DNA from: a virus
Length of the DNA stretch: 64,000 nt
Virus record (IMG/VR): IMGVR_UViG_3300024262_000026
Span: 9,025 to 73,024 of that record
Direction: 5' to 3' (one strand)
Below are positions 1 through 64,000 of this stretch, piece after piece. The position numbers and the translations under genes were made by a program. Each line of letters begins with the position of its first letter. Positions within the stretch are counted from its first letter, which is position 1. The notes under the pieces were generated by a model, which worked only from the letters and a program-made list of their open reading frames with translations, had not been told where the DNA came from and did no database searches.

Positions 1-1
1 A

Positions 2-487
2 CATCCAGGAAATTTCACATTTCAAATTTGGCAACCATTCACGGCTATGTGGATGCATGGAGGATTTATTCACTTAGCGATCAATATGTTCGTTTTATGG
101 TCATTCGGCAGAACAATGCAATCAATTTGGGGTGATAAAAAATTCTTACTATTATACGTTCTTAGTGGATTAGGTGGTGGTTTATTGATGTTGATGTTTA
201 GTTCAATATATGCTTATCCCGTAGGTGTTGGGGCATCAGGTGCTATTTGCGGATTAATGGGCGCAATGGTTGTTCTTCAGCCTGATTCTAAAGTACTATT
301 ATTTTTCTTTATACCTGTAAAAATTAAACCTATGGTAATATGGTTTGGAGTTATATCATTAGTATTAGCAGTAACTAATTTCAATTTTGGAATTGGAAAT
401 GCGGCTCACCTTGGTGGACTTATTGTAGGATATTTACTCACAAGATATTGGAAAGAAAAAAGTAACTTATATACAACTTTTATTTAA
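2..487 (+). CDS. Rhomboid-family intramembrane serine protease (5' end outside window)
   Basis: Frame open from base 2 (HPGNFTFQIWQPFTAMWMHGG); HxxxN, catalytic GASG and AHLGG motifs; hydrophobic helices. Confidence 0.9.
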   Translation, partial: HPGNFTFQIWQPFTAMWMHGGFIHLAINMFVLWSFGRTMQSIWGDKKFLLLYVLSGLGGGLLMLMFSSIYAYPVGVGASGAICGLMGAMVVLQPDSKVLLFFFIPVKIKPMVIWFGVISLVLAVTNFNFGIGNAAHLGGLIVGYLLTRYWKEKSNLYTTFI

Positions 488-511
488 AAATATATTAAAA
501 ACATAGAGAAA

Positions 512-802
512 ATGAAGAAAATTATTTTATTAATATTAGTAATGTTTATTGGAATATCTGCTTACTCCCAAAAGAAAACTGTTGAAATTCCAAAACAAGA
601 CACATCTTTATTGTATATTGCAGATAGTTTAAATAGTGTTGGTGAAAACGTTAAATTAATTGGTGAAGAATTATATAAGGATTATGATGAATTTGGGTTT
701 GTTGGTTTTGTAAGAGTTTACAAATATTTCATACTTACTGCATTATTACTCATAGCACTCACTCTACTTTGGTTTAGAAATCGATATAATAACGAAGATT
801 AA
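512..802 (+). CDS. Small membrane protein with signal peptide
   Basis: MKKIILLILVMFIGISAYSQ Bacteroidota-style signal peptide and C-terminal TM helix. Confidence 0.65.
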   Translation: MKKIILLILVMFIGISAYSQKKTVEIPKQDTSLLYIADSLNSVGENVKLIGEELYKDYDEFGFVGFVRVYKYFILTALLLIALTLLWFRNRYNNED

Positions 803-836
803 ACTAAAAATAATTTTTTTGTATTAAAATAAATTG

Positions 837-844
837 TATTTTTG
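837..844 (+). promoter_or_regulatory. Bacteroidota-type -7 promoter element (TAnnTTTG)
   Basis: TATTTTTG about 32 nt upstream of the 877 start; the same motif recurs before six other genes. Confidence 0.65.
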
Positions 845-876
845 CATTAGTAAAAAATTAAACTTAAAATAAAATT

Positions 877-2619
877 ATGAGTTCATACTTGAAAAATATT
901 ATGCCAAACAGGATGCATCAGAAACTAACAGACGCAGTTGTTGCTATGATGGCGACTGGTGACCTTCCTTACTATGGCGAATTTGCACTTTTTATCAATT
1001 TCTATGAAATCAATAATCCACAAGTACCTACTGCTGGTGTCAATGTTACTGCAAAAGGTATGAATTTTTATTGGAACAAAGATTTCATTGATGGTATGAA
1101 ACAACCTGAAGTGAATTTCTTATTAATTCACGAAGAATTTCACCTTCTTTTTGATCACGTCAAAAGAAGTGTTGGTTACGATCAAAGAATGGCAAATATT
1201 GCCCAGGATATGATTATCAACCAAATCATTCACGATGAAATTATGAAACAACAAGGACTTGGTGCCGCAGGAACAGGTGTTGGACAAGATCCTTTCTTAG
1301 ATATTCCAAAAGACCATTTCAAAAATAACTCCGCACTTATGATTCCAAAAGAATACAAGGGTGAACCAATCTTTGAAGAACTTTACGAATGGCTTATTAA
1401 CGAACAAAAGAAATGGCGTAAGAAAAACCAGGACAAACTCAAAGATATGAGAAGTAATCAGAGTAAATGTCCTAAATGTGGAAAAGGAATGGAAGACAAG
1501 AACCAAAAAGGTGAAGGTCAAGATGGTGACGGAAACGCATCTGGAAAAGAGGATAAAGAAGAAAAAGACGGTAAAGGAAACGCTGAAGGTAAAGGTAAAG
1601 GTGACAAATCTGATGACCAAAATCAGCAAGGTGGTTCAGGTGACGGCAAAGGTGACAAATCTGATGAAAAAAACCAAGGTGATGGTGGAGGTTCAGGTGA
1701 CGAACAATCCGATGACCAAAGTCAAGGTAGTGGTTCAGGTTCAGGCTCAGGTGATGGTGGTGAACAAGAAAACGACCCAAACACTTGTCCTCATTGCGGA
1801 CACAAAAAATCTGCAAAAGAACAACAAGAATCACGTAACGGTGATAAAGACACAGAAGGAAAAGATAGATATGGTAAATATGGTAAAAATGATGTAGAAT
1901 GTTACTCAAAGGAAACTATATTTGAAGGTGAAGAGAGAAATGAACAAAATACTCTTGACACTCATATTAGTGATGAAGTTCCACCTGAAATGAAACGTGA
2001 AGTTGTTGAAGGTGTTATGCAGACTTTGAAAAATCGTGGATTATCAAGTGGTGAAATTGAAACCATCTTGAACAAACTTAGAAAAACACGAAAAGATTAC
2101 TTAAAAGAAATCAAAAGAACTATGAGTAATCACGTTTTTGGAACAAAAAAACAAAAAACTATTGTTCGTCCAAACAGGCGTGGTATTCAAGGTTTAAAAG
2201 GACACAAAAAATACAGAAACGAAATTAATTGTATCTTAGATACATCAGGTTCTATGGGTGGTGAATTTGAAAAAGTTCTTTCTTACATTTTCCAAAATGA
2301 TATTGAAATAAACCTTATTCAAATTGATGCACAAGTTCAAGATGTTATTAAAATTAAAGAAAAGAGAGAACTTGAAAGAATGAGAATCCGTGGTCTCGGT
2401 GGAACAATTTTACAACCAGCAATTGACTTTATGACTGACCCAAAAAATAAGATTTACAAAAACAATACTGTAATTCTTACTGATGGATATACAGATAGTT
2501 TGAATTTTAAAAATGTCAAAGGTCAAACATTAATACTTTCAACCGCCAGCAAGTGTCCTATAACTTTTGATAATGGAAGAGTCAAACAGATAGTAGATAT
2601 AGGTAAACAAGAAGATTAA
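877..2619 (+). CDS. DUF2201-like HExxH metallopeptidase-like domain + vWA domain protein (MoxR partner)
   Basis: TAGV...LLIHEEFH...NIAQDMIIN N-terminal domain; G/D/K-rich linker; vWA MIDAS DTSGS, GGT, ILTDGY. Confidence 0.85.
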   Translation: MSSYLKNIMPNRMHQKLTDAVVAMMATGDLPYYGEFALFINFYEINNPQVPTAGVNVTAKGMNFYWNKDFIDGMKQPEVNFLLIHEEFHLLFDHVKRSVGYDQRMANIAQDMIINQIIHDEIMKQQGLGAAGTGVGQDPFLDIPKDHFKNNSALMIPKEYKGEPIFEELYEWLINEQKKWRKKNQDKLKDMRSNQSKCPKCGKGMEDKNQKGEGQDGDGNASGKEDKEEKDGKGNAEGKGKGDKSDDQNQQGGSGDGKGDKSDEKNQGDGGGSGDEQSDDQSQGSGSGSGSGDGGEQENDPNTCPHCGHKKSAKEQQESRNGDKDTEGKDRYGKYGKNDVECYSKETIFEGEERNEQNTLDTHISDEVPPEMKREVVEGVMQTLKNRGLSSGEIETILNKLRKTRKDYLKEIKRTMSNHVFGTKKQKTIVRPNRRGIQGLKGHKKYRNEINCILDTSGSMGGEFEKVLSYIFQNDIEINLIQIDAQVQDVIKIKEKRELERMRIRGLGGTILQPAIDFMTDPKNKIYKNNTVILTDGYTDSLNFKNVKGQTLILSTASKCPITFDNGRVKQIVDIGKQED

Positions 2620-2622
2620 ATG

Positions 2623-2654
2623 AAAAAGTCACATTGTTAGATGTGACTTTTTTT
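2623..2654. terminator. Bidirectional intrinsic terminator
   Basis: AAAAAGTCACAT-loop-ATGTGACTTTTTTT between convergent genes. Confidence 0.85.
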
Positions 2655-2656
2655 AT

Positions 2657-3550
2657 TTATAAAAATTTTAATCTATATTCATTTTCATTTAATGAACCCT
2701 TTTGTGAATTTAATCTATTTTTTGTAAAACATAAATTATCAATATTTGCAATTTGCTCAATATCTAAATTATTAGAAAATCCATAAAAAACGCTAATTTT
2801 ATGATCTAATGTAGGATAATTAACATTCTGTGCTGTTAATGAAAAATTATCTTTTATATATTCACCATCATAATAGTCATAACCATTCCAATCTTTTAAC
2901 ATATCATTTTTTAATCTATCTGAAATATTATCAACTTTTCTTCGGTATAAAAAATATGATTCTAATAAATGATCAGGAATTTGATTACCCCTTTTAATTC
3001 GAGTTTGTTTTCGTTTTTCTTGCTGACTCGATAATTTGCTATCATGCACAACTCCCCAATTTTTTAAATTTGATATGATACCTTTACTTTTAACTTTATC
3101 ACTTTGTTTAGGATTCACAACACCATATTTTTTCAAACAAGTCTTTTTAATTTTATCTTTCACTTCTTGTAATTCCATTTGATGATTAACACCATATTTT
3201 TCGTTAAATGTTTTTTTAATTTTTTCTTTAACAAAATCTGATTGAAATGGATTTTCAACTCCATACTTTATCACACAAACATCTTTAATTTTCTGATTTG
3301 AACAATCTTTATTTAAACATGCATCTTTATTACAAATTTCATTATGTTTTATATAATTCTTATAAATCACACTTAACACCTTCCCACAGTAATCACACTT
3401 AACACTAACCAACACTTTGCTACCTTCACTTAAGTCTTTAATATCGATTTCAAATAATTCTTTAGATGAATTTATATTATATCCCAATTTTTGATAATAT
3501 TTGAATTTTCTTGATCCTGCTTTGATTTTTACTTTTTTACTAATTAACAT
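2657..3550 (-). CDS. Putative HNH-type homing endonuclease with Zn-ribbon and KYGV repeats
   Basis: CDYC...C..C Zn motif; four KYGVxNP/H...KIKKT repeats; C-terminal PTLDHKIS...NIDNL...NSQKG. Confidence 0.65.
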   Translation of the reverse strand: MLISKKVKIKAGSRKFKYYQKLGYNINSSKELFEIDIKDLSEGSKVLVSVKCDYCGKVLSVIYKNYIKHNEICNKDACLNKDCSNQKIKDVCVIKYGVENPFQSDFVKEKIKKTFNEKYGVNHQMELQEVKDKIKKTCLKKYGVVNPKQSDKVKSKGIISNLKNWGVVHDSKLSSQQEKRKQTRIKRGNQIPDHLLESYFLYRRKVDNISDRLKNDMLKDWNGYDYYDGEYIKDNFSLTAQNVNYPTLDHKISVFYGFSNNLDIEQIANIDNLCFTKNRLNSQKGSLNENEYRLKFL

Positions 3551-3656
3551 CTTACTCTATTATTTTCACTTAATCTATATATAAAAATTGTAGTGCCCCC
3601 TAATCACTTTATTTGATATTTTTTTCAACTTTTATTTTTTATATCAATAAAAATAT

Positions 3657-3664
3657 TATCTTTG
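3657..3664 (+). promoter_or_regulatory. Bacteroidota-type -7 promoter element
   Basis: TATCTTTG upstream of 3687. Confidence 0.7.
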
Positions 3665-3686
3665 TACAAATTATAAAAGAAAAAAA

Positions 3687-5675
3687 ATGAGTAGAAAAGA
3701 CGATTTATTAAAATTATTCTCACAGAATACAAATTATTATTTTCATATTATTCCAAATGAACTTGGACAACTGATATATGTAAGTCAAGAAAAAGATGAA
3801 TATACTACCGAAGGATTAGAATTCAAACTCAACTCTATCATTGAAGGATTTCTCAATAAATCTGAAGAAATTAAATTCAAAAAAGTTGCACCATCAATAT
3901 ACTTCACAAAAGAAACAAATATTGAAAAATTGAAATATGAACTTGGTGAGGATATGATGGAAGATGCTAATTTTTCATCATTCATTGAAGATATTAAAGA
4001 TGAATACAGGGCTCTTGAAGTTGAAGATTTTCTTCTTTATGAAAAAGATCCTGATGCATATGAAAAGAAAAAAGAAGAAGAATATAAACAACAACAACTT
4101 GAAACTTGGGAAAGATATAAAAAACAATCCGAAGAACAAGAAAGAATTAAAAGAACCGCAATTAAAGAATATGATAATGATTTAGTAAAATTGTTCAAAG
4201 ATAATCTTACTCACGACATTATAAAAAAAGATAAAAAATGGAATTTAAAAAATCCATTTTCTCAAATAGTATATTCGATTCTTACAAATGATGAAGAACA
4301 AGGAAAAATGTGGCCGATGCGTGAAAATCAATCAATTACAGGTAATGAAAAATTTGAACCAATCTCCATTGATGGGAATTTGATGTCAATTTTACTTTCC
4401 GATAGAATGTCTGATACATATATCGTAAATTTTAAACTTAATGGTCCTGTTCTTGATATTGATAGTGTTGTAGGTCCTGTCGAATCTGACACCAAACATA
4501 TGTCAGACTATGATTTCCTTATGAAAATTTTTGATTTTGACATTACACCTAATTTTATTGATTGGAAAAATATGTACGAAAATGAAAAATTGGACGCAGT
4601 TGTTGATGAAATAATTAGACTTCATAATGAAGAAAAAGAACAAAAAGAGAAAGAAAAAAATGAAGTTGTAAATTCTTCTATTGCTAAGGCTTTCTTTATA
4701 ATTGATAAATATGAAGTACAAATTGGTGAGATACCTGGTATTATTGGAGAAAATATTTCAGATGAATTATTCAAAATTGTTGAGGATAAAGTAACTGAAT
4801 TAGAAATTGAGTTTAAAAGAGGTGATTGGTTAAATAACAATATCGAATTTATTGAAACTATTACTTATAATCAAGTTGAAAAAATTTATAAACATCTTAT
4901 CGAAAATGGATATATGTTAGATACATATAGACAAGAAACTGAATTTCCTTTTATGGATTTGAGAAAACCAGATACATCACAATACACTATTTATGTTGGA
5001 TGGGAAGATTCAGATGAACAATATGGTGATGGTGGCTATTATGATGATGAATTTTCTTTCAATATTTACACCTCTCACACAACAGATGTTGTGTATGATC
5101 AACCTGTTAAATGGATAGATCAAAGAATATCCCAACTCTTAAAACCATTGAATGGTGGGGATTTTTATATTGATTTTGGAGCCGCTGAAAATTTACATTC
5201 GGTAACAGTTAAAAACGCATCAAAAGGTAATTTGAAATTAAGAGTGAAAAATTTTATAAGTCAAATGGAAGACTTAGTCGATTCTACCGAAGGATTTGAA
5301 TGGTATAATGAAAATCCAACATATAATGGTAATAATAATAACAACACCAATAAGAATTTAAGCAATATGAATACTAATGATTATATGTTTGGTGTTTGTA
5401 TACCACCTCAGGTTGGTGATATGGAACCTCCAGCAATCGCAATGGTGACAAAGAATTTTTACATGAATAATGGTGGAGGTTTGGATGATTCTTTTGGCTC
5501 ACATAGTTTACCTAAAAATATTATAGATGCTCTAAATAGAGCAGGTATTTGTGGTGATGTTGAATTAATGGAATCAATATGGGAAGTAATAGATTACTCT
5601 AGAACTAAACAAGATATAATTAATAGTCTAGTAAAAGAAGGATTTGTTTATAGCCCAGATATGGATTCATTTTAA
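3687..5675 (+). CDS. Large acidic hypothetical protein
   Basis: 662-aa ORF with coiled-coil patches and an Asn-rich linker; lies between the vWA and AAA+ genes. Confidence 0.75.
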   Translation: MSRKDDLLKLFSQNTNYYFHIIPNELGQLIYVSQEKDEYTTEGLEFKLNSIIEGFLNKSEEIKFKKVAPSIYFTKETNIEKLKYELGEDMMEDANFSSFIEDIKDEYRALEVEDFLLYEKDPDAYEKKKEEEYKQQQLETWERYKKQSEEQERIKRTAIKEYDNDLVKLFKDNLTHDIIKKDKKWNLKNPFSQIVYSILTNDEEQGKMWPMRENQSITGNEKFEPISIDGNLMSILLSDRMSDTYIVNFKLNGPVLDIDSVVGPVESDTKHMSDYDFLMKIFDFDITPNFIDWKNMYENEKLDAVVDEIIRLHNEEKEQKEKEKNEVVNSSIAKAFFIIDKYEVQIGEIPGIIGENISDELFKIVEDKVTELEIEFKRGDWLNNNIEFIETITYNQVEKIYKHLIENGYMLDTYRQETEFPFMDLRKPDTSQYTIYVGWEDSDEQYGDGGYYDDEFSFNIYTSHTTDVVYDQPVKWIDQRISQLLKPLNGGDFYIDFGAAENLHSVTVKNASKGNLKLRVKNFISQMEDLVDSTEGFEWYNENPTYNGNNNNNTNKNLSNMNTNDYMFGVCIPPQVGDMEPPAIAMVTKNFYMNNGGGLDDSFGSHSLPKNIIDALNRAGICGDVELMESIWEVIDYSRTKQDIINSLVKEGFVYSPDMDSF

Positions 5676-5714
5676 TAAAATTGAAAATAAATTTTTTTAT
5701 TAGAAAAACTTCCA

Positions 5715-5722
5715 TACTTTTG
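5715..5722 (+). promoter_or_regulatory. Bacteroidota-type -7 promoter element
   Basis: TACTTTTG upstream of 5762. Confidence 0.7.
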
Positions 5723-5761
5723 TAAAACGAAATTAATAAATAATAAATAGAAAATAATAAT

Positions 5762-7090
5762 ATGGCACAGAAAATGGCTCAACCAAAAAGAAAGATTACT
5801 GACAATCCAGCCGCTCTTAAAGGTTTTGAAAAACTATCAGAAAGAGAACAAAGATATTTCAGAGTTATGTACTCCAAGTCTGGTGTACTTTTTATCACAT
5901 CACCTCCAGGTATCGCAAAATCCGCTGTTGCAAGGTCAATCGCCCGCAAATTAGGTATGCAGTATTTCGATATTCGTTTATCTATGGTTGATGAAACCGA
6001 TGTTGGTTTGTTCCCTGTTGTTGATACTGTTACAATTGAAGATTTTGATAGTATTGATGGTTTTGGTAAAGGTATGATTAGTTCTGTTGATCCTAATCAA
6101 AAGAAAACCGTCCAAGTAAAAACTTTGAAGCATGTCGTTCCAGAATGGGCTATCAAAGCCAATATGAAACCAACACTTATTCACTTTGAAGAGTTAAACC
6201 GTTCAACACTTCAAGTAAGAAATGCCGCACTTCAGTTGCTTCTTGAACGTGAAATTGGTGCTTTCTTCAAATTTAACGATTCAGTATTTATGATGTCCTC
6301 AGGTAACCTTGGAGAAGAAGATGGTACTGATGTTGAAGAATTTGACCAGGCTTTGAATAACCGTCTTATTCACTATACTCACGATATGCCTTTCCCAGAA
6401 TGGAAAAAAGAATTCGCTGATGAAAATGTTCACCCAGTTGTTGTAGGTTTCCTTCGTGCCAATGCACAATATTACTACAAGAAACCTGATGAAAGAACTC
6501 AAAACAACAAGGCTTACGCAACTCCACGTTCTTGGACTTTCCTTTCTGATTATATCTTTGCCAACTATGGTGAATGGGAAGAAAAACTTGATATGGATAG
6601 CAATGTTGTGAAAGATGAAAAAGGCAATTCTGTTATGATTCGTAGATTTCCTCACCCAAATGTATGGTTGAATGATATTCAGCACATTGGACACTCTTTC
6701 GTTGGAGCACCTAACGCAAGATTCTTAAGATATGTACAAGATACGTTGAAAATATCTCTTATTGATGTTCTTGATAGATTTGATGAAATTGAAGATGATA
6801 TCAAAGAATTCACCCGTGATAAGAAATCTGAACTTCTTACCAATATGAAAGAAAAGAAAGTTGCTGATTTGAAATCACATCAAGTTGATAACCTTGTTAA
6901 GTTCCTTATGACTGTATCTGATGATGAAGTTGTAGGTTACGTTCTCCACGTACTTGATATGGAATACAACTTGTCTGACAACACCAAACCTAACAAAATG
7001 TCCGAGAAATTCTTGGCTGATAAGAGGTTTGAAAGATTCCGTGCCACCATCTACGGTCACGTTGATGATGATAAGAATAAAAAGAAATAA
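5762..7090 (+). CDS. MoxR/dynein-related AAA+ ATPase
   Basis: Walker A SPPGIAKS, DIRLS, Walker B IHFEELNR, GN sensor, ALNNRL, ATPRSW. Confidence 0.88.
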   Translation: MAQKMAQPKRKITDNPAALKGFEKLSEREQRYFRVMYSKSGVLFITSPPGIAKSAVARSIARKLGMQYFDIRLSMVDETDVGLFPVVDTVTIEDFDSIDGFGKGMISSVDPNQKKTVQVKTLKHVVPEWAIKANMKPTLIHFEELNRSTLQVRNAALQLLLEREIGAFFKFNDSVFMMSSGNLGEEDGTDVEEFDQALNNRLIHYTHDMPFPEWKKEFADENVHPVVVGFLRANAQYYYKKPDERTQNNKAYATPRSWTFLSDYIFANYGEWEEKLDMDSNVVKDEKGNSVMIRRFPHPNVWLNDIQHIGHSFVGAPNARFLRYVQDTLKISLIDVLDRFDEIEDDIKEFTRDKKSELLTNMKEKKVADLKSHQVDNLVKFLMTVSDDEVVGYVLHVLDMEYNLSDNTKPNKMSEKFLADKRFERFRATIYGHVDDDKNKKK

Positions 7091-7122
7091 TACTCTCTCT
7101 TTCTTTTTGGTTAATCCCAACG

Positions 7123-7153
7123 AAAAAAGAGGCTCAATTTTGAGCCTCTTTTT
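7123..7153. terminator. Bidirectional intrinsic terminator
   Basis: AAAAAAGAGGCTCA-loop-TGAGCCTCTTTTT. Confidence 0.8.
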
Positions 7154-7556
7154 CTATTTTATCAAGTTTGATTTTTCTATCCCGTTTTAATAGTTCCTTT
7201 GTTGTAAAACCCCAAGCAATACATCCAAACCGAACATCAGTATCAATATCAGATTTACCTTTTACTGCGGTATCACCATCTATCGATGTAAGAGTTAAAC
7301 CATCTTTACAGATATGATATGCCCATAATGGCATCACTATTAAATTTTCATCCCAAGACGAAAACCCAAGTTCGAATAATTCATCCTTTGTAAACTTTGT
7401 AAAATCAATATCTTGATCTTCACAAAATTTGTCATATGCTTCACGAATTTGTTTAAGCTTAAAATCATCACCCCAACCATCATATTCAAAAGCCTGAGCA
7501 TTTGTCGAAATAATATAATTTTTATAACTGTTTATTTTCTGTACTTCTTCTCTCAC
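7134..7556 (-). CDS. Hypothetical protein with C-terminal RxxKLxxI motif
   Basis: 140-aa ORF; DTDVRFGCIAWG core; ends RKIKLDKIEKEAQN. Confidence 0.75.
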   Translation of the reverse strand: MREEVQKINSYKNYIISTNAQAFEYDGWGDDFKLKQIREAYDKFCEDQDIDFTKFTKDELFELGFSSWDENLIVMPLWAYHICKDGLTLTSIDGDTAVKGKSDIDTDVRFGCIAWGFTTKELLKRDRKIKLDKIEKEAQN

Positions 7557-7562
7557 TAAAAA

Positions 7563-10037
7563 TTAATTATATTTTTGGTAGGACTTTTCTTCCACCAGAG
7601 AACTACCTTTGCTGACATTTATTCTTTTCTTAATATCAGATCTCACATCATTTGTAAAATATACACTTCTTGCAAGTTCTACAAATTCATCATCAAATGT
7701 TTTCTTTCGTTCTTTATCTCTAATATCATCTTCAATTTTCCAAAGTTTTCTATTGATTTCTAATAAATCTTGATAATCATCATCTTCTTCAAAAATATCA
7801 ATTTCATTCTCCATTATTTTCTTAAGTTCATTATATTCTTTTCTGATATTTTTGGTTTTGTTTTCATCCTTTATATTTTCAAGTTTTATCTGTAAAATAG
7901 TAACTTTATCGACTAATTCTCCTTTTGAGTTTGGAATGTTTACTGAATTCTTTTCTAATTCAATTTCTTTTATTGCCTGAATAACTTCAGCAGGTTGAAT
8001 TACTTTTGAACATATAAAATCTTTATCTTGAGGACAATATAACCATTTATGTGTGTCAAATTTTAAAGATGTATCATTCCAACAACCATTACAAACCGAA
8101 TCATTATGAATACGTTTAATATTCTTTTTAAACTCATTCCAAGGCTTTGTAAAGCCTGATATCATAATAGTTGGAGTATTCAACGCCCAAGCCATCCAAG
8201 CCAACCCAGTACTCAGGGTGATTATCATATCCGCATTTTTAATATCGACAATTCTATCCACTAAATCAATATTACCTGTCTTATCAATAAGTCCTCTAAC
8301 TTTTGGTGCCTGATTAAAATGTCCAGAAATTCCAAAACTTTTTTCTCTATCAATTACAACTATTTTATATCCATTATTTTTAAGATAATCAAATACTCGT
8401 TCCCAACCTACAGGATTATTCCAATATTTTAATTGTGCGGTTGATTGTAATGCAATTACAACATATTTACCTCTTATATTTCGTTCCCTTTCAGGTTCAT
8501 CTATTTTACCATCAAGTTCTATCATCGGCAAACCTAAGGCATTTGGTGCAATTAATTGAATTGGCAAATTTCTATAATCAATCATCGATGGATTATCAAA
8601 TCTACTTAAATCCATATCACTTATAGTGAGTGGATAATAATCAATTAAAAATCTCTTTGAAAATGAATATTTATTATCATCTTCTGGTTTAATAAATTTT
8701 AAATTAGGGAACGAATTTATAAAAAGTTGATTCCAAAATGTACTAATATAAACTTTAACGTTGTGTTTCTTTCTATATTCTTCAGCATAAGGAACCCAAG
8801 AAATTGTATCACCTAATGATGTACTACTAATCCTAATATAATGTATCTCATCTTCTTTCTTTATAACCTTTACTTCAAATTCTTCATATTCTGGTAAAAT
8901 TTCAACATCACCGATTTCGAATTTTTCTATATTTTCTATAACTTCTTGTGCCGTAATAGTTTTAGAACAAATAAAATGCTCAAAAGTACCTTTATGTTTA
9001 GGACACCAGTTCCAATCACCTGGATCAAAAGATGCATATTCATCAGGCTTATTCATACAACCGTTACACACATCATCATTATGCAACCTAACACAACCTG
9101 TTAAAAATTCCATAAAAGGTTCTGTAAATCCAGATATCATAATAACTTTAACTTTAAGTGCCCAAGCTAGCCAACTTATCCCTGACGATAATCCTATGAA
9201 AAATTCACAATGTTCTAACAACTTTATTGCTTCATCTAATGAATTATTATCAGGTTTAATAACACCATCTAAAGGTTTATTTCCCATATATTCGCCAGTT
9301 TCTTTACTTAGTGAATACACTAAATATCCTTTTGACTTCAAATAATTAACAACATCTTGCCAACCTGTAGGATTATTCCAATATTTACATTGTGCGGTAG
9401 AATGTTCCGCAATACAAACATATTTTTGTTCTATTTTTCTCTCAGATTTTTCATAATAGATTGGTGAATGTTTTTCTTTCCAATTTTTAATACCCAAAAT
9501 GTCAGCAACAACTTTTTGTAAAGGCTCACCGAATGGTTTAGTTACATTTTTATTTAAATTATTTCCACCATCAAAATATCCCAACTTATAAGAATGAAGA
9601 AAATCATCACTACTTCGGGTATTTGGTTCAAAAAAAATTATATTTGGATATAGATTTTTAAAATATTTATTATAAAATGTTGAACAATAAATTTTATTTA
9701 AATTGTGTTCTATTCTAAATTGTTCTACCATTGGCATCCAACCAATATTATCACCCAACGCTTTACTATCAAAAAATATACAAACATCTTTTTCTTTTAA
9801 ATCTAATTTTTTCTCAAAAACTATCTTATTATTAAATTTTACTCTGATTAACCAGTTAACGTAATATTTTTTATTAGTTTTTGCCCAATGATTGCTTTTC
9901 AAATCTATCTGAAATTCAACATTCTGATTATCCTGATTAACAAAATCAACATTATATGTATTTATACCATTTTTATCATCAGGATCTTTTATATTTAAAT
10001 AAGCACCATCATTAAAAGCATATTCAAAATTTACCAT
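7563..10037 (-). CDS. Tandem autotransporter-type O-heptosyltransferase (two Aah/TibC-like GT domains) + C-terminal DUF6165-like domain
   Basis: Two copies of S-x-x-LGD-x-I-x-W-x-P, STAQxKYWNNPxGW, LSS/TGx(S/A)WxAWAL, MISGFT and CNGC...CP...C; C-terminus GELVDKVTILQIK...LWKIEDDIR...LARSVY...EEKSY. Confidence 0.82.
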   Translation of the reverse strand: MVNFEYAFNDGAYLNIKDPDDKNGINTYNVDFVNQDNQNVEFQIDLKSNHWAKTNKKYYVNWLIRVKFNNKIVFEKKLDLKEKDVCIFFDSKALGDNIGWMPMVEQFRIEHNLNKIYCSTFYNKYFKNLYPNIIFFEPNTRSSDDFLHSYKLGYFDGGNNLNKNVTKPFGEPLQKVVADILGIKNWKEKHSPIYYEKSERKIEQKYVCIAEHSTAQCKYWNNPTGWQDVVNYLKSKGYLVYSLSKETGEYMGNKPLDGVIKPDNNSLDEAIKLLEHCEFFIGLSSGISWLAWALKVKVIMISGFTEPFMEFLTGCVRLHNDDVCNGCMNKPDEYASFDPGDWNWCPKHKGTFEHFICSKTITAQEVIENIEKFEIGDVEILPEYEEFEVKVIKKEDEIHYIRISSTSLGDTISWVPYAEEYRKKHNVKVYISTFWNQLFINSFPNLKFIKPEDDNKYSFSKRFLIDYYPLTISDMDLSRFDNPSMIDYRNLPIQLIAPNALGLPMIELDGKIDEPERERNIRGKYVVIALQSTAQLKYWNNPVGWERVFDYLKNNGYKIVVIDREKSFGISGHFNQAPKVRGLIDKTGNIDLVDRIVDIKNADMIITLSTGLAWMAWALNTPTIMISGFTKPWNEFKKNIKRIHNDSVCNGCWNDTSLKFDTHKWLYCPQDKDFICSKVIQPAEVIQAIKEIELEKNSVNIPNSKGELVDKVTILQIKLENIKDENKTKNIRKEYNELKKIMENEIDIFEEDDDYQDLLEINRKLWKIEDDIRDKERKKTFDDEFVELARSVYFTNDVRSDIKKRINVSKGSSLVEEKSYQKYN

Positions 10038-10053
10038 TTTTTCATTTTATTTT

Positions 10054-13000
10054 TTAATCACATCCTTGAAATCCACAATCTTGACATTCTTTACAACCAT
10101 TTTGCCAAATAATATTTGTGCTTCCACATTCAGGACAAATTGTACCTGTAGTTTCAACAGAATCTTTTATCCATTTTTTTAAAATTCGTTTTACACCTGC
10201 TTTCCAAGTTCCAAAATTGAGTTCTTCTTCACCATTAGTTGCCATATTCATACCATCAACAATATTTAATACACTAGGTAGATGTATTCTATGTCTCAAA
10301 AATGCAGACACCATTTTAGAATAATTCCAAAATTCACGATTAAATGCTCTATTTAATCCTTGCATTGTAACCTTATATCCATCTCTATCCGTATATTCAA
10401 AATCATATCTTTTATGAATAACACCGTCACTATCCTTTTCTTTAATTTTAATAATAGTTCCATGTTCCACATAAATAGGAATTTGAAACGATTCAGCCAA
10501 ACCTGTAAATAACTCATATGGATATTTTTCTTTTGATATCTCATCTATACCTAAAAATGCTACCCATTTTTCTTTATTATTAGTGAACTTTATAATTTCA
10601 CATTCTAATCTTTTAGGTCTACGCTTTGCATTATTTTCTTTCATTTGTTGCTCAATACTCTTTTCATCATGAGACACAATAACACCTTGTCGTGAACCAT
10701 CACGATAGACTGTTATACCTTTACAACCTGATTTCCAACCAGTTTCATACACTTTAGAAACCATTTCTTCAGTAACATCATTTGGTAAATTTACAGTAAC
10801 AGAAATTGAATGATCAACATATTTCTGAACTTCGCCTTGCATACGAACTTTTTCAACCCAATCAACATCATTTGATGTCGCTTTATAATAAGGAGATTTT
10901 TTAATAATTTCTTTTAATTCGTCTTCCTTCATCTTCTTAACTTCACCAATATTATAACCATTGATTTCTAACCATGTTTCAAATTTATGGTGAAATACAT
11001 TATATTCTTCCCAATGAACACCTTTATCATCAATAAAATCACTTCTAGAATCTTTATCATTAGGATTAATTTTTCTTCTTCTTTTATAAGATACTAAATA
11101 TACTGGTTCTATACCTGAGGTTGTTTGTGTACAAATTGAAACTGAGCCTGTTGGTGCAATAGTTAAAAGTGCAATATTTCTTCTACCTTTCTTTAATTTT
11201 TCATTCAACTCAGGATCATCATTTTTCAAACGACTAATAAAAGGATTATTGATTTCTTTTTCATAATCATAAACAGGGAAAGAACCTCTTTCCTCTGCCA
11301 TTATTGCAGAAGATTTATAAGCATTAATCGCAAGTATTTTATGAACTTTAGTTGAAAACTCGGTTGCTGGCTTAGTACCATACCTCAAATTAAGAGCAGC
11401 AATCATATCACCTTCAGCAGTTACACCTAACCCTGTCCTTCTACCCTTTTCTGACATTTCTTTAATTTTCAACCATAATTCAGTTTCAGTTCTTTTAATA
11501 TGTGCGGGTTCTGGATCTGTTATAATTTTTTCTAAAATTTTATCAATTTTTTCAAGTTCTAAATCAATAATATCATCCATAAATCTTTGAGCATATTGTA
11601 CATGCTCTGAAAATAATTCAAAATCAAAATATGCATCTTTTGTAAAAGGATTAACAACATATGAATATAAGTTAATTGCCAATAAACGACAAGAATCATA
11701 AGGACATAAAGTTATTTCACCACAATTTTTCACACAAATACCACCTGATGTAATATATTTATCATCTTCAAAATTAGTAATTATATTATAGTTATGATTA
11801 TCATCAACTGTTATATTATACACATCCTCATAACCATAAAATTCAATTTTCATAACTTTATGATTATTCACAACCTGATTTTTAAAATCTGCAAAAGTTT
11901 TATCATTTGAATTATCAAAATCCTTATGATGTATTGCTACATTTTTATAATCTACAAACTCATCATAATAAAATTCATGTATCAATCTATATTGCCTTCT
12001 ATTTCTAAATCTACCACCCAACATTTTCTGACCAGTTTGTGCAATTTGCCTATATCCTTTATTTGAACTAAAAGAATAAAATGATGATATAGAATCTCCT
12101 TCTATTAAATCTTTTAACTCTTTATAAGTATTATTCTTCATATAAATTCTATGATCTGGAGTTGCTATCAACTCAGAACCATCATCTAAAGTTAACTTCC
12201 ATACTTCTACATTTTTCTTAGTTTTTCTAGGATTTCTACCCCATTTAATTTCAACTTTACCTTCATTATTAGTCGAATATACAGGCACATCTTCACCTTC
12301 TAATGCCAACTGTTTTATACTAACAGCATTTCTACCATCAGCAACAGCAATCAAAGAATCACCAACAACACACGGATTCGTACTAATTGTCTTAAAACCA
12401 TACTCTTGGTAACAATCAGGCACAGATTCTCTCATAATAGTGTCCCAAAATAATATACCAGGTTCTGCTGATTTCCAAGCATTATGAACAATTTTATCCC
12501 ATATAGGTTTAGCTTCAACATCTTTTGTAAATTTTGGATTTTTTGAATCTATTGGAAAACTTTGAGTATATTTTGTATTTTTACTAACAGCTTTCATAAA
12601 ATCATCATGAATTTTTATAGATACATTTGCACCAGTTATTTTACCCTCTTGCATTTTCGCATCAATAAATCCACCTGAATCTGGATGTTTAACACTTACT
12701 GTTAACATCAATGCGCCTCTACGTCCATCTTGTGCAACTTCTTCAGTAGTATTTGAAAATCTTTCCATAAAAGGCACTATACCTGTAGATGTTAAGGCTG
12801 AATTTTTCACTCTCATTCCCTTTGGTCTGATATGTGATAAATCATGACCAACACCACCTCTACGTTTCATTAATTGTGCTTGTTCTTGATCTGTTAAAAA
12901 TATACCACCATAAGAATCAGCATCATTACCAATTACAAAACAATTAGATAATGATACCGTTTGTCTATCATTACCTATACCAGACATAGGCGAACCTTGT

Positions 13001-13266
13001 GGTACCATATATTTGAAATTTTTAATTAAGTCAAATATTTTTTCTTCACTCAACGGATTTGAATATTTCTTCTCTATTCTATGCAACTCACGGGCAATCC
13101 TTTTATGCATATCATCAGGAGTTAATTCATAATATACAGTATTATCATCCACTCTACCATCTATTGTATCTTTTAATGAGTACTTATTAATCCAAACATC
13201 AGTTGCTAATGTATCGCCTTTGAAATATTGTAAAGTAGCATTATATACATCTTCTCTTTTGTACAT
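10054..13266 (-). CDS. nrdJ: Class II (adenosylcobalamin-dependent) ribonucleotide reductase, intein-containing
   Basis: SLSNCFV, RRGGVG, RRGALM, TNPC/GE, APTGS, KGITVYRDGSR and C-terminal CPECG...CQDCG; no small subunit nearby. Confidence 0.9.
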   Translation of the reverse strand: MYKREDVYNATLQYFKGDTLATDVWINKYSLKDTIDGRVDDNTVYYELTPDDMHKRIARELHRIEKKYSNPLSEEKIFDLIKNFKYMVPQGSPMSGIGNDRQTVSLSNCFVIGNDADSYGGIFLTDQEQAQLMKRRGGVGHDLSHIRPKGMRVKNSALTSTGIVPFMERFSNTTEEVAQDGRRGALMLTVSVKHPDSGGFIDAKMQEGKITGANVSIKIHDDFMKAVSKNTKYTQSFPIDSKNPKFTKDVEAKPIWDKIVHNAWKSAEPGILFWDTIMRESVPDCYQEYGFKTISTNPCVVGDSLIAVADGRNAVSIKQLALEGEDVPVYSTNNEGKVEIKWGRNPRKTKKNVEVWKLTLDDGSELIATPDHRIYMKNNTYKELKDLIEGDSISSFYSFSSNKGYRQIAQTGQKMLGGRFRNRRQYRLIHEFYYDEFVDYKNVAIHHKDFDNSNDKTFADFKNQVVNNHKVMKIEFYGYEDVYNITVDDNHNYNIITNFEDDKYITSGGICVKNCGEITLCPYDSCRLLAINLYSYVVNPFTKDAYFDFELFSEHVQYAQRFMDDIIDLELEKIDKILEKIITDPEPAHIKRTETELWLKIKEMSEKGRRTGLGVTAEGDMIAALNLRYGTKPATEFSTKVHKILAINAYKSSAIMAEERGSFPVYDYEKEINNPFISRLKNDDPELNEKLKKGRRNIALLTIAPTGSVSICTQTTSGIEPVYLVSYKRRRKINPNDKDSRSDFIDDKGVHWEEYNVFHHKFETWLEINGYNIGEVKKMKEDELKEIIKKSPYYKATSNDVDWVEKVRMQGEVQKYVDHSISVTVNLPNDVTEEMVSKVYETGWKSGCKGITVYRDGSRQGVIVSHDEKSIEQQMKENNAKRRPKRLECEIIKFTNNKEKWVAFLGIDEISKEKYPYELFTGLAESFQIPIYVEHGTIIKIKEKDSDGVIHKRYDFEYTDRDGYKVTMQGLNRAFNREFWNYSKMVSAFLRHRIHLPSVLNIVDGMNMATNGEEELNFGTWKAGVKRILKKWIKDSVETTGTICPECGSTNIIWQNGCKECQDCGFQGCD
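11725..12372 (-). mobile_element. Intein (216 aa) in nrdJ at the NP|C active-site position
   Basis: Begins CVVGDSLI; block B ATPDHRI; ends DVYNITVDDNHNY...GICVKN followed by CGEI. Confidence 0.92.
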
Positions 13267-13283
13267 TTCTTATTCTTATTTTT

Positions 13284-13946
13284 TTATATGAAGTTGATAT
13301 TATTTAAATTATCTAAATATCCACTTTGTTTTAACTCATATATAATTTGAGTTGCATATTCTTTATCAAGCAATTTAAACATATTAAAAATGTTATCTGT
13401 AAAATAATATGATAGTTCTACGAAAATTTCAGATTTTGAATATTTTCGTCCTAAACTATCTAACAACATTCTATAATAATCATTAAATGCTTGTCTATTA
13501 GGTTTTCTTCTATTTGATGTAAAATCAAGTGAAGTTTTCTGCTGTAATAAAGTATAAACATCATTAGACAACTCTAATCTATTAACATATTCATCATTAT
13601 GCTTACTTTCAAATTCATATGCGGACCCCGCTTCAATAGGAAATCCTTCTGACGGGGCATAATCTTCTGTTATATATGAATGTTGTTCTGGTTCTTCTTC
13701 AATTTTACCCTTAAAGATAGTATCTCGTTTTAAACTATGTTTACCCTCAATTTTGTGATTATTGGTATTAAATTTGAACATAATATCAATATCATCATCC
13801 TCATTGTTCTCATCCGAATCATCTTCCGATTCATCAGCAGATTCATCATCCGATTCATCTTCATCAATTTCAGGATCAATATCCAAATCAATTTCTTCCA
13901 ATTCATCTAAATTTTCAGTATCTTTTAATTCTTTTTTACTCATCAA
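13284..13946 (-). CDS. Hypothetical protein with acidic N-terminus
   Basis: 220-aa ORF co-oriented between the helicase and nrdJ. Confidence 0.75.
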   Translation of the reverse strand: MMSKKELKDTENLDELEEIDLDIDPEIDEDESDDESADESEDDSDENNEDDDIDIMFKFNTNNHKIEGKHSLKRDTIFKGKIEEEPEQHSYITEDYAPSEGFPIEAGSAYEFESKHNDEYVNRLELSNDVYTLLQQKTSLDFTSNRRKPNRQAFNDYYRMLLDSLGRKYSKSEIFVELSYYFTDNIFNMFKLLDKEYATQIIYELKQSGYLDNLNNINFI

Positions 13947-13955
13947 TTTTCATCA

Positions 13956-15296
13956 TTATTTTACACCAGTAAGTTGATCATTTTCCATAGTTAAAAACTT
14001 AGTATTAAAATCAAATCTTACTTGTTCTTCTTTATGTTCACCATCTCTTAATTTTAATATTTTCAATCTATAAACATTATTTCTTTTCATTTCAGGATTT
14101 CTTATAATACCCCAAACTGAGTCTGCGGTATCAGCAATAGCCTTACTTTCAGGTATATCAGCCAATTTAATATCTGATGCTCCCCAAACGGCTTTATCTA
14201 CTTGAGTTGCGGTAATAAGTGCCACTTGATATTTGTCTGCGATTCTTCTTAATCCTTCGGCTAAATGCTTACCTTTTAAATATAACATGTTACCTGCATC
14301 ATTACCCTTTTCAATAGACATAATGTTAATATAGTCAACTATTACCATACCAACTTTTAATCTTTTTACCTCTTCAAATTTCTTTATATAATTATCAATA
14401 TCTGTTATTGTACAATCAGATGTATTATACTTTTTTACAAATATTTTACCAGGTTGTGAATCAAAAAGATCACCAACTGTTGATTGTGATTTCAAATTAT
14501 TTATTCTTTGTTTCATAAATACTGAATCCTTTGATTTTTCATCATATTCATCAATATTTATTTTTAATCTCATAGAACCAATTCTCTTCATTACTTTTTG
14601 GTTTGTCATTTCTAATGTTATCATTAAAACATTAGTACCAGCATTTGCAGCATTACAAGCAATATTATGAAGCCACATCGACTTTCCAACATTTGTCTCA
14701 CCCATAAGAACATTAAATGTTGATTTACTCCAACCACCACCTAATATCGAATCAATTGACGACCAACCAGATGGTATGGTGTTCTTTAATAATCTTTGTT
14801 TATGTGTCTCAGGGTCATCAAAATCATCACCTAAATCTTCATCATCGTCATCAACAAGCATGACATTATTGAAGAGATTTTTAAGTTTAGAGGCAACTTC
14901 TTGTATATTATCATAATTCACATCTTCTATTCCTCTAACCATATCAATACTCTTCAATACATCACCCTTTATTTGATTTTGTATTTTCCAAGCCTTAAAT
15001 CTTGGGGAAAGCCATTCATCACTTATATCAGTATTGTCCGACTTAAGTAACAATTGAATAACTTTCGCATTAATCTTATTATCCTCATCAGCCAATTTGA
15101 CCATTGCATAAATTTGTTGGGGGCTAGGAATAATACGACTCTCACTCTTAAGATATTCTTCTCGAATGACGGTATATATAAATTGTATATCTTGATTTTT
15201 GAAAAAATATGGCTCAACTTTACTAAATTGTTCAGGATTATCCATAATCCAAATAAAGTAATGCTTCTCCATATTTGTATTCATAGTATCAGCCAT
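13956..15296 (-). CDS. T4 gp41-like (DnaB superfamily) replicative helicase
   Basis: GETNVGKS Walker A, ITLEM, IVDYINIM, ITATQ, LKLRDG. Confidence 0.9.
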   Translation of the reverse strand: MADTMNTNMEKHYFIWIMDNPEQFSKVEPYFFKNQDIQFIYTVIREEYLKSESRIIPSPQQIYAMVKLADEDNKINAKVIQLLLKSDNTDISDEWLSPRFKAWKIQNQIKGDVLKSIDMVRGIEDVNYDNIQEVASKLKNLFNNVMLVDDDDEDLGDDFDDPETHKQRLLKNTIPSGWSSIDSILGGGWSKSTFNVLMGETNVGKSMWLHNIACNAANAGTNVLMITLEMTNQKVMKRIGSMRLKINIDEYDEKSKDSVFMKQRINNLKSQSTVGDLFDSQPGKIFVKKYNTSDCTITDIDNYIKKFEEVKRLKVGMVIVDYINIMSIEKGNDAGNMLYLKGKHLAEGLRRIADKYQVALITATQVDKAVWGASDIKLADIPESKAIADTADSVWGIIRNPEMKRNNVYRLKILKLRDGEHKEEQVRFDFNTKFLTMENDQLTGVK

Positions 15297-15321
15297 ATAT
15301 TATGGTTAATTTTTATCTCTA

Positions 15322-16557
15322 TTATTCAAATAGTGAGCCATCATCTAAATCATCAGAGGAAATGATATTATCTGCTTCAATATCATTGAGTTTTTCATCA
15401 AACCCTTCTAATTCTTTAAGATATTCATCGTATGATGGATATTTAAAATATTCATAAATTATTGGTTCCATCGCCTTCAAAACATCAGCATTAAATACTT
15501 TTCTATTATAAAGTTGTTTTTCAGTTAATGATTTATCATCTAAATGCTTTACAAGCCACCTTGTCGATGGTTCATATGTAATCTCACCAGTAGATTTATC
15601 TAAAACTTTTTTTGCTTTTGCGATTCCAAGTTTATCAAAATTTTCAAATGTGCAAAAGAAATCTAATCCTTTATATGGATTTATACCTTTTGTGAAGTCA
15701 ATCTCAAATTTAACCTTCTTAGGTTTTGCTATTCTATTTTTCGCAGATTTCGCAGTAATAACAGAGCCACTTTTACCTAAATCTAATTCATCTTCTTGAC
15801 CAGTTTTTAACTTTGCATCAGATAAAAATAGAATTACACTCGCTGCATAATATAAACCTTCACCTCCACCCATAATAGTTTGAGGGAACATATCCATTGT
15901 TAAATATGTATGATTAGTCGCAACTAATGGAATACCTAAAAAACCTAAATCATTTGTTATAAGTCTAACGAGAGATTTAATTTGTTTTGCTCTTGTCATA
16001 TCTTGTTTAGATTTGAACGCAAGAACATCATCTTTTTCTTTTTCAGAAGCTAACATACCAATTGAATCGATAAAAATTATTGTTTTTGAGACATCCAAAC
16101 CTTCATCTTTCAATTTTTGTAACGCATCTAAAAATGATGTCAAAAACATTTTAATTTTCTCAACAACATTAGTTCTCATTAACATAAATTTGTTAGGATC
16201 AGTAGTGTCAATACCATACATTTCGAAATCTGTTTTCTCAATTGAAAACTCTGTATCTATCCATACAATATTATATCCTTCAAGTTGTGCGTTTCTTGCT
16301 ATGTTTAGGGAAATGAAACTCTTACCTGTCTGTTTAGGACCAGCAATTACAGTTATTTTATTGTTTGGTATACCACCCTTCAATATACTTTTAGATAATA
16401 AGCCATCTAAAATATGTATTCCAGTAGATATAAAATGTTTTTCTTTATCTAATTCTTCAATAGTTACAATATCTTTTTTAGATATATTGTCAATTAAATT
16501 AGAAATTTTTGAGAAATCAAAATCCTTACTAGACTTAGCGGATTTTCTTTTTGCCAT
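15322..16557 (-). CDS. uvsX: UvsX/RecA-like recombinase
   Basis: STG, GPKQTGKS, IDTE, IDSIG, DMTRAK, TNHTY, MGGG.G..YAAS, KNR. Confidence 0.9.
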   Translation of the reverse strand: MAKRKSAKSSKDFDFSKISNLIDNISKKDIVTIEELDKEKHFISTGIHILDGLLSKSILKGGIPNNKITVIAGPKQTGKSFISLNIARNAQLEGYNIVWIDTEFSIEKTDFEMYGIDTTDPNKFMLMRTNVVEKIKMFLTSFLDALQKLKDEGLDVSKTIIFIDSIGMLASEKEKDDVLAFKSKQDMTRAKQIKSLVRLITNDLGFLGIPLVATNHTYLTMDMFPQTIMGGGEGLYYAASVILFLSDAKLKTGQEDELDLGKSGSVITAKSAKNRIAKPKKVKFEIDFTKGINPYKGLDFFCTFENFDKLGIAKAKKVLDKSTGEITYEPSTRWLVKHLDDKSLTEKQLYNRKVFNADVLKAMEPIIYEYFKYPSYDEYLKELEGFDEKLNDIEADNIISSDDLDDGSLFE

Positions 16558-16682
16558 TTGTTTTGTATTATTTTTTATTTAGACTTATTATAAATAAATC
16601 TATTCTTTATACAAGAAAGAACCAAAAAAGTTTTTTAAATTATTTATTGTTTTAAATAATTTTGAGAGGACCCTTTTATAAG

Positions 16683-16692
16683 TAATATATAA
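16683..16692 (+). promoter_or_regulatory. Putative phage late promoter (nnATATATAA class)
   Basis: TAATATATAA upstream of 16717; same motif precedes many structural and CTS-tagged genes. Confidence 0.5.
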
Positions 16693-16716
16693 TAGAAAAT
16701 TATTTGTTTATCGTTT

Positions 16717-17115
16717 ATGAATTTTTATGTAGTTTTCGTTAAGAATAGGAAAAAATTTGATAAATATGTTAAAATAAATAGAGTTAGAAACAAGGCGATC
16801 ATCGACATCAAACAACAACTGGATGAACATGGAATTGAGAATCTTGATGACTATAAAGACTATTTTAACCTATTAATTTACACTAAAATAATTCAAACGT
16901 TTAGAAAAAAACGTGATGTTTATTATATACCAAATTTAAATAAAATAAAACACATTGGAATAGAAGATGTGTTACAAATCAAAGAGAACCTTGGTATAAA
17001 TCATAAATTTAATTTATTATTATTTTTTGAAGATTTTAAAGATAGTGATAATATATCAAGTATCATATCAGATATGAACATTTTTGATGCCGTCCAAATA
17101 ATAAGCGACTATTAA
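16717..17115 (+). CDS. Hypothetical protein
   Basis: 132-aa ORF at the head of the structural cluster. Confidence 0.7.
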   Translation: MNFYVVFVKNRKKFDKYVKINRVRNKAIIDIKQQLDEHGIENLDDYKDYFNLLIYTKIIQTFRKKRDVYYIPNLNKIKHIGIEDVLQIKENLGINHKFNLLLFFEDFKDSDNISSIISDMNIFDAVQIISDY

Positions 17116-17145
17116 TTTCTCACCTAATACAAAGAAAGAAAAATT

Positions 17146-17155
17146 TTATATATAA
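17146..17155 (+). promoter_or_regulatory. Putative late promoter
   Basis: TTATATATAA upstream of 17175. Confidence 0.5.
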
Positions 17156-17174
17156 GTAAAAATTACAATATGTT

Positions 17175-18812
17175 ATGGCACATTTCTCTGAAATGGAATT
17201 TTTATTTATAAACACCCCTGGCAAAAAAACACCAGCAACGAACACTATCGATAATACTGTTGGTGATAATGAGAGATCCATATATGCATTAAATACCACA
17301 AGTACCCAACATTACTATGTATATAAAGGAAGGGAAGGAATAAGAGAAAAAGGTGTTGATAGCACAGGATTACGAAATGAAAGATTATTAGGAAATCACA
17401 AAACAAAAGAAATTAAAAATTACACAAAAACAACAGTATATGAAAAAGGTTCAAACAACCCATATGTAGATCTAATTAATAATTTTAATGGTACAAACTC
17501 TTCAAAATCTTTACTAATTAAACCATCAGACTTAGCATATCTAAGAGAATTAGGTGTGTATCCAATAAACAGAATGGTGATACTTAGAAGATTTGATGAA
17601 GGTTCAGCAATACCTGAAAAATTAGATGAATTAAATTCAGCACCAATATCAACGGTTATTGGTTGGTTAAAAGAAGAAGATAGTTTTGGTAAAATTAGAT
17701 TTAATGAAAATTGGACAACTACACAAAAAAGATTAGATGAATTGCTTGGTGATATGATAAAAGAAAACTTTGCAAAAGGTAGCAATCTAAAATCAATTAT
17801 GCCTGTGCCAAGTTTTGCCAGAGGAATACTTTTTGGATTAATGAGACAAATGGGAATTACAGGTGGGGAAGATTCACCTTGGAATTGGAATAATATACCT
17901 ATTGGCAATCCAAATGTGCTTCAAGAAGGACCATATAGAGACCCATCTACCCAAAACATAAAATCAGATATGCAATACTCATTTGAAACAACATATGAGC
18001 AAAAATTTATTGGTGATGTTGATCCAGGTGCGGCAATGATTGATATTATTGATAACCTATTAAAAATGGGCACAAGTGATATGAAATATTGGTTGAATGG
18101 TGAATCTGGAATAATACAATCAGCAAAAAGTGGAATTATGAAGGATGATATAAATTATTGGTGGTTACTTGTAAAACGAGCAGTAACTGGTTTAGGTGAA
18201 CTAATTAAAAAATCTATCAGCGCATTAAAAGCCGCAACAGGTGAAGCCGTGGACAAATTGCAAGAACTGTCACCAGGAGAAATTATGGAACAAGGTAAAA
18301 ACCTTCTCAGGGAGACTTTAAAAACTGTAATGACAGCCACAATTGCAAAATATAGATGGGAACTTAAAGGTTCAATAGAGATGATGACAGGTAGAGATAG
18401 TTCAACACCATGGTATTTAACCGTAGGCAATCCTTACACACCTTGGTTAGCAACCAACCATATAATAGTCAACAAAGTAGATATTGAAACAAGTAATGAA
18501 GTTGGATTTAATGATATGCCTATGTGGTTAAAAGCTACAATAAGTTGTAGTCAATCAAGAAATTTAGGTAGAAATGAAATTATCCGAATGTTTAATAATT
18601 CATTTTTGAGAGATTATTCTAAATATGATAAAAATCCTATGGGGGATAATATAAAACCTTTTGATCAAGCCACACCATTGACAAGTGAAAACAATCCAAA
18701 CAATGTTGGCACCGAATCATCAACGGAAAAAAGACAAATGTTAAATATACCTAATGTTGACACACAATCACAAATCAACAGTTTAACCACATCATTAAAT
18801 AAATTACGATAA
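17175..18812 (+). CDS. Putative baseplate/tail-tube-associated structural protein (gp48/gp54-like)
   Basis: PWYLTVGNPY...FNDMPMWLKATISC segment resembles tube-initiator proteins; lies before gp53-like gene. Confidence 0.45.
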   Translation: MAHFSEMEFLFINTPGKKTPATNTIDNTVGDNERSIYALNTTSTQHYYVYKGREGIREKGVDSTGLRNERLLGNHKTKEIKNYTKTTVYEKGSNNPYVDLINNFNGTNSSKSLLIKPSDLAYLRELGVYPINRMVILRRFDEGSAIPEKLDELNSAPISTVIGWLKEEDSFGKIRFNENWTTTQKRLDELLGDMIKENFAKGSNLKSIMPVPSFARGILFGLMRQMGITGGEDSPWNWNNIPIGNPNVLQEGPYRDPSTQNIKSDMQYSFETTYEQKFIGDVDPGAAMIDIIDNLLKMGTSDMKYWLNGESGIIQSAKSGIMKDDINYWWLLVKRAVTGLGELIKKSISALKAATGEAVDKLQELSPGEIMEQGKNLLRETLKTVMTATIAKYRWELKGSIEMMTGRDSSTPWYLTVGNPYTPWLATNHIIVNKVDIETSNEVGFNDMPMWLKATISCSQSRNLGRNEIIRMFNNSFLRDYSKYDKNPMGDNIKPFDQATPLTSENNPNNVGTESSTEKRQMLNIPNVDTQSQINSLTTSLNKLR

Positions 18813-18827
18813 AAATAACCACTTACA

Positions 18828-19283
18828 ATGAACATTTATTCATTTGACATATCATCATTAAAGTTAAAAGATAAACTATTTAATCTATTTCAAAAAAATA
18901 TTGTCTATAATATTGAAATTCAACTTTACACATATATAGTACCTAGAGAATATGAAATGAGGTTAGATTTAATTTCCAAAAGAATATATGGTTCGTCAAA
19001 TTATGTTGAAGAACTAATGGTTATTAATAATATTATTAATCCATATTCAGTAAAAGAGAATCAAGAAATATATTATTGCTCAGAAAATAATATAAATTAT
19101 CTTTATGTTAAAGATGATTTAGAAGATACTGATGATATAAGAGAGCATATTATACGAACATCACAACCTAATAAAAATCGTGAAACTAATAAAATTCCCA
19201 CAACATTACAACCTAAAAATATCAAACAGGTTACTATAGACACTAAGAATAGGAAGATTAAAATCATGAATTCATTTAAATAA
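18828..19283 (+). CDS. Baseplate wedge protein, gp53/LysM-like
   Basis: YIV...EMRLDLISKRIYGSSNY.E.LM.INNI.NP motif. Confidence 0.75.
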   Translation: MNIYSFDISSLKLKDKLFNLFQKNIVYNIEIQLYTYIVPREYEMRLDLISKRIYGSSNYVEELMVINNIINPYSVKENQEIYYCSENNINYLYVKDDLEDTDDIREHIIRTSQPNKNRETNKIPTTLQPKNIKQVTIDTKNRKIKIMNSFK

Positions 19284-19300
19284 CGGGGTAAGTTGCATTT

Positions 19301-19310
19301 TTATATATAA
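19301..19310 (+). promoter_or_regulatory. Putative late promoter
   Basis: TTATATATAA upstream of 19330. Confidence 0.5.
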
Positions 19311-19329
19311 TAAAAATGTAATTTACAAA

Positions 19330-20703
19330 ATGATAGAAGTAAAGGAATATTCTAATATTAAACAAAGATTAATTGAATTTAATTTCGCAGGTAATCAACC
19401 TGACAACGCATTAACAGATTATGCATCATCCTTTGATATTTTTCCTATTGTTTTATTAAGCAAATCTAACCAAAATTCGGGCACAACAATTGATCCTAGT
19501 GCAATTTTTAATATCAGATTGTTCAATAACAAATTTTTACCAGAAATTGAAATGGTATGTATAGATGAAATTGGTACATTAATTGACGACTTTTTTCCTT
19601 TTGATAATGATGTAATATTAAGCATTTTTGTAAAATCAACATCAGAAGAAACTATGCCAATTAGAATGGATTTTAGAATATTACAATATAATCCAATACA
19701 AGCAAGTATTGAAAGCACAGAAAAAAGATTCTCACTTAAAGGAATATTAGATGTTGAAGGGTTACACTACACAATATTTGAATCATATCCACATGAAACT
19801 AGTTATAATGTTTTAAAAACCATATCCAATAAAATAGGTTTAGGATTCGCAACAAATATGAGTAATACTGATGATAATATGACTTGGATAAACCCAGCAT
19901 ATACTTATTTAGAATTTATTCAGGATATTACTAAAAGAGCATATATATCAGACAATACCTTCGTTTGGTCATTTATAGACTTTTACTATAATTTAAACTT
20001 TGTTGATATAGAAACCGAACTTAGCGAATCACCAAAAGTCTTACAATCCATAAATACAAACTTTACTGATGAAAAAAACGAAGAAAAAAAAGAAGATTTC
20101 GTTGATCTTTATCTATCAACAAGCGACAATTTAGCAATGACAAACAAATTTATCGCAAAATACAATCTAACTAACCGTTCATTTAACACAAATTTAGATT
20201 CAGGATATATTTATTCTTCTAGATGGTTTGATAAATCAACAAATACAATTGAACAAACACTCACTCAAGAGAACCAAACTGACGATCCAAATTTAATTCA
20301 ACTAATAACTAATGAACCTATCGTAAATAATAATAAAGGTGGCACATTCTTAGGTAAAATAGATGAAGATAATGTACATAAGAACTATCACTTAGCATTA
20401 ACACTAAATGAATTTAATATATCTAAATTACATAAAGTAACAATGACAGCAACACTTCAAATGGTTAATTTTGAGATTCGAAGATTTCAAAACTTATTAA
20501 TAGATTTTTTTGATGTTAATATAACAAAGGATGATATCGGAGTAAAAGAAAAATTGTCTGGATATTGGTTTGTTACTGGAATTAATTATAACTTCAAAAG
20601 AAATGGTGGAGCAACACAAGAAATCACATTAGTTCGTAGAGATTTAAATTTAACATATACAGAACTTCACGACATAAGAAACGAATTAAATCGAAAAAAA
20701 TAA
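19330..20703 (+). CDS. Baseplate hub protein, gp27/late-control-D-like
   Basis: C-terminal LSGYWFVTGINYNF...QEITLVRRD; context between gp53-like and gp5-like genes. Confidence 0.6.
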   Translation: MIEVKEYSNIKQRLIEFNFAGNQPDNALTDYASSFDIFPIVLLSKSNQNSGTTIDPSAIFNIRLFNNKFLPEIEMVCIDEIGTLIDDFFPFDNDVILSIFVKSTSEETMPIRMDFRILQYNPIQASIESTEKRFSLKGILDVEGLHYTIFESYPHETSYNVLKTISNKIGLGFATNMSNTDDNMTWINPAYTYLEFIQDITKRAYISDNTFVWSFIDFYYNLNFVDIETELSESPKVLQSINTNFTDEKNEEKKEDFVDLYLSTSDNLAMTNKFIAKYNLTNRSFNTNLDSGYIYSSRWFDKSTNTIEQTLTQENQTDDPNLIQLITNEPIVNNNKGGTFLGKIDEDNVHKNYHLALTLNEFNISKLHKVTMTATLQMVNFEIRRFQNLLIDFFDVNITKDDIGVKEKLSGYWFVTGINYNFKRNGGATQEITLVRRDLNLTYTELHDIRNELNRKK

Positions 20704-20712
20704 TTAACAACT

Positions 20713-22260
20713 ATGCCTTTAAGTTACAGAAATTTAATAAGTGGTAATAAAATAATGGACACTCTTGGTTCCATTGGAGATAAAGATGAATTTGATAGAA
20801 ATCTACAGGATATCATAAAAAATCAGAGAATTAATCCTAAATATGTGAAAGGTTATGAAAGTGAAACTTTCTGGGAAAGCGTATTTGGTGGACAATTAGG
20901 CGCAAAAGATAATCCTGAAATGCAAAGTAGGTTTGGTCAATTATTTGGATTTGAGAATAAAGAAATTGATCCTTATGATCCTTACACTATTTCTGGTGCA
21001 AAAAAGGAAGTGTGGTGGAAAGATGAGAATGGAGACCCAATGGTAGGTCGTGTCTTATTTCCAAAAATAGATGAAGATGTAAATACATTTAGAAATATAT
21101 TATTTAATGATTTTAATAATGATCCATATGAGCAATATGAAGATCCACTAATTTTAGGTTTCAAGGTTGGATTCAACCCAAATTCACCATTTTTTAATGG
21201 TTCAACAGTAGGAGATGATATTAGTTCTTCACCTTTTAATAGTATTCGTTATTTCTTCGATAAATATGGATTTGGTGGTGATGCACCAATAGACGAAATT
21301 GCAACTAGATATGAATGGTATTTGGAATTTAAAAGAAAATTATTTACAATTTTTGAAAAAAATATCACAGAAGGACAACCAGTATATAATAAACCATATT
21401 ATATCAATAAAATATCGGGATTAAATAATTTAAACAAAAAGATAATTAAATATGGTGATGACAAATTAACTATCACTCTAAATGAAGATGTTAGAATGAT
21501 TGCTTGGTATCTTTCAGAATTATATAATAACTTAGTATATTCATATAAAAACAAAAGGTATATGATACCTGAAAATCTTTTAAGATTTGATATGAATATT
21601 CAAATTAGTGATATGAGAAATCACATCTTTCCTACTGGGAAATTACAACCAGAATTGAGAGAAGATCAAAACAAACTATTTAAATATGAAATATCTCCAA
21701 AATCAACAATAATGTTTACATTACATGATTGTAGTTTTAACTTTTTCAATTCATATAACTTTAGTGACGATATCATACAAGCAGGTTATGGCGCATCAAT
21801 GCCTTCTCAATCAGAATTACAATTTGATATTATATATAAATCTGTAACAAGATGGAGCACCTTTCCTTTTCTTGATGGTGGAACAGAAATTAATCCTTGG
21901 GAAAATACAATAGATAGTAAATATTTTAAAGAATTAGAAATAATAAAATCAGAAAGTACATCTCCTACACCTAAAGGATTTTGGAATAGTAAATTAAGTT
22001 CCGTAGCACAAACAGTTGCTAACGCAGGTTTGAATTATCTTGACAATTTAGAAACTAGGTTAAGAGAAGAAAGAGGTAAATTTGTTGAAAGTTCTTTAAA
22101 TGAATTTAGAAATTGGACTACTATTAACAAAATAGAACCCGATAATGTTTATTCACCAGATTTCAATAATAGATTAAGTTTAAAAAATGCTGGAAAAGCC
22201 TTAGCATCAGACTTATTAAATGATTTGGAAGGTGATGTAAGAAATATAACTAACTTTTAA
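20713..22260 (+). CDS. Putative baseplate/tail structural protein
   Basis: 515-aa ORF within the baseplate operon; stop overlaps the gp5-like start. Confidence 0.5.
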   Translation: MPLSYRNLISGNKIMDTLGSIGDKDEFDRNLQDIIKNQRINPKYVKGYESETFWESVFGGQLGAKDNPEMQSRFGQLFGFENKEIDPYDPYTISGAKKEVWWKDENGDPMVGRVLFPKIDEDVNTFRNILFNDFNNDPYEQYEDPLILGFKVGFNPNSPFFNGSTVGDDISSSPFNSIRYFFDKYGFGGDAPIDEIATRYEWYLEFKRKLFTIFEKNITEGQPVYNKPYYINKISGLNNLNKKIIKYGDDKLTITLNEDVRMIAWYLSELYNNLVYSYKNKRYMIPENLLRFDMNIQISDMRNHIFPTGKLQPELREDQNKLFKYEISPKSTIMFTLHDCSFNFFNSYNFSDDIIQAGYGASMPSQSELQFDIIYKSVTRWSTFPFLDGGTEINPWENTIDSKYFKELEIIKSESTSPTPKGFWNSKLSSVAQTVANAGLNYLDNLETRLREERGKFVESSLNEFRNWTTINKIEPDNVYSPDFNNRLSLKNAGKALASDLLNDLEGDVRNITNF

Positions 22261-23966
22261 TGGAAAAAAGATTTGAAAAGAAATTATATATGGGGATCGT
22301 TGAAGATAATTATGATCCAAATCGTAAAGGTAGAATTAAAGTTAGGGTGCAGTCCTTATATAATGAGATACCACTAAGCGATATTCCTTATGCTTCACCA
22401 TTTATGGATTTAGCAGGTAAAGAATATAAAGTTCCAGCAATTGGTAAAATTGTAAATATTTTATTCTTAACTAATGATTTTTATGACCCATATTATATCT
22501 ATTCTGAAAACTATAACATAAATTTAGAAAATAAACTAAATATGTTAAGTGATGATGAGTATGTCAATTTTGTTGCATTACTTTTTGATGAAAGAACACA
22601 AATTTCAGCGGATAGTAATGAATTAACAATTGATCATCTTTATAACAAAATAACAATTAATAAGGAATCAATAAATCACGAATTAAAAGATAATACCCAA
22701 TTATTAAATTTAGGGGACAGAGCCGCTGGACAAGATGCAGTATTAGGTAATCATTGGTTTGATTGGTTTGATGAATTTGTAAGTACATTACTACAACCAA
22801 CATCATTATTAGGAAATCAATCAGCCCCAATAATAAAACCTCAAATTGATGGATTGTTACATAAATATCAAGCAATTAGACCAACATTCGTTTCTAATCA
22901 CGTTAAAATTGTCGATAATAACCAAGTTACAAAACTTGATAGAAATCCTAGAACAGATACATCAAAAGAAGATAAAAGTCTAATTGATAACACTATCAAT
23001 TTTGATAATCAAGAACTTTTACAAAGAATTGAAGAACAAAATAAAAAGGCATGTAAAATTGAAGTATCTTCAAAACCAACTTCACGATTACCACAACCTG
23101 AAACTGAATCTCATGGTGATGATCCAAATTTCACACCTGATGAAGGTTCTTATGAAAAACGATTAATTGATGGAAAAATTTATACTGTGACTGATGCAAA
23201 TAGACAAGAACTTGATAATCTTGAAAAATCAATAGAAGCTCAAAAAGAATTAGAAAATAATACTCCAAGTGGAAAATATAAAGGTCAAAGTTATTTAATT
23301 GATGGTAAATATAACACCAAAAGTAAAGTTTATAATCCTGAAGAAATTGAAGAAACCAAAGTTACATTACCAGATTCAATAGGAAATTATCCTATATATA
23401 ATAAAGGTGTAGAAATTAGTAAAAAACCCGCAGTTAAAGTGCAAAATAAAATAGTTATTAGTGACTACTACCCAGCATTTAAAAAAATGTATGATGCGGC
23501 AAAATCTGATGGTGTGATACTTAGATTAAACGATGCTTATAGATTATGGGACGACCAATATCGTTTAAGAGTTCAAAATGCACCAACAAACAAAAAAACT
23601 GATGAAACATTTTTAAAAACCGCAAGTTCAAAACTTTTTAAACCTGTAACTGCACCACCAGGTTATGGGTATCACCATTATGGAATAGCATTTGATATAT
23701 CGACAAATGGAGGTAAAAATGATGCGTATAAATGGTTAGAAAAAAATGCTGTTAATTTTGGATTTGTAAGAACAGTAAAATCAGAAACATGGCATTGGGA
23801 ATATAAACCTTGGGAAGTTAGAAATATAAGATCGTGGGACAAATATGCAGTAGTTCCTAAGAATCATAATACTTGGACAATCGGAGGTGACGAACTTGAT
23901 GATCAACAAATTGCAACTAAACAAAATACTAGAAATTATACTCCTAGTTCACCAAGAGAATGTTAA
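22260..23966 (+). CDS. gp5-like baseplate spike (OB-fold) fused to M15B/VanY-like peptidase
   Basis: YMGIVEDNYDPNRKGRIKVRV...VPAIG; C-terminal AYR...Q...APPGYGYHHYGIAFDI...WL..NA..FGF...ETWHWEY. Confidence 0.85.
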   Translation: MEKRFEKKLYMGIVEDNYDPNRKGRIKVRVQSLYNEIPLSDIPYASPFMDLAGKEYKVPAIGKIVNILFLTNDFYDPYYIYSENYNINLENKLNMLSDDEYVNFVALLFDERTQISADSNELTIDHLYNKITINKESINHELKDNTQLLNLGDRAAGQDAVLGNHWFDWFDEFVSTLLQPTSLLGNQSAPIIKPQIDGLLHKYQAIRPTFVSNHVKIVDNNQVTKLDRNPRTDTSKEDKSLIDNTINFDNQELLQRIEEQNKKACKIEVSSKPTSRLPQPETESHGDDPNFTPDEGSYEKRLIDGKIYTVTDANRQELDNLEKSIEAQKELENNTPSGKYKGQSYLIDGKYNTKSKVYNPEEIEETKVTLPDSIGNYPIYNKGVEISKKPAVKVQNKIVISDYYPAFKKMYDAAKSDGVILRLNDAYRLWDDQYRLRVQNAPTNKKTDETFLKTASSKLFKPVTAPPGYGYHHYGIAFDISTNGGKNDAYKWLEKNAVNFGFVRTVKSETWHWEYKPWEVRNIRSWDKYAVVPKNHNTWTIGGDELDDQQIATKQNTRNYTPSSPREC

Positions 23967-24343
23967 AAAATTTCTTCTTGTAAAATTTCCATACATTCAG
24001 TCACAGCAATTTTAGTACCAACTATCACATAATCATATAAACTAAAGACATCATTTTCTCTTGCAGTTTTATTGAAAAAATCATTATCGGTGAGTAGTTC
24101 ATCAATATCGCCTTTATATTTTAAATAGAAATTAAAAATATCATTATCTTCTACGAAATTTTCAATTACAGTATCAGAATCTTCAATATACTTATTGATA
24201 AAATTTTGATAGTTAACCATTTCTGAACTATTTATAGTACCATCAATTAATTCTAAAATACCTCTTTTAAGGCTTTTATATTTACCAGTAATTTTTTCTT
24301 CGAAAGAACTGATATCTTCATTTAATTTGGAAAATCTTTTCAT
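23963..24343 (-). CDS. Hypothetical protein with N-terminal CTS-like motif
   Basis: Starts MKRFSKLNE. Confidence 0.7.
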   Translation of the reverse strand: MKRFSKLNEDISSFEEKITGKYKSLKRGILELIDGTINSSEMVNYQNFINKYIEDSDTVIENFVEDNDIFNFYLKYKGDIDELLTDNDFFNKTARENDVFSLYDYVIVGTKIAVTECMEILQEEIF

Positions 24344-24354
24344 AAATTTATATA

Positions 24355-25029
24355 TTAATTTACAATTATCTTTTTTAATTCAATCTCAGTATAATTTTCA
24401 TTAATACCAACATCAAAATATATCAATTCTTCATTGACAACTCTAAAACCAATATTACCCGAATGAACATCAACTGGGTAAATATTATATTTCTTAGTTT
24501 CTATTGCAATATGTTTCAATTTTTCAATATAACTATCAACCTGCTTTTCCGTAAGACATATTTTACACTCATCAAAATATTTAGTCTTAAAATAGTTAAT
24601 ATACGAAGGATGGAATTCATTATATTTAAAGAAATCTTCTTGATTATAATTCACTGCAAAATAGTCAAAAAAATCTCTTACTGCTTCTGAGTACTCAACT
24701 AATGTAATCAAATACTCCATTATTAATACATATGTTGGCTTTTTTAATTCGGAACTCACCAATTCATACACTTCATAATATTTAACTATATTATTTGTAT
24801 TTTCACCAATCAACATATTTGCGGTAAACGCTTCTCTTTTATCTGTTGTAATTTTCATTACTTTATATCCATCCACTTTATATGCTGAGCCATATGATCC
24901 AGTATTAATATAATTCATAATATCTCTACCTATCTTTCGAGCAACATTTCGTGCAAATACCATACTATATCTACTGGACGCAATTTGTTCCACTTGCCAT
25001 TCTTCAAAGCAACAATACATTTTCTTCAT
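24355..25029 (-). CDS. Protein-kinase-like fold protein
   Basis: Gly loop GSYGSAY, VMKIT...E, catalytic DVHSGNI, YFDVG. Confidence 0.75.
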   Translation of the reverse strand: MKKMYCCFEEWQVEQIASSRYSMVFARNVARKIGRDIMNYINTGSYGSAYKVDGYKVMKITTDKREAFTANMLIGENTNNIVKYYEVYELVSSELKKPTYVLIMEYLITLVEYSEAVRDFFDYFAVNYNQEDFFKYNEFHPSYINYFKTKYFDECKICLTEKQVDSYIEKLKHIAIETKKYNIYPVDVHSGNIGFRVVNEELIYFDVGINENYTEIELKKIIVN

Positions 25030-25097
25030 TGTAACCTTATATATTAAACTTTAAAAAAAGATTTTGATATATTAAATTATAAAAACAATTAAAAATC

Positions 25098-25526
25098 ATG
25101 TTAGAACATTTATATGATAAAAATGGGGATTTAAAACCTGAGATAAAAGAAAAAATAGAAATTTTTGCTGAAGAATTCAGCGCAAAATTAGATATTGAAT
25201 ATAAAAGAGCACAAAAACTCAAACACTATTTAGATGAAAGAGATTTTGATGATTTTATAGGAAGAATAATTAGAGAGCATGGTGACAAATATTGTGATAA
25301 ATGTTATAAAAAAGGTTATGAACCTTATCCTAATAATAAATTTAATTTATTATTAAAGTTAGTTGAAATTGAAGGAGAAGAAATAACAGACATTGATTTT
25401 AAGGATGATTGTGTTTTTCCAAATCAAATTATAAAATATAAAAATTATTATTTTCAATGGATTTGGGGGCAAGGCTGTATCATACTTATATATGATGAAA
25501 ATCATGAAAGAATATTTTCAATATAA
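25098..25526 (+). CDS. Hypothetical protein
   Basis: 142-aa ORF; CDKCY...YEPYPNN...GQGC. Confidence 0.7.
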   Translation: MLEHLYDKNGDLKPEIKEKIEIFAEEFSAKLDIEYKRAQKLKHYLDERDFDDFIGRIIREHGDKYCDKCYKKGYEPYPNNKFNLLLKLVEIEGEEITDIDFKDDCVFPNQIIKYKNYYFQWIWGQGCIILIYDENHERIFSI

Positions 25527-25981
25527 TGGCAAGTTTACATAAACCAATATCACCATTTTTCCCAAATCCAATTTTATTATTTGAACCTATCTATAACAAT
25601 TTAGTTGATATTGACTTTGGTGAGAATGTTTTAAATGAAAATTGTTTTAAAATAAAAGGCAATATTGCACACATTCACAACAATTATGATAATATAAGGA
25701 AAAAAAGTACATCACAAATAATAGAATCTTTGATTAATACTAATTTGCCAAAAGTTATATTTAATTATCACGATAAAAATGGTGAAGTATTAGAACAAAT
25801 AATTGTTTGCAATTTCAAATTTATAAAAATCATAAATAAATTAGATTTTAATTGGAATGAGAATACACTAAAAAAATTAAAAGTTCAATTTGAATATGAT
25901 AAAACTTTTCATTCTGAAAAAGAATACAATTCATATATTCGAAAAGAAAAATTAAACAAAATAAATGGACGAAAAGATTAA
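25526..25981 (+). CDS. Hypothetical protein (weak tail-tube-like pattern) with C-terminal RxxKLxxI motif
   Basis: EPIYNN...YHDKNGEVLEQ...LDFNW...LKVQFEYD; ends IRKEKLNKINGRKD. Confidence 0.65.
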   Translation: MASLHKPISPFFPNPILLFEPIYNNLVDIDFGENVLNENCFKIKGNIAHIHNNYDNIRKKSTSQIIESLINTNLPKVIFNYHDKNGEVLEQIIVCNFKFIKIINKLDFNWNENTLKKLKVQFEYDKTFHSEKEYNSYIRKEKLNKINGRKD

Positions 25982-26297
25982 AAAATTAGAAGAACATCTA
26001 AATTTTGTTTGGAGTTTAATTCCAAACAAACCAACATATGGAGAATTTAATAAAATATTTCCTGTTAAAAATAATGTGGAAGTATTAAGAAACTTTGAAA
26101 AAGAAAATGAATGGTTTGGTATAGCAAGATATGATACCGAAAATGAAGGCATTTCAATACTTAGTATGTTTGCATCTATCACAGACTTTTTAAGTGATGG
26201 TTGGAGATTAGCATTTGACACCGAAGGTGATAATAAAGATACACCAATAGAAGAACAAATAATTGTGGGATTTAAAATGATTAGACTTGATAATTAA
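25965..26297 (+). CDS. Hypothetical protein
   Basis: 110-aa ORF whose ATG lies in the codons following the upstream gene's tag. Confidence 0.7.
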   Translation: MDEKIKKLEEHLNFVWSLIPNKPTYGEFNKIFPVKNNVEVLRNFEKENEWFGIARYDTENEGISILSMFASITDFLSDGWRLAFDTEGDNKDTPIEEQIIVGFKMIRLDN

Positions 26298-26530
26298 TCA
26301 TCAACATTTTCAATGTAAGGAAATCTTTCTTTATTTCTCGGATCTATAATATCTTTGCGATATTCAAGAACATCTAATTTTATTTCTCTACACTTCTTTG
26401 CCACATCCTCTAATTTTCTTCTTAACCTAATAGATGCCGCCTTAATATTCTTACTATAAGTTTTATAATAATCAACTCTTGCTGACTCTAATATTTCAAT
26501 CAGTTCGTCAATTTCATTTAACTCACCCAT
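26294..26530 (-). CDS. Histone H1-like (Hc1-family, Bacteroidota-type) protein
   Basis: KAASIRLRRKLEDVAKKCREIKLDV resembles the KAAxxRxRK helix; likely ATG at 26530. Confidence 0.6.
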   Translation of the reverse strand: MGELNEIDELIEILESARVDYYKTYSKNIKAASIRLRRKLEDVAKKCREIKLDVLEYRKDIIDPRNKERFPYIENVDD

Positions 26531-26607
26531 AAAACTTATTTTTATTTTTATATATTGATTGAAATAGGACCCATACACCATAATATATAAAAATAAAAAT
26601 CATTATA

Positions 26608-27072
26608 ATGATGAAAAGAAGTGAATTTTTTGATCTATACAATAAATTGCAAGGTCTTAGATACCATAGTGACAACAAAAATTTTTCTTATGCCTTAATA
26701 AAAAATATTAAAGCTATTGAACAAGATATTAACAAACTTAATGAAGTTATAAAACCAACTGAAGAATTTCTACAATTTGAACAAGAGCGACTTGCTATTT
26801 GTCAATCACATTCAATTAAAGATGATAATGGTGACCCACTTTTAAATGGTGATGAATTTCAAATTGAAAATATTGAAAAATTTAATGAAGATTTAATACC
26901 ATTAAAGACGAAATATCAAGACATGTTAAATTATAGACAAGAACAAATAGAAAAGTATAATTCTCTTTTAGATCAAGAAATTGAAATGGAATTAGTTAAA
27001 ATAGGACCAGATGATTTACCTGATACTATAACACCAAACGAAATAGAAGATATCTATCCTATATTGTTATAA
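26608..27072 (+). CDS. Hypothetical helical protein (possible tail/fibre assembly chaperone)
   Basis: FSYALIKNIKAIE...ERLAIC..HSIKDDNGDP pattern; TAATATATAA at 26581. Confidence 0.55.
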   Translation: MMKRSEFFDLYNKLQGLRYHSDNKNFSYALIKNIKAIEQDINKLNEVIKPTEEFLQFEQERLAICQSHSIKDDNGDPLLNGDEFQIENIEKFNEDLIPLKTKYQDMLNYRQEQIEKYNSLLDQEIEMELVKIGPDDLPDTITPNEIEDIYPILL

Positions 27073-27760
27073 TAAATGCTTTTTTTCTTACAGATAATAT
27101 ATCACAAAAGGTGATGGAACTTATTTTGTCACCTTTTGTCCATATATTTTGAACCTTATTGTGTCCAACATATTGATGAATATTTTCTAATGGCTCCTCT
27201 AATTCTCGTTTATCCGCCCAAGTTGGTCCACCTATATAAGAATCACCACCTCTCCAAGATGATACTTGCATTAAAATATCTCTCCATTTATCATCATTTC
27301 CAATATCATTTAACACTTCAGCTAAATTTGAATTATCTTCTTTTAATCCAAAATATTTTAATACCTCAATATGTTCATCATACCACCAAACACTAATACC
27401 AGCATGTACAAAAATATGATTATCTCTTTGTAATGCAAATTGGAAAAGAGATTTATTTTTTTGAAAAACTTTTATGGTTTCTTTTAACCTTTCATTATAG
27501 TTTACTGAACTTGTATGGTATTTAGGATACCACATATATTGGGCATCGTGATTACCTATAAGTAATGTAACATTATCTGGGTGAGACTTTTTATAATTTA
27601 TAATCAAATTCAAATTTACAAGTGCATCACTATCATCAATCTTATTATCATAAGGATCACAATAATCACCCAGAAAAATAAAATGGGTATCTTTATTCTC
27701 ACCAACAAAATCCATCCAGGAATCTCTACCGTGAATATCACCTATAACACAAAATCTCAT
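27059..27760 (-). CDS. Calcineurin-like metallophosphoesterase
   Basis: GDIHG, GDYCD, GNHD, HAG, VGH motifs. Confidence 0.88.
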   Translation of the reverse strand: MRFCVIGDIHGRDSWMDFVGENKDTHFIFLGDYCDPYDNKIDDSDALVNLNLIINYKKSHPDNVTLLIGNHDAQYMWYPKYHTSSVNYNERLKETIKVFQKNKSLFQFALQRDNHIFVHAGISVWWYDEHIEVLKYFGLKEDNSNLAEVLNDIGNDDKWRDILMQVSSWRGGDSYIGGPTWADKRELEEPLENIHQYVGHNKVQNIWTKGDKISSITFCDILSVRKKAFIITI

Positions 27761-27815
27761 AAACAATTCTTTATTTAATGAATATACTTATAATATATCA
27801 CAACTGAATAAAAGT

Positions 27816-28154
27816 TTGATAATTATGGTTAATATAACATTTGACGAATATGTAAATATGATGGAAGACGAATCTAAATGGCAAATAATAAAAGATTTTG
27901 TTAATGAAACAAAGTACTTTCGTTCCAGAGATATTCCACTTGGAAGTACTGGAAAAGTATATGTAAACTATTTACACAAAGCTGGATTTTTAGGTAGACC
28001 TAAAAAAGGTATTTATTCATTAAACTTACATGTCGAAAATGATATAACATTATATAAAGTAACGGACTACGCTTATGGTGACAATAAAGGAGTAATCAAT
28101 AAAGTTGTTCGTAAAAACAAAATTATAAATTTAAATGAAATTTCAGAAGAATAA
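27816..28154 (+). CDS. Hypothetical (winged-helix-like) protein with C-terminal tag variant
   Basis: YVNYLHKAGFLGRPKKGIYSL; ends VRKNKIINLNEISEE. Confidence 0.65.
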   Translation: MIIMVNITFDEYVNMMEDESKWQIIKDFVNETKYFRSRDIPLGSTGKVYVNYLHKAGFLGRPKKGIYSLNLHVENDITLYKVTDYAYGDNKGVINKVVRKNKIINLNEISEE

Positions 28155-28452
28155 AGACGGTTACATAGAAGTTGAATATGAAGGTTCTTATTATTTTCTA
28201 GATGGTAAAAAATGGGTAAGAGATTTTAAAATTGATAACTCAACATATTACAGCAATACTGGTCATAACACAACAAGAAAATTTATTATTCCAGTAGGAC
28301 AACTATCTAGAAAACAGGCAGAAAAGCAAATAAAACAATTGATGGCACAATATACTGATAAAGAGGTATTTTACGATGAAATTCAATCTAAATTGACACG
28401 ATTATTAAGGAAAGCAAAATTAGATCAATTAAAAAATGTTGAAATTTTATGA
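28135..28452 (+). CDS. Hypothetical protein with portal-like segment and C-terminal RxxKLxxL motif
   Basis: RKFIIPVGQLSRKQAEKQIKQLMAQY; ends LRKAKLDQLKNVEIL. Confidence 0.65.
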   Translation: MKFQKNKDGYIEVEYEGSYYFLDGKKWVRDFKIDNSTYYSNTGHNTTRKFIIPVGQLSRKQAEKQIKQLMAQYTDKEVFYDEIQSKLTRLLRKAKLDQLKNVEIL

Positions 28453-28820
28453 GCAAATATTGGGTTAAAGTAAACGTTACTTGTAGGAACGACATCAAAC
28501 TTTATACAGATGATAAAGAAAAACTTAATGAACTAGAAAAAGATGCTGTTACACAAGCATTTTTACATGAAAGAACTTGTAAATTATGTGCAGATATCAA
28601 ATGGATGAGAGAACAAAGAGAAAAAGAAGATGCACTTTATAGAGTACAATCAGTTGCAAGATGTGGAGAAATATTATTTGTTGAACACACAAATCCATCT
28701 GAAGTAAGAAAAACACAGATGGAAAGAAATGTATGTCAACAAGTGGCGGAACATAGAAGAAATTGTATAAAATGTATAAGAATAGAAAAATTAGATAAAA
28801 TAAAGAATTTAACAATTTAA
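28449..28820 (+). CDS. Hypothetical Cys/His-rich protein with C-terminal RxxKLxxI motif
   Basis: Two HxxxCxxC units; ends IRIEKLDKIKNLTI. Confidence 0.7.
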   Translation: MSKYWVKVNVTCRNDIKLYTDDKEKLNELEKDAVTQAFLHERTCKLCADIKWMREQREKEDALYRVQSVARCGEILFVEHTNPSEVRKTQMERNVCQQVAEHRRNCIKCIRIEKLDKIKNLTI

Positions 28821-28831
28821 TAAAATTAAAA

Positions 28832-29428
28832 ATGGAATTAGAATATACACAAAACGATTTAAAATCAGCATTTGAATTTGGTAAAAAGTATCCAAATTTA
28901 AAATTAAAAGATTGGTTTAAATATGAGAAAACTCAACTAACAAAAGAAGAACAAAAATTATTTAAATTTATTGATGTTGCAACAGTACCGATAGGTAAAT
29001 CCAAATTGTTTTTTATGAATTGGAACGGTGTTGGAGGTGGACATTTTTCTGAACCTTTTAAAATATTCAAGAGAAAATATTTTAACAAATATTATCAATT
29101 TTTTAATAATTGTTCTGGAGAGTTTAGTGTGATAGTAACAGGAGAAGATTTTTTCAACTTAAAAACCTTTGATAAAACTGATTATGAAGGTGTGTATGTA
29201 AAAGAAATAATTCATAATGATGTAAAAATTACTATTATGAATTATATTGATTTTGATGGCGATAAAGATGAACATCAAGCTCATATGTTCTATTCTTGGA
29301 GAAACACTTTAGAACGAAATAATTACCATTTTTGGCAAATGGCGAATTGGGACGTTTATATTGATAAACCTTATAATTTAAACGTCACACCAGCATTAGA
29401 ACTTTTAGAAAAAAAAATCATTAAATGA
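28832..29428 (+). CDS. Hypothetical protein
   Basis: 198-aa ORF in the tightly packed + strand array. Confidence 0.7.
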   Translation: MELEYTQNDLKSAFEFGKKYPNLKLKDWFKYEKTQLTKEEQKLFKFIDVATVPIGKSKLFFMNWNGVGGGHFSEPFKIFKRKYFNKYYQFFNNCSGEFSVIVTGEDFFNLKTFDKTDYEGVYVKEIIHNDVKITIMNYIDFDGDKDEHQAHMFYSWRNTLERNNYHFWQMANWDVYIDKPYNLNVTPALELLEKKIIK

Positions 29429-29691
29429 AATATAAAGTAGGTGATAAATTAGTTTGTAGAGAAAATTTTGGTGATTGTATGGATACCATAATTTGGTATA
29501 AAAAACATAATTCATATGAAATAAATGACATCAGAAATAATTGGTTTGAAGAAAATAAAACTGCATATTTTATATCAATTAATGATAGTTCTGATCTTGA
29601 ATTTGAATATTCTGAACTACTTAAACATTTTTATATACCAAGTGAACTTAGAAGAAAAAAATTAGATATCATAAATGAAATATCCGAATGA
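29425..29691 (+). CDS. Small SH3/KOW-like protein with C-terminal RxxKLxxI motif
   Basis: MKYKVGDKLVC; ends LRRKKLDIINEISE. Confidence 0.7.
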   Translation: MKYKVGDKLVCRENFGDCMDTIIWYKKHNSYEINDIRNNWFEENKTAYFISINDSSDLEFEYSELLKHFYIPSELRRKKLDIINEISE

Positions 29692-30718
29692 TTTTATAAA
29701 TAAAAATATAGTTGGCGACTCAGTAGAATTGATGAAGCAAATTCCTGATAATGTTATTGATTTAACAGTAACATCACCACCATACGATAATCTCAGAACA
29801 TATAAAGGTAAAATAAAAGATAATATTACTTTTGATGATTATTCATTTCCTTTTCAGGAAATGGCACAAGAACTCTATCGTATAACAAAGAAAGGTGGTA
29901 TCGTTGTATGGGTAGTAAACGATCAAGTAAAAAATGGTGGAGAAACTGGCACATCATTTAGAATGGCATTATATTTTCAACAAATAGGATTCACTATTTA
30001 TGACACTATGATTTATCACAAAAATGGTCCACCATTTCCAGAATCTGGTAGATATTCACAAGTTTTTGAATATATGTTTGTATTTTCAAAGGGTAAACCA
30101 AATACTGTCAATTTAATTAAAGATAAAGAAAATCGTTGGTCAGGACACCAAAATTTTGGCACACCTTCTGCAAGAACAAAAGAAGGCAACTTAAAAAAAT
30201 CTGAAGCATTTACTGTTGCAGAATATGGCACAAGATATAATGTTTGGTACATCAATGCTGGTAAAGGCTACACAACTAAGGACGATTATGCTTACGTTCA
30301 CCCAGCAATGTTCCCAGAAAGTTTATCGGAGGATCATATTTTATCTTGGACAAATGAAGGTGATATTGTATTAGATCCGATGTGTGGAGCAGGCACCACT
30401 TGTAAAATGGCAAAACTTAATAATCGTAAATACGTGGGTATGGACATCAATCAAGAGTATGTTGATATATCTGACAGACGAGTAGAGATCGTGTCTTACA
30501 ACAAGGATAAACCTAACCCAAAGGTTAAATTTATCGTTTCAAGGGATGAAATCTTAGAAAAACGAAAGAAAACTAGAGAAGAAAACAAAAGAAAGAAAGA
30601 AATGGATTTAACGGAAAAAGATATAGAAATTTTGGAAAAAACAATTGAAAATCCACCAGAACCAAATGAAAAATTAAAGGAAGCTGCGGAAAAATATAAA
30701 GAAGATATAGATGATTAG
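29675..30718 (+). CDS. DNA methyltransferase (N4/N6 family, beta class, likely m4C) with C-terminal extension
   Basis: TSPPY catalytic motif, HPAMFP, VLDPMCGAGTT SAM motif. Confidence 0.9.
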   Translation: MKYPNDFINKNIVGDSVELMKQIPDNVIDLTVTSPPYDNLRTYKGKIKDNITFDDYSFPFQEMAQELYRITKKGGIVVWVVNDQVKNGGETGTSFRMALYFQQIGFTIYDTMIYHKNGPPFPESGRYSQVFEYMFVFSKGKPNTVNLIKDKENRWSGHQNFGTPSARTKEGNLKKSEAFTVAEYGTRYNVWYINAGKGYTTKDDYAYVHPAMFPESLSEDHILSWTNEGDIVLDPMCGAGTTCKMAKLNNRKYVGMDINQEYVDISDRRVEIVSYNKDKPNPKVKFIVSRDEILEKRKKTREENKRKKEMDLTEKDIEILEKTIENPPEPNEKLKEAAEKYKEDIDD

Positions 30719-30893
30719 CGAAGAATTACTTAAAATTCACTATAATAGTCGTAATGATGGTTTTGATGAAGAAGAAGATGATGACTATGAAAAAATTCAA
30801 GAAATTTATAAGCAATCCGCATATGAATATGAAAAGTGTGTGAAATTATATATTGATTATATGGAACAAGAAAAAATAAAAGTAAACAGATGA
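30711..30893 (+). CDS. Small acidic hypothetical protein
   Basis: 60-aa ORF overlapping the MTase end. Confidence 0.5.
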   Translation: MISEELLKIHYNSRNDGFDEEEDDDYEKIQEIYKQSAYEYEKCVKLYIDYMEQEKIKVNR

Positions 30894-30915
30894 GTAAATT
30901 AAAAAGTGAATTATT

Positions 30916-31650
30916 TTAAAGTTTATGATTATTTATTCTATTTTGTGCTAATTCAAAAGTTTCAGACTCTATCTCAATACCAATAAATTTTCTATTAGTG
31001 TTAAGGCAAGCTATTCCTGTAGTACCTGAACCCATAACATTATCCAACACAACATCGCCTTCATTTGTGTAAGTTTTTATTAATTCTTCTAACAATTCTA
31101 TACTTTTCTCTGTTCTATGAAGAGACTTGCTAGGGTGTGGCTTTTGAAAAGAAAAAATAGATGTTGGGTATTTTTCTGTTGTGCCCGCTCTCGAATCATC
31201 AACCATATCAAAATCACCATAATTTTGATTTTTATGTTCTTTATTTAAATATGATGTACCTTTAGAATGTAATGGTTTGCCACATATAAATTGTGGATTA
31301 TAAGTTGGCAATTTTGAATAAAAGACAGCTATTTGTTCATGAACCCTCAATGGCATCCTGTTTGCATTTAAAAATCCACTAATCAATTGTTTATCCCAAA
31401 TTATATCATATCTAAACATTTTTCTATTTGAATTAACTAAATCAACATAAAATATACCTTGAGAGAATAATAATATTGGACCATTATCTTTAATAACTCT
31501 TTTATATTGCTTCCATAATGGCTCAAAAGGAATTCTAATATCCTTCTTATTTTGTGTCACACCAAACGGCAAGTCTGCCAATATTATATCGACACTTTTA
31601 TCTTCTATTTTATTCATCACATTTAAACAATCACCCTTATATAATATCAT
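30916..31650 (-). CDS. DNA methyltransferase (N4/N6 family, beta class)
   Basis: ADLPFG, HRTEKS, VLDNVMGSGTTG. Confidence 0.88.
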   Translation of the reverse strand: MILYKGDCLNVMNKIEDKSVDIILADLPFGVTQNKKDIRIPFEPLWKQYKRVIKDNGPILLFSQGIFYVDLVNSNRKMFRYDIIWDKQLISGFLNANRMPLRVHEQIAVFYSKLPTYNPQFICGKPLHSKGTSYLNKEHKNQNYGDFDMVDDSRAGTTEKYPTSIFSFQKPHPSKSLHRTEKSIELLEELIKTYTNEGDVVLDNVMGSGTTGIACLNTNRKFIGIEIESETFELAQNRINNHKL

Positions 31651-31754
31651 ATATTTTATTAATTTTTACTTTATATATTTAAAAAATGATATTGTTTTTG
31701 TTACCTTTTTACATTTACATTTTTAATATATAAATAAAAACCACTTTTTATAAA

Positions 31755-32798
31755 ATGAAATGGACAAAAGAAGAATGTACAAAAGAGGCACAAAAATATT
31801 TATATAAAAAAGATTTTAAAAAATATTCATCAGGCGCATATACATCATCAATTAAAAATAAATGGTTGGATGATATAACTAAACATATGATATCTTTACG
31901 AAAAAGCAAAGATGAGTGGACATTAGAAGAATGTAGAGATATTGCAAAAAAATACAAAACAAGGACAGAATTTAATAAAAAAAGTATATCAGCTTATAGA
32001 ATATCATTATCTAATGATTGGATAGCTGATGTTTGTTCACATATGAATTGTTATGGTAATAGGTATTTGAGATGTATATACTCATATGAATTTAGTGATA
32101 ACTCAATATATATTGGGTTAACATATAATACGGATAATAGACATAAAAAACATATGTTTAAAGGAACAGTAAAAGAACATATGATTAAAATTAACGAGAA
32201 TCCAAAAATTAAAAAATTAACAGAATATCTACCAATAAATGAAGCAAAAAATGAAGAATATAAATATGTAGAATTTTATAAAAAAAATGGCTGGAAAATT
32301 TTGAACAAAATAAAAACAGGGGGAGTTGGAGGCACATCAATCATATGGAATTATGAAAATTGTAAAAAGGAATCATTGAAATATAAAAGTAGAAGTGAAT
32401 TTGCAAAAAATAACGGTAGCGCATACTATTCATCTATAAAAAACAAATGGCTAGATGATATATGTTCTCATATGATACTAAAAAAGAAACCTAATGGATA
32501 TTGGAATTATGAAAATTGTAAAAAAGAAGCCTTAAGATATAAAACTAAAAAATTTTTTTATAAAAACTCAAAAGGTGCTTATAACTCAGCAAAAAGAAAC
32601 AAATGGCTTAATAATATCTGTGAACATATGATAGGTAATAAAAACATAGGATATTGGAATTATGAAAATTGTAAAAAAGAAGCTTTAAAATATAAAACTA
32701 AAACAGAATTTAAAACTAAATGTGGTAGTGGCTATTTTTATAGCTATAAAAACAAATGGCTTAATGATATCTGTGAACATATGACAAAAAGCGATTGA
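31755..32798 (+). CDS. GIY-YIG-like endonuclease flanked by five ~50-aa helical repeats
   Basis: CIYSYEFSDNSIYIGLT...R...H...E...LN; repeats W(T/N)xEEC/ENC..EA.KY....F.....AY....NKWL.DIC.HM. Confidence 0.7.
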   Translation: MKWTKEECTKEAQKYLYKKDFKKYSSGAYTSSIKNKWLDDITKHMISLRKSKDEWTLEECRDIAKKYKTRTEFNKKSISAYRISLSNDWIADVCSHMNCYGNRYLRCIYSYEFSDNSIYIGLTYNTDNRHKKHMFKGTVKEHMIKINENPKIKKLTEYLPINEAKNEEYKYVEFYKKNGWKILNKIKTGGVGGTSIIWNYENCKKESLKYKSRSEFAKNNGSAYYSSIKNKWLDDICSHMILKKKPNGYWNYENCKKEALRYKTKKFFYKNSKGAYNSAKRNKWLNNICEHMIGNKNIGYWNYENCKKEALKYKTKTEFKTKCGSGYFYSYKNKWLNDICEHMTKSD

Positions 32799-32806
32799 TT
32801 TAATTA

Positions 32807-33334
32807 ATGGAACTACCTAATAATGAACAAATATATAAAGATATGTTTGATATGATGAATAAGGTTTTCAAAGAAAATAACGTTTTTCAAAGAAAACCAA
32901 CAATACTTTATGATGATTATTATACAAATTTTATAACATTTTTGAAAAATAGCTTTGAATATGATCGTTTTCAAAATGAAAAGTTAAATATTGTTGATTA
33001 TGTTGATAATTTTAAAAATTTAGAACTATTCTTTAAAATTATCAGTAATACGAATGTTTTTTTAGTTGAACAACCATCATTTATTTTGCATTATCTTCAA
33101 GATGATAACCAACTAACTACAATTACTAAACAAGTATCCGAAACAAACATTTATGGCTTTGTTGATGAATTTAATAAAAGCAATAAAATATTTATTTTAT
33201 ATATGATTAGGAGTAATGGAATGTTGAGATATGTCACAGTTGATAAAGATCCAAGATACATACAACTTAATGTGAAAGAAAGATTAAAGAAAGAAAGAAG
33301 ATTAAAATTAGAACAAATAAATGAAACAATATAA
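32807..33334 (+). CDS. Hypothetical protein with C-terminal RxxKLxxI motif
   Basis: Ends ERRLKLEQINETI. Confidence 0.7.
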   Translation: MELPNNEQIYKDMFDMMNKVFKENNVFQRKPTILYDDYYTNFITFLKNSFEYDRFQNEKLNIVDYVDNFKNLELFFKIISNTNVFLVEQPSFILHYLQDDNQLTTITKQVSETNIYGFVDEFNKSNKIFILYMIRSNGMLRYVTVDKDPRYIQLNVKERLKKERRLKLEQINETI

Positions 33335-33707
33335 ATGGATAATATGGTTTCCTAAAAAATGGGAGAGACATACACATTCATCTCCTTCTGTGCTTTATGG
33401 ATATTTAGATGGTGAAATATTTATATCAAATAAATATCTTTTCAATACTGACATTGAAAGTGAATCTAATGGTTTCACACCTATTGATGAAAGATTTAAA
33501 GAAAAATATTATTATGAATTTTTTGATTCTAAAGATGATGTCGTTATATTGAGCAAAGAACTTCAAAGGGAAAAATATAAAATAAAACAAGAATTTCAAG
33601 ATAAAATGGAAAACTTTTATTCTAAAACATCTTTAAAAAAGATGAAAAATAAAATTAGAGAAGCGAAATTAAAACAAATAAATGAGCAAATTTACGATAG
33701 GGGATAG
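33321..33707 (+). CDS. Hypothetical protein with C-terminal RxxKLxxI motif
   Basis: Ends IREAKLKQINEQIYDRG. Confidence 0.7.
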   Translation: MKQYKWIIWFPKKWERHTHSSPSVLYGYLDGEIFISNKYLFNTDIESESNGFTPIDERFKEKYYYEFFDSKDDVVILSKELQREKYKIKQEFQDKMENFYSKTSLKKMKNKIREAKLKQINEQIYDRG

Positions 33708-33951
33708 AGTTATTTATATTGGTTTCAATGATGATGGTTTAGATGGTCCAAATGCTTGGAAATTAGAAAGATTGCAAGAATATACTATCACAAATAAAGC
33801 ATTTGAAACACATAAAGATACAGGTATGTTTTATGGTGTGAGAGATTATAAAGGTGTAGAAACTACTTGGTATAAAGAAAAGGATTTTATAAGTATTGTT
33901 GAAGCTAGAAAATTAAAATTAGATAAGATAAATGATAGATATAACATATAA
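33682..33951 (+). CDS. Small SH3/KOW-like protein with C-terminal RxxKLxxI motif
   Basis: MSKFTIGDRVIYIG; ends ARKLKLDKINDRYNI. Confidence 0.7.
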   Translation: MSKFTIGDRVIYIGFNDDGLDGPNAWKLERLQEYTITNKAFETHKDTGMFYGVRDYKGVETTWYKEKDFISIVEARKLKLDKINDRYNI

Positions 33952-34765
33952 TAGAACAGAAAACACAACTCGGGTAGAATTATCAACATTTAACATTTTT
34001 AATGAGGAACAATTACCTCTTGTAGTAAAATTTAAAAATTTTATTAACAATAAAATAGTTTGGACTCGAAAATTAGATGAAGGTTGTTGGGTTGAATGGT
34101 CAGGTGGTGAAGTCATATACAATTTTACAATTGATACTGCTCAAGAACAACGAGTATTAGATTGGAAATATCAAGTTGAAAATAATGGCACACTTGTAGA
34201 AAAAACATTATATTATTTCATTAAAAATACCCCACATAGAACTAAAGGACTTATTGTTGGTTCACATAATGGATTATGGGGTCAATGGATATTTCCAGTA
34301 ATAGAAAATGCTTGTGATGTTGTAATGGTTGATGGTAGTTCACTTCAATTGGAAGAAGCCAAAATAAACTATTCTCATCTAAATAATTGTAAATTTATAA
34401 ATGAAATAGTTACACCTGATGGTAAAGATGTTACTTGGTTTCAAGGTAAAGAAGGGTGTACAGATACCGTGGATAAGAAAATTATTTCAAAATTTTTAAA
34501 CGAAGATGAAATCATAAGTAGTTTTAGAACGACTATATCAATAAACAATATTTTTGAACAATACGGAAACTTTGATTGGCTCTATTTAGATGCTGAAGGT
34601 ATAGACTCAGATTTAATATTATCTCTTAATTATCATCCTGGTTTAATAATATATGAACCTGATCATATCTCTGATAAACAAAATATCAAATTGATGGAAT
34701 GGTTTAAATTAAATGGGTATAAAGTATTTGAAGAATTAGATTGTATAGCAATAAAAGAAATATGA
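33932..34765 (+). CDS. FkbM-like SAM-dependent methyltransferase with N-terminal extra domain
   Basis: IVGSHNG, VMVDG, FDWLYLDAEGID, IIYE. Confidence 0.65.
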   Translation: MIDITYNRTENTTRVELSTFNIFNEEQLPLVVKFKNFINNKIVWTRKLDEGCWVEWSGGEVIYNFTIDTAQEQRVLDWKYQVENNGTLVEKTLYYFIKNTPHRTKGLIVGSHNGLWGQWIFPVIENACDVVMVDGSSLQLEEAKINYSHLNNCKFINEIVTPDGKDVTWFQGKEGCTDTVDKKIISKFLNEDEIISSFRTTISINNIFEQYGNFDWLYLDAEGIDSDLILSLNYHPGLIIYEPDHISDKQNIKLMEWFKLNGYKVFEELDCIAIKEI

Positions 34766-35022
34766 GATACGAAAAAGAATATTTAGATAAAATTGGAATG
34801 AAAGTATCACACAAAATTGATGAAGATACAATGGCACCAATAGTAACATTTGAACTTAATGGTGTTGAATCTACAATAAAAATGACAAGACTTGATATGG
34901 AAGATTTTAAAAGTGGTCCACCATATGATGATTTTATTGTTAAAAGAATTAACTCACATATAACAGAATTAATAAAAATTGTTAGGAAAAAGAAATTGGA
35001 AGATATAAATGAAATGGACTGA
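34762..35022 (+). CDS. Hypothetical protein (paralog A) with C-terminal RxxKLxxI motif
   Basis: ATG overlaps upstream TGA; TMAP...NG...TR..MEDFK; ends VRKKKLEDINEMD. Confidence 0.7.
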   Translation: MRYEKEYLDKIGMKVSHKIDEDTMAPIVTFELNGVESTIKMTRLDMEDFKSGPPYDDFIVKRINSHITELIKIVRKKKLEDINEMD

Positions 35023-35290
35023 AGAAAGAAGAAAAGCATACGGTATTGATTTAGATACTATGAGTGAAGCGACAATGGCACCAAGATTAAGAATAACAAT
35101 TAATGGATACTCAACCTTAATGTCATTAACTAGAGAATTTATAGAAGATTTAAAATGGCAAACACCGAATTCAGAAGTGTTTATTGATAGTATGATAGAT
35201 GATGAAATTGAAAGACACCCTGAATTTAAAAGGATAGTCAGAAAAAAGAAATTGGAACAAATTGAACGATTGGACAGAACGGATAGATAA
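35009..35290 (+). CDS. Hypothetical protein (paralog B) with C-terminal RxxKLxxI motif
   Basis: TMAP...NG...TR..IEDLK; ends VRKKKLEQIERLDRTDR. Confidence 0.7.
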   Translation: MKWTEERRKAYGIDLDTMSEATMAPRLRITINGYSTLMSLTREFIEDLKWQTPNSEVFIDSMIDDEIERHPEFKRIVRKKKLEQIERLDRTDR

Positions 35291-35291
35291 T

Positions 35292-35564
35292 ATGTATTGG
35301 TGGGATGAATATAAAAAAGAAACTATTATAATCTCCAAAGAAGATGTTAATGAATCAGTAGGTAAAGGTATGCCTACTAAGATCATAAAGAAAAACACAA
35401 AACTAAAAATTACAGATAGTTTCAAATTTATGATATTTGTAGAAGATGAAAATAGAAATTTGGGGGTAATTGATACTAAAGATATAAATAGATTTTATAA
35501 TACTAAAGAAAGTGCTAAAATTATTAGAAAAGAAAAATTAGATAAGATAAATGATAAAATATAA
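35292..35564 (+). CDS. Hypothetical protein with C-terminal RxxKLxxI motif
   Basis: ATG at 35292 (ORF track uses TTG 35262); ends IRKEKLDKINDKI. Confidence 0.65.
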   Translation: MYWWDEYKKETIIISKEDVNESVGKGMPTKIIKKNTKLKITDSFKFMIFVEDENRNLGVIDTKDINRFYNTKESAKIIRKEKLDKINDKI

Positions 35565-36108
35565 TTTTGGAATAGAATGTGAAATATCTTGGAATAAATT
35601 TCTCTGTGTTAATATGGGTGAAGAAAGACGATATAAACAAGAATTTGAAAATTTTAATGAATTTTTCTATTTTTTAGAACACAATAAACGAACTATAACA
35701 AAATTATTATTTGATGGGTATGAATATATTCTTCAAAATGGACTATTACATAATTTATACGGACCTGCAAAATTAAGACATAAAGAAAAAGAAGATGGAG
35801 ATCCATTTTTCGGCACAACCAAATGGTTTTTTATCAATGGTAAATTGGTAACCGATAAATTAGAAAACTATAGGGGATGTAAGAATTTAGAAGATTTTGA
35901 AAATAATGAAATTTTCTTTTACGAAGAAGTAACAGGTAAAAAATCTGGTAGAGATGAAAAGACTGGACAACTTTATAGACGAAAAGAGGGTATTGATTAT
36001 ATAAAACATCCAATAAATTTAGAATCACTTAGACAAAAAGATATAAGAAAAAAGAAATTAGACCAAATAGATGAGCAAGATAATTATAATCAGCAATACC
36101 CAATTTAA
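35551..36108 (+). CDS. Hypothetical protein with LHxxxGPA unit and C-terminal RxxKLxxI motif
   Basis: GLLHNLYGPA...WFFINGK; IRKKKLDQIDE near the end. Confidence 0.7.
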   Translation: MIKYNFGIECEISWNKFLCVNMGEERRYKQEFENFNEFFYFLEHNKRTITKLLFDGYEYILQNGLLHNLYGPAKLRHKEKEDGDPFFGTTKWFFINGKLVTDKLENYRGCKNLEDFENNEIFFYEEVTGKKSGRDEKTGQLYRRKEGIDYIKHPINLESLRQKDIRKKKLDQIDEQDNYNQQYPI

Positions 36109-37039
36109 CATATCAAAAAACCTTACAACTAAAGAATGGTTGAAGAATATGGATTATTATTTCAACAACGAATTTATACCTTATTTAAAGCAAAATAAGA
36201 GCGATAACGACATATTAGTACACTTAGGTAATCTACTATCAAATACCAAAAACATCAACTTAGAAGTCTTAAAATTCATTCAGGAGACATTTGAGAGTAT
36301 AAGTTCAATACTACCAGTCTATATTTTAAACGGTGAAAATGATACACACACAAAAACCATCTTAAACAACATTAAAGATATTGAAATAATATCAGAACCT
36401 AAAGAAATTGAAATTTTATTAGACCAAAGATTCGCAATGTTACCAAGTAATAGTAAAGTAGAAGATATTGACAAATTTGATTCTGATTATTGTTTTTTTC
36501 ACTTTGATATTAATACACCTCAAAGAGATTCAATACTTAAAAAATTATCAAAATTTCAAAAATGTTATTGTGGTTATTATGATAAAAATGGTGTTATGAA
36601 AAATATTAAATTTTTAGGTTCACCATACAACTTAGAAAAAGATGAAAAGAAAGGGTTTATTGTTCTAGAAACACACACTAATAAAGATAAATTTATTCTT
36701 AATAAAATAAGTCCATCATTTAAAAAAATTACAATAAATGATGATGAAGATTTTGAAATAGATAAATCCATATTTTTAAATAACTACGTGAGTCTCACAT
36801 TAAATAAAAAACTTTTTGTTGATAATAAACTAAAAATAGAAATGTTATTATCAGAAAATGATTTTAAAAATGTTTCTTATACGGATGATGATATTAAAAG
36901 AGATAGAGATCTGATACAATTAGATGGCGAATCAGTTTCATTGAAAGAGATGATATCCGAATATATACAGAAATCAGAAATAGATAATAAAGATAGATTA
37001 TTACAAGAATTTGAAAAAATAACAAAATTAAATGGATAA
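36071..37039 (+). CDS. gp47/Mre11/SbcD-like protein with degenerate metal-binding motifs
   Basis: IISNTQF, VHLGNL, LNGEND, YCGYYD, FLGSPY...KKGF...NKISPSF match the gp47 layout but lack the D/H ligands. Confidence 0.7.
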   Translation: MSKIIIISNTQFNISKNLTTKEWLKNMDYYFNNEFIPYLKQNKSDNDILVHLGNLLSNTKNINLEVLKFIQETFESISSILPVYILNGENDTHTKTILNNIKDIEIISEPKEIEILLDQRFAMLPSNSKVEDIDKFDSDYCFFHFDINTPQRDSILKKLSKFQKCYCGYYDKNGVMKNIKFLGSPYNLEKDEKKGFIVLETHTNKDKFILNKISPSFKKITINDDEDFEIDKSIFLNNYVSLTLNKKLFVDNKLKIEMLLSENDFKNVSYTDDDIKRDRDLIQLDGESVSLKEMISEYIQKSEIDNKDRLLQEFEKITKLNG

Positions 37040-37235
37040 TTATTACAAAGAATTATTAAAGAAACATTATGAATCAATAAATGAAAAAGATATACAAGAG
37101 TATATGGATTTCTGTTTGGATTACGTTAAAGAAAACATCATAAATTGTTATAGTAATGAGAAATCAACAAAAAATGTTATTGAAGAATTATTTAAAAGAG
37201 GTATGGCTAAAAAATGGAAATTAAAACATGATTGA
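37032..37235 (+). CDS. Small hypothetical protein
   Basis: 67-aa ORF overlapping both neighbours. Confidence 0.55.
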   Translation: MDNYYKELLKKHYESINEKDIQEYMDFCLDYVKENIINCYSNEKSTKNVIEELFKRGMAKKWKLKHD

Positions 37236-37494
37236 TTTAAAAGGTAAAGTAAATTTTAGGGATTTTACTACAGAAGATTTATTGGAATTGGGAATACAAA
37301 GTATTTCTACAATATCTGAGGCTTCTTGGAAACCAAAAGTTATGTTTAAATTTTTGGACGGCAATGAAGAATCATTTAGTGTAAATAAAGATGAAAATAT
37401 TGAAGATAAAATAAACAATAAAATAAACGAAATTGTTAGAAAGAAAATAGTAGAACAACGAAAAGAAAAACTAAACCAATTAAAATGTTATTAG
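37228..37494 (+). CDS. Hypothetical protein with C-terminal RxxKLxxL motif
   Basis: Ends QRKEKLNQLKCY. Confidence 0.7.
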   Translation: MIDLKGKVNFRDFTTEDLLELGIQSISTISEASWKPKVMFKFLDGNEESFSVNKDENIEDKINNKINEIVRKKIVEQRKEKLNQLKCY

Positions 37495-37754
37495 ATTTCA
37501 CAACATTGTCAGATGATCAAATACAATTTTTCCTAAAATTTTTAAAAGCTGACATAATTGAAAAAGGAGAAATTGAAAGATATATATTATCAGGTAAATG
37601 TATCAAAATTAAAATATCGTATTATGATACTATTATAATTGAACCTGAAAAAATTATATTTTATCCTGAGGTTGGTACACCTCAAACTATTCTCACAATT
37701 GAAAATATTCAAAATTGTGTTAATCTATATAATGAATTGATTAAAAATAATTAG
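37485..37754 (+). CDS. Hypothetical protein
   Basis: 89-aa ORF, last in the array before the terminator. Confidence 0.6.
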   Translation: MLLDFTTLSDDQIQFFLKFLKADIIEKGEIERYILSGKCIKIKISYYDTIIIEPEKIIFYPEVGTPQTILTIENIQNCVNLYNELIKNN

Positions 37755-37757
37755 CAT

Positions 37758-37792
37758 AAAAAAAGAGAAAGTTAAAACTTTCTCTTTTTTTT
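37758..37792. terminator. Bidirectional intrinsic terminator
   Basis: AAAAAAAGAGAAAGTT-AA-AACTTTCTCTTTTTTT. Confidence 0.85.
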
Positions 37793-37801
37793 ATGTAAGT
37801 A

Positions 37802-38950
37802 CTATTTCTTATTAATTTTAAATCCCATTCCTTTTGTAGAATCATCAACATCAGCCAAATCAATTAATTGTTTTCCATTCTTATCATCATAAACTTCTGC
37901 TAAAGTTGCCGCAGTTGTAAATTTTTTATTTGCACCAATATACTTAGACAAATCAGTTGCTTGTATAGGTGTTAATTTTTTAAATTTATAGTTCACCATC
38001 AATCTACCCTTTCTCAAAAGTGCTTCATCAATTATTTTCTTTTCCACATTTAAAGTAGCAATAATTTGCATATCCAAATAATCATTCAATAAACCATCAC
38101 TCATATTTAAAATATTTGTAACTGCTTGATCTCTATCCTCAGTAGTATTTGTTAAGATTGTTTCGGCATCTTCTAAAAGTAAAACAGTATTTTTAAATTT
38201 AGAAACAAAAGAAATCAACTCAGGTTCTGCAATACCATACATCATATAACTTGGTACATATATAATAGTCTTTTCCTCTGATAAATCGTGTATAATTTTA
38301 CGGATATATGTTGTCTTACCAGTACCTGGTGATCCATGAAATAGAAACAAACCTTTTTTATTTTCTGATAATTTTTTAATAATTTCTTTATCTTTATCAA
38401 TAAATTCCTCACCATAATTCATCTTCAAATTAATATCAAGATCCTTAACGGTAGCATTACGAAGTTCATATCCATAATTACCTCTTGAAATAAGGAAAAA
38501 TGATTTGTTTTTTGGTGGATGGTATGTCATTTCTTCAAGTTTTGGTAAAATATCATTATTGACAAAATCAGTCGAATCTGACTGGAAATAAATTAACATT
38601 TCAAATATTTTATCCTCTTGTTCTTCAGGGGTTTCATATAACTCCGAATCAATAACCTTTTTTTCATCATAAAAAATAAACATCACTTTATATGGTTTAT
38701 TTAGAGTTACAACATACTTATAACTTCGCTCTTCCCTACCTTTTATATCCTTTTGTATATCACAATGAACCATCATATTCTCAGGTTTAACATTATATTC
38801 AGTTTTTAAAAAATTCCAAAACTTATCCGATATTATCTGTTGTGATATAGAAAACCTATTTGTAAACTTACCAAATTCTACATAGGCATATACATCCTCT
38901 TGTCTTTCAAATATATCATTTGAAAGTGTCAAATTTATTGTTTTATCCAT
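37802..38950 (-). CDS. AAA+ ATPase (classical clade)
   Basis: HGSPGTGKT, LLLEDAE, ILNMSDGLL, DEALLRKGRL. Confidence 0.88.
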   Translation of the reverse strand: MDKTINLTLSNDIFERQEDVYAYVEFGKFTNRFSISQQIISDKFWNFLKTEYNVKPENMMVHCDIQKDIKGREERSYKYVVTLNKPYKVMFIFYDEKKVIDSELYETPEEQEDKIFEMLIYFQSDSTDFVNNDILPKLEEMTYHPPKNKSFFLISRGNYGYELRNATVKDLDINLKMNYGEEFIDKDKEIIKKLSENKKGLFLFHGSPGTGKTTYIRKIIHDLSEEKTIIYVPSYMMYGIAEPELISFVSKFKNTVLLLEDAETILTNTTEDRDQAVTNILNMSDGLLNDYLDMQIIATLNVEKKIIDEALLRKGRLMVNYKFKKLTPIQATDLSKYIGANKKFTTAATLAEVYDDKNGKQLIDLADVDDSTKGMGFKINKK

Positions 38951-39588
38951 TAATTAATATTTTTTTTGAATCTTTCTTCTATGAAATCATAATTAACCAC
39001 TCGCTTCTCTATATCCGAATACGAATTCATCTGAGTTGTCATCATCGGGTTAACCATCAAACATATATATTTTTCTTGAAAATGTTGTGCAAGATAAACG
39101 TCAAGAATATCATTCATATTTGCTATTCTATTAACACCCTCATATCTTTTAATAAAAGTGTCGTATGATTTTTCATTATACGCCATAGAATGTACAGCAA
39201 ATGAATTTTTCAATAATATAAGATTTGGTTTTATCTTTATTAACTTATTGTGTGTATTGGCACCTAAGTAAAATAGAGTCCAATCTAAATTACCAATTTG
39301 ACTTAATGATTCAGCAAGCACTTCTTGAGGATTATCTACAATAAATTCTACGTCATCCTCAAACACAAGCACATTTTTTAAGCCCTTCTTTTTTGCTAAT
39401 TTTACAATACCAAGATTAGATTTAATAATACCTATCCTACCATCATTATCACGAATTGCTGAAAATCTTTGTACTCTATCTTTAATTCCAGCCTTTTCAA
39501 ATTCTTTTTGTGCATGTTCCCACCTATCAGTTCGTTCATCAAGATTTACACAATACATTTCATCAAAGAAATCAAATGGATTGTTCAT
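38950..39588 (-). CDS. Glycosyltransferase family 25-like
   Basis: YCVNLDERTDRW, RFSAI, VLVFEDDV, YLG, AVHSMAY. Confidence 0.8.
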   Translation of the reverse strand: MNNPFDFFDEMYCVNLDERTDRWEHAQKEFEKAGIKDRVQRFSAIRDNDGRIGIIKSNLGIVKLAKKKGLKNVLVFEDDVEFIVDNPQEVLAESLSQIGNLDWTLFYLGANTHNKLIKIKPNLILLKNSFAVHSMAYNEKSYDTFIKRYEGVNRIANMNDILDVYLAQHFQEKYICLMVNPMMTTQMNSYSDIEKRVVNYDFIEERFKKNIN

Positions 39589-39605
39589 TTTTCTTTATTA
39601 TTTTT

Positions 39606-40661
39606 TCAAAGTAAATGCGGTTTTGCTTCTATCATTCCATTTTGTGTAACTTTAACAAAATCGGAATTTGATCGAAATTCACTCAAATTGTCCGCATTAA
39701 CATAAGACATTGCAGATTTTAAACCTTCATCAATATCATCTATTAACCTTTTAACTTTACCTTTGTATCTTATCAATTTAGAATTTCCTTCAACATTTTT
39801 TTCATCTAAATTATTTTCAACTTTTGCTTCTAATGAAGCCGAACCTCTATATTTCTTAAATAGTTGTTCGTCAGGCCATTGACCTGTTTTTTGAATTTTT
39901 CCAGGTGATTCTTTAGTTCCAGAAAAAATAGATCCAAACATAACGGTATCTGCACCAAGAGCCAAAGCCTTAGCAACATCACCTATCATTCGAACTCCAC
40001 CATCAGCAATTACTGGCACACCATATCCATCACAAATTTTAATACAATCTACTAATGCGGTAACTTGTGGAATTCCAACACCAGTTCTAATTCTAGTTTC
40101 GCACAATGAACCATTACCAATACCGACTCTAACAGCGTCTGCACCCCATTTACATAAATTTTCTGCACCTTCAGTAGTCGCAACATTACCTGCTATCACA
40201 TCTACATCAGGATAAGTTTTCTTAATTCTTTCGATTGCATTTTTCATCAATTTGGTATTCCCATGAGCAACATCAATTAGAATAACATTTACTCCAGCAT
40301 TTACTAATTTACCTAATCTAACAATTGATTCATTTACTCCAATAGCCGCACATATTGGAAAAGAACCAGGTGGTAAATAGTCATTCATCAATTCTCGTTT
40401 CTCAAGTTGAACCATATTAACAGCATCAACCTGTTCCTCTATACTAAGAAACCTATTAATACAACCAACACCACCCAATTGCATCATACGTAGTGCCATT
40501 TCACCGCCAGTAACAGTATCCATTGGAGAAGAAACGTAGGGTTTGTTAATAGTGAACCTTTTTGTTAATTTTGTAGTTATATCACAATCTGATCTATGTT
40601 CAACATCAGAATATTTTGGAATTATTTGTATATCATCATAAGTTAATGCTTCTCTAAACAT
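39606..40661 (-). CDS. guaB: IMP dehydrogenase/GMP reductase family (no CBS domain)
   Basis: LTYDD, SSPMDTVT, IDVAHG, AGNVAT, GIGNGSLCETR, IADGG, YRGSAS, EG. Confidence 0.88.
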   Translation of the reverse strand: MFREALTYDDIQIIPKYSDVEHRSDCDITTKLTKRFTINKPYVSSPMDTVTGGEMALRMMQLGGVGCINRFLSIEEQVDAVNMVQLEKRELMNDYLPPGSFPICAAIGVNESIVRLGKLVNAGVNVILIDVAHGNTKLMKNAIERIKKTYPDVDVIAGNVATTEGAENLCKWGADAVRVGIGNGSLCETRIRTGVGIPQVTALVDCIKICDGYGVPVIADGGVRMIGDVAKALALGADTVMFGSIFSGTKESPGKIQKTGQWPDEQLFKKYRGSASLEAKVENNLDEKNVEGNSKLIRYKGKVKRLIDDIDEGLKSAMSYVNADNLSEFRSNSDFVKVTQNGMIEAKPHLL

Positions 40662-40716
40662 ATTTCTATTTTTATTTACTTCTTTTATAAGAAAATTCTT
40701 ATTTAGTTTTAATTTT

Positions 40717-40726
40717 TAATATATAA
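40717..40726 (+). promoter_or_regulatory. Putative late promoter
   Basis: TAATATATAA 7 nt before the 40734 ATG. Confidence 0.5.
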
Positions 40727-40733
40727 GTGTACT

Positions 40734-41327
40734 ATGAAGTTAATGAAGTATAAAGAGTTTTTAAATGAAAACATATCTACAGGTATTGCACAATTATTAC
40801 AAAGTGTGGATGCAGAACAGGTCGAGTTTTACTACACACTTGGCATTAATAAAGACAAATTTATTGAAAAAGATATTGAATTTATCTATAATGATAGTGA
40901 TTTTAATAAGGCACTATATAGTAAAAAACTCAAAAAGAGTGAATTAGCATCCACATTAGATATGGAAAATTTCTTAAAGAAACAATATAATATAAAATAT
41001 TTTTTGTTGATTGATAGAGATATACCAAAAATTGACACACCAAAATATATAATACTTCAATACTCTAAGAAAAATCTTGGTTGGAGTGATGTATATATGT
41101 ATAAAGTTAATGGTAATATTAGAAACTTTTTTGAAAAAATGACATCAAGAACTATCGAAATTGATGATGATGGAGTAAAATATGTATATCAAACATCAAA
41201 CTCTGGTAATAATTGGATATTACAAAACATCGAAGATAAGACAGACGAATTTAAAGAAACATTAGAAAAAGATGAATTGCGTGATATTTTAAAACAAAAA
41301 AACTTAGAATTGAACATAATAGAGTAA
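40734..41327 (+). CDS. Hypothetical protein with CTS-like N-terminus (putative internal virion protein)
   Basis: Starts MKLMKYKEFLNE. Confidence 0.7.
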   Translation: MKLMKYKEFLNENISTGIAQLLQSVDAEQVEFYYTLGINKDKFIEKDIEFIYNDSDFNKALYSKKLKKSELASTLDMENFLKKQYNIKYFLLIDRDIPKIDTPKYIILQYSKKNLGWSDVYMYKVNGNIRNFFEKMTSRTIEIDDDGVKYVYQTSNSGNNWILQNIEDKTDEFKETLEKDELRDILKQKNLELNIIE

Positions 41328-41375
41328 AAAATGAAAAAATATATTAATATATACAAAAAAAGAATTTAAATAGAG

Positions 41376-41798
41376 ATGGATAAATTAAATAACTTAATAT
41401 CGTTCAAAGATTTTGGTAAATTTGACATGAAAGTTGAAAATCAACCTGGTAAAAAAGTAGTTGAAAAACTAAATAACATTAAATCATTCGATACATTAGT
41501 AGATGAAGGTTTTTTCACAGATACCGAATTAGGAAATAAGATAAGAAAAGGTGCTGGTTTTAAAAACAAAGGAGAAAAATTTGAAGAAGCTAAACAAGCC
41601 ATCCTAAGTCACCCTATTAGAAGAAAAGCGTATGAAACGTTCCAAAAAGAAGATCCAAATAAAGCTGAAAAGTATGTTGAATTTTTTGTAAAAAATCCAC
41701 AAGGTCACCCAAAATGGACTAATGGTGAGTGGATTGATACTGCTCGTTATTCACACGAATTACTCGCAGATGTTGGATCACCTAAAAGTGGATATTAA
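41376..41798 (+). CDS. Hypothetical protein (putative virion protein)
   Basis: Duplicated leader KLNNLISFKDF / KLNNIKSFDTL; TAATATATAC at 41345. Confidence 0.7.
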   Translation: MDKLNNLISFKDFGKFDMKVENQPGKKVVEKLNNIKSFDTLVDEGFFTDTELGNKIRKGAGFKNKGEKFEEAKQAILSHPIRRKAYETFQKEDPNKAEKYVEFFVKNPQGHPKWTNGEWIDTARYSHELLADVGSPKSGY

Positions 41799-41818
41799 TC
41801 CTGAATACCTTTATATAC

Positions 41819-41853
41819 AAAAAACTCTACCTTTTTAAGATAGAGTTTTTTTT
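41819..41853. terminator. Bidirectional intrinsic terminator
   Basis: AAAAAACTCTA...TAGAGTTTTTTTT. Confidence 0.75.
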
Positions 41854-42239
41854 TATCTAAACATTTTTTGTGAAACTCCACTTCTCACATCATCAAATAT
41901 AATTCTTGTGAGTTTCTGTATTTGAATTTTACTTCTTAATCTATTTGCGACTATTAAAATACTACCAGTAAGTAGTAAAGATATCACAAATAACCAAATC
42001 ATATTGTGTTGTAGGAAAAATACACCAGAAAAAAGTAAAATTGTGGCAACGAGGAAAGAAATCTTCATTTTAATTGATAATCTATCAATAATAAAATCTG
42101 TTTCAGCATTAAGTGCATCACACTGTTCAATTTCATTCATAGATTCAAGATACTTAATTTCTTCTTCAGAACATTTATGTTTCTTTAAACCAAGTTTCTC
42201 TAATCTTGAATAAAACTTTGATACTACCATACTCTTCAT
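41853..42239 (-). CDS. Two-TM membrane protein
   Basis: Two hydrophobic helices; TATCTTTG promoter at 42282-42289 (-). Confidence 0.7.
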   Translation of the reverse strand: MKSMVVSKFYSRLEKLGLKKHKCSEEEIKYLESMNEIEQCDALNAETDFIIDRLSIKMKISFLVATILLFSGVFFLQHNMIWLFVISLLLTGSILIVANRLRSKIQIQKLTRIIFDDVRSGVSQKMFR

Positions 42240-42281
42240 TTTTTAGATTTTATTTATATTATATATATTTCAAATGTAATG

Positions 42282-42289
42282 CAAAGATA
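42282..42289 (-). promoter_or_regulatory. Bacteroidota-type -7 promoter element
   Basis: Reverse complement TATCTTTG. Confidence 0.6.
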
Positions 42290-42365
42290 AACTTTTTTTT
42301 TGGAAATAAAAAAGTTATGTGTGTATTTTTATATATAAGATATAAATTAAAAATAGTAATATAAA

Positions 42366-43052
42366 ATGACAATCAAGAAATTTAATGAATATATTAATGA
42401 GAATAATAACACAAATTACTATCAAATAATTGATTATACTAATTTAGATACTCTCTCAAATGATGATATTAAAAAAATGTGTTCTGTTGCTGAAGAAAAA
42501 AAAGTATATTCTGTTTGTGTATTACCAGAATATGTTAGTCTTGTATCATCATTTCTTGAAAATTATGATATTAAAGTTGTTGCTACAATAGACTTTCCAA
42601 AAGGTAGTAGTTCATCCACAGAAAAGATAAAAGAAATTGATAAAGCACTTGTGAATGGTGCAGATGAAGTTGATGTTGTATTAAATTATAAACTTATAAA
42701 AGAAAAGGAATTTGAAACTATTGAAGATGAAATTAGAAGTATTTCAGAATATGTACATAAAGAAGGAAAAATTGTTAAAATTATCATTGAAATAGGTGCA
42801 TTAAGTTTTCAAGAAATAGAACAAGTTAGTGAAATATGTGTTGATGCTAATGTTGATTTTATAATGACATCCACAGGAAAATTACCAAATGATGGTGACT
42901 TTGATGATAAAGTTAAAAAAGTTAAATTTATAAGAAAAATTACTCCTGACGACACTAAGATAAAATTTAGTGGAGGAATAAGAACTAACGCACAAATTGC
43001 ACAAGTTGCACAATATTGTGATAGAATAGGAACAAGTATTATACCCGTCTAA
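42366..43052 (+). CDS. deoC: Deoxyribose-phosphate aldolase-like protein (Schiff-base Lys replaced by Met) with CTS-like leader
   Basis: IDYTNL, SVCV.P, DFPKG, GADEVDVV, VKIIIE, DFIMTSTG, IKFSGGIR, RIGTS. Confidence 0.85.
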   Translation: MTIKKFNEYINENNNTNYYQIIDYTNLDTLSNDDIKKMCSVAEEKKVYSVCVLPEYVSLVSSFLENYDIKVVATIDFPKGSSSSTEKIKEIDKALVNGADEVDVVLNYKLIKEKEFETIEDEIRSISEYVHKEGKIVKIIIEIGALSFQEIEQVSEICVDANVDFIMTSTGKLPNDGDFDDKVKKVKFIRKITPDDTKIKFSGGIRTNAQIAQVAQYCDRIGTSIIPV

Positions 43053-43053
43053 T

Positions 43054-43884
43054 TTATAAAGATTTTAACATTGCAATAAGATGAGGTTGAGGTGACACAT
43101 CATATTTATCAGTTCTAATATTACCATGAGACCAGATACCTGGATAACCATTTAATGTTAATGGATTATATTCAAATGCCGATTTACCAATCGATTGTAC
43201 AGCCCAAGCAGTATTATTTCCCCAAACGCCATCTTCTCCTAATGGTTTACCATTTCTACCAACAAATCCATATCTATTCAACCATTTTTGTTGTTCCATA
43301 ATAGATATTCCAGTAGGCATAACTAAAGATTCTTTTTCAATCCATTCTCTTAACCCCATTCTAAGATTAATATTGAATTTTGATGATAAATAAAGCAATA
43401 ATTCTCTAACCGACTCCACTTGTTTATCGGTATACTTATGATAATATTTGAAACCTCTAAATTGATTAGGTAATTCAATAACATCAGATTCAGGTACTAT
43501 AGTGTTTACATAATTATAAAATGAGCCATCTCTACCTTTTGTTAAAGGACCATAATTACATATTTCAATACCTATCGATATTTTATCAAATGTACCTTTT
43601 GTACCTTTGGCACCTAAATGCCATGCCCATTTACTTTCAGGAAAACATCTAACAATCACACCATCCCATTCACTTTCACCATTTCTTGTACTTCTACCAC
43701 CAACTATAAAAGATGTTGCAATTCGTCTAATTGAGCCATCAGAATTTGAATCTTTATCCCACATACCAACAACCCAATCTGGTCGATGTCCACCTGCAGT
43801 ATGGTGTAAATATATTATAGTTTTATTGAATTCGGTGTGATAATACTCGTCCGAATTTAAGAAAATATCTTTAATGTCTAACAT
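43054..43884 (-). CDS. N-acetylmuramoyl-L-alanine amidase (Amidase_2) with inserted PG-binding segment
   Basis: IYLHHTAG, AWHLG, SIGIEICN, EDGVWGNNT, SHGNIRTDKYDVSP. Confidence 0.85.
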   Translation of the reverse strand: MLDIKDIFLNSDEYYHTEFNKTIIYLHHTAGGHRPDWVVGMWDKDSNSDGSIRRIATSFIVGGRSTRNGESEWDGVIVRCFPESKWAWHLGAKGTKGTFDKISIGIEICNYGPLTKGRDGSFYNYVNTIVPESDVIELPNQFRGFKYYHKYTDKQVESVRELLLYLSSKFNINLRMGLREWIEKESLVMPTGISIMEQQKWLNRYGFVGRNGKPLGEDGVWGNNTAWAVQSIGKSAFEYNPLTLNGYPGIWSHGNIRTDKYDVSPQPHLIAMLKSL

Positions 43885-43893
43885 AATATTTTA

Positions 43894-45183
43894 TTATTTT
43901 TCTTTCGTGTCATTTGTGTTACTATATAATGTTTCTTTTTGTTTTTTTATCTCAGATTTTTCTTCTAAATCCAATTCACTTTCAACATCATACAATTTAG
44001 TTAATTCAATATCTCTTTTATTGTAATGTTCAGTTTCAAAAATAGAACCCAAGTTAGTTTCTCTCCTAACACTATTTTCCATTTTATAAACTTCACCTAA
44101 ATTGATATCTTTTTTTAATTTACTATCAACATTATAAACACTACCTTCAGCCAATTTAGGTTTATTTTCAGGATCATTATTATAAAGGATTTTATCTGTT
44201 ATTGTATTTAAATTCTCTTTATCATTATCATATAATGAGGGATTATTTAAAGTAGGTTTCTTATAATCTATGATGTTATCATAAACAAAATCATTAACAG
44301 TTAAGGTTTTATTGCTTTCTTTATTTTCAAATAACTGCTCTCCATTTAATAATTTATCTTCATCTTTATTCTCAAATAGTTGTTCTCCATTTAATAATTT
44401 ATCTTCATCTTTATTCTCAAATAGTTGTTCTCCATTTAATAATTTATCTTCATCTTTATTCTCAAATAGTTGTTCTCCATTTAATAATTTATCTTCATCT
44501 TTATTCTCAAATAGTTGTTCTCCATTTAATAATTTATCTTTGTCAACATTTTCGAATAAGACTCCTTCCATTTTTCGGTCATAATCAATATTTTCATAAA
44601 TAATTTCACCATCTAATAATTTATCTTCATCTTTATTCTCAAATAGTTGTTCTCCATTTAAAAGGTGCTCATTATCTTCATTCACATAAACAATTTCACC
44701 ATCTAATAATTTATCTTCATCATTATTTTCAAATAGTTGCTCTCCATTTAAAAGGTGCTCATTATCTTCATTCACAAAGACAAACTCACCATCTAATGTA
44801 TTATTAACACCAACACCATCAAATAATGTCTCACCATCTAATGTATTATTAACACCAACACCATCAAACAATGTCTCACCATCTAATGTATTATTAACAC
44901 CAACACCATTAAATAATGTTTCATCGTTTAATGTATTATTATCTACAACATTATTATTATATAAAGGTGTTCCAATTGGATATGATTTTCGGTTTCTTTC
45001 TGTAGTATCAATCTGATCAATATATTCCATTCCTGGGATATTTGGTTCATAATCTTCAACTTGAATAGTATTATTATCTACAACATTATTATCATATAAT
45101 TGTGCACCTCCAGGAGTTTTATTCAAATCTCTTCCGTGATTATTAGGAACAATTTTATCTATTACTGGATCCACTCCACCCAT
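43894..45183 (-). CDS. Acidic 15-aa repeat protein
   Basis: LLNGEQLFENKDEDK and NNTLDGETLFDGVGV repeats. Confidence 0.75.
   Translation of the reverse strand: MGGVDPVIDKIVPNNHGRDLNKTPGGAQLYDNNVVDNNTIQVEDYEPNIPGMEYIDQIDTTERNRKSYPIGTPLYNNNVVDNNTLNDETLFNGVGVNNTLDGETLFDGVGVNNTLDGETLFDGVGVNNTLDGEFVFVNEDNEHLLNGEQLFENNDEDKLLDGEIVYVNEDNEHLLNGEQLFENKDEDKLLDGEIIYENIDYDRKMEGVLFENVDKDKLLNGEQLFENKDEDKLLNGEQLFENKDEDKLLNGEQLFENKDEDKLLNGEQLFENKDEDKLLNGEQLFENKESNKTLTVNDFVYDNIIDYKKPTLNNPSLYDNDKENLNTITDKILYNNDPENKPKLAEGSVYNVDSKLKKDINLGEVYKMENSVRRETNLGSIFETEHYNKRDIELTKLYDVESELDLEEKSEIKKQKETLYSNTNDTKEK
44320..44945 (-). repeat. 45-bp coding tandem repeat
   Basis: TCCATTTAAT recurs at 44341, 44386, 44431, 44476 and 44521; diverged copies continue to about 44945. 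Confidence 0.9.
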
Positions 45184-45629
45184 TATTTCTTATTTCTTTT
45201 TTTAATCATCTCTTGAATATATTGATCCTTAGGTAAACTAATATCAGGGGCACTCTTCATACGTTGAGTTTCTTCCTCACCTATATAAATACCTTCAACT
45301 TCTTCAATTTCTTTAATTATATTTGCAAGATGCTCATCAATAGTTAATTTTTCCTCATTTTTATCATATAGTATTGTGTAAAGTTTCTCATCATTAAATA
45401 TAAAATATTCTCTTTCAGATAGTGTAAAGTCCTGATAAAAAGACAATTTACCAATATTACCATATTTTAATATTTGCTTACCAAACATTGAAAAATATTT
45501 TATAATAAATGGATCCTTTATTGAAAATGCCTCAGTTTTTTGATCAAACATACTATCGCCAAGATCCAATTCAAATATATCTAACATTTTTACTTTATTT
45601 AATACAACACCATTTGCAATTACTTTCAT
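45183..45629 (-). CDS. Hypothetical protein
   Basis: 148-aa ORF, translationally coupled. Confidence 0.7.
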   Translation of the reverse strand: MKVIANGVVLNKVKMLDIFELDLGDSMFDQKTEAFSIKDPFIIKYFSMFGKQILKYGNIGKLSFYQDFTLSEREYFIFNDEKLYTILYDKNEEKLTIDEHLANIIKEIEEVEGIYIGEEETQRMKSAPDISLPKDQYIQEMIKKRNKK

Positions 45630-46078
45630 ACATCATGAATATTATCTTTTAAATCAACATCCTCTTGTTCTTCTTCATCAGATTTATCCAGTTCTGATAT
45701 TTTATCAATAATAAAATCTTCTTTTACATCTTCAACATCAATTTCTTCGACTAATTCTCGTTCTAATTGTTGCGTTTCATTATCTGTATATTTCTTAATT
45801 TTCAAATGCACTTTATCAATCTCATTATCGTCTGTAAATTCATCTACTCTAACGATAAACATAATTTGAAAATAATTCTCTGGTGATAAAAATTCAACCA
45901 TTTGATATTTTTGCATAGGGTTCATTATTTCGTTATTAGTTATTTGAACTAACTGACAACCTGAAGCACCAAGAGAGCCTCCATCAAACCACTTTTTTAC
46001 TTGTACTTCTAGTTCCTTAAAGAACACAGATATAATATAATCGGCTGATTCTACATATTCTTCAAATATTTTCTTCAT
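45626..46078 (-). CDS. Hypothetical protein with CTS-like N-terminus
   Basis: Likely start MKKIFEEYVES at 46078, downstream of TTATATATAG (46099-46108, -). Confidence 0.65.
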   Translation of the reverse strand: MKKIFEEYVESADYIISVFFKELEVQVKKWFDGGSLGASGCQLVQITNNEIMNPMQKYQMVEFLSPENYFQIMFIVRVDEFTDDNEIDKVHLKIKKYTDNETQQLERELVEEIDVEDVKEDFIIDKISELDKSDEEEQEDVDLKDNIHDV

Positions 46079-46140
46079 CAAATTGAGATTCTTTTTAACT
46101 ATATATAAAAAATTACTTTTCAATCCGAATATATAAGTGT

Positions 46141-46392
46141 ATGATAACTAATTTTAAATTATTTATAGAGAGCGTTGAAGTAACACCTAACAACACTTCT
46201 GGTTCGGCTGGTGATACATCATCAACAAGAGATCAAGGTGGTTACCTAGTGTCTGGAAATGATGGAAATCCTGGTATTCAATTTACACCAAAAGGTGTTG
46301 ACGACATAAGCAAGTCTTATAAGGATAAAAAACGAAAATATAAAAGATATTTTAGGAAAAATAAAAAATATAAAGATGAAAAACATAAATAG
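46141..46392 (+). CDS. Small protein: CTS-like leader, S/G/T-rich middle, basic tail
   Basis: MITNFKLFIES...KKRKYKRYFRKNKK. Confidence 0.65.
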   Translation: MITNFKLFIESVEVTPNNTSGSAGDTSSTRDQGGYLVSGNDGNPGIQFTPKGVDDISKSYKDKKRKYKRYFRKNKKYKDEKHK

Positions 46393-47257
46393 ATTTATTC
46401 AAAAATCTAACGAATTATTTAAATATAAATATGATTATTCACTAGTTGAATATAAAAATAATAAAATAAAAGTTAAAATAATTTGTCCAATACATGGTAT
46501 ATTTGAAAAATCACCAAATAAACACTTATTAGGTCAAGGTTGCCAAAAATGTGCATTAGAAAATTCATCAAAAAAACAAAGATCAAATAATAAAGAATTT
46601 ATTAAAAAATCACTAAATATACACAACAATAAATATAACTACTCACTAGTTAATTATAAAAACAGTAAAACAAAAGTTAAAATAATTTGTCCAGAACATG
46701 GTATATTTGAACAAACACCAACAAAACATTTAAAAGGTTGTGGTTGTCCTAATTGTGCTAACAACGTAAAATTGTCTAATAGTGAATTTATAAAAAGATC
46801 AAATAAAATACATAATGGTAAATATGATTATTCATTAGTTCAATATGAAAATAATAGAACAAAAGTTAAAATAATTTGTCCAGAGCATGGAACATTTAAG
46901 CAAATACCAACAAACCATTTAAGAGGTAAAGGTTGTAATAAATGTAAAATAAATTCTATAGGAGAAGAAACTATAAAAAATATATTAAAAGATAAAAATA
47001 TAAATTTCATACATCAAAAAACTTTTGACGATTGTAAAAATAAATTGAAATTACCATTTGATTTTTATATTTATGATTTAAATATGTGTATAGAATATGA
47101 TGGTAGGCAACATTTTAACATAAACACTAAATTTTATTCAGAAGATATTAAAATTAATGATAATATTAAAAATAAATATTGTAAATTAAACAATATTAAA
47201 TTATTAAGAATAAAATTTGATGAAAATATTAAAGAAAAACTAATACAACATTTATGA
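46376..47257 (+). CDS. Putative homing endonuclease: three Zn-ribbon repeats + PD-(D/E)XK/Vsr-like domain
   Basis: KYDYSLV.Y....KVKIICP.HG.F...P..HL.G.GC..C x3; LPFDFY...CIEYDGRQH...D..KN.YC...IKLLRI. Confidence 0.8.
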   Translation: MKNINRFIQKSNELFKYKYDYSLVEYKNNKIKVKIICPIHGIFEKSPNKHLLGQGCQKCALENSSKKQRSNNKEFIKKSLNIHNNKYNYSLVNYKNSKTKVKIICPEHGIFEQTPTKHLKGCGCPNCANNVKLSNSEFIKRSNKIHNGKYDYSLVQYENNRTKVKIICPEHGTFKQIPTNHLRGKGCNKCKINSIGEETIKNILKDKNINFIHQKTFDDCKNKLKLPFDFYIYDLNMCIEYDGRQHFNINTKFYSEDIKINDNIKNKYCKLNNIKLLRIKFDENIKEKLIQHL

Positions 47258-47559
47258 TAAAAAATTTTAAATTATTTATAGAAGATGCCACAGCAACAAT
47301 GGGCAATATGAACGGAATGGGTAACGTCACTTCTGCAATTCCAAGTGAAACTCCAGGTTCAGTTTCAGATTCTATACCAGGTTCTGGTGATATTGGACAA
47401 ATATTAGGAACACACACCAAAAAATCAACTTTAGATTTAAGAAAGAAAAAGAAAAAGAAAAAAGATTTAAAGAAAAAAGAAAACTTTTCTCACGAACAAG
47501 ATAAAACATATGACCAAATGTATGTGGTTAGATTTGGTGACTATAAATATACTAAATAA
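47254..47559 (+). CDS. Small protein similar to 46141 ORF (CTS-like leader, basic tail)
   Basis: MIKNFKLFIED...GSGD...RKKKKKKK. Confidence 0.65.
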   Translation: MIKNFKLFIEDATATMGNMNGMGNVTSAIPSETPGSVSDSIPGSGDIGQILGTHTKKSTLDLRKKKKKKKDLKKKENFSHEQDKTYDQMYVVRFGDYKYTK

Positions 47560-47560
47560 T

Positions 47561-48205
47561 ATGCTAACATACGAAAATTACATTAATTCAGAATTAGAAT
47601 ATGAAGATGGATTTCTAATAGATAAATACGGATCAGTAATAATGAGTATTTATGAAGAACCAATAATGAAAGTTGCGGCAGAAATTGTTGCTAACAAAGG
47701 TGGTGATATTTTAAATGTTGGTTTTGGATTAGGTATAATAGATCATTTCATACAATTAAAAAACCCTACATCTCACACAATTATCGAACCACACAAACAA
47801 TTATTCAAAGAAGCAATAGAAAATGGTTGGGATAAAAATGTTGAAATGTTAAATGAAAGTTGGTTAGAATCTGTTGATAGATTTATTAAAGAAGGTAAAA
47901 AATTTGACGGAATATATTTTGATCCTTTTCTGTATGAACAATATAACTCAACTCTAGATAAATTTTTAAAAAAATTAAAATATATCTTAAAAGAAGATGG
48001 AGTTTTCTCATATTTTATGAACCACAACAGTACCAGTAGTGTACAACAAAATGTCAATAATTTTGCTGGGGAAGATATCTATAATGTAAATTTGATCAAT
48101 TTAAATATTGAATATGATGATAGAAAACTCAAAAAAAGAAATGGATATACAATACAAAAAGAACACTATATTCCAGTAGTTAGATTCAAAAAAATCATAA
48201 AATAA
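47561..48205 (+). CDS. Rmt2/GAMT-like SAM-dependent methyltransferase
   Basis: VIMSIYEEPIM, GGDILNVGFGLGIID, HTIIEPH, FDGIYFD, GVFSYF; likely start MLTYENYINSE. Confidence 0.78.
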   Translation: MLTYENYINSELEYEDGFLIDKYGSVIMSIYEEPIMKVAAEIVANKGGDILNVGFGLGIIDHFIQLKNPTSHTIIEPHKQLFKEAIENGWDKNVEMLNESWLESVDRFIKEGKKFDGIYFDPFLYEQYNSTLDKFLKKLKYILKEDGVFSYFMNHNSTSSVQQNVNNFAGEDIYNVNLINLNIEYDDRKLKKRNGYTIQKEHYIPVVRFKKIIK

Positions 48206-48228
48206 TTTTTTTATAATGTTTTTATTTA

Positions 48229-48236
48229 TACTTTTG
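48229..48236 (+). promoter_or_regulatory. Bacteroidota-type -7 promoter element
   Basis: TACTTTTG upstream of 48266. Confidence 0.65.
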
Positions 48237-48265
48237 CGATAAGTATAACCATAAAATATAAAAAC

Positions 48266-48577
48266 ATGCCAGAATTTAAAGATAAAATTACATTTGAAAT
48301 GACAGGTTCACCCAAATTTCAAGGATGGTCATATAAACAAGATTTTGTTGATTTTATGACAAAACACGGATTCACACACACAACACTCACAAAAAATACC
48401 GACTTGCTGGTTACGGATGACGATTCATCAAATACAGGTAAAATGGGTAAAGCGAAAAAATATGGTATACCTATAGTAACTTATGCCGAACTAGCAAAGG
48501 ATAAAACTAAACTTTATACTAAATTGACAAGGAGAAACAGAATGGCACACATTATGAAACTAATGGGGGAACTGTAA
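48266..48577 (+). CDS. Stand-alone BRCT domain protein
   Basis: FEMTGS...LTKNTDLLVT...KMGKAKKYGIPIVTY. Confidence 0.8.
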   Translation: MPEFKDKITFEMTGSPKFQGWSYKQDFVDFMTKHGFTHTTLTKNTDLLVTDDDSSNTGKMGKAKKYGIPIVTYAELAKDKTKLYTKLTRRNRMAHIMKLMGEL

Positions 48578-48600
48578 ACTTATCTCAACTAAATATATAT

Positions 48601-48632
48601 AAAACTCCTATCTAAACAGATAGGAGTTTTTT
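48601..48632 (+). terminator. Intrinsic terminator
   Basis: AAAACTCCTATCT-loop-AGATAGGAGTTTTTT. Confidence 0.85.
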
Positions 48633-48667
48633 TATAAATAAGACTCAACAAATAAAATACATATAAT

Positions 48668-49666
48668 ATGGACCCAAATAAAAATTATTATAATATATTA
48701 GATGTAGATAAGAATTCTACTGATGCTGACATCAAAAAATCATATAGAAAAAAGGCAAACGAAACCCATCCCGATAAGCAAGGCGGGGATGATAAAAAAT
48801 TTAAAGAAATTAATGAAGCTTATCAAGTTTTAGGTGATAAACAAAAGAAAACTAGATATGATTCGCAAAGTCCTCACGGAAAAAATTTCACAGGAGGGGG
48901 ATTTGGTAATTTTGGGGGGTTTAGTTTCAATCACGATCCTTTTTCAGCATTTGAACAATTTTTTAGGGGAGGCTTTCAACACCAAACACAACGACAACAG
49001 CGGGAAGATTTCCAAGAAGATTTGGATATTGTCGCAAATATGAATGTTGATCTGAAAAGAATATATGAAAATAAACCCATCACAATTAAATATAAGAAAA
49101 GAGCAAAATGTTCAAGTTGTAAAGCCACAGGGTTTGATAGAAATAGTGAATCTTTTGGTTGTGAAGTTTGTGATGGTAAAGGTAAAGATCTTTATGGCTT
49201 TAGATGTGAATCTTGTTTAGGTGAAGGTAAAATATACTCTGGAACCTGTAAAGTGTGTAATGGTGAAAAAGTTATTCTTACTGAACAAGAAATTGTTTTA
49301 GAAAAAACATATACCATCAGAAACTCAACAAAGAACATTAATAGAGGTTTTGGACATCATTCGAAATATTATAGAGAAAAGGTCGGCTCATTGATAGTTA
49401 ATATCAATTTTGTTAAAGATGAAAACTATGAAATTAAGAATTATAACCTTCATCACACAAAAAATATTCACTTTCAAGACGCTATCGAAGGTAAAGAAAT
49501 AATATATACTCATGTGGATAAATCTCAAATAAAAATAAAACTACCTGAGAAAACTAATGAAGGCGAACTTATCAGATTAAAAGATAAAGGTTTACTCAAA
49601 GACGACAACACAAGAGGAGATCTATACATAAAGGTTAATATAACAATAGATTATGATAGACTTTGA
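48668..49666 (+). CDS. dnaJ: DnaJ-class chaperone
   Basis: J domain with HPD, G/F-rich region, four CxxCxGxG-like motifs, C-terminal domain. Confidence 0.9.
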   Translation: MDPNKNYYNILDVDKNSTDADIKKSYRKKANETHPDKQGGDDKKFKEINEAYQVLGDKQKKTRYDSQSPHGKNFTGGGFGNFGGFSFNHDPFSAFEQFFRGGFQHQTQRQQREDFQEDLDIVANMNVDLKRIYENKPITIKYKKRAKCSSCKATGFDRNSESFGCEVCDGKGKDLYGFRCESCLGEGKIYSGTCKVCNGEKVILTEQEIVLEKTYTIRNSTKNINRGFGHHSKYYREKVGSLIVNINFVKDENYEIKNYNLHHTKNIHFQDAIEGKEIIYTHVDKSQIKIKLPEKTNEGELIRLKDKGLLKDDNTRGDLYIKVNITIDYDRL

Positions 49667-49949
49667 AAATAATTTTTATTTTTACTCAGAAGAAAAATCA
49701 AAATTGAAATTTTATTCTGATGAATTTGAAAAATTGCTTTCTAGATGTGGAATAATATTAGAAAATATTGAATTAGATAAGGAAACTGGTGATATTTATT
49801 GTTATGTTGATGGTATCAATTATGATAAACTAAATTGTCAAAAATTTGATGAAATATTAAAAAATAATGTCCCATACATATTAGACATATTTCTGGAACA
49901 TGATTATTTTATATTAACATTTAATGTAAAAAATATTGAATTATCCTAA
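49653..49949 (+). CDS. Hypothetical protein
   Basis: 98-aa ORF overlapping the dnaJ end. Confidence 0.55.
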   Translation: MIDFENNFYFYSEEKSKLKFYSDEFEKLLSRCGIILENIELDKETGDIYCYVDGINYDKLNCQKFDEILKNNVPYILDIFLEHDYFILTFNVKNIELS

Positions 49950-50219
49950 TTCATCTAATTCGTCTCTAAGTTCCTTCAATTCAACATTAAAATTATCTAT
50001 CATATAGCCTAATATATTTTGTTGAAAAATTTCAGTTGTTAATTTGCCTTCCTTTAACTCTATCTCAACTTCTTGAGCCCCTATCTTTGGATCAATAAAA
50101 ACTGTTGAAACTTTAAAAGATTTACCATCTCTGATTCGTTCTAATTGTAAAATTGTATTTTCCAATTCGTTTATTCTTTCAAATAATGCTGCGGCTTGTT
50201 GAGCAATATCTATTCTCAT
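49941..50219 (-). CDS. Hypothetical coiled-coil protein
   Basis: 92-aa ORF; TAATATATAA (-) at 50236-50245. Confidence 0.65.
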   Translation of the reverse strand: MRIDIAQQAAALFERINELENTILQLERIRDGKSFKVSTVFIDPKIGAQEVEIELKEGKLTTEIFQQNILGYMIDNFNVELKELRDELDELG

Positions 50220-50267
50220 TATAATTCTTTTTTCTTTATATATTAATAGAATGTTGCTTCCTTGATT

Positions 50268-50846
50268 TTACTCGTTTCTCTTCTTAATACCTTCAGCCTT
50301 TTTAATCAATTCACGGACTTCAGCACTCGCCAATTTCTCCCAAGTCGATTTCAATATTTTCAATTTAGGTTCTTCCCAAACACAAGTTTGTTTTTGACTT
50401 TTAATTGATTTGATAACTTCCGTAGGTTTTTCATCAAATTCCCAAACAAGATAGTAATCACTTTCAACATCAAATTTAACTTTATCAGATTTGGTTAACT
50501 TAATATTAAATTTCATAATATATTTAGAAACTGTATCAGAAACTTTCTCTTCATTCTTTTTACTAAACTTTAGTCCAACTTTATATGCTCTTTTCTTTAA
50601 AACATTCTCTGAATAATCCATTGCCAAAACTTCATTATAATCAAGTTTATAATCTTTATCAGAAACTTCAAATATTACAGCACTTGGTAATCCATCTTTA
50701 TATTCAAAATGTAAATTTCTTGTTTTATCAAACATCTCAGATGCAATTTTTTTAGCATCTCTTTCAATTTCATTCTTTGCTTTATTAGCACCTTCTGGTT
50801 CTTTCTTTTCATTTAAAAATTGAGTAAATTTATATAACTTTTTCAT
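50268..50846 (-). CDS. Hypothetical protein with CTS-like N-terminus
   Basis: Starts MKKLYKFTQFLNE. Confidence 0.7.
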   Translation of the reverse strand: MKKLYKFTQFLNEKKEPEGANKAKNEIERDAKKIASEMFDKTRNLHFEYKDGLPSAVIFEVSDKDYKLDYNEVLAMDYSENVLKKRAYKVGLKFSKKNEEKVSDTVSKYIMKFNIKLTKSDKVKFDVESDYYLVWEFDEKPTEVIKSIKSQKQTCVWEEPKLKILKSTWEKLASAEVRELIKKAEGIKKRNE

Positions 50847-50862
50847 AATTTATTTTTATTTT

Positions 50863-52026
50863 TTAAACCTTATAAACCTTTGATTTATAAGGTTTAATTA
50901 TATCTTGGTTTTTATCTGGATAAGGTATTACAGATAATATATATCTAATACCATTTAACTGTCCTAATTTTTTATCATTCATATCAACAACCACCCAAGG
51001 TGCAATATCCGTTGATGTTTTAGCAAACATTTGTTCTTTATAAAATGTAAATCTATCATATCTATCAACAGCCTTAGCATCGCTTGGACTAAACTTCCAC
51101 CATTTTATTGGACTCGCTTGCCTTAAAGCAAATCTATATTCTTGTGTTTCTTTTTCAATTGAAAACCAAAATTTTATAAGAGTAACACCACCATCAATTA
51201 TTTTTTCTTCAAATGGTACAACATCTTCAATAAATTTCTTATACTGATCCTCTGTACAAAATCCATTAACAGGGTCATTAACTGCTCTGTTATAATAACT
51301 TCTATCAAAAAATGTTAAATGTCCTTTAGGCGGCAAAACATCCTCATATCTATCAAACCAATGTTGTTGATCATATTGTGTTGGAATACCAAACCATTCA
51401 TGATCAACAATTTTCTCATTTGTAAAACCTTCAATTAATTTTATAAAAGAACCTTTACCAGCGGAATCTCTACCGTCACAAGTTACTAATACTCTCATAC
51501 CAGAATCTTTAATGTATTCTGTCATTTTAACCAACTCAATTGAAAGAGCATCCAGTTCACTTTTAAAAATTTCTTTAGAAATTTTTCTTTGAGTTTTTGT
51601 TTTTTTCTTTAGTTCTTTTACCTTTTTAAATTTATCTTTAACATCCGATTTTGAGAAATCTTGATCTATCTTATCAAATATTCTTGGTAAATCAGATATA
51701 TAACCTTTAAAATATTTGATAGCAGAGTCTTTACCATCTATTTTATTCTTTATTGTTAATGCTTTAAAAAATGAATCTAACTCCAATAATCTATATAAGT
51801 TGTCTCCAAATTTACGGTGGGCATCATTTTTAATTTTAATTGGATCTGAATTTTTCTCAAAATCACTAAAAAATTTATCAATAGTATTAACTATTTGTTC
51901 ATCATCTAAATCACTATTAGCACTATCATAATTAACTGAGAATTCTGGATACGATGATGTTGATGTATAATAAGATGGTTTATCTATCTTATACTCTAAA
52001 AATGGTTGAAATTTCTTAATACTCAC
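50863..52026 (-). CDS. ppk2: Polyphosphate kinase 2 with N-terminal extension and CTS-like leader
   Basis: DGRDSAGKG, FFDRSYYNRA, KFWFSI, WKFSPSD, APWVVV; starts MSIKKFQPFLE. Confidence 0.9.
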   Translation of the reverse strand: MSIKKFQPFLEYKIDKPSYYTSTSSYPEFSVNYDSANSDLDDEQIVNTIDKFFSDFEKNSDPIKIKNDAHRKFGDNLYRLLELDSFFKALTIKNKIDGKDSAIKYFKGYISDLPRIFDKIDQDFSKSDVKDKFKKVKELKKKTKTQRKISKEIFKSELDALSIELVKMTEYIKDSGMRVLVTCDGRDSAGKGSFIKLIEGFTNEKIVDHEWFGIPTQYDQQHWFDRYEDVLPPKGHLTFFDRSYYNRAVNDPVNGFCTEDQYKKFIEDVVPFEEKIIDGGVTLIKFWFSIEKETQEYRFALRQASPIKWWKFSPSDAKAVDRYDRFTFYKEQMFAKTSTDIAPWVVVDMNDKKLGQLNGIRYILSVIPYPDKNQDIIKPYKSKVYKV

Positions 52027-52044
52027 TTCAAAAAACTTTTTTTA

Positions 52045-52054
52045 TTATATATAA
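52045..52054. promoter_or_regulatory. Palindromic putative late promoter between divergent ppk2 and rpsU
   Basis: TTATATATAA; a second copy CAATATATAA at 52087-52096. Confidence 0.45.
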
Positions 52055-52102
52055 AAAATGAAAATTAAAAAACAAACCAGAAAAAACAATATATAACCAA
52101 CT

Positions 52103-52297
52103 ATGTTAATAATAAAAGTAAAAAAAGGTGAAAATATAGACATTGCGTTAAAACGATATAAATTTAAATATCGTAAAACGAAAGTATCTGAACAACTCAG
52201 AGAAAGAATGGAATATACAAAACCATCCGTTAAAAAACGAGCACAGAAGCAAAAAGCCAAATATCTTAATAAGAAAGAACAAGATGAAAATAAATAA
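52103..52297 (+). CDS. rpsU: 30S ribosomal protein bS21 (Bacteroidota-type)
   Basis: MLIIKVKKGENIDIALKRYK...LRERMEYTKPSVKKR..QKAKY. Confidence 0.92.
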   Translation: MLIIKVKKGENIDIALKRYKFKYRKTKVSEQLRERMEYTKPSVKKRAQKQKAKYLNKKEQDENK

Positions 52298-52322
52298 AAA
52301 AGAGAATCAAGTTGATTCTCTT
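52296..52322. terminator. Intrinsic terminator
   Basis: AAGAGAATCAA-G-TTGATTCTCTT hairpin after rpsU. Confidence 0.65.
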
Positions 52323-52341
52323 AATTTTATTGTCAAGTTAG

Positions 52342-52716
52342 TTAAAAATTGATAGGTTTTGATTCATCATTAATTATCAATGAACATTTGTTATCTTTCA
52401 GATATTTTTCAGCTATTTTTATTCTCTCCATTTCATCCTTAGCAGAATCTAATAGTTCTCTTTTTTCCTCAGGTAGTTCAGGAATAATATCACGAAGTTC
52501 CATCAATGTTTCATTAAAAGGACTCATAGGAGTCACAATAGACATATCTTCCAATATTGTAAATTGCCAAGGTGACATACCAGAATATACAACTATTTTT
52601 GGTATAGAATCTAATTTATAATGTGGAAAATACTCTTTGGACATTTTATGATTATCATAATGAGAATATTTCACATTCATTATTTCACATATCTTTTTTA
52701 CAATTGCTTCTTCCAT
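52342..52716 (-). CDS. Hypothetical protein
   Basis: 124-aa ORF. Confidence 0.65.
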   Translation of the reverse strand: MEEAIVKKICEIMNVKYSHYDNHKMSKEYFPHYKLDSIPKIVVYSGMSPWQFTILEDMSIVTPMSPFNETLMELRDIIPELPEEKRELLDSAKDEMERIKIAEKYLKDNKCSLIINDESKPINF

Positions 52717-52957
52717 AAATTGAATTTCGCTTTAAAATGTCTATTAATAACTTAACTTCTTCAGCATTTGAAAAGAAAAAATCAGTTTCATTAAATAATT
52801 CAACACCAAAATCTTCACCATCATCATTAGTTGTTGATATTAAACAAAACCCATTTAAAAATTCATAAGTAAAGTAATAAAAGTCAGTATCACCACTTTC
52901 TTCTGCGGTTACTATCTCTTTAGTAAATCCTAATTTTTCTAATTCTTTTTCTTTCAT
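52685..52957 (-). CDS. Hypothetical protein
   Basis: MKEKELEKLGF...FYYFTY; 90 aa. Confidence 0.65.
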   Translation of the reverse strand: MKEKELEKLGFTKEIVTAEESGDTDFYYFTYEFLNGFCLISTTNDDGEDFGVELFNETDFFFSNAEEVKLLIDILKRNSIYGRSNCKKDM

Positions 52958-52970
52958 AATTTATAATTTG

Positions 52971-53213
52971 TTACAGTTTTTTAAATTCATTAATAAATAA
53001 TATTTCATCTGGTGTAAAAACAAAATCCAATTTCTTATCTAAACTCTTAAACACAAATTCTTGATATGTCTTATTGTTTTTGTTATTTTTAAACCTAGAA
53101 TGTAATTTGACAGGAGTGTTCATATAACCATACCAAGCACCTGTAATGTAATATATTACATTCTTCTCACAATCTTTTGCTGCAATTTCATTATCACACA
53201 AATCTTCTTTCAT
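52971..53213 (-). CDS. Hypothetical protein
   Basis: 80-aa ORF. Confidence 0.6.
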   Translation of the reverse strand: MKEDLCDNEIAAKDCEKNVIYYITGAWYGYMNTPVKLHSRFKNNKNNKTYQEFVFKSLDKKLDFVFTPDEILFINEFKKL

Positions 53214-53253
53214 TTTATATTCAATTTTTCATATAAATAAATGAAAGGTAATT

Positions 53254-54675
53254 TTACTTACCTCTCATTTTTCTCATTTGTTTACGATTTTTAGTTTCAT
53301 CCTTTTCAGATTTGGCTTTTAACCTTTTTTCTTTCCAAGTCATAGATTCACCTTTATCTTTCAAATTTAAGATAGGTTTAACTCTATCTAAAATTTTAGC
53401 GGTTGGAGCAATTGCAGCCTCAATAAAAGCACTCTTCTTGTAGGATTGTGGGGATTCATCCAAAGTTGCTTTACACACACTTGTAGATACTACATCCTTC
53501 ATTCTAAACTGGAAATCTTTCAAGTCAACTTTCCTAGACGCTTCACCTCTTGACATAATCCTACCCGCCCCGTGACAAGCTGAATTGTTCCAATCAGGAT
53601 TAGATTTACCTTCACAAATTAACATACCATCAGCCATATTTAATGGAATAACCATTCTTTCACCAATATATGAAGAAATAGCACCCTTGCGAATAATCAT
53701 ATCTTCGAAGTTGATGAAATTGTGAATTGAGTGAATAGTATCTAAAATTTTAATATTCAATTTGTTGACAACAAGTTCTATCATTCTTGTTCTATTAAAA
53801 TCTGCATATTTCTGTGCAAAAATCATATCCATAAAATAGTTGATAGCGTCCTGTCCTTCCAAAAATTCCATACCATTGATATTAAAATCAAAATCTAAAC
53901 CTAAATCCTGTTTTGCTTTTTTAATTTCGTTAGGTATGTCTCTTCCTGGAAACTGTTCTTTAATTTCCCTAATCTTATCAGTTAAAACGACTTTTCTTTT
54001 GTTATCTAATATGCTTTTCGCATTATTTTGGTGATACTCACAAATCATTTTTCCGAAATTTCTTGAACCTGAGTGAACAGTAATCCAAATATCGCCAGTA
54101 TTTTCTGACACACCTACTTCCCAATAGTGATTGCCGCCTCCCAGAGTACCAACAGCCAATTCTGCATCTTGCTTCATGCCAATTTCTTTTTGTTTCTTCA
54201 AAAACCAATCATATGAATATCTCACATAATCAAAGTTTGTGTTAAACTTCTTATTATATTTCATAATAAAATTACGAGCAGATTCTGTTGCTTCATCAAA
54301 TTTGAAATTCTTCTCAAAATATTTTGATGGAATTGAACTTCTTTGGTGTATTTTATTTCCCATAGGAACAACATCCCTAATATATTCATCAATTTTCAAC
54401 AATTTATCTTTATTTAAAGAAACTTGATTACCTACATTAGCAGACAAAACTCCACAACCAATATCTACAGAAATACTGTTGGGTAAAACTTTTTCTCCCA
54501 AAGGCATTGAGAATCCGACTGGTGCAGATTTTCCTGCATGACAATCGGGCATCATAACAATTTTACCATCAAAAGCCACATGGTTAGTCATAGCGTAAAC
54601 TTGCTGTAAACATGCTTCTTCAATATCATCAATCGTTATTAACGCATCTGTGTATTTTCCTTTAATTTTTAACAT
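53254..54675 (-). CDS. rtcB: RtcB RNA 3'-phosphate/5'-OH ligase
   Basis: MPDCHAG, VDIGCG, GTLGGGNHY, HSGSR, HN, RKGA, HGAGR, DESPQSYK. Confidence 0.93.
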   Translation of the reverse strand: MLKIKGKYTDALITIDDIEEACLQQVYAMTNHVAFDGKIVMMPDCHAGKSAPVGFSMPLGEKVLPNSISVDIGCGVLSANVGNQVSLNKDKLLKIDEYIRDVVPMGNKIHQRSSIPSKYFEKNFKFDEATESARNFIMKYNKKFNTNFDYVRYSYDWFLKKQKEIGMKQDAELAVGTLGGGNHYWEVGVSENTGDIWITVHSGSRNFGKMICEYHQNNAKSILDNKRKVVLTDKIREIKEQFPGRDIPNEIKKAKQDLGLDFDFNINGMEFLEGQDAINYFMDMIFAQKYADFNRTRMIELVVNKLNIKILDTIHSIHNFINFEDMIIRKGAISSYIGERMVIPLNMADGMLICEGKSNPDWNNSACHGAGRIMSRGEASRKVDLKDFQFRMKDVVSTSVCKATLDESPQSYKKSAFIEAAIAPTAKILDRVKPILNLKDKGESMTWKEKRLKAKSEKDETKNRKQMRKMRGK

Positions 54676-54691
54676 AATTTCTAATTTTTTA

Positions 54692-54699
54692 CAAAGATA
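54692..54699 (-). promoter_or_regulatory. Bacteroidota-type -7 promoter element for rtcB
   Basis: Reverse complement TATCTTTG 16 nt upstream of the start. Confidence 0.65.
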
Positions 54700-54708
54700 T
54701 AAAAATAT

Positions 54709-55488
54709 TTAATATAAAAAATATATTTTCTTTAATTTCCAACCTTTTTTAACTTTATTATATCTATATCCATTTATTACTTCACAATTTTCAAATTGTT
54801 GATAATTTAAATCATAATTTTTTAATTCTCTTTTAATACCACCTTCAATTATATATTTTTCTCCAATAGGAGATATCAATTCCCATAAACAACCATTTGG
54901 ATTTTTTAATCCCATTTTACTTTCTGATATTTTCTTTCTAACTTCTACTCTTCGTGATGGACTATTATATCCTGTTAAATGTTTATGATTTTCTTTTTGT
55001 CTGTTTGATGCTTGAGTTTTCTGTTCTTCAGTCCAACTATTACCATAATTAGCATTTAATTCACCTTTGCGACTTTTACCAATTGTTTTTCTTATTTTTT
55101 CAATAGAATCTTTCTTATGTCGTTTACCATAAAATGGAGTTTCATCACCACCATTTGTATGGTTAGACAAAGTTCCTAATTTTAAATCTCTTCTTCCTAT
55201 TAATTTTATTAAATATTTTTCCAACCTTTTTGCTGATTGTATTGTTATGTTTTCATATAACTTATACCTGATAGGGTCTTTGCAATTTTTCAAAATCTTT
55301 AAAATGATATTAACTTTCATTTTATTAAATTTGCCATATTTACCTTTTGATTCATAAATATGATCATTTATTCTATTACCTTTACCTATACCAATATAAA
55401 ATGGCTCATGTTCGAAATTGAATTTACCATACTGATAATTACCACTTTTAAGAGTATTTAAATAAACATAAACATAATGTTCTCTCAC
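54709..55488 (-). CDS. GIY-YIG-like endonuclease with NUMOD3-like DNA-binding repeats
   Basis: YVYVYL...PFYIGIGKGNRI..H...E...N.T.GG; FYGKRH, NANYG, KISESKMG. Confidence 0.8.
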   Translation of the reverse strand: MREHYVYVYLNTLKSGNYQYGKFNFEHEPFYIGIGKGNRINDHIYESKGKYGKFNKMKVNIILKILKNCKDPIRYKLYENITIQSAKRLEKYLIKLIGRRDLKLGTLSNHTNGGDETPFYGKRHKKDSIEKIRKTIGKSRKGELNANYGNSWTEEQKTQASNRQKENHKHLTGYNSPSRRVEVRKKISESKMGLKNPNGCLWELISPIGEKYIIEGGIKRELKNYDLNYQQFENCEVINGYRYNKVKKGWKLKKIYFLY

Positions 55489-55649
55489 AATATATAAAGT
55501 TCTTTTTTGAATTTACCTTTTTCTTTAAGATCCTGATAAATTAACCATTCAATATATTTTGAACGGTTTTCAATATTTTCCTTTAAATATTCATACAAAT
55601 CCTTATTAATTGCTATTGAAACTGCTTCTTTTGTTTTAATTTTTTTCAT
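55485..55649 (-). CDS. Ribbon-helix-helix-like protein (54 aa, not in ORF track)
   Basis: MKKIKTKEAVSIAINKDLYEYLKENIENRSKYIEWLIYQDL...; TGA overlaps the endonuclease GTG. Confidence 0.7.
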   Translation of the reverse strand: MKKIKTKEAVSIAINKDLYEYLKENIENRSKYIEWLIYQDLKEKGKFKKELYIL

Positions 55650-55739
55650 TATTAAATTGTTATTTTATTACTATATATAAATATTTTAAACTCAAAAAGT
55701 AAAAAATGATATAAAAAGTACAAAAAAAATTAAAAAAAT

Positions 55740-55913
55740 ATGGCAAGACCTAAAAAAGAAGAGAAAGATAAGAAAAGAACAATGTCTATCACAATCAACA
55801 AAGAACTGAATGAAACTTTGGAAAAGTTTACAGAAGAGAATGAATTATCAAAATCTGAATATATTGAATATTTAATTAAAAAGGATAAAAATAAAAAAAC
55901 CTCTCAAAATTAA
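55740..55913 (+). CDS. Ribbon-helix-helix (CopG-like) protein (57 aa, not in ORF track)
   Basis: MARPKKEEKDKKRTMSITINKELNETLEKFTEENELSKSEYIEYLIKKD. Confidence 0.75.
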   Translation: MARPKKEEKDKKRTMSITINKELNETLEKFTEENELSKSEYIEYLIKKDKNKKTSQN

Positions 55914-55928
55914 TTGAGAGGTTTTTTT
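55893..55928. terminator. Bidirectional intrinsic terminator
   Basis: AAAAAAACCTCTCAA-loop-TTGAGAGGTTTTTTT. Confidence 0.8.
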
Positions 55929-55937
55929 AATCTTAAT

Positions 55938-56091
55938 TTACTTTTCTATTTCTTTTTGTACTTCTGAATCAAAATCCAAAACTTGTTTACTCATTAACCA
56001 ATGATATACATTTTGATTACCTATTGTGACAACATACGCCTGCTCAAAATTCCAGCCTTTTTTACCCATATAATTCAGCAATTTTTTTCAT
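55938..56091 (-). pseudogene. Internally deleted, frameshifted gene remnant
   Basis: ATG (MKKI) stops after 9 codons; +1 frame reads LLNYMGKKGWNFEQAYVVTIGNQNVYHWLMSK; TATCTTTG promoter at 56134-56141 (-). Confidence 0.55.
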
Positions 56092-56295
56092 TTTTTCGAT
56101 TTTTTTAGTTATTATTATATTTTTTAATTTGTACAAAGATACAAAAAATTTTAATATAAAAAATTATTTTTCAATCTAATTAATCTCATTTCTATACTTT
56201 TTTCAGTTCTATTCAATTTTATCACAGAATCATAAATTTAGAAATTTATTTTTTATTTTTATATATAGAATACAAAATTAAAATAAATAATTAAT

Positions 56296-56541
56296 ATGAT
56301 ACACTCTTTAGAACAATTAATAGAAAAAATTGAGGCTAAAATACATAAAGATAAGGAAGCACAATTAGAGAATGAAAGAGAAATAATTGAAAGATATGAA
56401 ACATATAGGCAACATATTTTACAAGAAAGAAAAATGTATGAAAGATTGTACGTTACTTCTGTCGGTGGTAGTAAAGGATCTATTAACAATACTATAAATA
56501 GTTATGTTGATGATGATTATGTTGAAAATTATTTTGAATAA
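56296..56541 (+). CDS. Hypothetical protein heading the fibre operon
   Basis: 81 aa; TTATATATAG at 56259-56268. Confidence 0.65.
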   Translation: MIHSLEQLIEKIEAKIHKDKEAQLENEREIIERYETYRQHILQERKMYERLYVTSVGGSKGSINNTINSYVDDDYVENYFE

Positions 56542-56557
56542 AAATTAAAAAGATAAT

Positions 56558-57619
56558 ATGGGACTAATAACAAGAACAAATAAAGGCAGCAAACTTACTA
56601 TTGAAGAAATGGATGGAAATTTAATTTATTTGGAATCATTATCAGGAACAACAGGTGATGGCACAAGTGGTAGTTCAGGCACTTCAGGTACAGATGGCAG
56701 TTCAGGTACAGATGGAACAAGTGGTAGTTCAGGAACAGATGGAACAAGTGGAACAGATGGAACCTCAGGTAGTTCAGGAACAGATGGAACCTCAGGTAGT
56801 TCAGGAACAGATGGAACAAGTGGAACAGATGGAACCTCAGGTAGTTCAGGAACAGATGGAACCTCAGGAACAGATGGAACCTCAGGTAGTTCAGGAACTG
56901 ATGGCACAAGTGGAACAGATGGAACCTCAGGCACAGATGGAACCTCAGGTAGTTCAGGCACAGATGGAACCTCAGGTAGTTCAGGAACAGATGGAACCTC
57001 AGGTAGTTCAGGAACTGATGGCACCTCAGGTAGTTCAGGAACAGATGGAACAAGTGGAACTGATGGCACCTCAGGTAGTTCAGGCACAGATGGAACCTCA
57101 GGAACTGATGGAACCTCAGGTAGTTCAGGTACAGATGGAACCTCAGGAACAGATGGAACCTCAGGCAGTTCAGGGATAGATGGATTAGTGACAGGTGTGA
57201 CATATGATAATTTTTACTATAATTCACAAAATAGTACATTATATGTTGATAATATTGATGTATCATCAGGTATAACAGTTAATGAAAATGTTTCCAATTT
57301 AATAGAAACATTGGATTGGGAATTTATAAATTTATCAACAACAGGACAAACATATATTTTGGATTTATATGCAGTTTATAATTACACAATTGACAGTGTG
57401 TATTTACAAGATGATACTGGTACTGGCACTACCACTTTTTATATTAATTCAACTGCAATAACAGGTTTGGATGGTATCACATTTAATGCTGAAATTCAGT
57501 CATACACTTCAACTGCTTTAAATATGGTTAGTTCTGGTGATCAAGTTAAATTTACAATAGTAACATTAATAGATTCGCCTACATTAATAAGAGGTAAAAT
57601 GAAAATTATAAGAAATTAA
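56558..57619 (+). CDS. Fibre protein 1: N-terminal anchor, Gly-X-Y (GTS/GSS/GTD) repeats, C-terminal beta domain
   Basis: [25 protein letters not shown], then about 60 G-X-Y triplets. Confidence 0.75.
56655..57184 (+). repeat. 9-bp-period coding repeat (collagen-like Gly-X-Y)
   Basis: GGAACAGAT / GGAACCTCA / GGTAGTTCA units. Confidence 0.9.
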
Positions 57620-57621
57620 AT

Positions 57622-58182
57622 ATGGCTAATAGATTTTTATTTATAGGTAAAGTAGAAACAACTACAGGTTCAACAACAGGTTCAACAGAATATAATCTAA
57701 GAGATTTTGGACCTGGTGGTGGTTATATATTTTATATTAATCCAAATTCATCTACTGATGGTTGGACTTATTTAGAATCTTTTCCAAATGCTGGCATTGA
57801 AGATAGTACAGGACCTTGGACAAGTTCAGATTTATCCACAGTACTTAATGGTAATACATTGTCAACTGTTGGAAGTGGTTATGATAATACGATGGCAATT
57901 TTAAATCAATCTGGTTACACTGGTAGTAGTTGTCCTAAATATTGTGTAGAATTAGATAATGGATATTCTGATTGGTTTATGCCTTCTTTTGATGAGGTTG
58001 TATTATTGAGAAATAATTTATATTTATATGGACTCGGAAACTTCTCACCAACTGCAAGTTATTGGACATCAACTGAAAGTAGTGCAACATTCGGGTTTAG
58101 ATATAAAATAGGTACAGGTGTTTATGATGGTACACATGTCAAAAGTTCATTTTATAACTATAGAGCAATAAGAAGATTTTAA
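57622..58182 (+). CDS. DUF1566/Lcl-like C-type-lectin-fold protein
   Basis: GPGGGYIFY...G..NT..I...C....GYSDWFMPSFDE...YWTSTE...RAIRRF. Confidence 0.75.
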   Translation: MANRFLFIGKVETTTGSTTGSTEYNLRDFGPGGGYIFYINPNSSTDGWTYLESFPNAGIEDSTGPWTSSDLSTVLNGNTLSTVGSGYDNTMAILNQSGYTGSSCPKYCVELDNGYSDWFMPSFDEVVLLRNNLYLYGLGNFSPTASYWTSTESSATFGFRYKIGTGVYDGTHVKSSFYNYRAIRRF

Positions 58183-58196
58183 AATAATAAATAAAA

Positions 58197-59240
58197 ATGG
58201 ATAAAATATTTACAATAGATAATAAAATAGTTATAGAAAACGGAAAAATAAAATTAGAATATATACAACCATCATCATATACGATAGCTTTTTTACCAGA
58301 TACCCAATCTTATGTTAATTATAAACCTTCTATAATGGTAGAACAAATAGATTGGTTAATAAGTAATAAAGATAATCTTAATCTGCAATTTGTTGCTCAT
58401 GAAGGTGATATAGTTCAAAATTATGATGAAAATCCATTAATTTCAACTGGAACCACATTTACTACAACTGGATATACAGAGTGGTCATTTATGCAATGGC
58501 AAATGAATCGTTTAATTGATTCTGAAATACCATATTCAACTTTACCAGGTAATCATGATTATAAAGATGGTACAAGAGATAATACAATGTTGAATTCTTA
58601 TTTTCCATTATCATCATTTACTGGAATGACTACATATCAAGGATCATATGATATAGATTCCGATAATACTTATCATATTGTTAATGTTAATAATAATAAA
58701 TTATTGATATTGTCGATAGAATTTGGTCCAAGACAATCAGTTTTAGATTGGGCAGATACTATCGTTAAATCAAATTCGACAATACCTGTAATTTTAGTTA
58801 CTCACGCATATGTAAGTAAAACTTCTGGATCAACAGAATCGGAAGTATTATTGTCACATGATATGAATCATGCGCCTTCTAATGGATATGGTTTAGGTAG
58901 TGTGCCAACTGATGTTAATGATCCATATGCACTAACTGATATTACATCAATATGGAGAGATGTTGTTTATCCTAATAACAATGTTAGATTTGTAATTAGT
59001 GGACATGATGCAACACCTACAGTTGCATCAAATTTATTAATATCTCAACATTCTAATGGTGTGCCAATTTATCAAATATTATCAAATTTTCAATATTTTA
59101 ATGTTAATGATGCTGGTCATTTAGTAACTTTAACTTTTGGACAAGACACTGTTAATTTTAGAACGTATTCACCATTCTTAGATGAATATAAAACAGATGA
59201 ATATAGTCAAGGTGATTGGGATTGGTCATGGACAATATAG
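58197..59240 (+). CDS. Calcineurin-like metallophosphoesterase
   Basis: PDTQ, HEGDIV, PGNHDY, VTHAY, SGHD, TYSP. Confidence 0.85.
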   Translation: MDKIFTIDNKIVIENGKIKLEYIQPSSYTIAFLPDTQSYVNYKPSIMVEQIDWLISNKDNLNLQFVAHEGDIVQNYDENPLISTGTTFTTTGYTEWSFMQWQMNRLIDSEIPYSTLPGNHDYKDGTRDNTMLNSYFPLSSFTGMTTYQGSYDIDSDNTYHIVNVNNNKLLILSIEFGPRQSVLDWADTIVKSNSTIPVILVTHAYVSKTSGSTESEVLLSHDMNHAPSNGYGLGSVPTDVNDPYALTDITSIWRDVVYPNNNVRFVISGHDATPTVASNLLISQHSNGVPIYQILSNFQYFNVNDAGHLVTLTFGQDTVNFRTYSPFLDEYKTDEYSQGDWDWSWTI

Positions 59241-59310
59241 ATAATTGATAAATGAGAATGATGATTTGATATATACTTAAAAATTAAATAAAAAATCAAT
59301 AAATGATAAT

Positions 59311-60921
59311 ATGGGACTAATAACAAGAACAAATAAAGGTAGTAAACTTACAATATCTGAAATGGATGGAAATCTAATTTATTTGGAATCATTATCAGGA
59401 ACAACAGGTGATGGTACAAGTGGCACAGATGGTACAAGTGGCACAGATGGTACTAGTGGAATAGATGGTACATCAGGTACATCAGGAATAGATGGTAGTG
59501 GTATAGATGGTACAGATGGTACATCAGGCACATCAGGAATTGACGGAATTTCAGGAACATCAGGAATTGATGGTGAAGATGGGACCTCAGGTAGTTCAGG
59601 TGTGGATGGTGGTGATTCATCAATAACTGGAACAACTTTTAATTCGATTTTAAATTTTGAATCTAATAAATACTACGATACGCATGAACAAAACAGCAAT
59701 ATATTTTTTACTTCGATAACTGGTGGAACGCCTTTAAATGTGATATATAGTGAAATTTTTTCAAATGCTAACTACAATATTACATTTGATACGAATTTTG
59801 ATTTATATAGAAGTGATTTAGATAGTGAAGATAGTGTATATGATTTTTGGTTTACATTAAAACCAGACAATAATGTTGCATATTCGGTTGTAAAAACTGG
59901 TACTTGGACTCCACCATTACCAGAACTTCCGTTCTCAGGAAATACTGTTGCAAGATATAGTCCATTTGAAGTCGAATTAGATGATGTGAGTGGTAAAATT
60001 TCTGGAATAACAAATTCAATAAACACTGATTTGTCGTTAATTCAAGATTCAACATCATTGCAACCAACATTAGAATTAAGTAATACTAGAATGTTATTTG
60101 ATAATACAGCAGCACTTGATACCTTAGCAAATCCAGGATTTTTAACGGGTAATACTTGGTATATTACATTTATGAGTGAACTAGATGTCAATTATAAAGA
60201 TAGATTCGAAATACTTGCTGATGGAGTAAGTCATGAAATATTAGAGTTGAGATCAGATGAAATTTATTATTTGAATGACGCACTTGTATCAATCGGAACA
60301 GATACAACAATATCCGAAAAACTGGCAGGTGTACATATTATAGGTATAAATCAATTAGCTGATAGTGTTGAACTTTATGTTGATAATGTATTAATAACAA
60401 CAAAAACTTCAACTTCAAGAGGATATTTAAATTTGACTAATATTCTATCAAGATCTAATAATACTTCTGATTCTTTACCGTATAATTTAAAATATTTTTA
60501 TGATATGATTATTTATGATAGAAGTATGAATGAATCTGAAAGAACTGATATAAATTTATATTTTGATGAATACCATCCTAATTATAAATCAAGTGATGCA
60601 CCTGTTATTAGTAATAGTGTGATGAGTGGTGTGACAAATGGTGAGAATATACCATCAGGAACGACAGTTAATCTAACATTTACATATGATTTAACTGGTT
60701 CAACACCAGATAGATTGGTTGCAGTCTGGGTATATGGTGGTAGCACAGGTACAATTAAAGGAGTATCAACATCTACAGATCCATATGCGATTACTGTACC
60801 TTCAGATTTGATGTTAACAGCAGGACTAGCAAGTATTCGACCTAAAATTTATGTGTTGGATTCAAATGGTAGAGCAAGTAATGTATTAACAAATGAAGAT
60901 ATAAAATTTAATATAGTATAA
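59311..60921 (+). CDS. Fibre protein 2: same anchor, shorter Gly-X-Y stretch, LamG/ConA-like and Ig-like domains
   Basis: N-terminus near-identical to 56558; VELYVDNV...YDMIIYDRSMNESE LamG-like pattern. Confidence 0.7.
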   Translation: MGLITRTNKGSKLTISEMDGNLIYLESLSGTTGDGTSGTDGTSGTDGTSGIDGTSGTSGIDGSGIDGTDGTSGTSGIDGISGTSGIDGEDGTSGSSGVDGGDSSITGTTFNSILNFESNKYYDTHEQNSNIFFTSITGGTPLNVIYSEIFSNANYNITFDTNFDLYRSDLDSEDSVYDFWFTLKPDNNVAYSVVKTGTWTPPLPELPFSGNTVARYSPFEVELDDVSGKISGITNSINTDLSLIQDSTSLQPTLELSNTRMLFDNTAALDTLANPGFLTGNTWYITFMSELDVNYKDRFEILADGVSHEILELRSDEIYYLNDALVSIGTDTTISEKLAGVHIIGINQLADSVELYVDNVLITTKTSTSRGYLNLTNILSRSNNTSDSLPYNLKYFYDMIIYDRSMNESERTDINLYFDEYHPNYKSSDAPVISNSVMSGVTNGENIPSGTTVNLTFTYDLTGSTPDRLVAVWVYGGSTGTIKGVSTSTDPYAITVPSDLMLTAGLASIRPKIYVLDSNGRASNVLTNEDIKFNIV

Positions 60922-61754
60922 TGTCGATGTTAAACTCATTTTTAAGTAGTATAAATAATTCAACAACTCCTCCTGTAGATACATCTTTTGATGTTTTTAT
61001 AGTTGCAGGACAATCTAATAGTGATGGTAGAGTTTTGTTGGCAGATGCTCCAAGTTGGTTAGACCAAAATAATCCTATTAATACTGGTGTTAAAATATGG
61101 AATAGTAGTGACAATCAATTTAATAATTTTGAACTTGGTGTCGATACAGGATCAGCCGTTCCAGATACAACATTGTGGGCATATGATTTAGAATTTTCTC
61201 ATTTATATTACGAATATAGTAATAAACCAGTTTATTTGATTAAACGAACTCAAGGTGGTACACCTATTTACATAAATACAGGAATAACAAAAGGATGTTG
61301 GAATGTTGATTTTAATAATATACCAGATGGTACACCAAAATTGCTACTAGAATTAAAAGAAAATTATGATAATGCAAAAACTTATATTGAAGGTTTAGGT
61401 AAAACTATGAATCTTATAGGTATATTGTGGCATCAGGGTGAAAGTGATTATTCTCCATCTGATGCGGAAAATAGTTATGAAACTAATTTTAGTGACGTTA
61501 TCTCTTATATTAGAAACGATATTGTGTCAGGTGTCACAGGTTCAACATTATCAATAATTTATGGTTCAATATCACACACCTCTGCCGAATATAGTTCAGT
61601 AGTAGAAACTGCACAATTTAATATTGCTAGTTCTGATTCAAATGCATATATTGTTAATATGAGTGGTGGTACTCTACTTGATGCTTATCATTTTGATGCA
61701 GATTCATCTATTTATTTAGGTAATGAAATGTATAATATTGTAATAGGTTTATAA
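60921..61754 (+). CDS. SASA/SGNH carbohydrate O-acetylesterase
   Basis: VAGQSN, GGT, WHQGESD, DAYH. Confidence 0.85.
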   Translation: MSMLNSFLSSINNSTTPPVDTSFDVFIVAGQSNSDGRVLLADAPSWLDQNNPINTGVKIWNSSDNQFNNFELGVDTGSAVPDTTLWAYDLEFSHLYYEYSNKPVYLIKRTQGGTPIYINTGITKGCWNVDFNNIPDGTPKLLLELKENYDNAKTYIEGLGKTMNLIGILWHQGESDYSPSDAENSYETNFSDVISYIRNDIVSGVTGSTLSIIYGSISHTSAEYSSVVETAQFNIASSDSNAYIVNMSGGTLLDAYHFDADSSIYLGNEMYNIVIGL

Positions 61755-61809
61755 TGTATTTCTATGTTTAATTCTATGATGTAAAATTTTTTTAATAAAA
61801 GATGAAATA

Positions 61810-62034
61810 TTATTTTTCTAATAAAATCACATCAATAAAACTTACTGGCGAATCTACACTCAAGTCATATCTCTCACTAATTTTGTGCTTGCTAAATTCA
61901 GATTTAATCTTTTCGATCTTTTCTTCAAAGGGAACATCACCACCACCGAATTTGTACTGCTTAATAGTTTTATAATAATAATATTTCTTCGCACCACTCC
62001 AACTTCTTAATAAATCTACAAATCTGAAATAAAA
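61810..62034 (-). pseudogene. Start-less open frame, possible gene remnant
   Basis: About 74 codons (FYFRFVDLLRSWSGAKKYYY...KFGGGDVPFEEK...VILLEK) with no ATG at its 5' end. Confidence 0.3.
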
Positions 62035-62040
62035 TTATAT

Positions 62041-62496
62041 TTATAATGGCAATTTAATAGCATTATTCCAATCTTTAATTTCATAATAAAAAGATTTTGC
62101 GGAATTAATTGCCTCTTCTGTTAATATTTCATCAACATTACTAGGTAAGTCTGGAGTTTCTTCTATTGTCGCAAACACATATCCATTGCGACCAGTTATC
62201 CAATTTTGTTTATCACTTAATTTTTCAACTTGTGGATCATTCATATTTAAAGCCAATCCTACTATTCTATACTTTTTATCTTTACGAACAGTTGTTTTTA
62301 TAAATGGTTCAAATTTAGATATTAAGTTCATAATATCATAATCACTTCTAACATCAAAAGCCTGAAAATTAGTTTGTTGATTTCCATATTTTTGATTAGT
62401 AGTAAAACCATCAGATAACACTGAAAACATTATTTTATCTTTAATATTGTTTTGTAAATTTTCTTGCAAATATTCTATAAATTTTCTTATTCTCAT
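62041..62496 (-). CDS. Hypothetical protein with CTS-like N-terminus
   Basis: Starts MRIRKFIEYLQE. Confidence 0.7.
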   Translation of the reverse strand: MRIRKFIEYLQENLQNNIKDKIMFSVLSDGFTTNQKYGNQQTNFQAFDVRSDYDIMNLISKFEPFIKTTVRKDKKYRIVGLALNMNDPQVEKLSDKQNWITGRNGYVFATIEETPDLPSNVDEILTEEAINSAKSFYYEIKDWNNAIKLPL

Positions 62497-62672
62497 TTAA
62501 CTCCCCAATTTTTTTGACGATCTTTTTCTTGTTGTTTTATCTTTTTACAGTTCAAACATTTACCATCAAGATGTTTTGCAAATTGTTCACATTTATAACA
62601 GTAACGCATTTTTGTATATTTGTCACCATTTTCTTTTGGTTTATTTTCCTCAAAAGTTCTTATATATTTCAT
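62493..62672 (-). CDS. 59-aa CxxC-CxxC zinc-finger protein with CTS-like leader (not in ORF track)
   Basis: MKYIRTFEENKPKENGDKYTKMRYCYKCEQFAKHLDGKCLNCKK...NWGVK; TGA overlaps the next ATG. Confidence 0.65.
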   Translation of the reverse strand: MKYIRTFEENKPKENGDKYTKMRYCYKCEQFAKHLDGKCLNCKKIKQQEKDRQKNWGVK

Positions 62673-62675
62673 ATT

Positions 62676-62948
62676 TTATAAATTATATTTACTTGTTTCC
62701 ATTCTTGTTTTAATATCTTCTTTTGATAAGACTTTAAAATTACCTTCATATATGCAAAAATCTTTATTAAATGAGGCTTCTTGTAATTTATCTAATAGTT
62801 GTAAAGCTTCTTCTAAATCTGATGTTCTATTTCTTAACCAAGGTTGTTTATCATCATGTGTGGAAATAAAATATCTTATACCTTGAAGTCCTGTTATATT
62901 CTCAGGATAATCTTTTTCATTAAAATTTTCAAATTTCATTATTTCCAT
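62676..62948 (-). CDS. Hypothetical protein with CTS-like leader and C-terminal KYNL
   Basis: MEIMKFENFNE...METSKYNL. Confidence 0.7.
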   Translation of the reverse strand: MEIMKFENFNEKDYPENITGLQGIRYFISTHDDKQPWLRNRTSDLEEALQLLDKLQEASFNKDFCIYEGNFKVLSKEDIKTRMETSKYNL

Positions 62949-62950
62949 TA

Positions 62951-64000
62951 TTATAGATTATATTTTTCGGCATGAACATAATGCATAAAATCAACATATT
63001 CATCTTCAATCTCTCTATCTAATCCAAATTTATCATATAAATTTTTCAAAGCTTTTCCTTTACCTTCAGGAATATCACTTTCTTCACCATAGGCATAATT
63101 TTCAGCATATGCTTCAATATAAGCCTTTTGAAAATCATATTCATCACCTATACTGTCACTACTTGTATTAATTTCGTCAAATAATTCTAACGCATTTTTA
63201 CTATCAATTTCTAATAATTTTCTCTGTAGTGCTCCTGTATCTGAAATACAACCTTCTATTGTTCCTTTTTTATGATCAAAATCTTCTTCATCAGTGTACG
63301 CTTCAATAAGTTTATCATGATCAACAAAATTTAATATCCAATCCCAATCACCAGATGTTCGACTACCATTTCGATATGATGTACCAAATTCAATACTATC
63401 AGTACTACCCCATATCTCTTCAATATAATCTTCTAAACTACCATAATTATCAAATCTTTTTTCTACTGCGTTTTCAATAAAATCAGATTCATCAAGGATA
63501 TTGGTAATAACTTCTTTTAATGTATCTTCATCCATTTCATCGAGAAGATCATCTAAATCCATTTCTTTAATTTCCTTTATTCGTTTCTTTAATTTTCTAA
63601 GTTTTTTCTTTAATTTTTTCTTCTCAATTTCATCTTCTTCTTCCTTTATATCAACTTTCAAATCTGCAATTTCATCTGGATCAATTTCACTATCAATATA
63701 TTTCTGATATATCTCTTCTCTATCATCAGACTCAATATACTTACCATTGATATATTTTTTGAAATCATCTTCCCAAAAATCATCAACTGTTAAATTATTA
63801 ATTTCATCAGATTTTATAGAATCTAATGCTTCATTATCGTCAACAAATCGCCATACATATTGAGGAAAAATAGATATAATATCATCAATATCGGTATATG
63901 CTAAGTTTTTAGCCCAATATTCTTCAATATAATCATCATCAAATTGATCCATTAGTTCGCTGGATTCAAATAATTTTGAATGTGATTCAAATAATTTAAG
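62951..64000 (-). CDS. Acidic hypothetical protein (5' end outside window) with C-terminal KYNL
   Basis: Frame open to the window edge: LKLFESHSKLFESSELMDQF...HAEKYNL. Confidence 0.75.
   Translation of the reverse strand, partial: LKLFESHSKLFESSELMDQFDDDYIEEYWAKNLAYTDIDDIISIFPQYVWRFVDDNEALDSIKSDEINNLTVDDFWEDDFKKYINGKYIESDDREEIYQKYIDSEIDPDEIADLKVDIKEEEDEIEKKKLKKKLRKLKKRIKEIKEMDLDDLLDEMDEDTLKEVITNILDESDFIENAVEKRFDNYGSLEDYIEEIWGSTDSIEFGTSYRNGSRTSGDWDWILNFVDHDKLIEAYTDEEDFDHKKGTIEGCISDTGALQRKLLEIDSKNALELFDEINTSSDSIGDEYDFQKAYIEAYAENYAYGEESDIPEGKGKALKNLYDKFGLDREIEDEYVDFMHYVHAEKYNL

Follow-up and report, generated by a model that had tools for sequence, protein, structure and literature searches.

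A putative C-terminal docking tag on small accessory proteins of a huge-phage clade

What could be the role of a single short motif that recurs near the C-termini of many otherwise dissimilar phage proteins? The question was raised by a 64,000-nt stretch of viral DNA (the window; positions 9,025 to 73,024 of IMG/VR record IMGVR_UViG_3300024262_000026), in which a preliminary description had listed 14 ORFs sharing such a motif. All 14 were found to translate as listed, the starts 34762 and 35292 being the first ATGs within the TTG-started frames 34741 and 35262, respectively.

Tagged genes and definition of the tag

The tagged ORFs and the locus holding most of them are as follows.

7134..7556, minus strand: tagged ORF, 140 aa, GTG start, body in phrog_6726; tag RKIKLDKIE at 7152-7178
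25098..37754, plus strand: fast-changing locus with 13 of the 14 tagged genes
25526..25981, plus strand: tagged ORF, 151 aa; tag RKEKLNKIN at 25940-25966, next ATG at 25965
27816..28154, plus strand: tagged ORF, 112 aa from TTG (first ATG 27825); tag RKNKIINLN at 28110-28136, next ATG at 28135
28135..28452, plus strand: tagged ORF, 105 aa; tag RKAKLDQLK at 28408-28434
28449..28820, plus strand: tagged ORF, 123 aa; tag RIEKLDKIK at 28779-28805
29425..29691, plus strand: tagged ORF, 88 aa, predicted SH3-like barrel body; tag RRKKLDIIN at 29650-29676
32807..33334, plus strand: tagged ORF, 175 aa; tag RRLKLEQIN at 33296-33322
33321..33707, plus strand: tagged ORF, 128 aa; tag REAKLKQIN at 33657-33683
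33682..33951, plus strand: tagged ORF, 89 aa; tag RKLKLDKIN at 33907-33933
34762..35022, plus strand: tagged ORF, open from TTG 34741, paralogue of 35009; tag RKKKLEDIN at 34984-35010
35009..35290, plus strand: tagged ORF, 93 aa, paralogue of 34741/34762; tag RKKKLEQIE at 35240-35266
35292..35564, plus strand: tagged ORF, open from TTG 35262; tag RKEKLDKIN at 35526-35552
35551..36108, plus strand: tagged ORF, 185 aa; tag RKKKLDQID at 36046-36072, then 11 more residues
37228..37494, plus strand: tagged ORF, 88 aa; tag RKEKLNQLK at 37459-37485

The locus is flanked by a baseplate-hub-like gene (22260-23966) and by a conserved gene (36071-37039) together with an AAA+ gene (37802-38950). Between the same two anchor genes of the related fragment G002, five of ten ORFs were tagged, and none of these five had a BLAST homologue among the tagged ORFs of the window.

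The consensus of the tag was hydrophobic-R-K-x-K-L-[DEK]-[KQ]-I-N, followed by 2-12 polar residues to the stop; usually it ended 3-6 residues short of the stop, i.e., not at the extreme C-terminus. When greedily chosen ORFs of at least 40 aa from the whole 73,024-bp record were searched with the regular expression R..K[LIVM]..[LIVM], 14 of the 100 ORFs had a match situated 3-12 residues from the stop, as against 3 internal matches, whereas within-protein shuffles (n = 100) gave a C-terminal mean of 0.35 (maximum 3) and an internal mean of 3.69. The preliminary observation was confirmed. A profile of 22 positions, constructed from 42 tags, identified exactly those 14 places in the record and nowhere else, and in an unbiased gapped-triplet scan of the last 20 residues RK.K, R..KL, RK..L, and KL.Q ranked at the top. 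The largest tagged ORF of the record comprised 185 aa, and none above that size was tagged.

As for scale, the record had been taken for a phage of 73 kb in which some 14 genes are tagged, but it represents approximately 10% of one huge phage, and its relatives carry dozens to about 100 tagged ORFs per fragment. In the related IMG/VR fragments G007, G002, and G003, 36/112, 81/410, and 97/616 ORFs were tagged, a share of 16-32% (up to a third), and profile matches numbered 24, 45, and 41, respectively, as compared with 14 in the record. This huge-phage clade with the RK tag probably infects Bacteroidota. Comparable tag clusters were absent from five complete huge phages and three cultured Flavobacteriia jumbo phages, the pattern matches in bacterial genomes (n = 117) formed no such clusters, and the RK..IN profile gave 45 matches in G002 versus 0-1 in the five complete huge phages.

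Protein-level selection and overlap with the next gene

Selection on the tag acts at the protein level. The synonymous-codon diversity noted previously was reproduced for both arginine (AGA 9, CGA 2, AGG 2, CGT 1) and leucine (TTA 9, TTG 2, CTT 1, CTA 1), codon usage at R1, K2, K4, L5, and N9 was background-like in this record (p 0.11-0.91), and the L5 codons of 146 tags of relatives showed no departure from background (p 0.37). The tag was kept in 5/5 homologue pairs at 28-45% identity and by 9/9 close homologues of 7134(-). Among the divergent homologues, that of 25526 in G002 (30% identity) and those of 33682 and 35551 in G003 (33% and 45%) retained the tag, and that of 37228 in G003 (40%) bore a C-terminal RKKKLELIN.

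At the nucleotide level, the next gene's ATG was located 1 nt past the I/L8 codon (ATA-AAT-GAx) in nine of the 14 tagged ORFs and 2 nt past it in one more. This overlap of tag and start (10/14 in the window) is a feature overlooked by the preliminary description.

Such proximity would fit an explanation in which constraint on DNA or RNA, imposed either by the A-rich initiation region or start of the next gene or by a shuffling-cassette junction, generates the motif as a by-product, and the peptide itself is functionless. Upstream of the 97 ATG-started genes of the record, an A-rich box occupied positions -18..-14 and position -11 was marked by an A, and a Shine-Dalgarno sequence was absent; where the next ATG is 1 nt downstream, K4-L5 (AAA TTA) coincides with this box, K4 being AAA in 14/14 tags of the record and I8 being ATA in 70/89 tags versus about 50% background. 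However, the R1 and L5 codons varied like background, the general upstream box held no information at the R1 position, and the ATA bias at I8 was independent of the distance to the next start (38/48 vs 32/41). In relatives, this distance ranged from -46 to +136 nt, 18 of the 97 G003 tags had no same-strand downstream gene within 150 nt, and downstream of the 7134(-) tag there is a terminator-like hairpin with a T-run and no gene. Substitutions within the tag were, moreover, conservative as amino acids (L/I/V, K/R). A functionless by-product is thus highly improbable, and the overlap with the next start region is a lineage quirk rather than the cause of the motif.

Carrier proteins, portability, and lineage variants

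The carriers are small, soluble, cytoplasmic-type proteins, mostly orphans; a TM-like 19-mer was present in 3/227 tagged proteins versus 97/665 untagged small ORFs. As previously described, their bodies were unrelated apart from one paralogue pair, BLAST giving 13 clusters for the 14 proteins with 34741/35009 as the pair. On a larger scale, 225 tagged bodies fell into 132 BLAST clusters, and several tagged-family profile pairs were unrelated by hhalign (probabilities below 10%). Some tagged clusters proved to be remote homologues (93-97% for c0-c1, c1-c8, and c2-c10), indicating that part of the spread is family expansion, not independent tagging. One tagged G003 protein, in which the tag follows a 70-residue extension, was a Tad3 homologue (E 3e-34) and is, judged by this similarity, a Tad3-like Thoeris inhibitor; Tad3 is reported to bind the Thoeris sensor ThsB (PMC13728456).

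The phrog_6726 profile spans residues 12-120 of 7134(-), stopping short of the tag. Homologues of this protein in the enterobacterial phages GAP32 and phT4A stop before the tag position and are untagged, and in the LR756502 homologue RDSIIDTIL takes the place of the RK tag. One body family thus occurs untagged, RK-tagged, and RD-tagged, which argues that the tag is portable. Matches to RD..I..IL numbered 28 in LR756502 and 32 in LR745206 versus 2 and 2 in the controls, with 0 in G002 and 0 among 1,238 RK-clade ORFs, and LR756501 contained 109 DPYGE[ED] sites versus 0 in controls. Between the RK and RD clades, K2 was switched to D and N9 to L genome-wide. At the sequence level, the tag variants are therefore mutually exclusive between lineages, each lineage having its own form, and this argues for a single co-evolving putative reader.

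Helix prediction and readings without a protein reader

The AF2 model of the 29425 family (32-row alignment, mean pLDDT 84.5) predicted an SH3-like barrel and a helix at residues 72-87 corresponding to the tag; since this helix had a pLDDT of about 85 within a confident model, it may pack on its own body in this family and not be free. A second AF2 model was poor (mean pLDDT 51.7). On the helix, R1, K2, K4, L5, I8, and N9 share one face, and positions 3, 6, and 7 are variable.

The confidently modelled helix, together with the invariant F at -8 in the SH3-like family, is consistent with a structural or self-association element that needs no external reader, such as a short zipper for dimers or hetero-oligomers, persisting as the slowest-evolving part of a few divergent duplicated families. 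The tandem array of 14 copies of the 29425 family in G003 at 191-195 kb, the clusters of 17 and 17 members, and the merging of several BLAST clusters at the profile level fit this explanation, as does the homodimeric action reported for Tad3 (PMC13728456). Nevertheless, unrelated bodies (phrog_6726, Tad3, SH3-like, and others below 10% by hhalign) share the tag, and the three states of the phrog_6726 family tell against a structural role. Neither the conserved polar R1, K4, and N9 nor the genome-wide exchange of K2 for D and of N9 for L would be expected of independent structural helices, and oligomers mixed from about 100 distinct proteins would be a strange arrangement. We accordingly regard a purely structural helix as quite unlikely.

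The strongly basic first half of the tag (R-K-x-K) followed by a hydrophobic stripe might instead bind nucleic acid or acidic lipids, by which the carriers would be concentrated on the nucleoid, phage DNA, or membrane. With just two conserved hydrophobic positions and D/E common at position 6, however, the hydrophobic moment is weak for membrane binding, and the K2 to D change of the sister clade and the acidic tag of another clade misfit generic electrostatics; a target other than protein is very improbable.

Proposed docking function and its possible reader and destination

We favor, with a probability of roughly 0.58, a portable C-terminal alpha-helical docking tag on the accessory-protein library of a huge-phage clade; put more broadly, a docking tag of any kind with a common putative reader appears somewhat likely. 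The accessory proteins that bear it are small and soluble and would form a large library with rapid turnover, and the conserved helix face would plug into a groove of a single candidate reader. This reader would co-evolve with the tag and would therefore probably be phage-encoded. The core idea of the preliminary description, in which a single receptor reads the motif as a docking or sorting signal of the protein, is supported by the codons, the divergent homologues, the body family, and the exclusive variants; the two AAA+ proteins that it had suggested as readers (5762 and 37802) are candidates.

Three candidate readers are encoded in the window.

37802-38950: classical-clade AAA+ with a 180-residue N-domain
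5762-7090: MoxR-like ATPase
48668-49666: phage DnaJ (E 1e-63 to TIGR02349)

The tag might accordingly dock its carriers on an ATP-driven unfoldase, protease, or chaperone, either as substrates of a scheduled degron or as adaptors bringing host proteins for unfolding, the latter version being modelled on SspB-type tethering tails or F-box/PRANC receptors. The AAA+ gene adjoins the tagged locus in both the window and G002, sequence places its product in the Cdc48/VAT clade, a DnaJ is encoded within the window, and the Tad3-like protein, which would bind a host immune protein, has an adaptor-like layout with its tag beyond a 70-residue extension. Full-length AAA+ orthologues were confined to two RK-clade fragments, G002 and G008, LR756501 (DPYGEE tag) matched only AAA+ residues 171-369, and LR756502 and LR745206 (RD tag) matched from residues 112 and 103 on; this N-domain pattern is weak evidence because N-domains diverge fast anyway. 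On the other hand, the tag is predicted to be helical, not disordered, and is usually followed by those 3-6 residues, no protease partner was seen in 73 kb, and G001 (estimated 70% complete, 8 tags) lacked an AAA+ homologue at E <= 1e-5. Docking on such a machine is therefore unlikely.

Loading into the prohead or virion is the preferred, though doubtful, destination of such a docking tag. The tag would act like a cargo-loading peptide, and the small proteins, anti-defence ones included, would be packed and delivered with the DNA. In favor of this, short prohead-protease-domain copies in G006 (159 aa, ending RKMKIDQI) and LR756501 (178 aa, ending DPYGEENW), both lacking the scaffold portion found in the full-length protease-scaffold protein, carry the local tag ends. 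According to PMC10052503, the capsid of the giant phage SPN3US contains over 50 gene products, of which many are ejected. The heads of tagged gene clusters had a TATATAA-type upstream motif, the same as that of the sheath-like gene, and a TAnnTTTG motif preceded 877, 3687, 5762, and RtcB, not the heads of tagged clusters; these promoter motifs are short AT-rich words with 206 occurrences in a 28% GC genome, which counts against prohead loading. Downstream of the tag, no protease site was conserved (E occupied position 10 in 11/44), and the C-termini of protease-scaffold proteins were similar basic helices across clades with chemically different tags, so that the tags are not simple copies of that end. 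Likewise, 16-32% of ORFs would be a very large cargo for a prohead.

Comparison with known systems

Literature searches revealed no published system matching the tag, in agreement with the preliminary description, which knew of no characterised one; the tag points to a so far undescribed protein address label in huge phages. The capsid targeting sequence (CTS) of T4 is an N-terminal peptide of about 10 residues on the internal proteins IPI-III and Alt, which addresses its carriers to the prohead core and is removed by the prohead protease after L/I-x-E. Like the CTS, the present tag is a short peptide common to otherwise unrelated phage proteins, anti-defence proteins among them, and the single address of the CTS is putative here; unlike the CTS, it is C-terminal, helical, and without a conserved cleavage motif, and it is found on 16-32% of ORFs rather than on a handful of carriers.

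Encapsulin cargo-loading peptides are C-terminal and are recognized by the interior surface of a shell with the HK97 fold, the fold family of tailed-phage capsids. They resemble the present tag in marking unrelated proteins at the C-terminus, and reading by the capsid would be the counterpart here; they differ in being Gly/Ser/Leu-rich and extended, with few cargo types per system. To our knowledge, nothing comparable to encapsulin cargo loading is known in phages.

ClpX signals and SspB-type tails (ssrA, MuA RRKKAI, the SspB XB peptide) dock diverse proteins on one AAA+ and are, like the tag, short basic/hydrophobic C-terminal peptides. These signals are disordered and mostly need a free C-terminus, whereas the tag is predicted to be helical with 3-12 residues after it, and no Clp-type partner was seen. 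The MIM helices of ESCRT-III, C-terminal and amphipathic with a Leu and Arg face, are recognized by the MIT domain of the AAA+ Vps4; the tag would likewise be a C-terminal helix with Leu/Arg on one face, and a classical-clade AAA+ gene adjoins the locus, but an ESCRT-like body is absent and the present carriers are mutually unrelated. Finally, poxviral ankyrin-PRANC and cellular F-box proteins use a domain of 40-50 residues to bind Skp1 of the host ubiquitin system. The module described here comprises 9-16 residues on bodies of several folds in a phage of a bacterial host, and it shares with PRANC/F-box proteins the organization of large, fast-evolving viral families in which variable target-binding bodies are combined with one conserved C-terminal module, which in the tagged proteins would serve docking.

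Identification of a common C-terminal tag

The preliminary description had listed 14 ORFs of the window whose mostly unrelated bodies end in a common R-x-x-K-L-x-x-I/L motif, and the translated ends of all 14 were found to agree with it. The regular expression R..K[LIVM]..[LIVM] matched within 3–12 residues of the stop in 14 of 100 ORFs and at three other places in ~23,000 residues, and 100 shuffles of each protein gave a mean of 0.35 C-terminal matches (maximum 3). The proposed enrichment at C-termini, over both internal positions and composition controls, was thus confirmed. A profile built from 42 tags recovered exactly these 14 places in the record, and fragments of the same motif, hereafter the RK tag, ranked first in an unbiased scan for C-terminally enriched motifs. 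The consensus of 44 tags was [ILV]-R-K-x-K-L-[DEK]-[KQ]-I-N followed by a short polar tail, with N9 (numbered within RKxKLxxIN) present in 27 of them. Among 227 carriers, the distance from tag to stop was 1–20 residues, mostly 3–6.

Phage, host and gene-start signals

The 73,024-bp record, of which the window is bases 9025–73024, belongs to the linear class and shows a GC content of ~28% and a CheckV completeness of ~10%. Its replication and tail-like proteins are nearest to those of the 634–735-kb uncultured phages LR756501–LR756504 and LR745206, with the UvsX-like protein reaching up to 62% identity, and its remoter relatives are the Lak phages of Prevotella and jumbo phages of Tenacibaculum and Chryseobacterium. 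Based on these nearest protein relatives, the record is judged to be a piece of a huge phage, and its host was probably a member of the Bacteroidota.

The gene starts (97 genes of the whole record) displayed no Shine–Dalgarno sequence, and were instead marked by an A-rich box at −18 to −14 plus an A at −11. TAnnTTTG, the −7 promoter box of Bacteroidota, was found upstream of ORFs 877, 3687 and 5762 (a MoxR-like ATPase) and of the RtcB gene (e.g. at window 837, 3657 and 5715). Both features fit the proposed host. Another word, TATATA[AT]N, lies ~25–36 nt before many first genes of same-strand runs (e.g. at window 17147, 19302, 26583 and 31726), and the genes that follow it include a sheath-like gene and the heads of tag clusters.

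Other features observed in the window were as follows.

7100–7134: 7-bp GC-rich inverted repeat and T-run right after the stop of tagged ORF 7134(-), a terminator-like hairpin between convergent genes
7563–10037 (-): 824-aa protein with a heptosyltransferase-like domain and DUF6165
10054–13266 (-): ribonucleotide reductase large subunit, 1070 aa versus 852 aa in the syntenic orthologue of G002 (68% identity); the extra length is possibly an inserted element such as an intein
48668–49666 (+): full DnaJ, with J domain, zinc-finger region and C-terminal domain
50863–52026 (-): PPK2 polyphosphate kinase
53254–54675 (-): RtcB ligase

Distribution of the tag in related phages

A degenerate DNA pattern encoding R-K-x-K-[L/F]-D-K-I-N matched 42 stretches of IMG/VR; 15 of them lie in contigs of 24–27% GC, where the match falls in-frame at the 3′ end of a small ORF with more tagged ORFs adjoining. 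Applied to 596 Gb of bacterial and archaeal genomes, this pattern matched at 117 scattered sites, and at no locus was there more than one C-terminal match. As summarized in the table, the tag recurred many times over in several other IMG/VR fragments (the RK clade).

Table. Tag-profile matches (E ≤ 0.01) per IMG/VR record; all records are fragments, with an estimated completeness of 7–70%
G002, 235 kb: 45
G003, 330 kb: 41
G007, 47 kb: 24
G008: 10
G006: 9
G005: 8
G001, 501 kb: 8

Counted by regular expression, tagged ORFs made up 81 of the 410 in G002, 97 of the 616 in G003 and 36 of the 112 in G007, against shuffle means of 0.5–2.7; G002 and G007 are not independent, since identical proteins are common to both, and the distinct tagged sequences numbered 192 overall. 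G002 is syntenic with the record over core genes (40–82% identity).

These contigs surfaced through the DNA pattern and not through proteins 17175, 36071 and 31755 of the window, which gave 2, 0 and 2 loci in IMG/VR, none carrying the tag. Megablast of window 32000–38000 against 50,697 phage records and tblastn of the 88-aa tagged protein 29425 returned no match, and the profile found none in the cultured Flavobacteriia jumbo phages MA9V-2, pT24 and PTm1; no cultured phage with the RK tag was found by this profile and tblastn. The profile likewise had no match at E ≤ 10 among sequences of solved structures.

Properties of the tagged proteins

The carriers are encoded in same-strand runs of genes within loci that change fast: in the interval bounded by one pair of conserved genes, the record has 13 tagged ORFs and G002 five different ones. 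They are small (median 80–108 aa versus 113–195 aa for untagged ORFs), and a transmembrane-like segment was predicted in 3 of 227 tagged versus 97 of 665 untagged small ORFs. Descent of the whole proteins from a single family was rejected, as 225 bodies fell into 132 BLAST clusters and matched entries as diverse as phrog_6726, Tad3 and DUF6794; some clusters merge by profile into two larger superfamilies, and others are unrelated (hhalign probability <10%). Four of 150 tagged proteins matched a Pfam family and eight a PHROG. The idea that the bodies are pieces of longer proteins from the same phage was also rejected in general, because only 15 of 225 matched an untagged ORF by BLASTP (E ≤ 0.01), mostly paralogues; the exceptions are clear mini-copies of a protease/scaffold protein, two in G006 and one in LR756501.

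One carrier of recognizable function is a 194-aa protein of G003 (L185:16930–17511(+)), whose residues 2–125 match the Pfam family Tad3, a type I Thoeris inhibitor (E 3.3e-34), and whose 70-residue extension ends in the tag. Tad3 is described as binding the Thoeris sensor ThsB (PMC13728456).

The AF2 model of the 29425 family (mean pLDDT 84.5) combined an SH3-like barrel with two helices, one short and the other, at the terminus, 16 residues long and corresponding to the tag. A fold search with this model gave weak matches only (best E 0.058), to chromo-barrel and SH3 folds, including the SH3 domains of Dda/RecD-type helicases; the model of 7134(-), made from nine sequences, was unusable (mean pLDDT 51.7). 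On a helical wheel of 100 degrees per residue, R1, K2, K4, L5, I8 and N9 would fall within ~160 degrees, with the variable positions 3, 6 and 7 opposite.

Selection on the tag at the protein level

Protein-level selection, suggested in the preliminary description from the variety of synonymous codons, was upheld by two observations. The codons for R1, K2, K4, L5 and N9, five of the six conserved residues, follow the genomes' own usage, and homologues keep the tag, namely all five homologues in G002 or G003 of window proteins that have one (28–45% identity) and all nine database homologues of 7134(-).

A point absent from that description is that the ATG of the next gene lies 1–2 nt past the tag in 10 of the 14 window cases, and the DNA of the tag therefore sits on the A-rich upstream box of that gene. 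The motif might thus have been a translation-initiation or cassette-junction DNA element. This explanation was rejected, given the background-like codons, the variable distance from tag to next start in relatives and the 18 of 97 tags of G003 that have no downstream gene. Together with 7134(-), which is followed by a terminator-like hairpin, these cases show the overlap to be a local saving of space rather than the source of the motif. A nucleotide-level bias persists at I8, which is encoded by ATA in 70 of 89 tags of the record, G002, G003 and G007, versus 47–51% in the background, also before Asn; the presence of a start codon close downstream makes no difference to it.

Portability and lineage specificity

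The body of 7134(-) (7134–7556) offers a view of the tag as a separable unit. The phrog_6726 profile matches it to residue 120, where the profile ends; tblastn located the body in 91 phage records, and among the matches listed all stop at residues 116–118. In Cronobacter phage GAP32 and Escherichia phage phT4A, the annotated homologues reach no further and have no tag. In LR756502, the homologue (L217 374–805(+)) carries R-D-S-I-I-D-T-I-L exactly where 7134(-) has R-K-I-K-L-D-K-I-E. This sister variant, R-D-x-(K)-I-x-x-I-L, is shared by LR756502 and LR745206: the pattern R-D-x-x-I-x-x-I-L occurred 28 and 32 times, respectively, versus 2 and 2 for the reversed control, with no occurrence in G002 or among 1,238 RK-clade ORFs. 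The RK profile gave 0–1 matches in the five complete huge phages.

The nearest relative with a complete genome, LR756501, has yet another motif, D-P-Y-G-E-[ED]-x-W. By DNA pattern, 109 D-P-Y-G-E-[ED] sites were counted versus none for the reversed control, and the pattern had no match in four other records. All three instances read sit at ORF ends, as follows.

LR756501.1 (W01), L164 161–400 (+): ORF ending in D-P-Y-G-E-[ED]-x-W
LR756501.1 (W01), L164 32942–33565 (-): ORF ending in the same motif
LR756501.1 (W01), L212 1381–1917 (-): ORF ending in the same motif

In G002 and G003, a second tag was found (loci L168–L198, e.g. G003 247500–267213), where small proteins without the RK tag have [TA]-x-K-F-N-[IL]-stop as their very end, as in ...TNKFNL and ...ANKFNI. 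A loose regular expression, whose counts include some chance matches, gave 31 of 410 ORFs in G002, 64 of 616 in G003, 2 of 112 in G007 and 0 of 100 in this record.

Judged from these sequence comparisons, the tag is portable between bodies and specific to the lineage. A whole proteome changing its tag variant in concert is what would be expected if one reader per lineage co-evolves with the tags, and this is the main argument for a common reader. We accordingly favor, with a probability of about 0.6, a docking tag recognized by a common reader.

Candidate destinations and readers

With respect to the destination, loading into the prohead is the preferred but tentative suggestion, drawn mainly from mini-copies of the ~800-aa prohead protease-scaffold protein. 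Three such ORFs, each with the tag of its own clade, were found.

G006, L213 992–1471 (+): mini-copy with RK tag
G006, L213 1477–2088 (+): mini-copy with RK tag
LR756501, L212 1381–1917 (-): mini-copy with the LR756501 tag

They resemble either the N-terminal protease domain (39–45% identity, E 3e-15 and 7e-28) or the 14-residue YSEYIAENL repeats. The 159-aa protease-domain copy of G006 ends in RKMKIDQI and its 178-aa counterpart in LR756501 in DPYGEENW, and in the other ORF of G006 the scaffold's 14-residue repeats are followed directly by RKEKLDHI. The protease-domain copies lack the scaffold part that would normally bring the protease into the prohead, and a tag doing this targeting job of the scaffold would explain them. 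A faint pointer to the prohead may also be seen in the upstream word of TATATAA type, not the host-type word, shared by the heads of tagged clusters and the sheath-like gene. A Gp23-like capsid gene was located in G005 only. That the tag mimics the end of the scaffold was not supported: although the C-terminus of the RK-clade protease-scaffold protein, ...F-D-K-L-N-S, resembles the latter half of the tag, comparable basic termini (...YLKRLQR and ...MERFKSI) are present in clades that use other tags, so that the scaffold end does not co-vary with the tag.

An unfoldase or chaperone is a rather improbable destination. The AAA+ protein at 37802–38950(-) adjoins the tagged locus, and its full-length N-domain was found in RK-clade fragments only: in LR756501, the alignment of the homologue begins at residue 171 (42% identity), and in LR756502 and LR745206 that of the remoter homologues (27–29% identity) begins at residues 112 and 103. 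How far the similarity extends into the N-domain thus follows tag type rather than overall relatedness, a slight lead to a candidate reader. A complex prediction that paired residues 1–195 (alignment of 11 rows) with a tag segment of 34 residues (alignment of 100 rows), run without controls, gave no answer, with a score of 0.00 versus a mark of 0.32, and speaks neither for nor against binding.

Taken at its broadest, the docking-tag reading would become a proteome-scale peptide address code in huge phages, a doubtful but conceivable extension in which every lineage would use one or more tags of its own (RKxKLxxIN here, RDxKIxxIL in LR756502 and LR745206, DPYGEExW in LR756501, and the second tag [TA]xKFN[IL]-stop in G002 and G003). 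A phage-encoded reader, co-evolving with the tags, would direct at least a hundred accessory proteins, small and fast-evolving, to one place; were this shared destination the giant capsid, as is most likely under such a code, a ready-made anti-defence and takeover arsenal would enter the cell with the DNA.

Significance

Most genes of huge phages are orphans, and the shared tag groups 16–32% of the fragments' ORFs into one functional class without homology. Among its members is the Tad3-like Thoeris inhibitor, and unknown counter-defence proteins are likely to be abundant in it. The 16-residue peptide provides a direct experimental handle to fish for the reader, and the existence of an own tag per lineage makes the question directly testable by tag swapping. 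If the reader is the capsid or a sorting machine, phage cell biology would gain a new principle, and proteins could be loaded into phage particles by means of a portable tag; if it is an unfoldase, the phage would possess a viral adaptor library in bacteria.

Comparison with known systems

The preliminary view that no characterised system matches is in line with the literature on tag peptides, C-terminal motifs of huge phages and jumbo-phage capsid targeting, in which, supplementary files aside, our search met no description of such tags. In passages of one huge-phage preprint, sortase signals are the only signals mentioned.

The tag lacks the defining features of both the T4 capsid targeting sequence and Clp-type degrons. 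The T4-type sequence ends in the prohead-protease site L/I-x-E and is N-terminal, whereas the tag lies close before the stop (1–20 residues in the 227 carriers); I8-N9-E10 does occur, but E10 is present in only 11 of 44 tags. ClpX-type degrons or tethering tails are disordered and at the extreme C-terminus, whereas the tag is followed by 1–12 further residues and is predicted to be helical (one confident model). Among the proteins annotated on the 73-kb fragment (~10% of the genome), no protease of the Clp, Lon or FtsH type was found.

Two other systems are resembled in principle only. Encapsulin-type cargo-loading peptides are likewise short C-terminal tags on unrelated proteins, and the docking of MIM helices to MIT domains (Vps4-like) would find its analogy in the candidate AAA+ protein, which has an AAA domain of the classical clade and an N-domain at residues 1–180.

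Follow-up and report, generated by a model that had tools for sequence, protein, structure and literature searches.

A repeated peptide tag with a nested start codon as a probable dual-coded boundary between small accessory genes in a huge phage

Closest described systems and the array

Repeated elements between small phage genes are known as the PeSL (promoter-early stem-loop) of T4-type phages, on whose cassettes a further study was reportedly made by Comeau et al. in 2014. The portions of Arbiol et al. (2010, PMC2839356) drawn on here describe the PeSL as an intergenic element, with about 100 bp conserved, that combines a sigma-70-like promoter with a G/C stem-loop terminator, a Shine-Dalgarno sequence and a start; mini-circles are also demonstrated there. 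Integron cassette arrays likewise consist of small promoterless genes placed head to tail, with a repeated boundary element. At the level of translation, coupled genes overlap by ATGA or TAATG, overlaps of 14-38 nt are within the back-scanning range, and re-initiation by back-scanning after termination is said to have been described by Adhin and van Duin in 1990. Terminal targeting peptides shared among proteins include the T4 capsid-targeting sequence and the MuA-type C-terminal RRKKAI signal for ClpX. Finally, the initiation regions of Bacteroidia, as far as the cited part of Baez et al. (2019, PMC6847099) describes them, have no Shine-Dalgarno sequence, an A-tract and low structure; A at -3 and -6 are positive determinants and, in Flavobacterium johnsoniae, U at -3 is unfavourable and an A-run lies at -14 to -11.

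The window, which is the whole stretch of 64,000 nucleotides that was analysed (positions 9,025 to 73,024 of IMG/VR record IMGVR_UViG_3300024262_000026), comes from a 73-kb fragment that belongs to a huge phage of the Mahaphage kind, and the record has a completeness of about 10% of the genome. The only pointer to a host is kinship with phages of 634-735 kb (PMC7162821, in the part consulted), which suggests Bacteroidota. Genes were called as simple first-ATG ORFs. Within the array, many genes end in a common peptide tag, and at nine of these ends, here called joints 1 to 9, the start codon of the next gene is nested just behind the tag (Table 1).

Table 1. Coordinates of the tags, joints and associated features, numbered from the first letter of the window
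Feature	Position	Strand	Core	Next start and remarks
Tag 14	7134..7178	-	RKIKLDKI (7155-7178)	closes a 66-aa ORF; no same-strand gene behind it
UvsX-like gene	15322-16557
Joint 1	25940..25981	+	RKEKLNKI (25940-25963)	nested ATG 25965, 110-aa gene
Joint 1, stop of upstream gene	25979-25981	+		overlap 17 nt
Joint 2	28110..28154	+	RKNKIINL	nested ATG 28135, tagged 105-aa gene; overlap 20 nt
Tag	28408..28452	+	RKAKLDQL (28408-28431)	no +1 ATG; next start 28449, ATGA overlap with the stop
Tag	28779..28820	+	RIEKLDKI (28779-28802)	no nested ATG; next gene from 28832
Joint 3	29650..29691	+	RRKKLDII	nested ATG 29675, start of N6/N4 DNA methyltransferase
Candidate promoter word AATATATAA	31725..31733	+		upstream of 31755
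Joint 4	33296..33334	+	RRLKLEQI	nested ATG 33321; left edge of the 33321 cassette
Joint 5	33657..33707	+	REAKLKQI	nested ATG 33682; right edge of the 33321 cassette
Joint 6	33907..33951	+	RKLKLDKI	nested ATG 33932, 277-aa gene
Joint 7	34984..35022	+	RKKKLEDI	nested ATG 35009, start of gene B, which is paralogous to gene A (34762-35022)
Tag of gene B	35240..35290	+	RKKKLEQI (35240-35263)	no nested ATG; gene C from 35292
Joint 8	35526..35564	+	RKEKLDKI (gene C)	nested ATG 35551, start of gene D (fam2)
Joint 9	36046..36108	+	RKKKLDQI (fam2)	nested ATG 36071 inside GAT-G; overlap 38 nt
SbcD-like gene	start 36071	+		nested ATG of joint 9
Tag	37459..37494	+	RKEKLNQL (37459-37482)	next ATG 37485, offset +2; overlap 10 nt

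The reading that we prefer, with a probability of roughly 0.6, is that the joint forms a dual-coded boundary between neighbouring small accessory genes, which this huge phage has in polycistronic arrays. Concerning the layout, it resembles the PeSL, as the cited portions describe it for the small non-essential genes in the plastic regions of T4-related phages, in being a short conserved repeat that bounds such genes and carries expression signals for the gene behind. However, the joint is about 30 nt long, lies inside coding sequence, has no hairpin and, in addition, codes for a peptide motif in the upstream protein; it would act at the level of translation. A promoter-like scan gave 117 sites versus 116 +/- 14 in shuffles, and no terminator-like site was found at any joint. 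Because the candidate promoter word has zero exact copies at any joint, the region 31755-37754 looks like a single transcription unit of 14 genes.

With integron arrays the locus shares the arrangement described above, whereas its boundary element is coding and a site-specific mechanism is not indicated. An integron-like mechanism had been proposed in the preliminary description, but this label fails in both of its testable defining features, since a PHROGs scan of 56 window proteins turned up no integrase (in a record of about a tenth of the genome) and no attC-like folding inverted repeat was found at the joints (mean MFE -0.18 kcal/mol). As in coupled overlapping genes, the start of the downstream gene precedes the stop of the upstream gene within a single mRNA, at a distance of 14-38 nt; nevertheless, the overlap is set by the conserved peptide motif and not by the stop codon, the position of which looks free and unselected. 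The tag also recalls terminal targeting peptides, being a short basic motif at one terminus of otherwise unrelated phage proteins, but it is followed by a variable tail and hence does not occupy the extreme C-terminus.

The tag and the start codon behind it

In the 73-kb record, 14 genes carry the terminal motif R-[KR]-x-K-[LI]-x-x-[IL], and at nine of these 14 tags the ATG of the next gene lies exactly 1 nt past the core. The background, taken as the frequency of xAT|G codon pairs in long ORFs, is 5.5% (4835/88102), which corresponds to a binomial p of 7e-9. The DNA before all nine ATGs follows AGA/CGA-AAA-nnn-AAA-TTA-nnn-nnn-ATA-A in one register, that is, the peptide core and then xAT-G. 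All nine junctions listed in the preliminary description were reproduced, as were its tenth one, where the ATG lies one nt further on, and the exact string common to the joints at 33932 and 35551, which is an identical 23-mer. A weight matrix built from the nine sites and run over the whole 73-kb record (cut-off of at least 12 bits) returned 15 matches, 13 of which are the plus-strand tag sites at 25938-37487; the other two are a secondary match within the 33321 joint and one at 7150-7180 on the minus strand. Each of the 20 shuffled controls gave 0-2 matches. The tag reading frame holds all 14 sites, with the stop 3-12 residues away.

Sequence comparison indicates that the tag is a real motif at the peptide level, apparently selected as a peptide, in agreement with the earlier proposal of a peptide tag. 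Its codons are synonymously varied, with Arg written as CGA, CGT, AGA or AGG and Leu as TTA, TTG or CTA. Among the 61 homologues of fam2, R166 and K169 never vary and conservation is at least 90% at D164 and L170, and the tag is kept in 36 of the 37 complete fam2 ORFs examined, even with the next gene absent or distant; the minus-strand tag also stands without a downstream gene. AlphaFold2 places the tag within a predicted C-terminal helix (residues 157-182, mean pLDDT 93.8). Moreover, it is present on many unrelated families, most tagged window proteins share no common cluster, and the tagged families differ in size, with one of about 88 aa that is labelled SH3-like as a lead from atlas structure neighbours and another, beta-rich, of 180 aa.

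Regarding the nested start, the conserved element is the ATG and not the overlapping residue, which varies among N, D and Y. Directly behind the core, eight of the +1 joints of the window have AAT and the other one has GAT; where relatives have a +1 start, this codon is TAT in 19 cases and AAT in 15, whereas tags without a +1 start show 16 different residues there. The orthologous joint from fam2 to the SbcD-like gene reads GAT-G in the window versus AAT-G in the relative L132. Conservation of M1 in fam2 is at least 90%, and an in-frame stop is found one codon 5' of each nested ATG (9/9).

The tail codons after the core look unselected, with a median of 5 codons versus 6 when this frame is followed at 84 other gene starts (Mann-Whitney p = 0.79). 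At the nine joints the upstream and downstream genes, on the same strand, overlap by 14-38 nt. Overlaps of at least 8 nt occur at 10/13 tagged versus 7/47 untagged junctions in the window, and at 87/134 versus 25/171 in the relatives, where the counts are inflated by tandem paralogues. Among 147 tagged junctions, the offset of the next start is +1 in 42, +4 in 27, +7 in 10 and -1 in two, with none deeper inside the core; at least one junction of a relative seemingly starts at a TTG two nt within the core. The claim of a fixed register holds for the nine joints of the window, but not among fam2 orthologues, where the register drifts: their next starts have offsets from 1 to 114. At an orthologous joint of L132, a 9-nt insert gives +10.

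Probable initiation signals within the tag DNA

Both in sequence and in spacing, the DNA of the tag agrees with the A-rich start region without a Shine-Dalgarno sequence that the phage uses elsewhere, and it is unstructured. A Shine-Dalgarno-like word was found in just 4 of the 83 other genes, in which adenine makes up 63-73% at -18 to -14 (n = 83) and the word GAAAAAATAAT recurs ahead of the starts. When the joints were scored by a leave-one-out matrix of these genes, the nine had a mean of 5.6 (2.9-8.4), compared to 3.25 +/- 4.7 for real genes and -4.9 +/- 4.6 for internal ATGs (n = 1717). The 40-nt joints have an MFE of 0 to -1.2 kcal/mol (mean as given above), versus -2.6 +/- 2.4 in random windows. 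These scores and the near-zero folding energies lend good support to the ribosome entry that had been placed in the tag. Furthermore, K4 is written as AAA in 108/112 tags with a start at 8 nt or less versus 43/55 without (Fisher 4e-4, with paralogues being non-independent).

Compared with the Bacteroidia initiation regions, as far as the cited part of the study goes (PMC6847099), the likeness lies in the three general features named at the outset. The phage A-tract lies at -18 to -14 instead of the Flavobacterium johnsoniae position, and the joint consensus has the A at -6, but T and not A at -3.

In the mechanism that we propose, the upstream gene would specify, with its final eight codons under constraint, a C-terminal helix motif common to unrelated families, possibly a common docking or targeting helix, and the same approximately 25 A-rich, unstructured nucleotides would serve the following gene as an initiation region without a Shine-Dalgarno sequence. 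When the ATG stands 1 nt past the core, codons x3-K4 would put the A-run at -18 to -14, as in the other genes, and the upstream frame would read on into the next gene in a different frame, through 4-12 unselected codons up to a chance stop. Ribosomes could enter directly on the open A-tract and start at the nested ATG or, alternatively, re-initiate there after termination 14-38 nt downstream. The +1 position would be the nearest one that spares the constrained core, and starts do crowd there and become rarer at +4, +7 and beyond.

Gene turnover, duplication and the remaining alternatives

Because every gene ends in this sequence of about 30 nt, the joints are direct repeats, and the gains, losses and reorderings of single genes seen between relatives often have both ends in joints. 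It is possible, though rather unlikely, that the joint is mainly a portable homology of about 27-30 nt for the general recombination of the phage, which has a UvsX-like gene (Table 1). Joint-to-joint exchange would then excise, insert and reorder single-gene cassettes in register, fixing the +1 register and spreading the tag to unrelated proteins as a coding analogue of PeSL shuffling. The many unrelated tagged families would fit this, and so would several events at the joints themselves. Gene 33321 has two flanking joints in the window and a single hybrid joint takes its place in the relative L133; in a minor contig of run X1, 33325 is joined to 33681 with the same 24 letters as in L133. Similarly, L128 and L121 have fam24 with a joint on either side, and L122 has a hybrid joint and no fam24. 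This pattern of two elements versus one hybrid, found at both genes, matches the description of PeSL cassettes in the cited portions of PMC2839356, where the case of ORFan192 in RB49 and phi1 is comparable to that of gene 33321 in the window and L133. Moreover, the gene order is B-C-D in the window versus C-B-D in L131 and L132, with two ATAAAT units in the B-to-D joint of L132. The tag of gene 33682, at joint 6, is followed by three different genes in three relatives (offsets +1, +1 and +7); in L132 the gene behind it at +1 is the homologue of gene C.

Other breakpoints speak against recombination as the main role. The left end of a 5.3-kb indel falls 45-70 nt into a gene, a 1.6-kb indel sits in a spacer that has no tag, and a deletion in L132 has its left end within the homologue of 32807. 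The earlier expectation that gains and losses break at joints is partly supported: 33321, fam24 and the B/C/D events agree with it, and the 5.3-kb and 1.6-kb indels, with breakpoints off the joints, do not. The homology itself is short, with a median exact identity of 9 nt in 78 pairs of joints (at least 20 nt in one pair and at least 12 nt in 11) and a mean identity of 0.67 in register; the two joints flanking 33321 have AAATTA-n-AACAAATAAATGA in common, 13 nt exact, and rank merely 28th of 78 in identity. Excess synonymous identity in the tag core over the rest of the gene was not found in the two paralogue arrays compared, with 354/448 versus 1869/2197 (0.79 vs 0.85) in the first and 170/226 versus 985/1249 (0.75 vs 0.79) in the second. 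In the main phage population of run X1, the contig tiling showed no array variants, at a level where contigs hide rare forms. Tight overlap together with selection for intact genes could by itself put the breakpoints at joints, with homology playing no part. A role of the joints as recombination homology is plausible on the sequence comparisons: the single-gene events that end at joints stand for it, and the short exact runs do not.

The broadest version of our reading, an 'expression socket' in which a self-propagating coding repeat of about 30 nt would combine docking helix, ribosome entry with start codon and recombination repeat, is considered unlikely. If true, it would be a coding counterpart of PeSLs and integron cassettes without a site-specific recombinase: any reading frame landing behind a joint would get an entry site and a start codon, and the general recombination machinery would move single genes in register.

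Inheritance on its own would require that the joint was copied in tandem duplications of one tagged ancestor, whose bodies diverged past recognition, and that the fixed register is a relic without a role in initiation or recombination. Tandem paralogue arrays do occur in relatives, with 13 in L122 and 10 in L128, and their paralogues have conserved ends, a hypervariable middle and a joint at each unit; the window itself has the paralogous pair of genes A and B. Nevertheless, four of the nine genes at nested ATGs are untagged, two of them coding for the N6/N4 methyltransferase and the SbcD-like nuclease, whose families are known and unrelated, and the other two, of 277 and 110 aa, having no family match. 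Together with the absence of a common cluster for most tagged window proteins, the different sizes of the tagged families and the ATG retained across residue changes, this makes duplication alone quite improbable.

It is highly improbable that AT-rich I-N-E/D codons spell the ATG by themselves and that the true starts lie further downstream: N followed by D, E or G does nearly always spell ATG, because AAT accounts for 82% of Asn codons, but the tags without a following gene have K (three) or E (two) at that position and not N, the N/D/Y exchange leaves the ATG intact, the M1 of fam2 is conserved, the nine of 14 contrasts with the background, and starts further downstream would open gaps of 50-390 nt between genes that are otherwise tightly packed. 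The next in-frame ATG, GTG or TTG is 18-132 codons downstream of the nested ATGs. The proposal that the tag codons double as the start of the next gene is upheld by the ATG kept across the N/D/Y change and by the gene-like initiation-matrix scores. In the methyltransferase, the Pfam domain extends from residue 28 on, and the only alternative in-frame starts are the TTG at codon 19 and Met20; both come after residues 12-14 (VGD), which were aligned by eye with a KGD near the start of a second methyltransferase.

Motif, register and peptide reading of the joint

The codons that close the C-terminal tag, whose core is R-[KR]-x-K-[LI]-x-x-[IL], had been described as forming the ATG of the next gene, and this observation is confirmed. 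The nine ATGs named in the preliminary description all lie behind AGA/CGA-AAA-nnn-AAA-TTA-nnn-nnn-ATA-A in a single register, and the upstream frame reads this as the core followed by xAT-G. As also noted earlier, the ATG at 37485 is displaced by one nt relative to the other nine, and the joints (tag DNA plus nested ATG) at 33932 and 35551 share an exact 23-nt identity. A weight matrix made from the nine sites and run over the whole record with a threshold of at least 12 bits gave 15 matches (0-2 in shuffled sequence controls), 13 of which are plus-strand tags at 25938-37487, the remaining two being a secondary match inside the 33321 joint and a minus-strand match at 7150-7180. All 14 tags are in the tag reading frame with a stop 3-12 residues away. 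The ATG stands 1 nt behind the core (offset +1) in nine of them, compared with a frequency of 5.5% for xAT-G codon pairs in long ORFs (4835/88102; binomial p = 7e-9). Scanning viral contigs with a loose DNA pattern gave at least 116 stretches with one match in each, and in the huge phage records LR756501 and LR756504 there were 0 matches to the tag-plus-INE/D pattern, with core-pattern matches at control level. No report of the tag or the joint was found in a literature search.

These results point to the joint as a dual-coded boundary that would combine a peptide motif, an initiation region and a nested start, and in polycistronic arrays it very likely serves to chain the translation of successive genes. 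Overlapping coupled genes and boundary elements like the promoter-early stem-loops (PeSLs) of T4-type phages are kinds already known, and the joint is a variant of both. A single short sequence would serve both as the conserved end of one protein and as the region where translation of the following gene begins, in a Shine-Dalgarno-less host system. This dual reading would account both for the length of the out-of-frame overlaps and for the odd tails at the C-termini in these arrays.

A motif working only as DNA, be it a promoter or an initiation region with a by-product peptide, was rejected because the sites are in frame in 14 of 14 cases, the Arg (CGA, CGT, AGA, AGG) and Leu (TTA, TTG, CTA) codons vary synonymously, and the tag is kept without a downstream gene. 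The comparison of homologues argues for selection on the tag as a peptide. The family of gene D (fam2, at 35551), which in the window stands before an SbcD-like gene, was collected from 43 loci, some of them near-duplicates (the window, 7 viral-contig loci and 35 metagenomic ones). The ORF is complete in 37 of the 43 and carries the tag in 36 of these 37, also where the next gene is 24-114 nt off or absent. In the alignment of 61 fam2 homologues, R166 and K169 do not vary and the conservation of L170 is at least 90%. The single complete homologue without the tag, at locus L162, ends in ...ALKLREKEGSKTFLKTNKTK. The minus-strand tag at 7155-7178 has no gene behind it.

In the AlphaFold2 model of the fam2 protein (mean pLDDT 93.8) the tag lies midway in the C-terminal helix, residues 157-182. 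Foldseek gave no PDB match to this model at E <=0.001 and no Pfam family matched any tagged protein, and the bodies of the tagged proteins are without explanation from a PDB fold or a Pfam family. The clusters returned by a protein atlas were all viral and unnamed, with SH3-like structural leads, among them the SH3-like neighbours (a lead only) of a tagged family of ~88 aa. In relatives the tag is found on at least eight distinct protein clusters, the ~88-aa family being one of them. Being shared, the tag points to a putative partner that many orphan phage proteins would have in common.

The fixed register proposed earlier does not hold family-wide, because the offsets of the next start spread over the 147 tagged junctions: +1 in 42, +4 in 27, +7 in 10, +10 in 4, +13 in 7, -1 in 2, and +2, +5 or +8 (ATGA type) in 29, with none deeper inside the core than -1. 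Gene calls were ATG-only and would miss TTG-type junctions, such as the C-to-B junction of relatives' loci L131 and L132, with an apparent TTG start two nt within the core. Overlaps of at least 8 nt go with tagged genes, both in the window (10/13 tagged vs 7/47 untagged) and in relatives (87/134 vs 25/171). The tail after the core has 4-12 codons (median 5), compared with a median of 6 in the same frame at 84 other gene starts (p = 0.79), and the tails look to be under no selection. The window is the extreme case of a pile-up of starts at the 3' edge of a constrained core. Beyond the main array, an 83-aa ORF ends in ...YFRKNKKYKDEKHK, and the next gene, for an HNH endonuclease, starts in GAT-G 17 nt before the stop of this ORF, which may be a degenerate tag joint.

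Nested ATGs and the probable initiation region

An own-frame stop lies one codon before each of the nine nested ATGs, and on this ground a frameshift fusion of neighbouring genes was rejected. The following in-frame ATG, GTG or TTG is 18-132 codons further on, and starts at such sites would open up gaps of 50-390 nt in an array that is closely packed elsewhere. For the methyltransferase encoded from 29675, residue 28 is the first of the Pfam domain, and the sole alternative in-frame starts (TTG codon 19 and Met20) come after the VGD of residues 12-14, which by eye resembles a KGD close to the N-terminus of the other methyltransferase, encoded at 30916-31650. In fam2, M1 is at least 90% conserved in 61 homologues with 42-77% identity.

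Concerning the codon behind the core, the nine +1 joints of the window have AAT eight times and GAT once. In relatives the next ORF starts at +1 in 34 of 171 unique tagged ORFs (TAT x19, AAT x15), and 16 different residues occur at that position in tags without a +1 start. The joint between fam2 and the SbcD-like gene is GAT-G in the window and AAT-G in L132, where the downstream protein is 87% identical. What is kept here is the start codon rather than the residue, and the joint could serve as a rule by which gene callers find true starts in such genomes.

The tag DNA also looks like the phage's own start regions. Only 4 of the 83 other genes have a Shine-Dalgarno-like word, and adenine makes up 63-73% of positions -18 to -14; with the ATG at +1, codons x3-K4-L5 (GAA AAA TTA) set an A-run at -18 to -14 too. 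Scored with a leave-one-out matrix from the phage's other genes, the nine joints had a mean of 5.6 (range 2.9-8.4), real genes 3.25 +/- 4.7 and 1717 internal ATGs -4.9 +/- 4.6. The joints are without structure (MFE 0 to -1.2). Moreover, AAA is the K4 codon in 108 of the 112 tags that have a start no more than 8 nt away vs 43 of the 55 that do not (Fisher 4e-4, with non-independent paralogues). A study of Flavobacterium johnsoniae describes Shine-Dalgarno-less, A-rich initiation with adenines at -14 to -11, -3 and -6 (PMC6847099); compared with that organism, the joints differ in having T at -3 and the A-run further upstream. A recurrent word, GAAAAAATAAT, lies in the -18 to -14 region of many genes, its end being ~10-12 nt upstream of the ATG; in abutting genes it imposes Lys/Asn-rich C-termini on the upstream proteins (...RKK*, ...EKNNN*, ...KKNIN*).

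A candidate phage promoter, the word AATATATAA, stands 10-30 nt ahead of genes that open apparent transcription units. With at most one mismatch it has 214 matches vs 159 +/- 12 in shuffles, and a scan for sigma-70 promoters and terminators stayed at chance level. Since AATATATAA precedes first genes and was not found at joints, the 14 genes at 31755-37754 are probably on one mRNA.

Positions of sequence words, genes and paralogue arrays (window positions, except for relatives' loci)
Feature	Position	Strand	Remark
AATATATAA	16684, 26582, 31725, 40718, 46128, 52088	+	ahead of first genes
AATATATAA	24348, 25037, 26548, 31671, 50236	-	ahead of first genes
GAAAAAATAAT (examples)	10037, 13266, 16557	-	ahead of most genes
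GAAAAAATAAT (examples)	20713, 37032	+	ahead of most genes
~88-aa family, window member	29425-29691
~88-aa family, probable member	33682-33951
N6/N4 DNA methyltransferase gene	29675-30718	+	in accessory array
N6/N4 DNA methyltransferase gene	30916-31650	-	in accessory array
347-aa protein	31755-32798		matches PHROG 20046
83-aa ORF	46141-46392
HNH endonuclease gene start	46376
SbcD-like gene start	36071		after gene D
L122 array (relative)	1227-5128	-	13 paralogues, ~88 aa
L128 array (relative)	734-4075	-	10 paralogues, ~88 aa
L119 array (relative)	46-5488	-	second array type

Gene turnover at the joints

Small genes without an assigned function number in the hundreds in huge phages. Comparison of the window with its relatives suggests that joints mark sites of small-cassette exchange. 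Gene 33321 lies between two joints with a common AAATTA-n-AACAAATAAATGA; at L133 the tag of the 32807 homologue runs straight on into the start of the gene homologous to 33682, with 30 nt inserted in frame, and a low-depth contig of sequencing run X1 has the same letters where it joins 33325 to 33681. A second gene family of relatives, fam24, has a joint on either side in L128 and L121 and is absent from L122, where the gene that elsewhere succeeds fam24 has its start fused to the fam2 tag. The order of genes B (35009), C (35292) and D is C-B-D in L131 and L132 vs B-C-D in the window, at ~75-82% nt identity, and their B-to-D joint has two ATAAAT units. Furthermore, the gene behind the tag of the 33682 homologue is a different one in each of three cases, starting at +1 in the window, +1 in L132 and +7 in L133.

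The expectation that breakpoints map to the joints is borne out by these changes (33321, fam24, B/C/D), whereas three others fall elsewhere: a 5.3-kb indel between L122 and L128 has its left end 45-70 nt inside a gene, a 1.6-kb indel is located in an untagged spacer, and a deletion in L132 has its left end within the 32807 homologue. Exact identity between joints has a median of 9 nt and reaches at least 20 nt in 1 of 78 pairs. The third-position comparison put forward earlier, made in two paralogue arrays, showed no raised synonymous identity of the tag core relative to the rest of the gene (0.79 vs 0.85 and 0.75 vs 0.79). Selection for intact genes in overlapping arrays would also leave breakpoints at joints. 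X1 and X2 contigs were compared at 80% likeness, most listed contig joints having sides of <30 letters and being not interpretable, and no cassette variant was seen in the main phage population of these contigs.

For PeSLs, a gene between two elements and a single hybrid element in a relative have been reported (PMC2839356). The turnover found here resembles that pattern, and because of this likeness joint-mediated shuffling is held to be plausible, though unproven. Of the three roles proposed earlier, peptide tag and ribosome entry with nested start are upheld at sequence level, with recombination homology left at that lower grade. If joint homology does drive exchange, the joint would be a second, translation-level solution for modular shuffling in phages, besides PeSLs. 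The suggested integron-like mechanism fails, since integrons have an integrase and a folded repeat, and neither was found here (no integrase in 56 proteins scanned, no folded repeat at joints).

In L131, at 290-370, the gene-B homologue has lost 14 nt between two TTAGAA repeats within its tag, and the resulting frameshift abolishes the tag; with its A-rich sequence and internal repeats, the tag seems liable to slippage.

The phage and its paralogue arrays

The source record, of which the window covers 64 kb, has 73,024 bp and 28% G+C, with an estimated completeness of ~10% (CheckV). PHROGs matches in the window include a UvsX-like recombinase, DnaB-like helicase, ribonucleotide reductase, RtcB, baseplate and tail-fibre proteins, homing endonucleases and two DNA methyltransferases. 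The UvsX-like protein has 48-62% identity to translated parts of five records of uncultured phages with 634-735 kb, genomes that PMC7162821 places in the 'Mahaphage' clade with predicted Bacteroidetes hosts. Because of this kinship and placement, the window is taken as a fragment of a huge phage, and a Bacteroidetes host is suggested from the kinship only. Megablast found nothing matching the array among phage records, and the SbcD-like protein had no relatives among the viral contigs searched.

The tandem ~88-aa paralogues of L122 and L128 have a conserved N-terminus M-K-x-Q-N-L-N-V-G-D-K-L-L-C-K, a hypervariable middle and a conserved C-terminus F-Y-T-K-Q-E-E-R-K-I-K-L-E-K-L, and look like a diversifying binding family. 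In the L119 array, N-termini are MKI[KQR]RFNES, C-termini end in K-[FY]-N-L and the genes are linked by ATGA overlaps (TTATGA); therefore the same phage group has a different terminal motif with a different joint. The 347-aa protein has four ~70-aa repeats (W-N-Y-E-N-C-K-K-E-A-L-K-Y-K-T...N-K-W-L-x-x-I-C-x-H-M), and its homologues adjoin arrays in L121, L122 and L127. The two methyltransferase genes of the window face each other within the accessory array.
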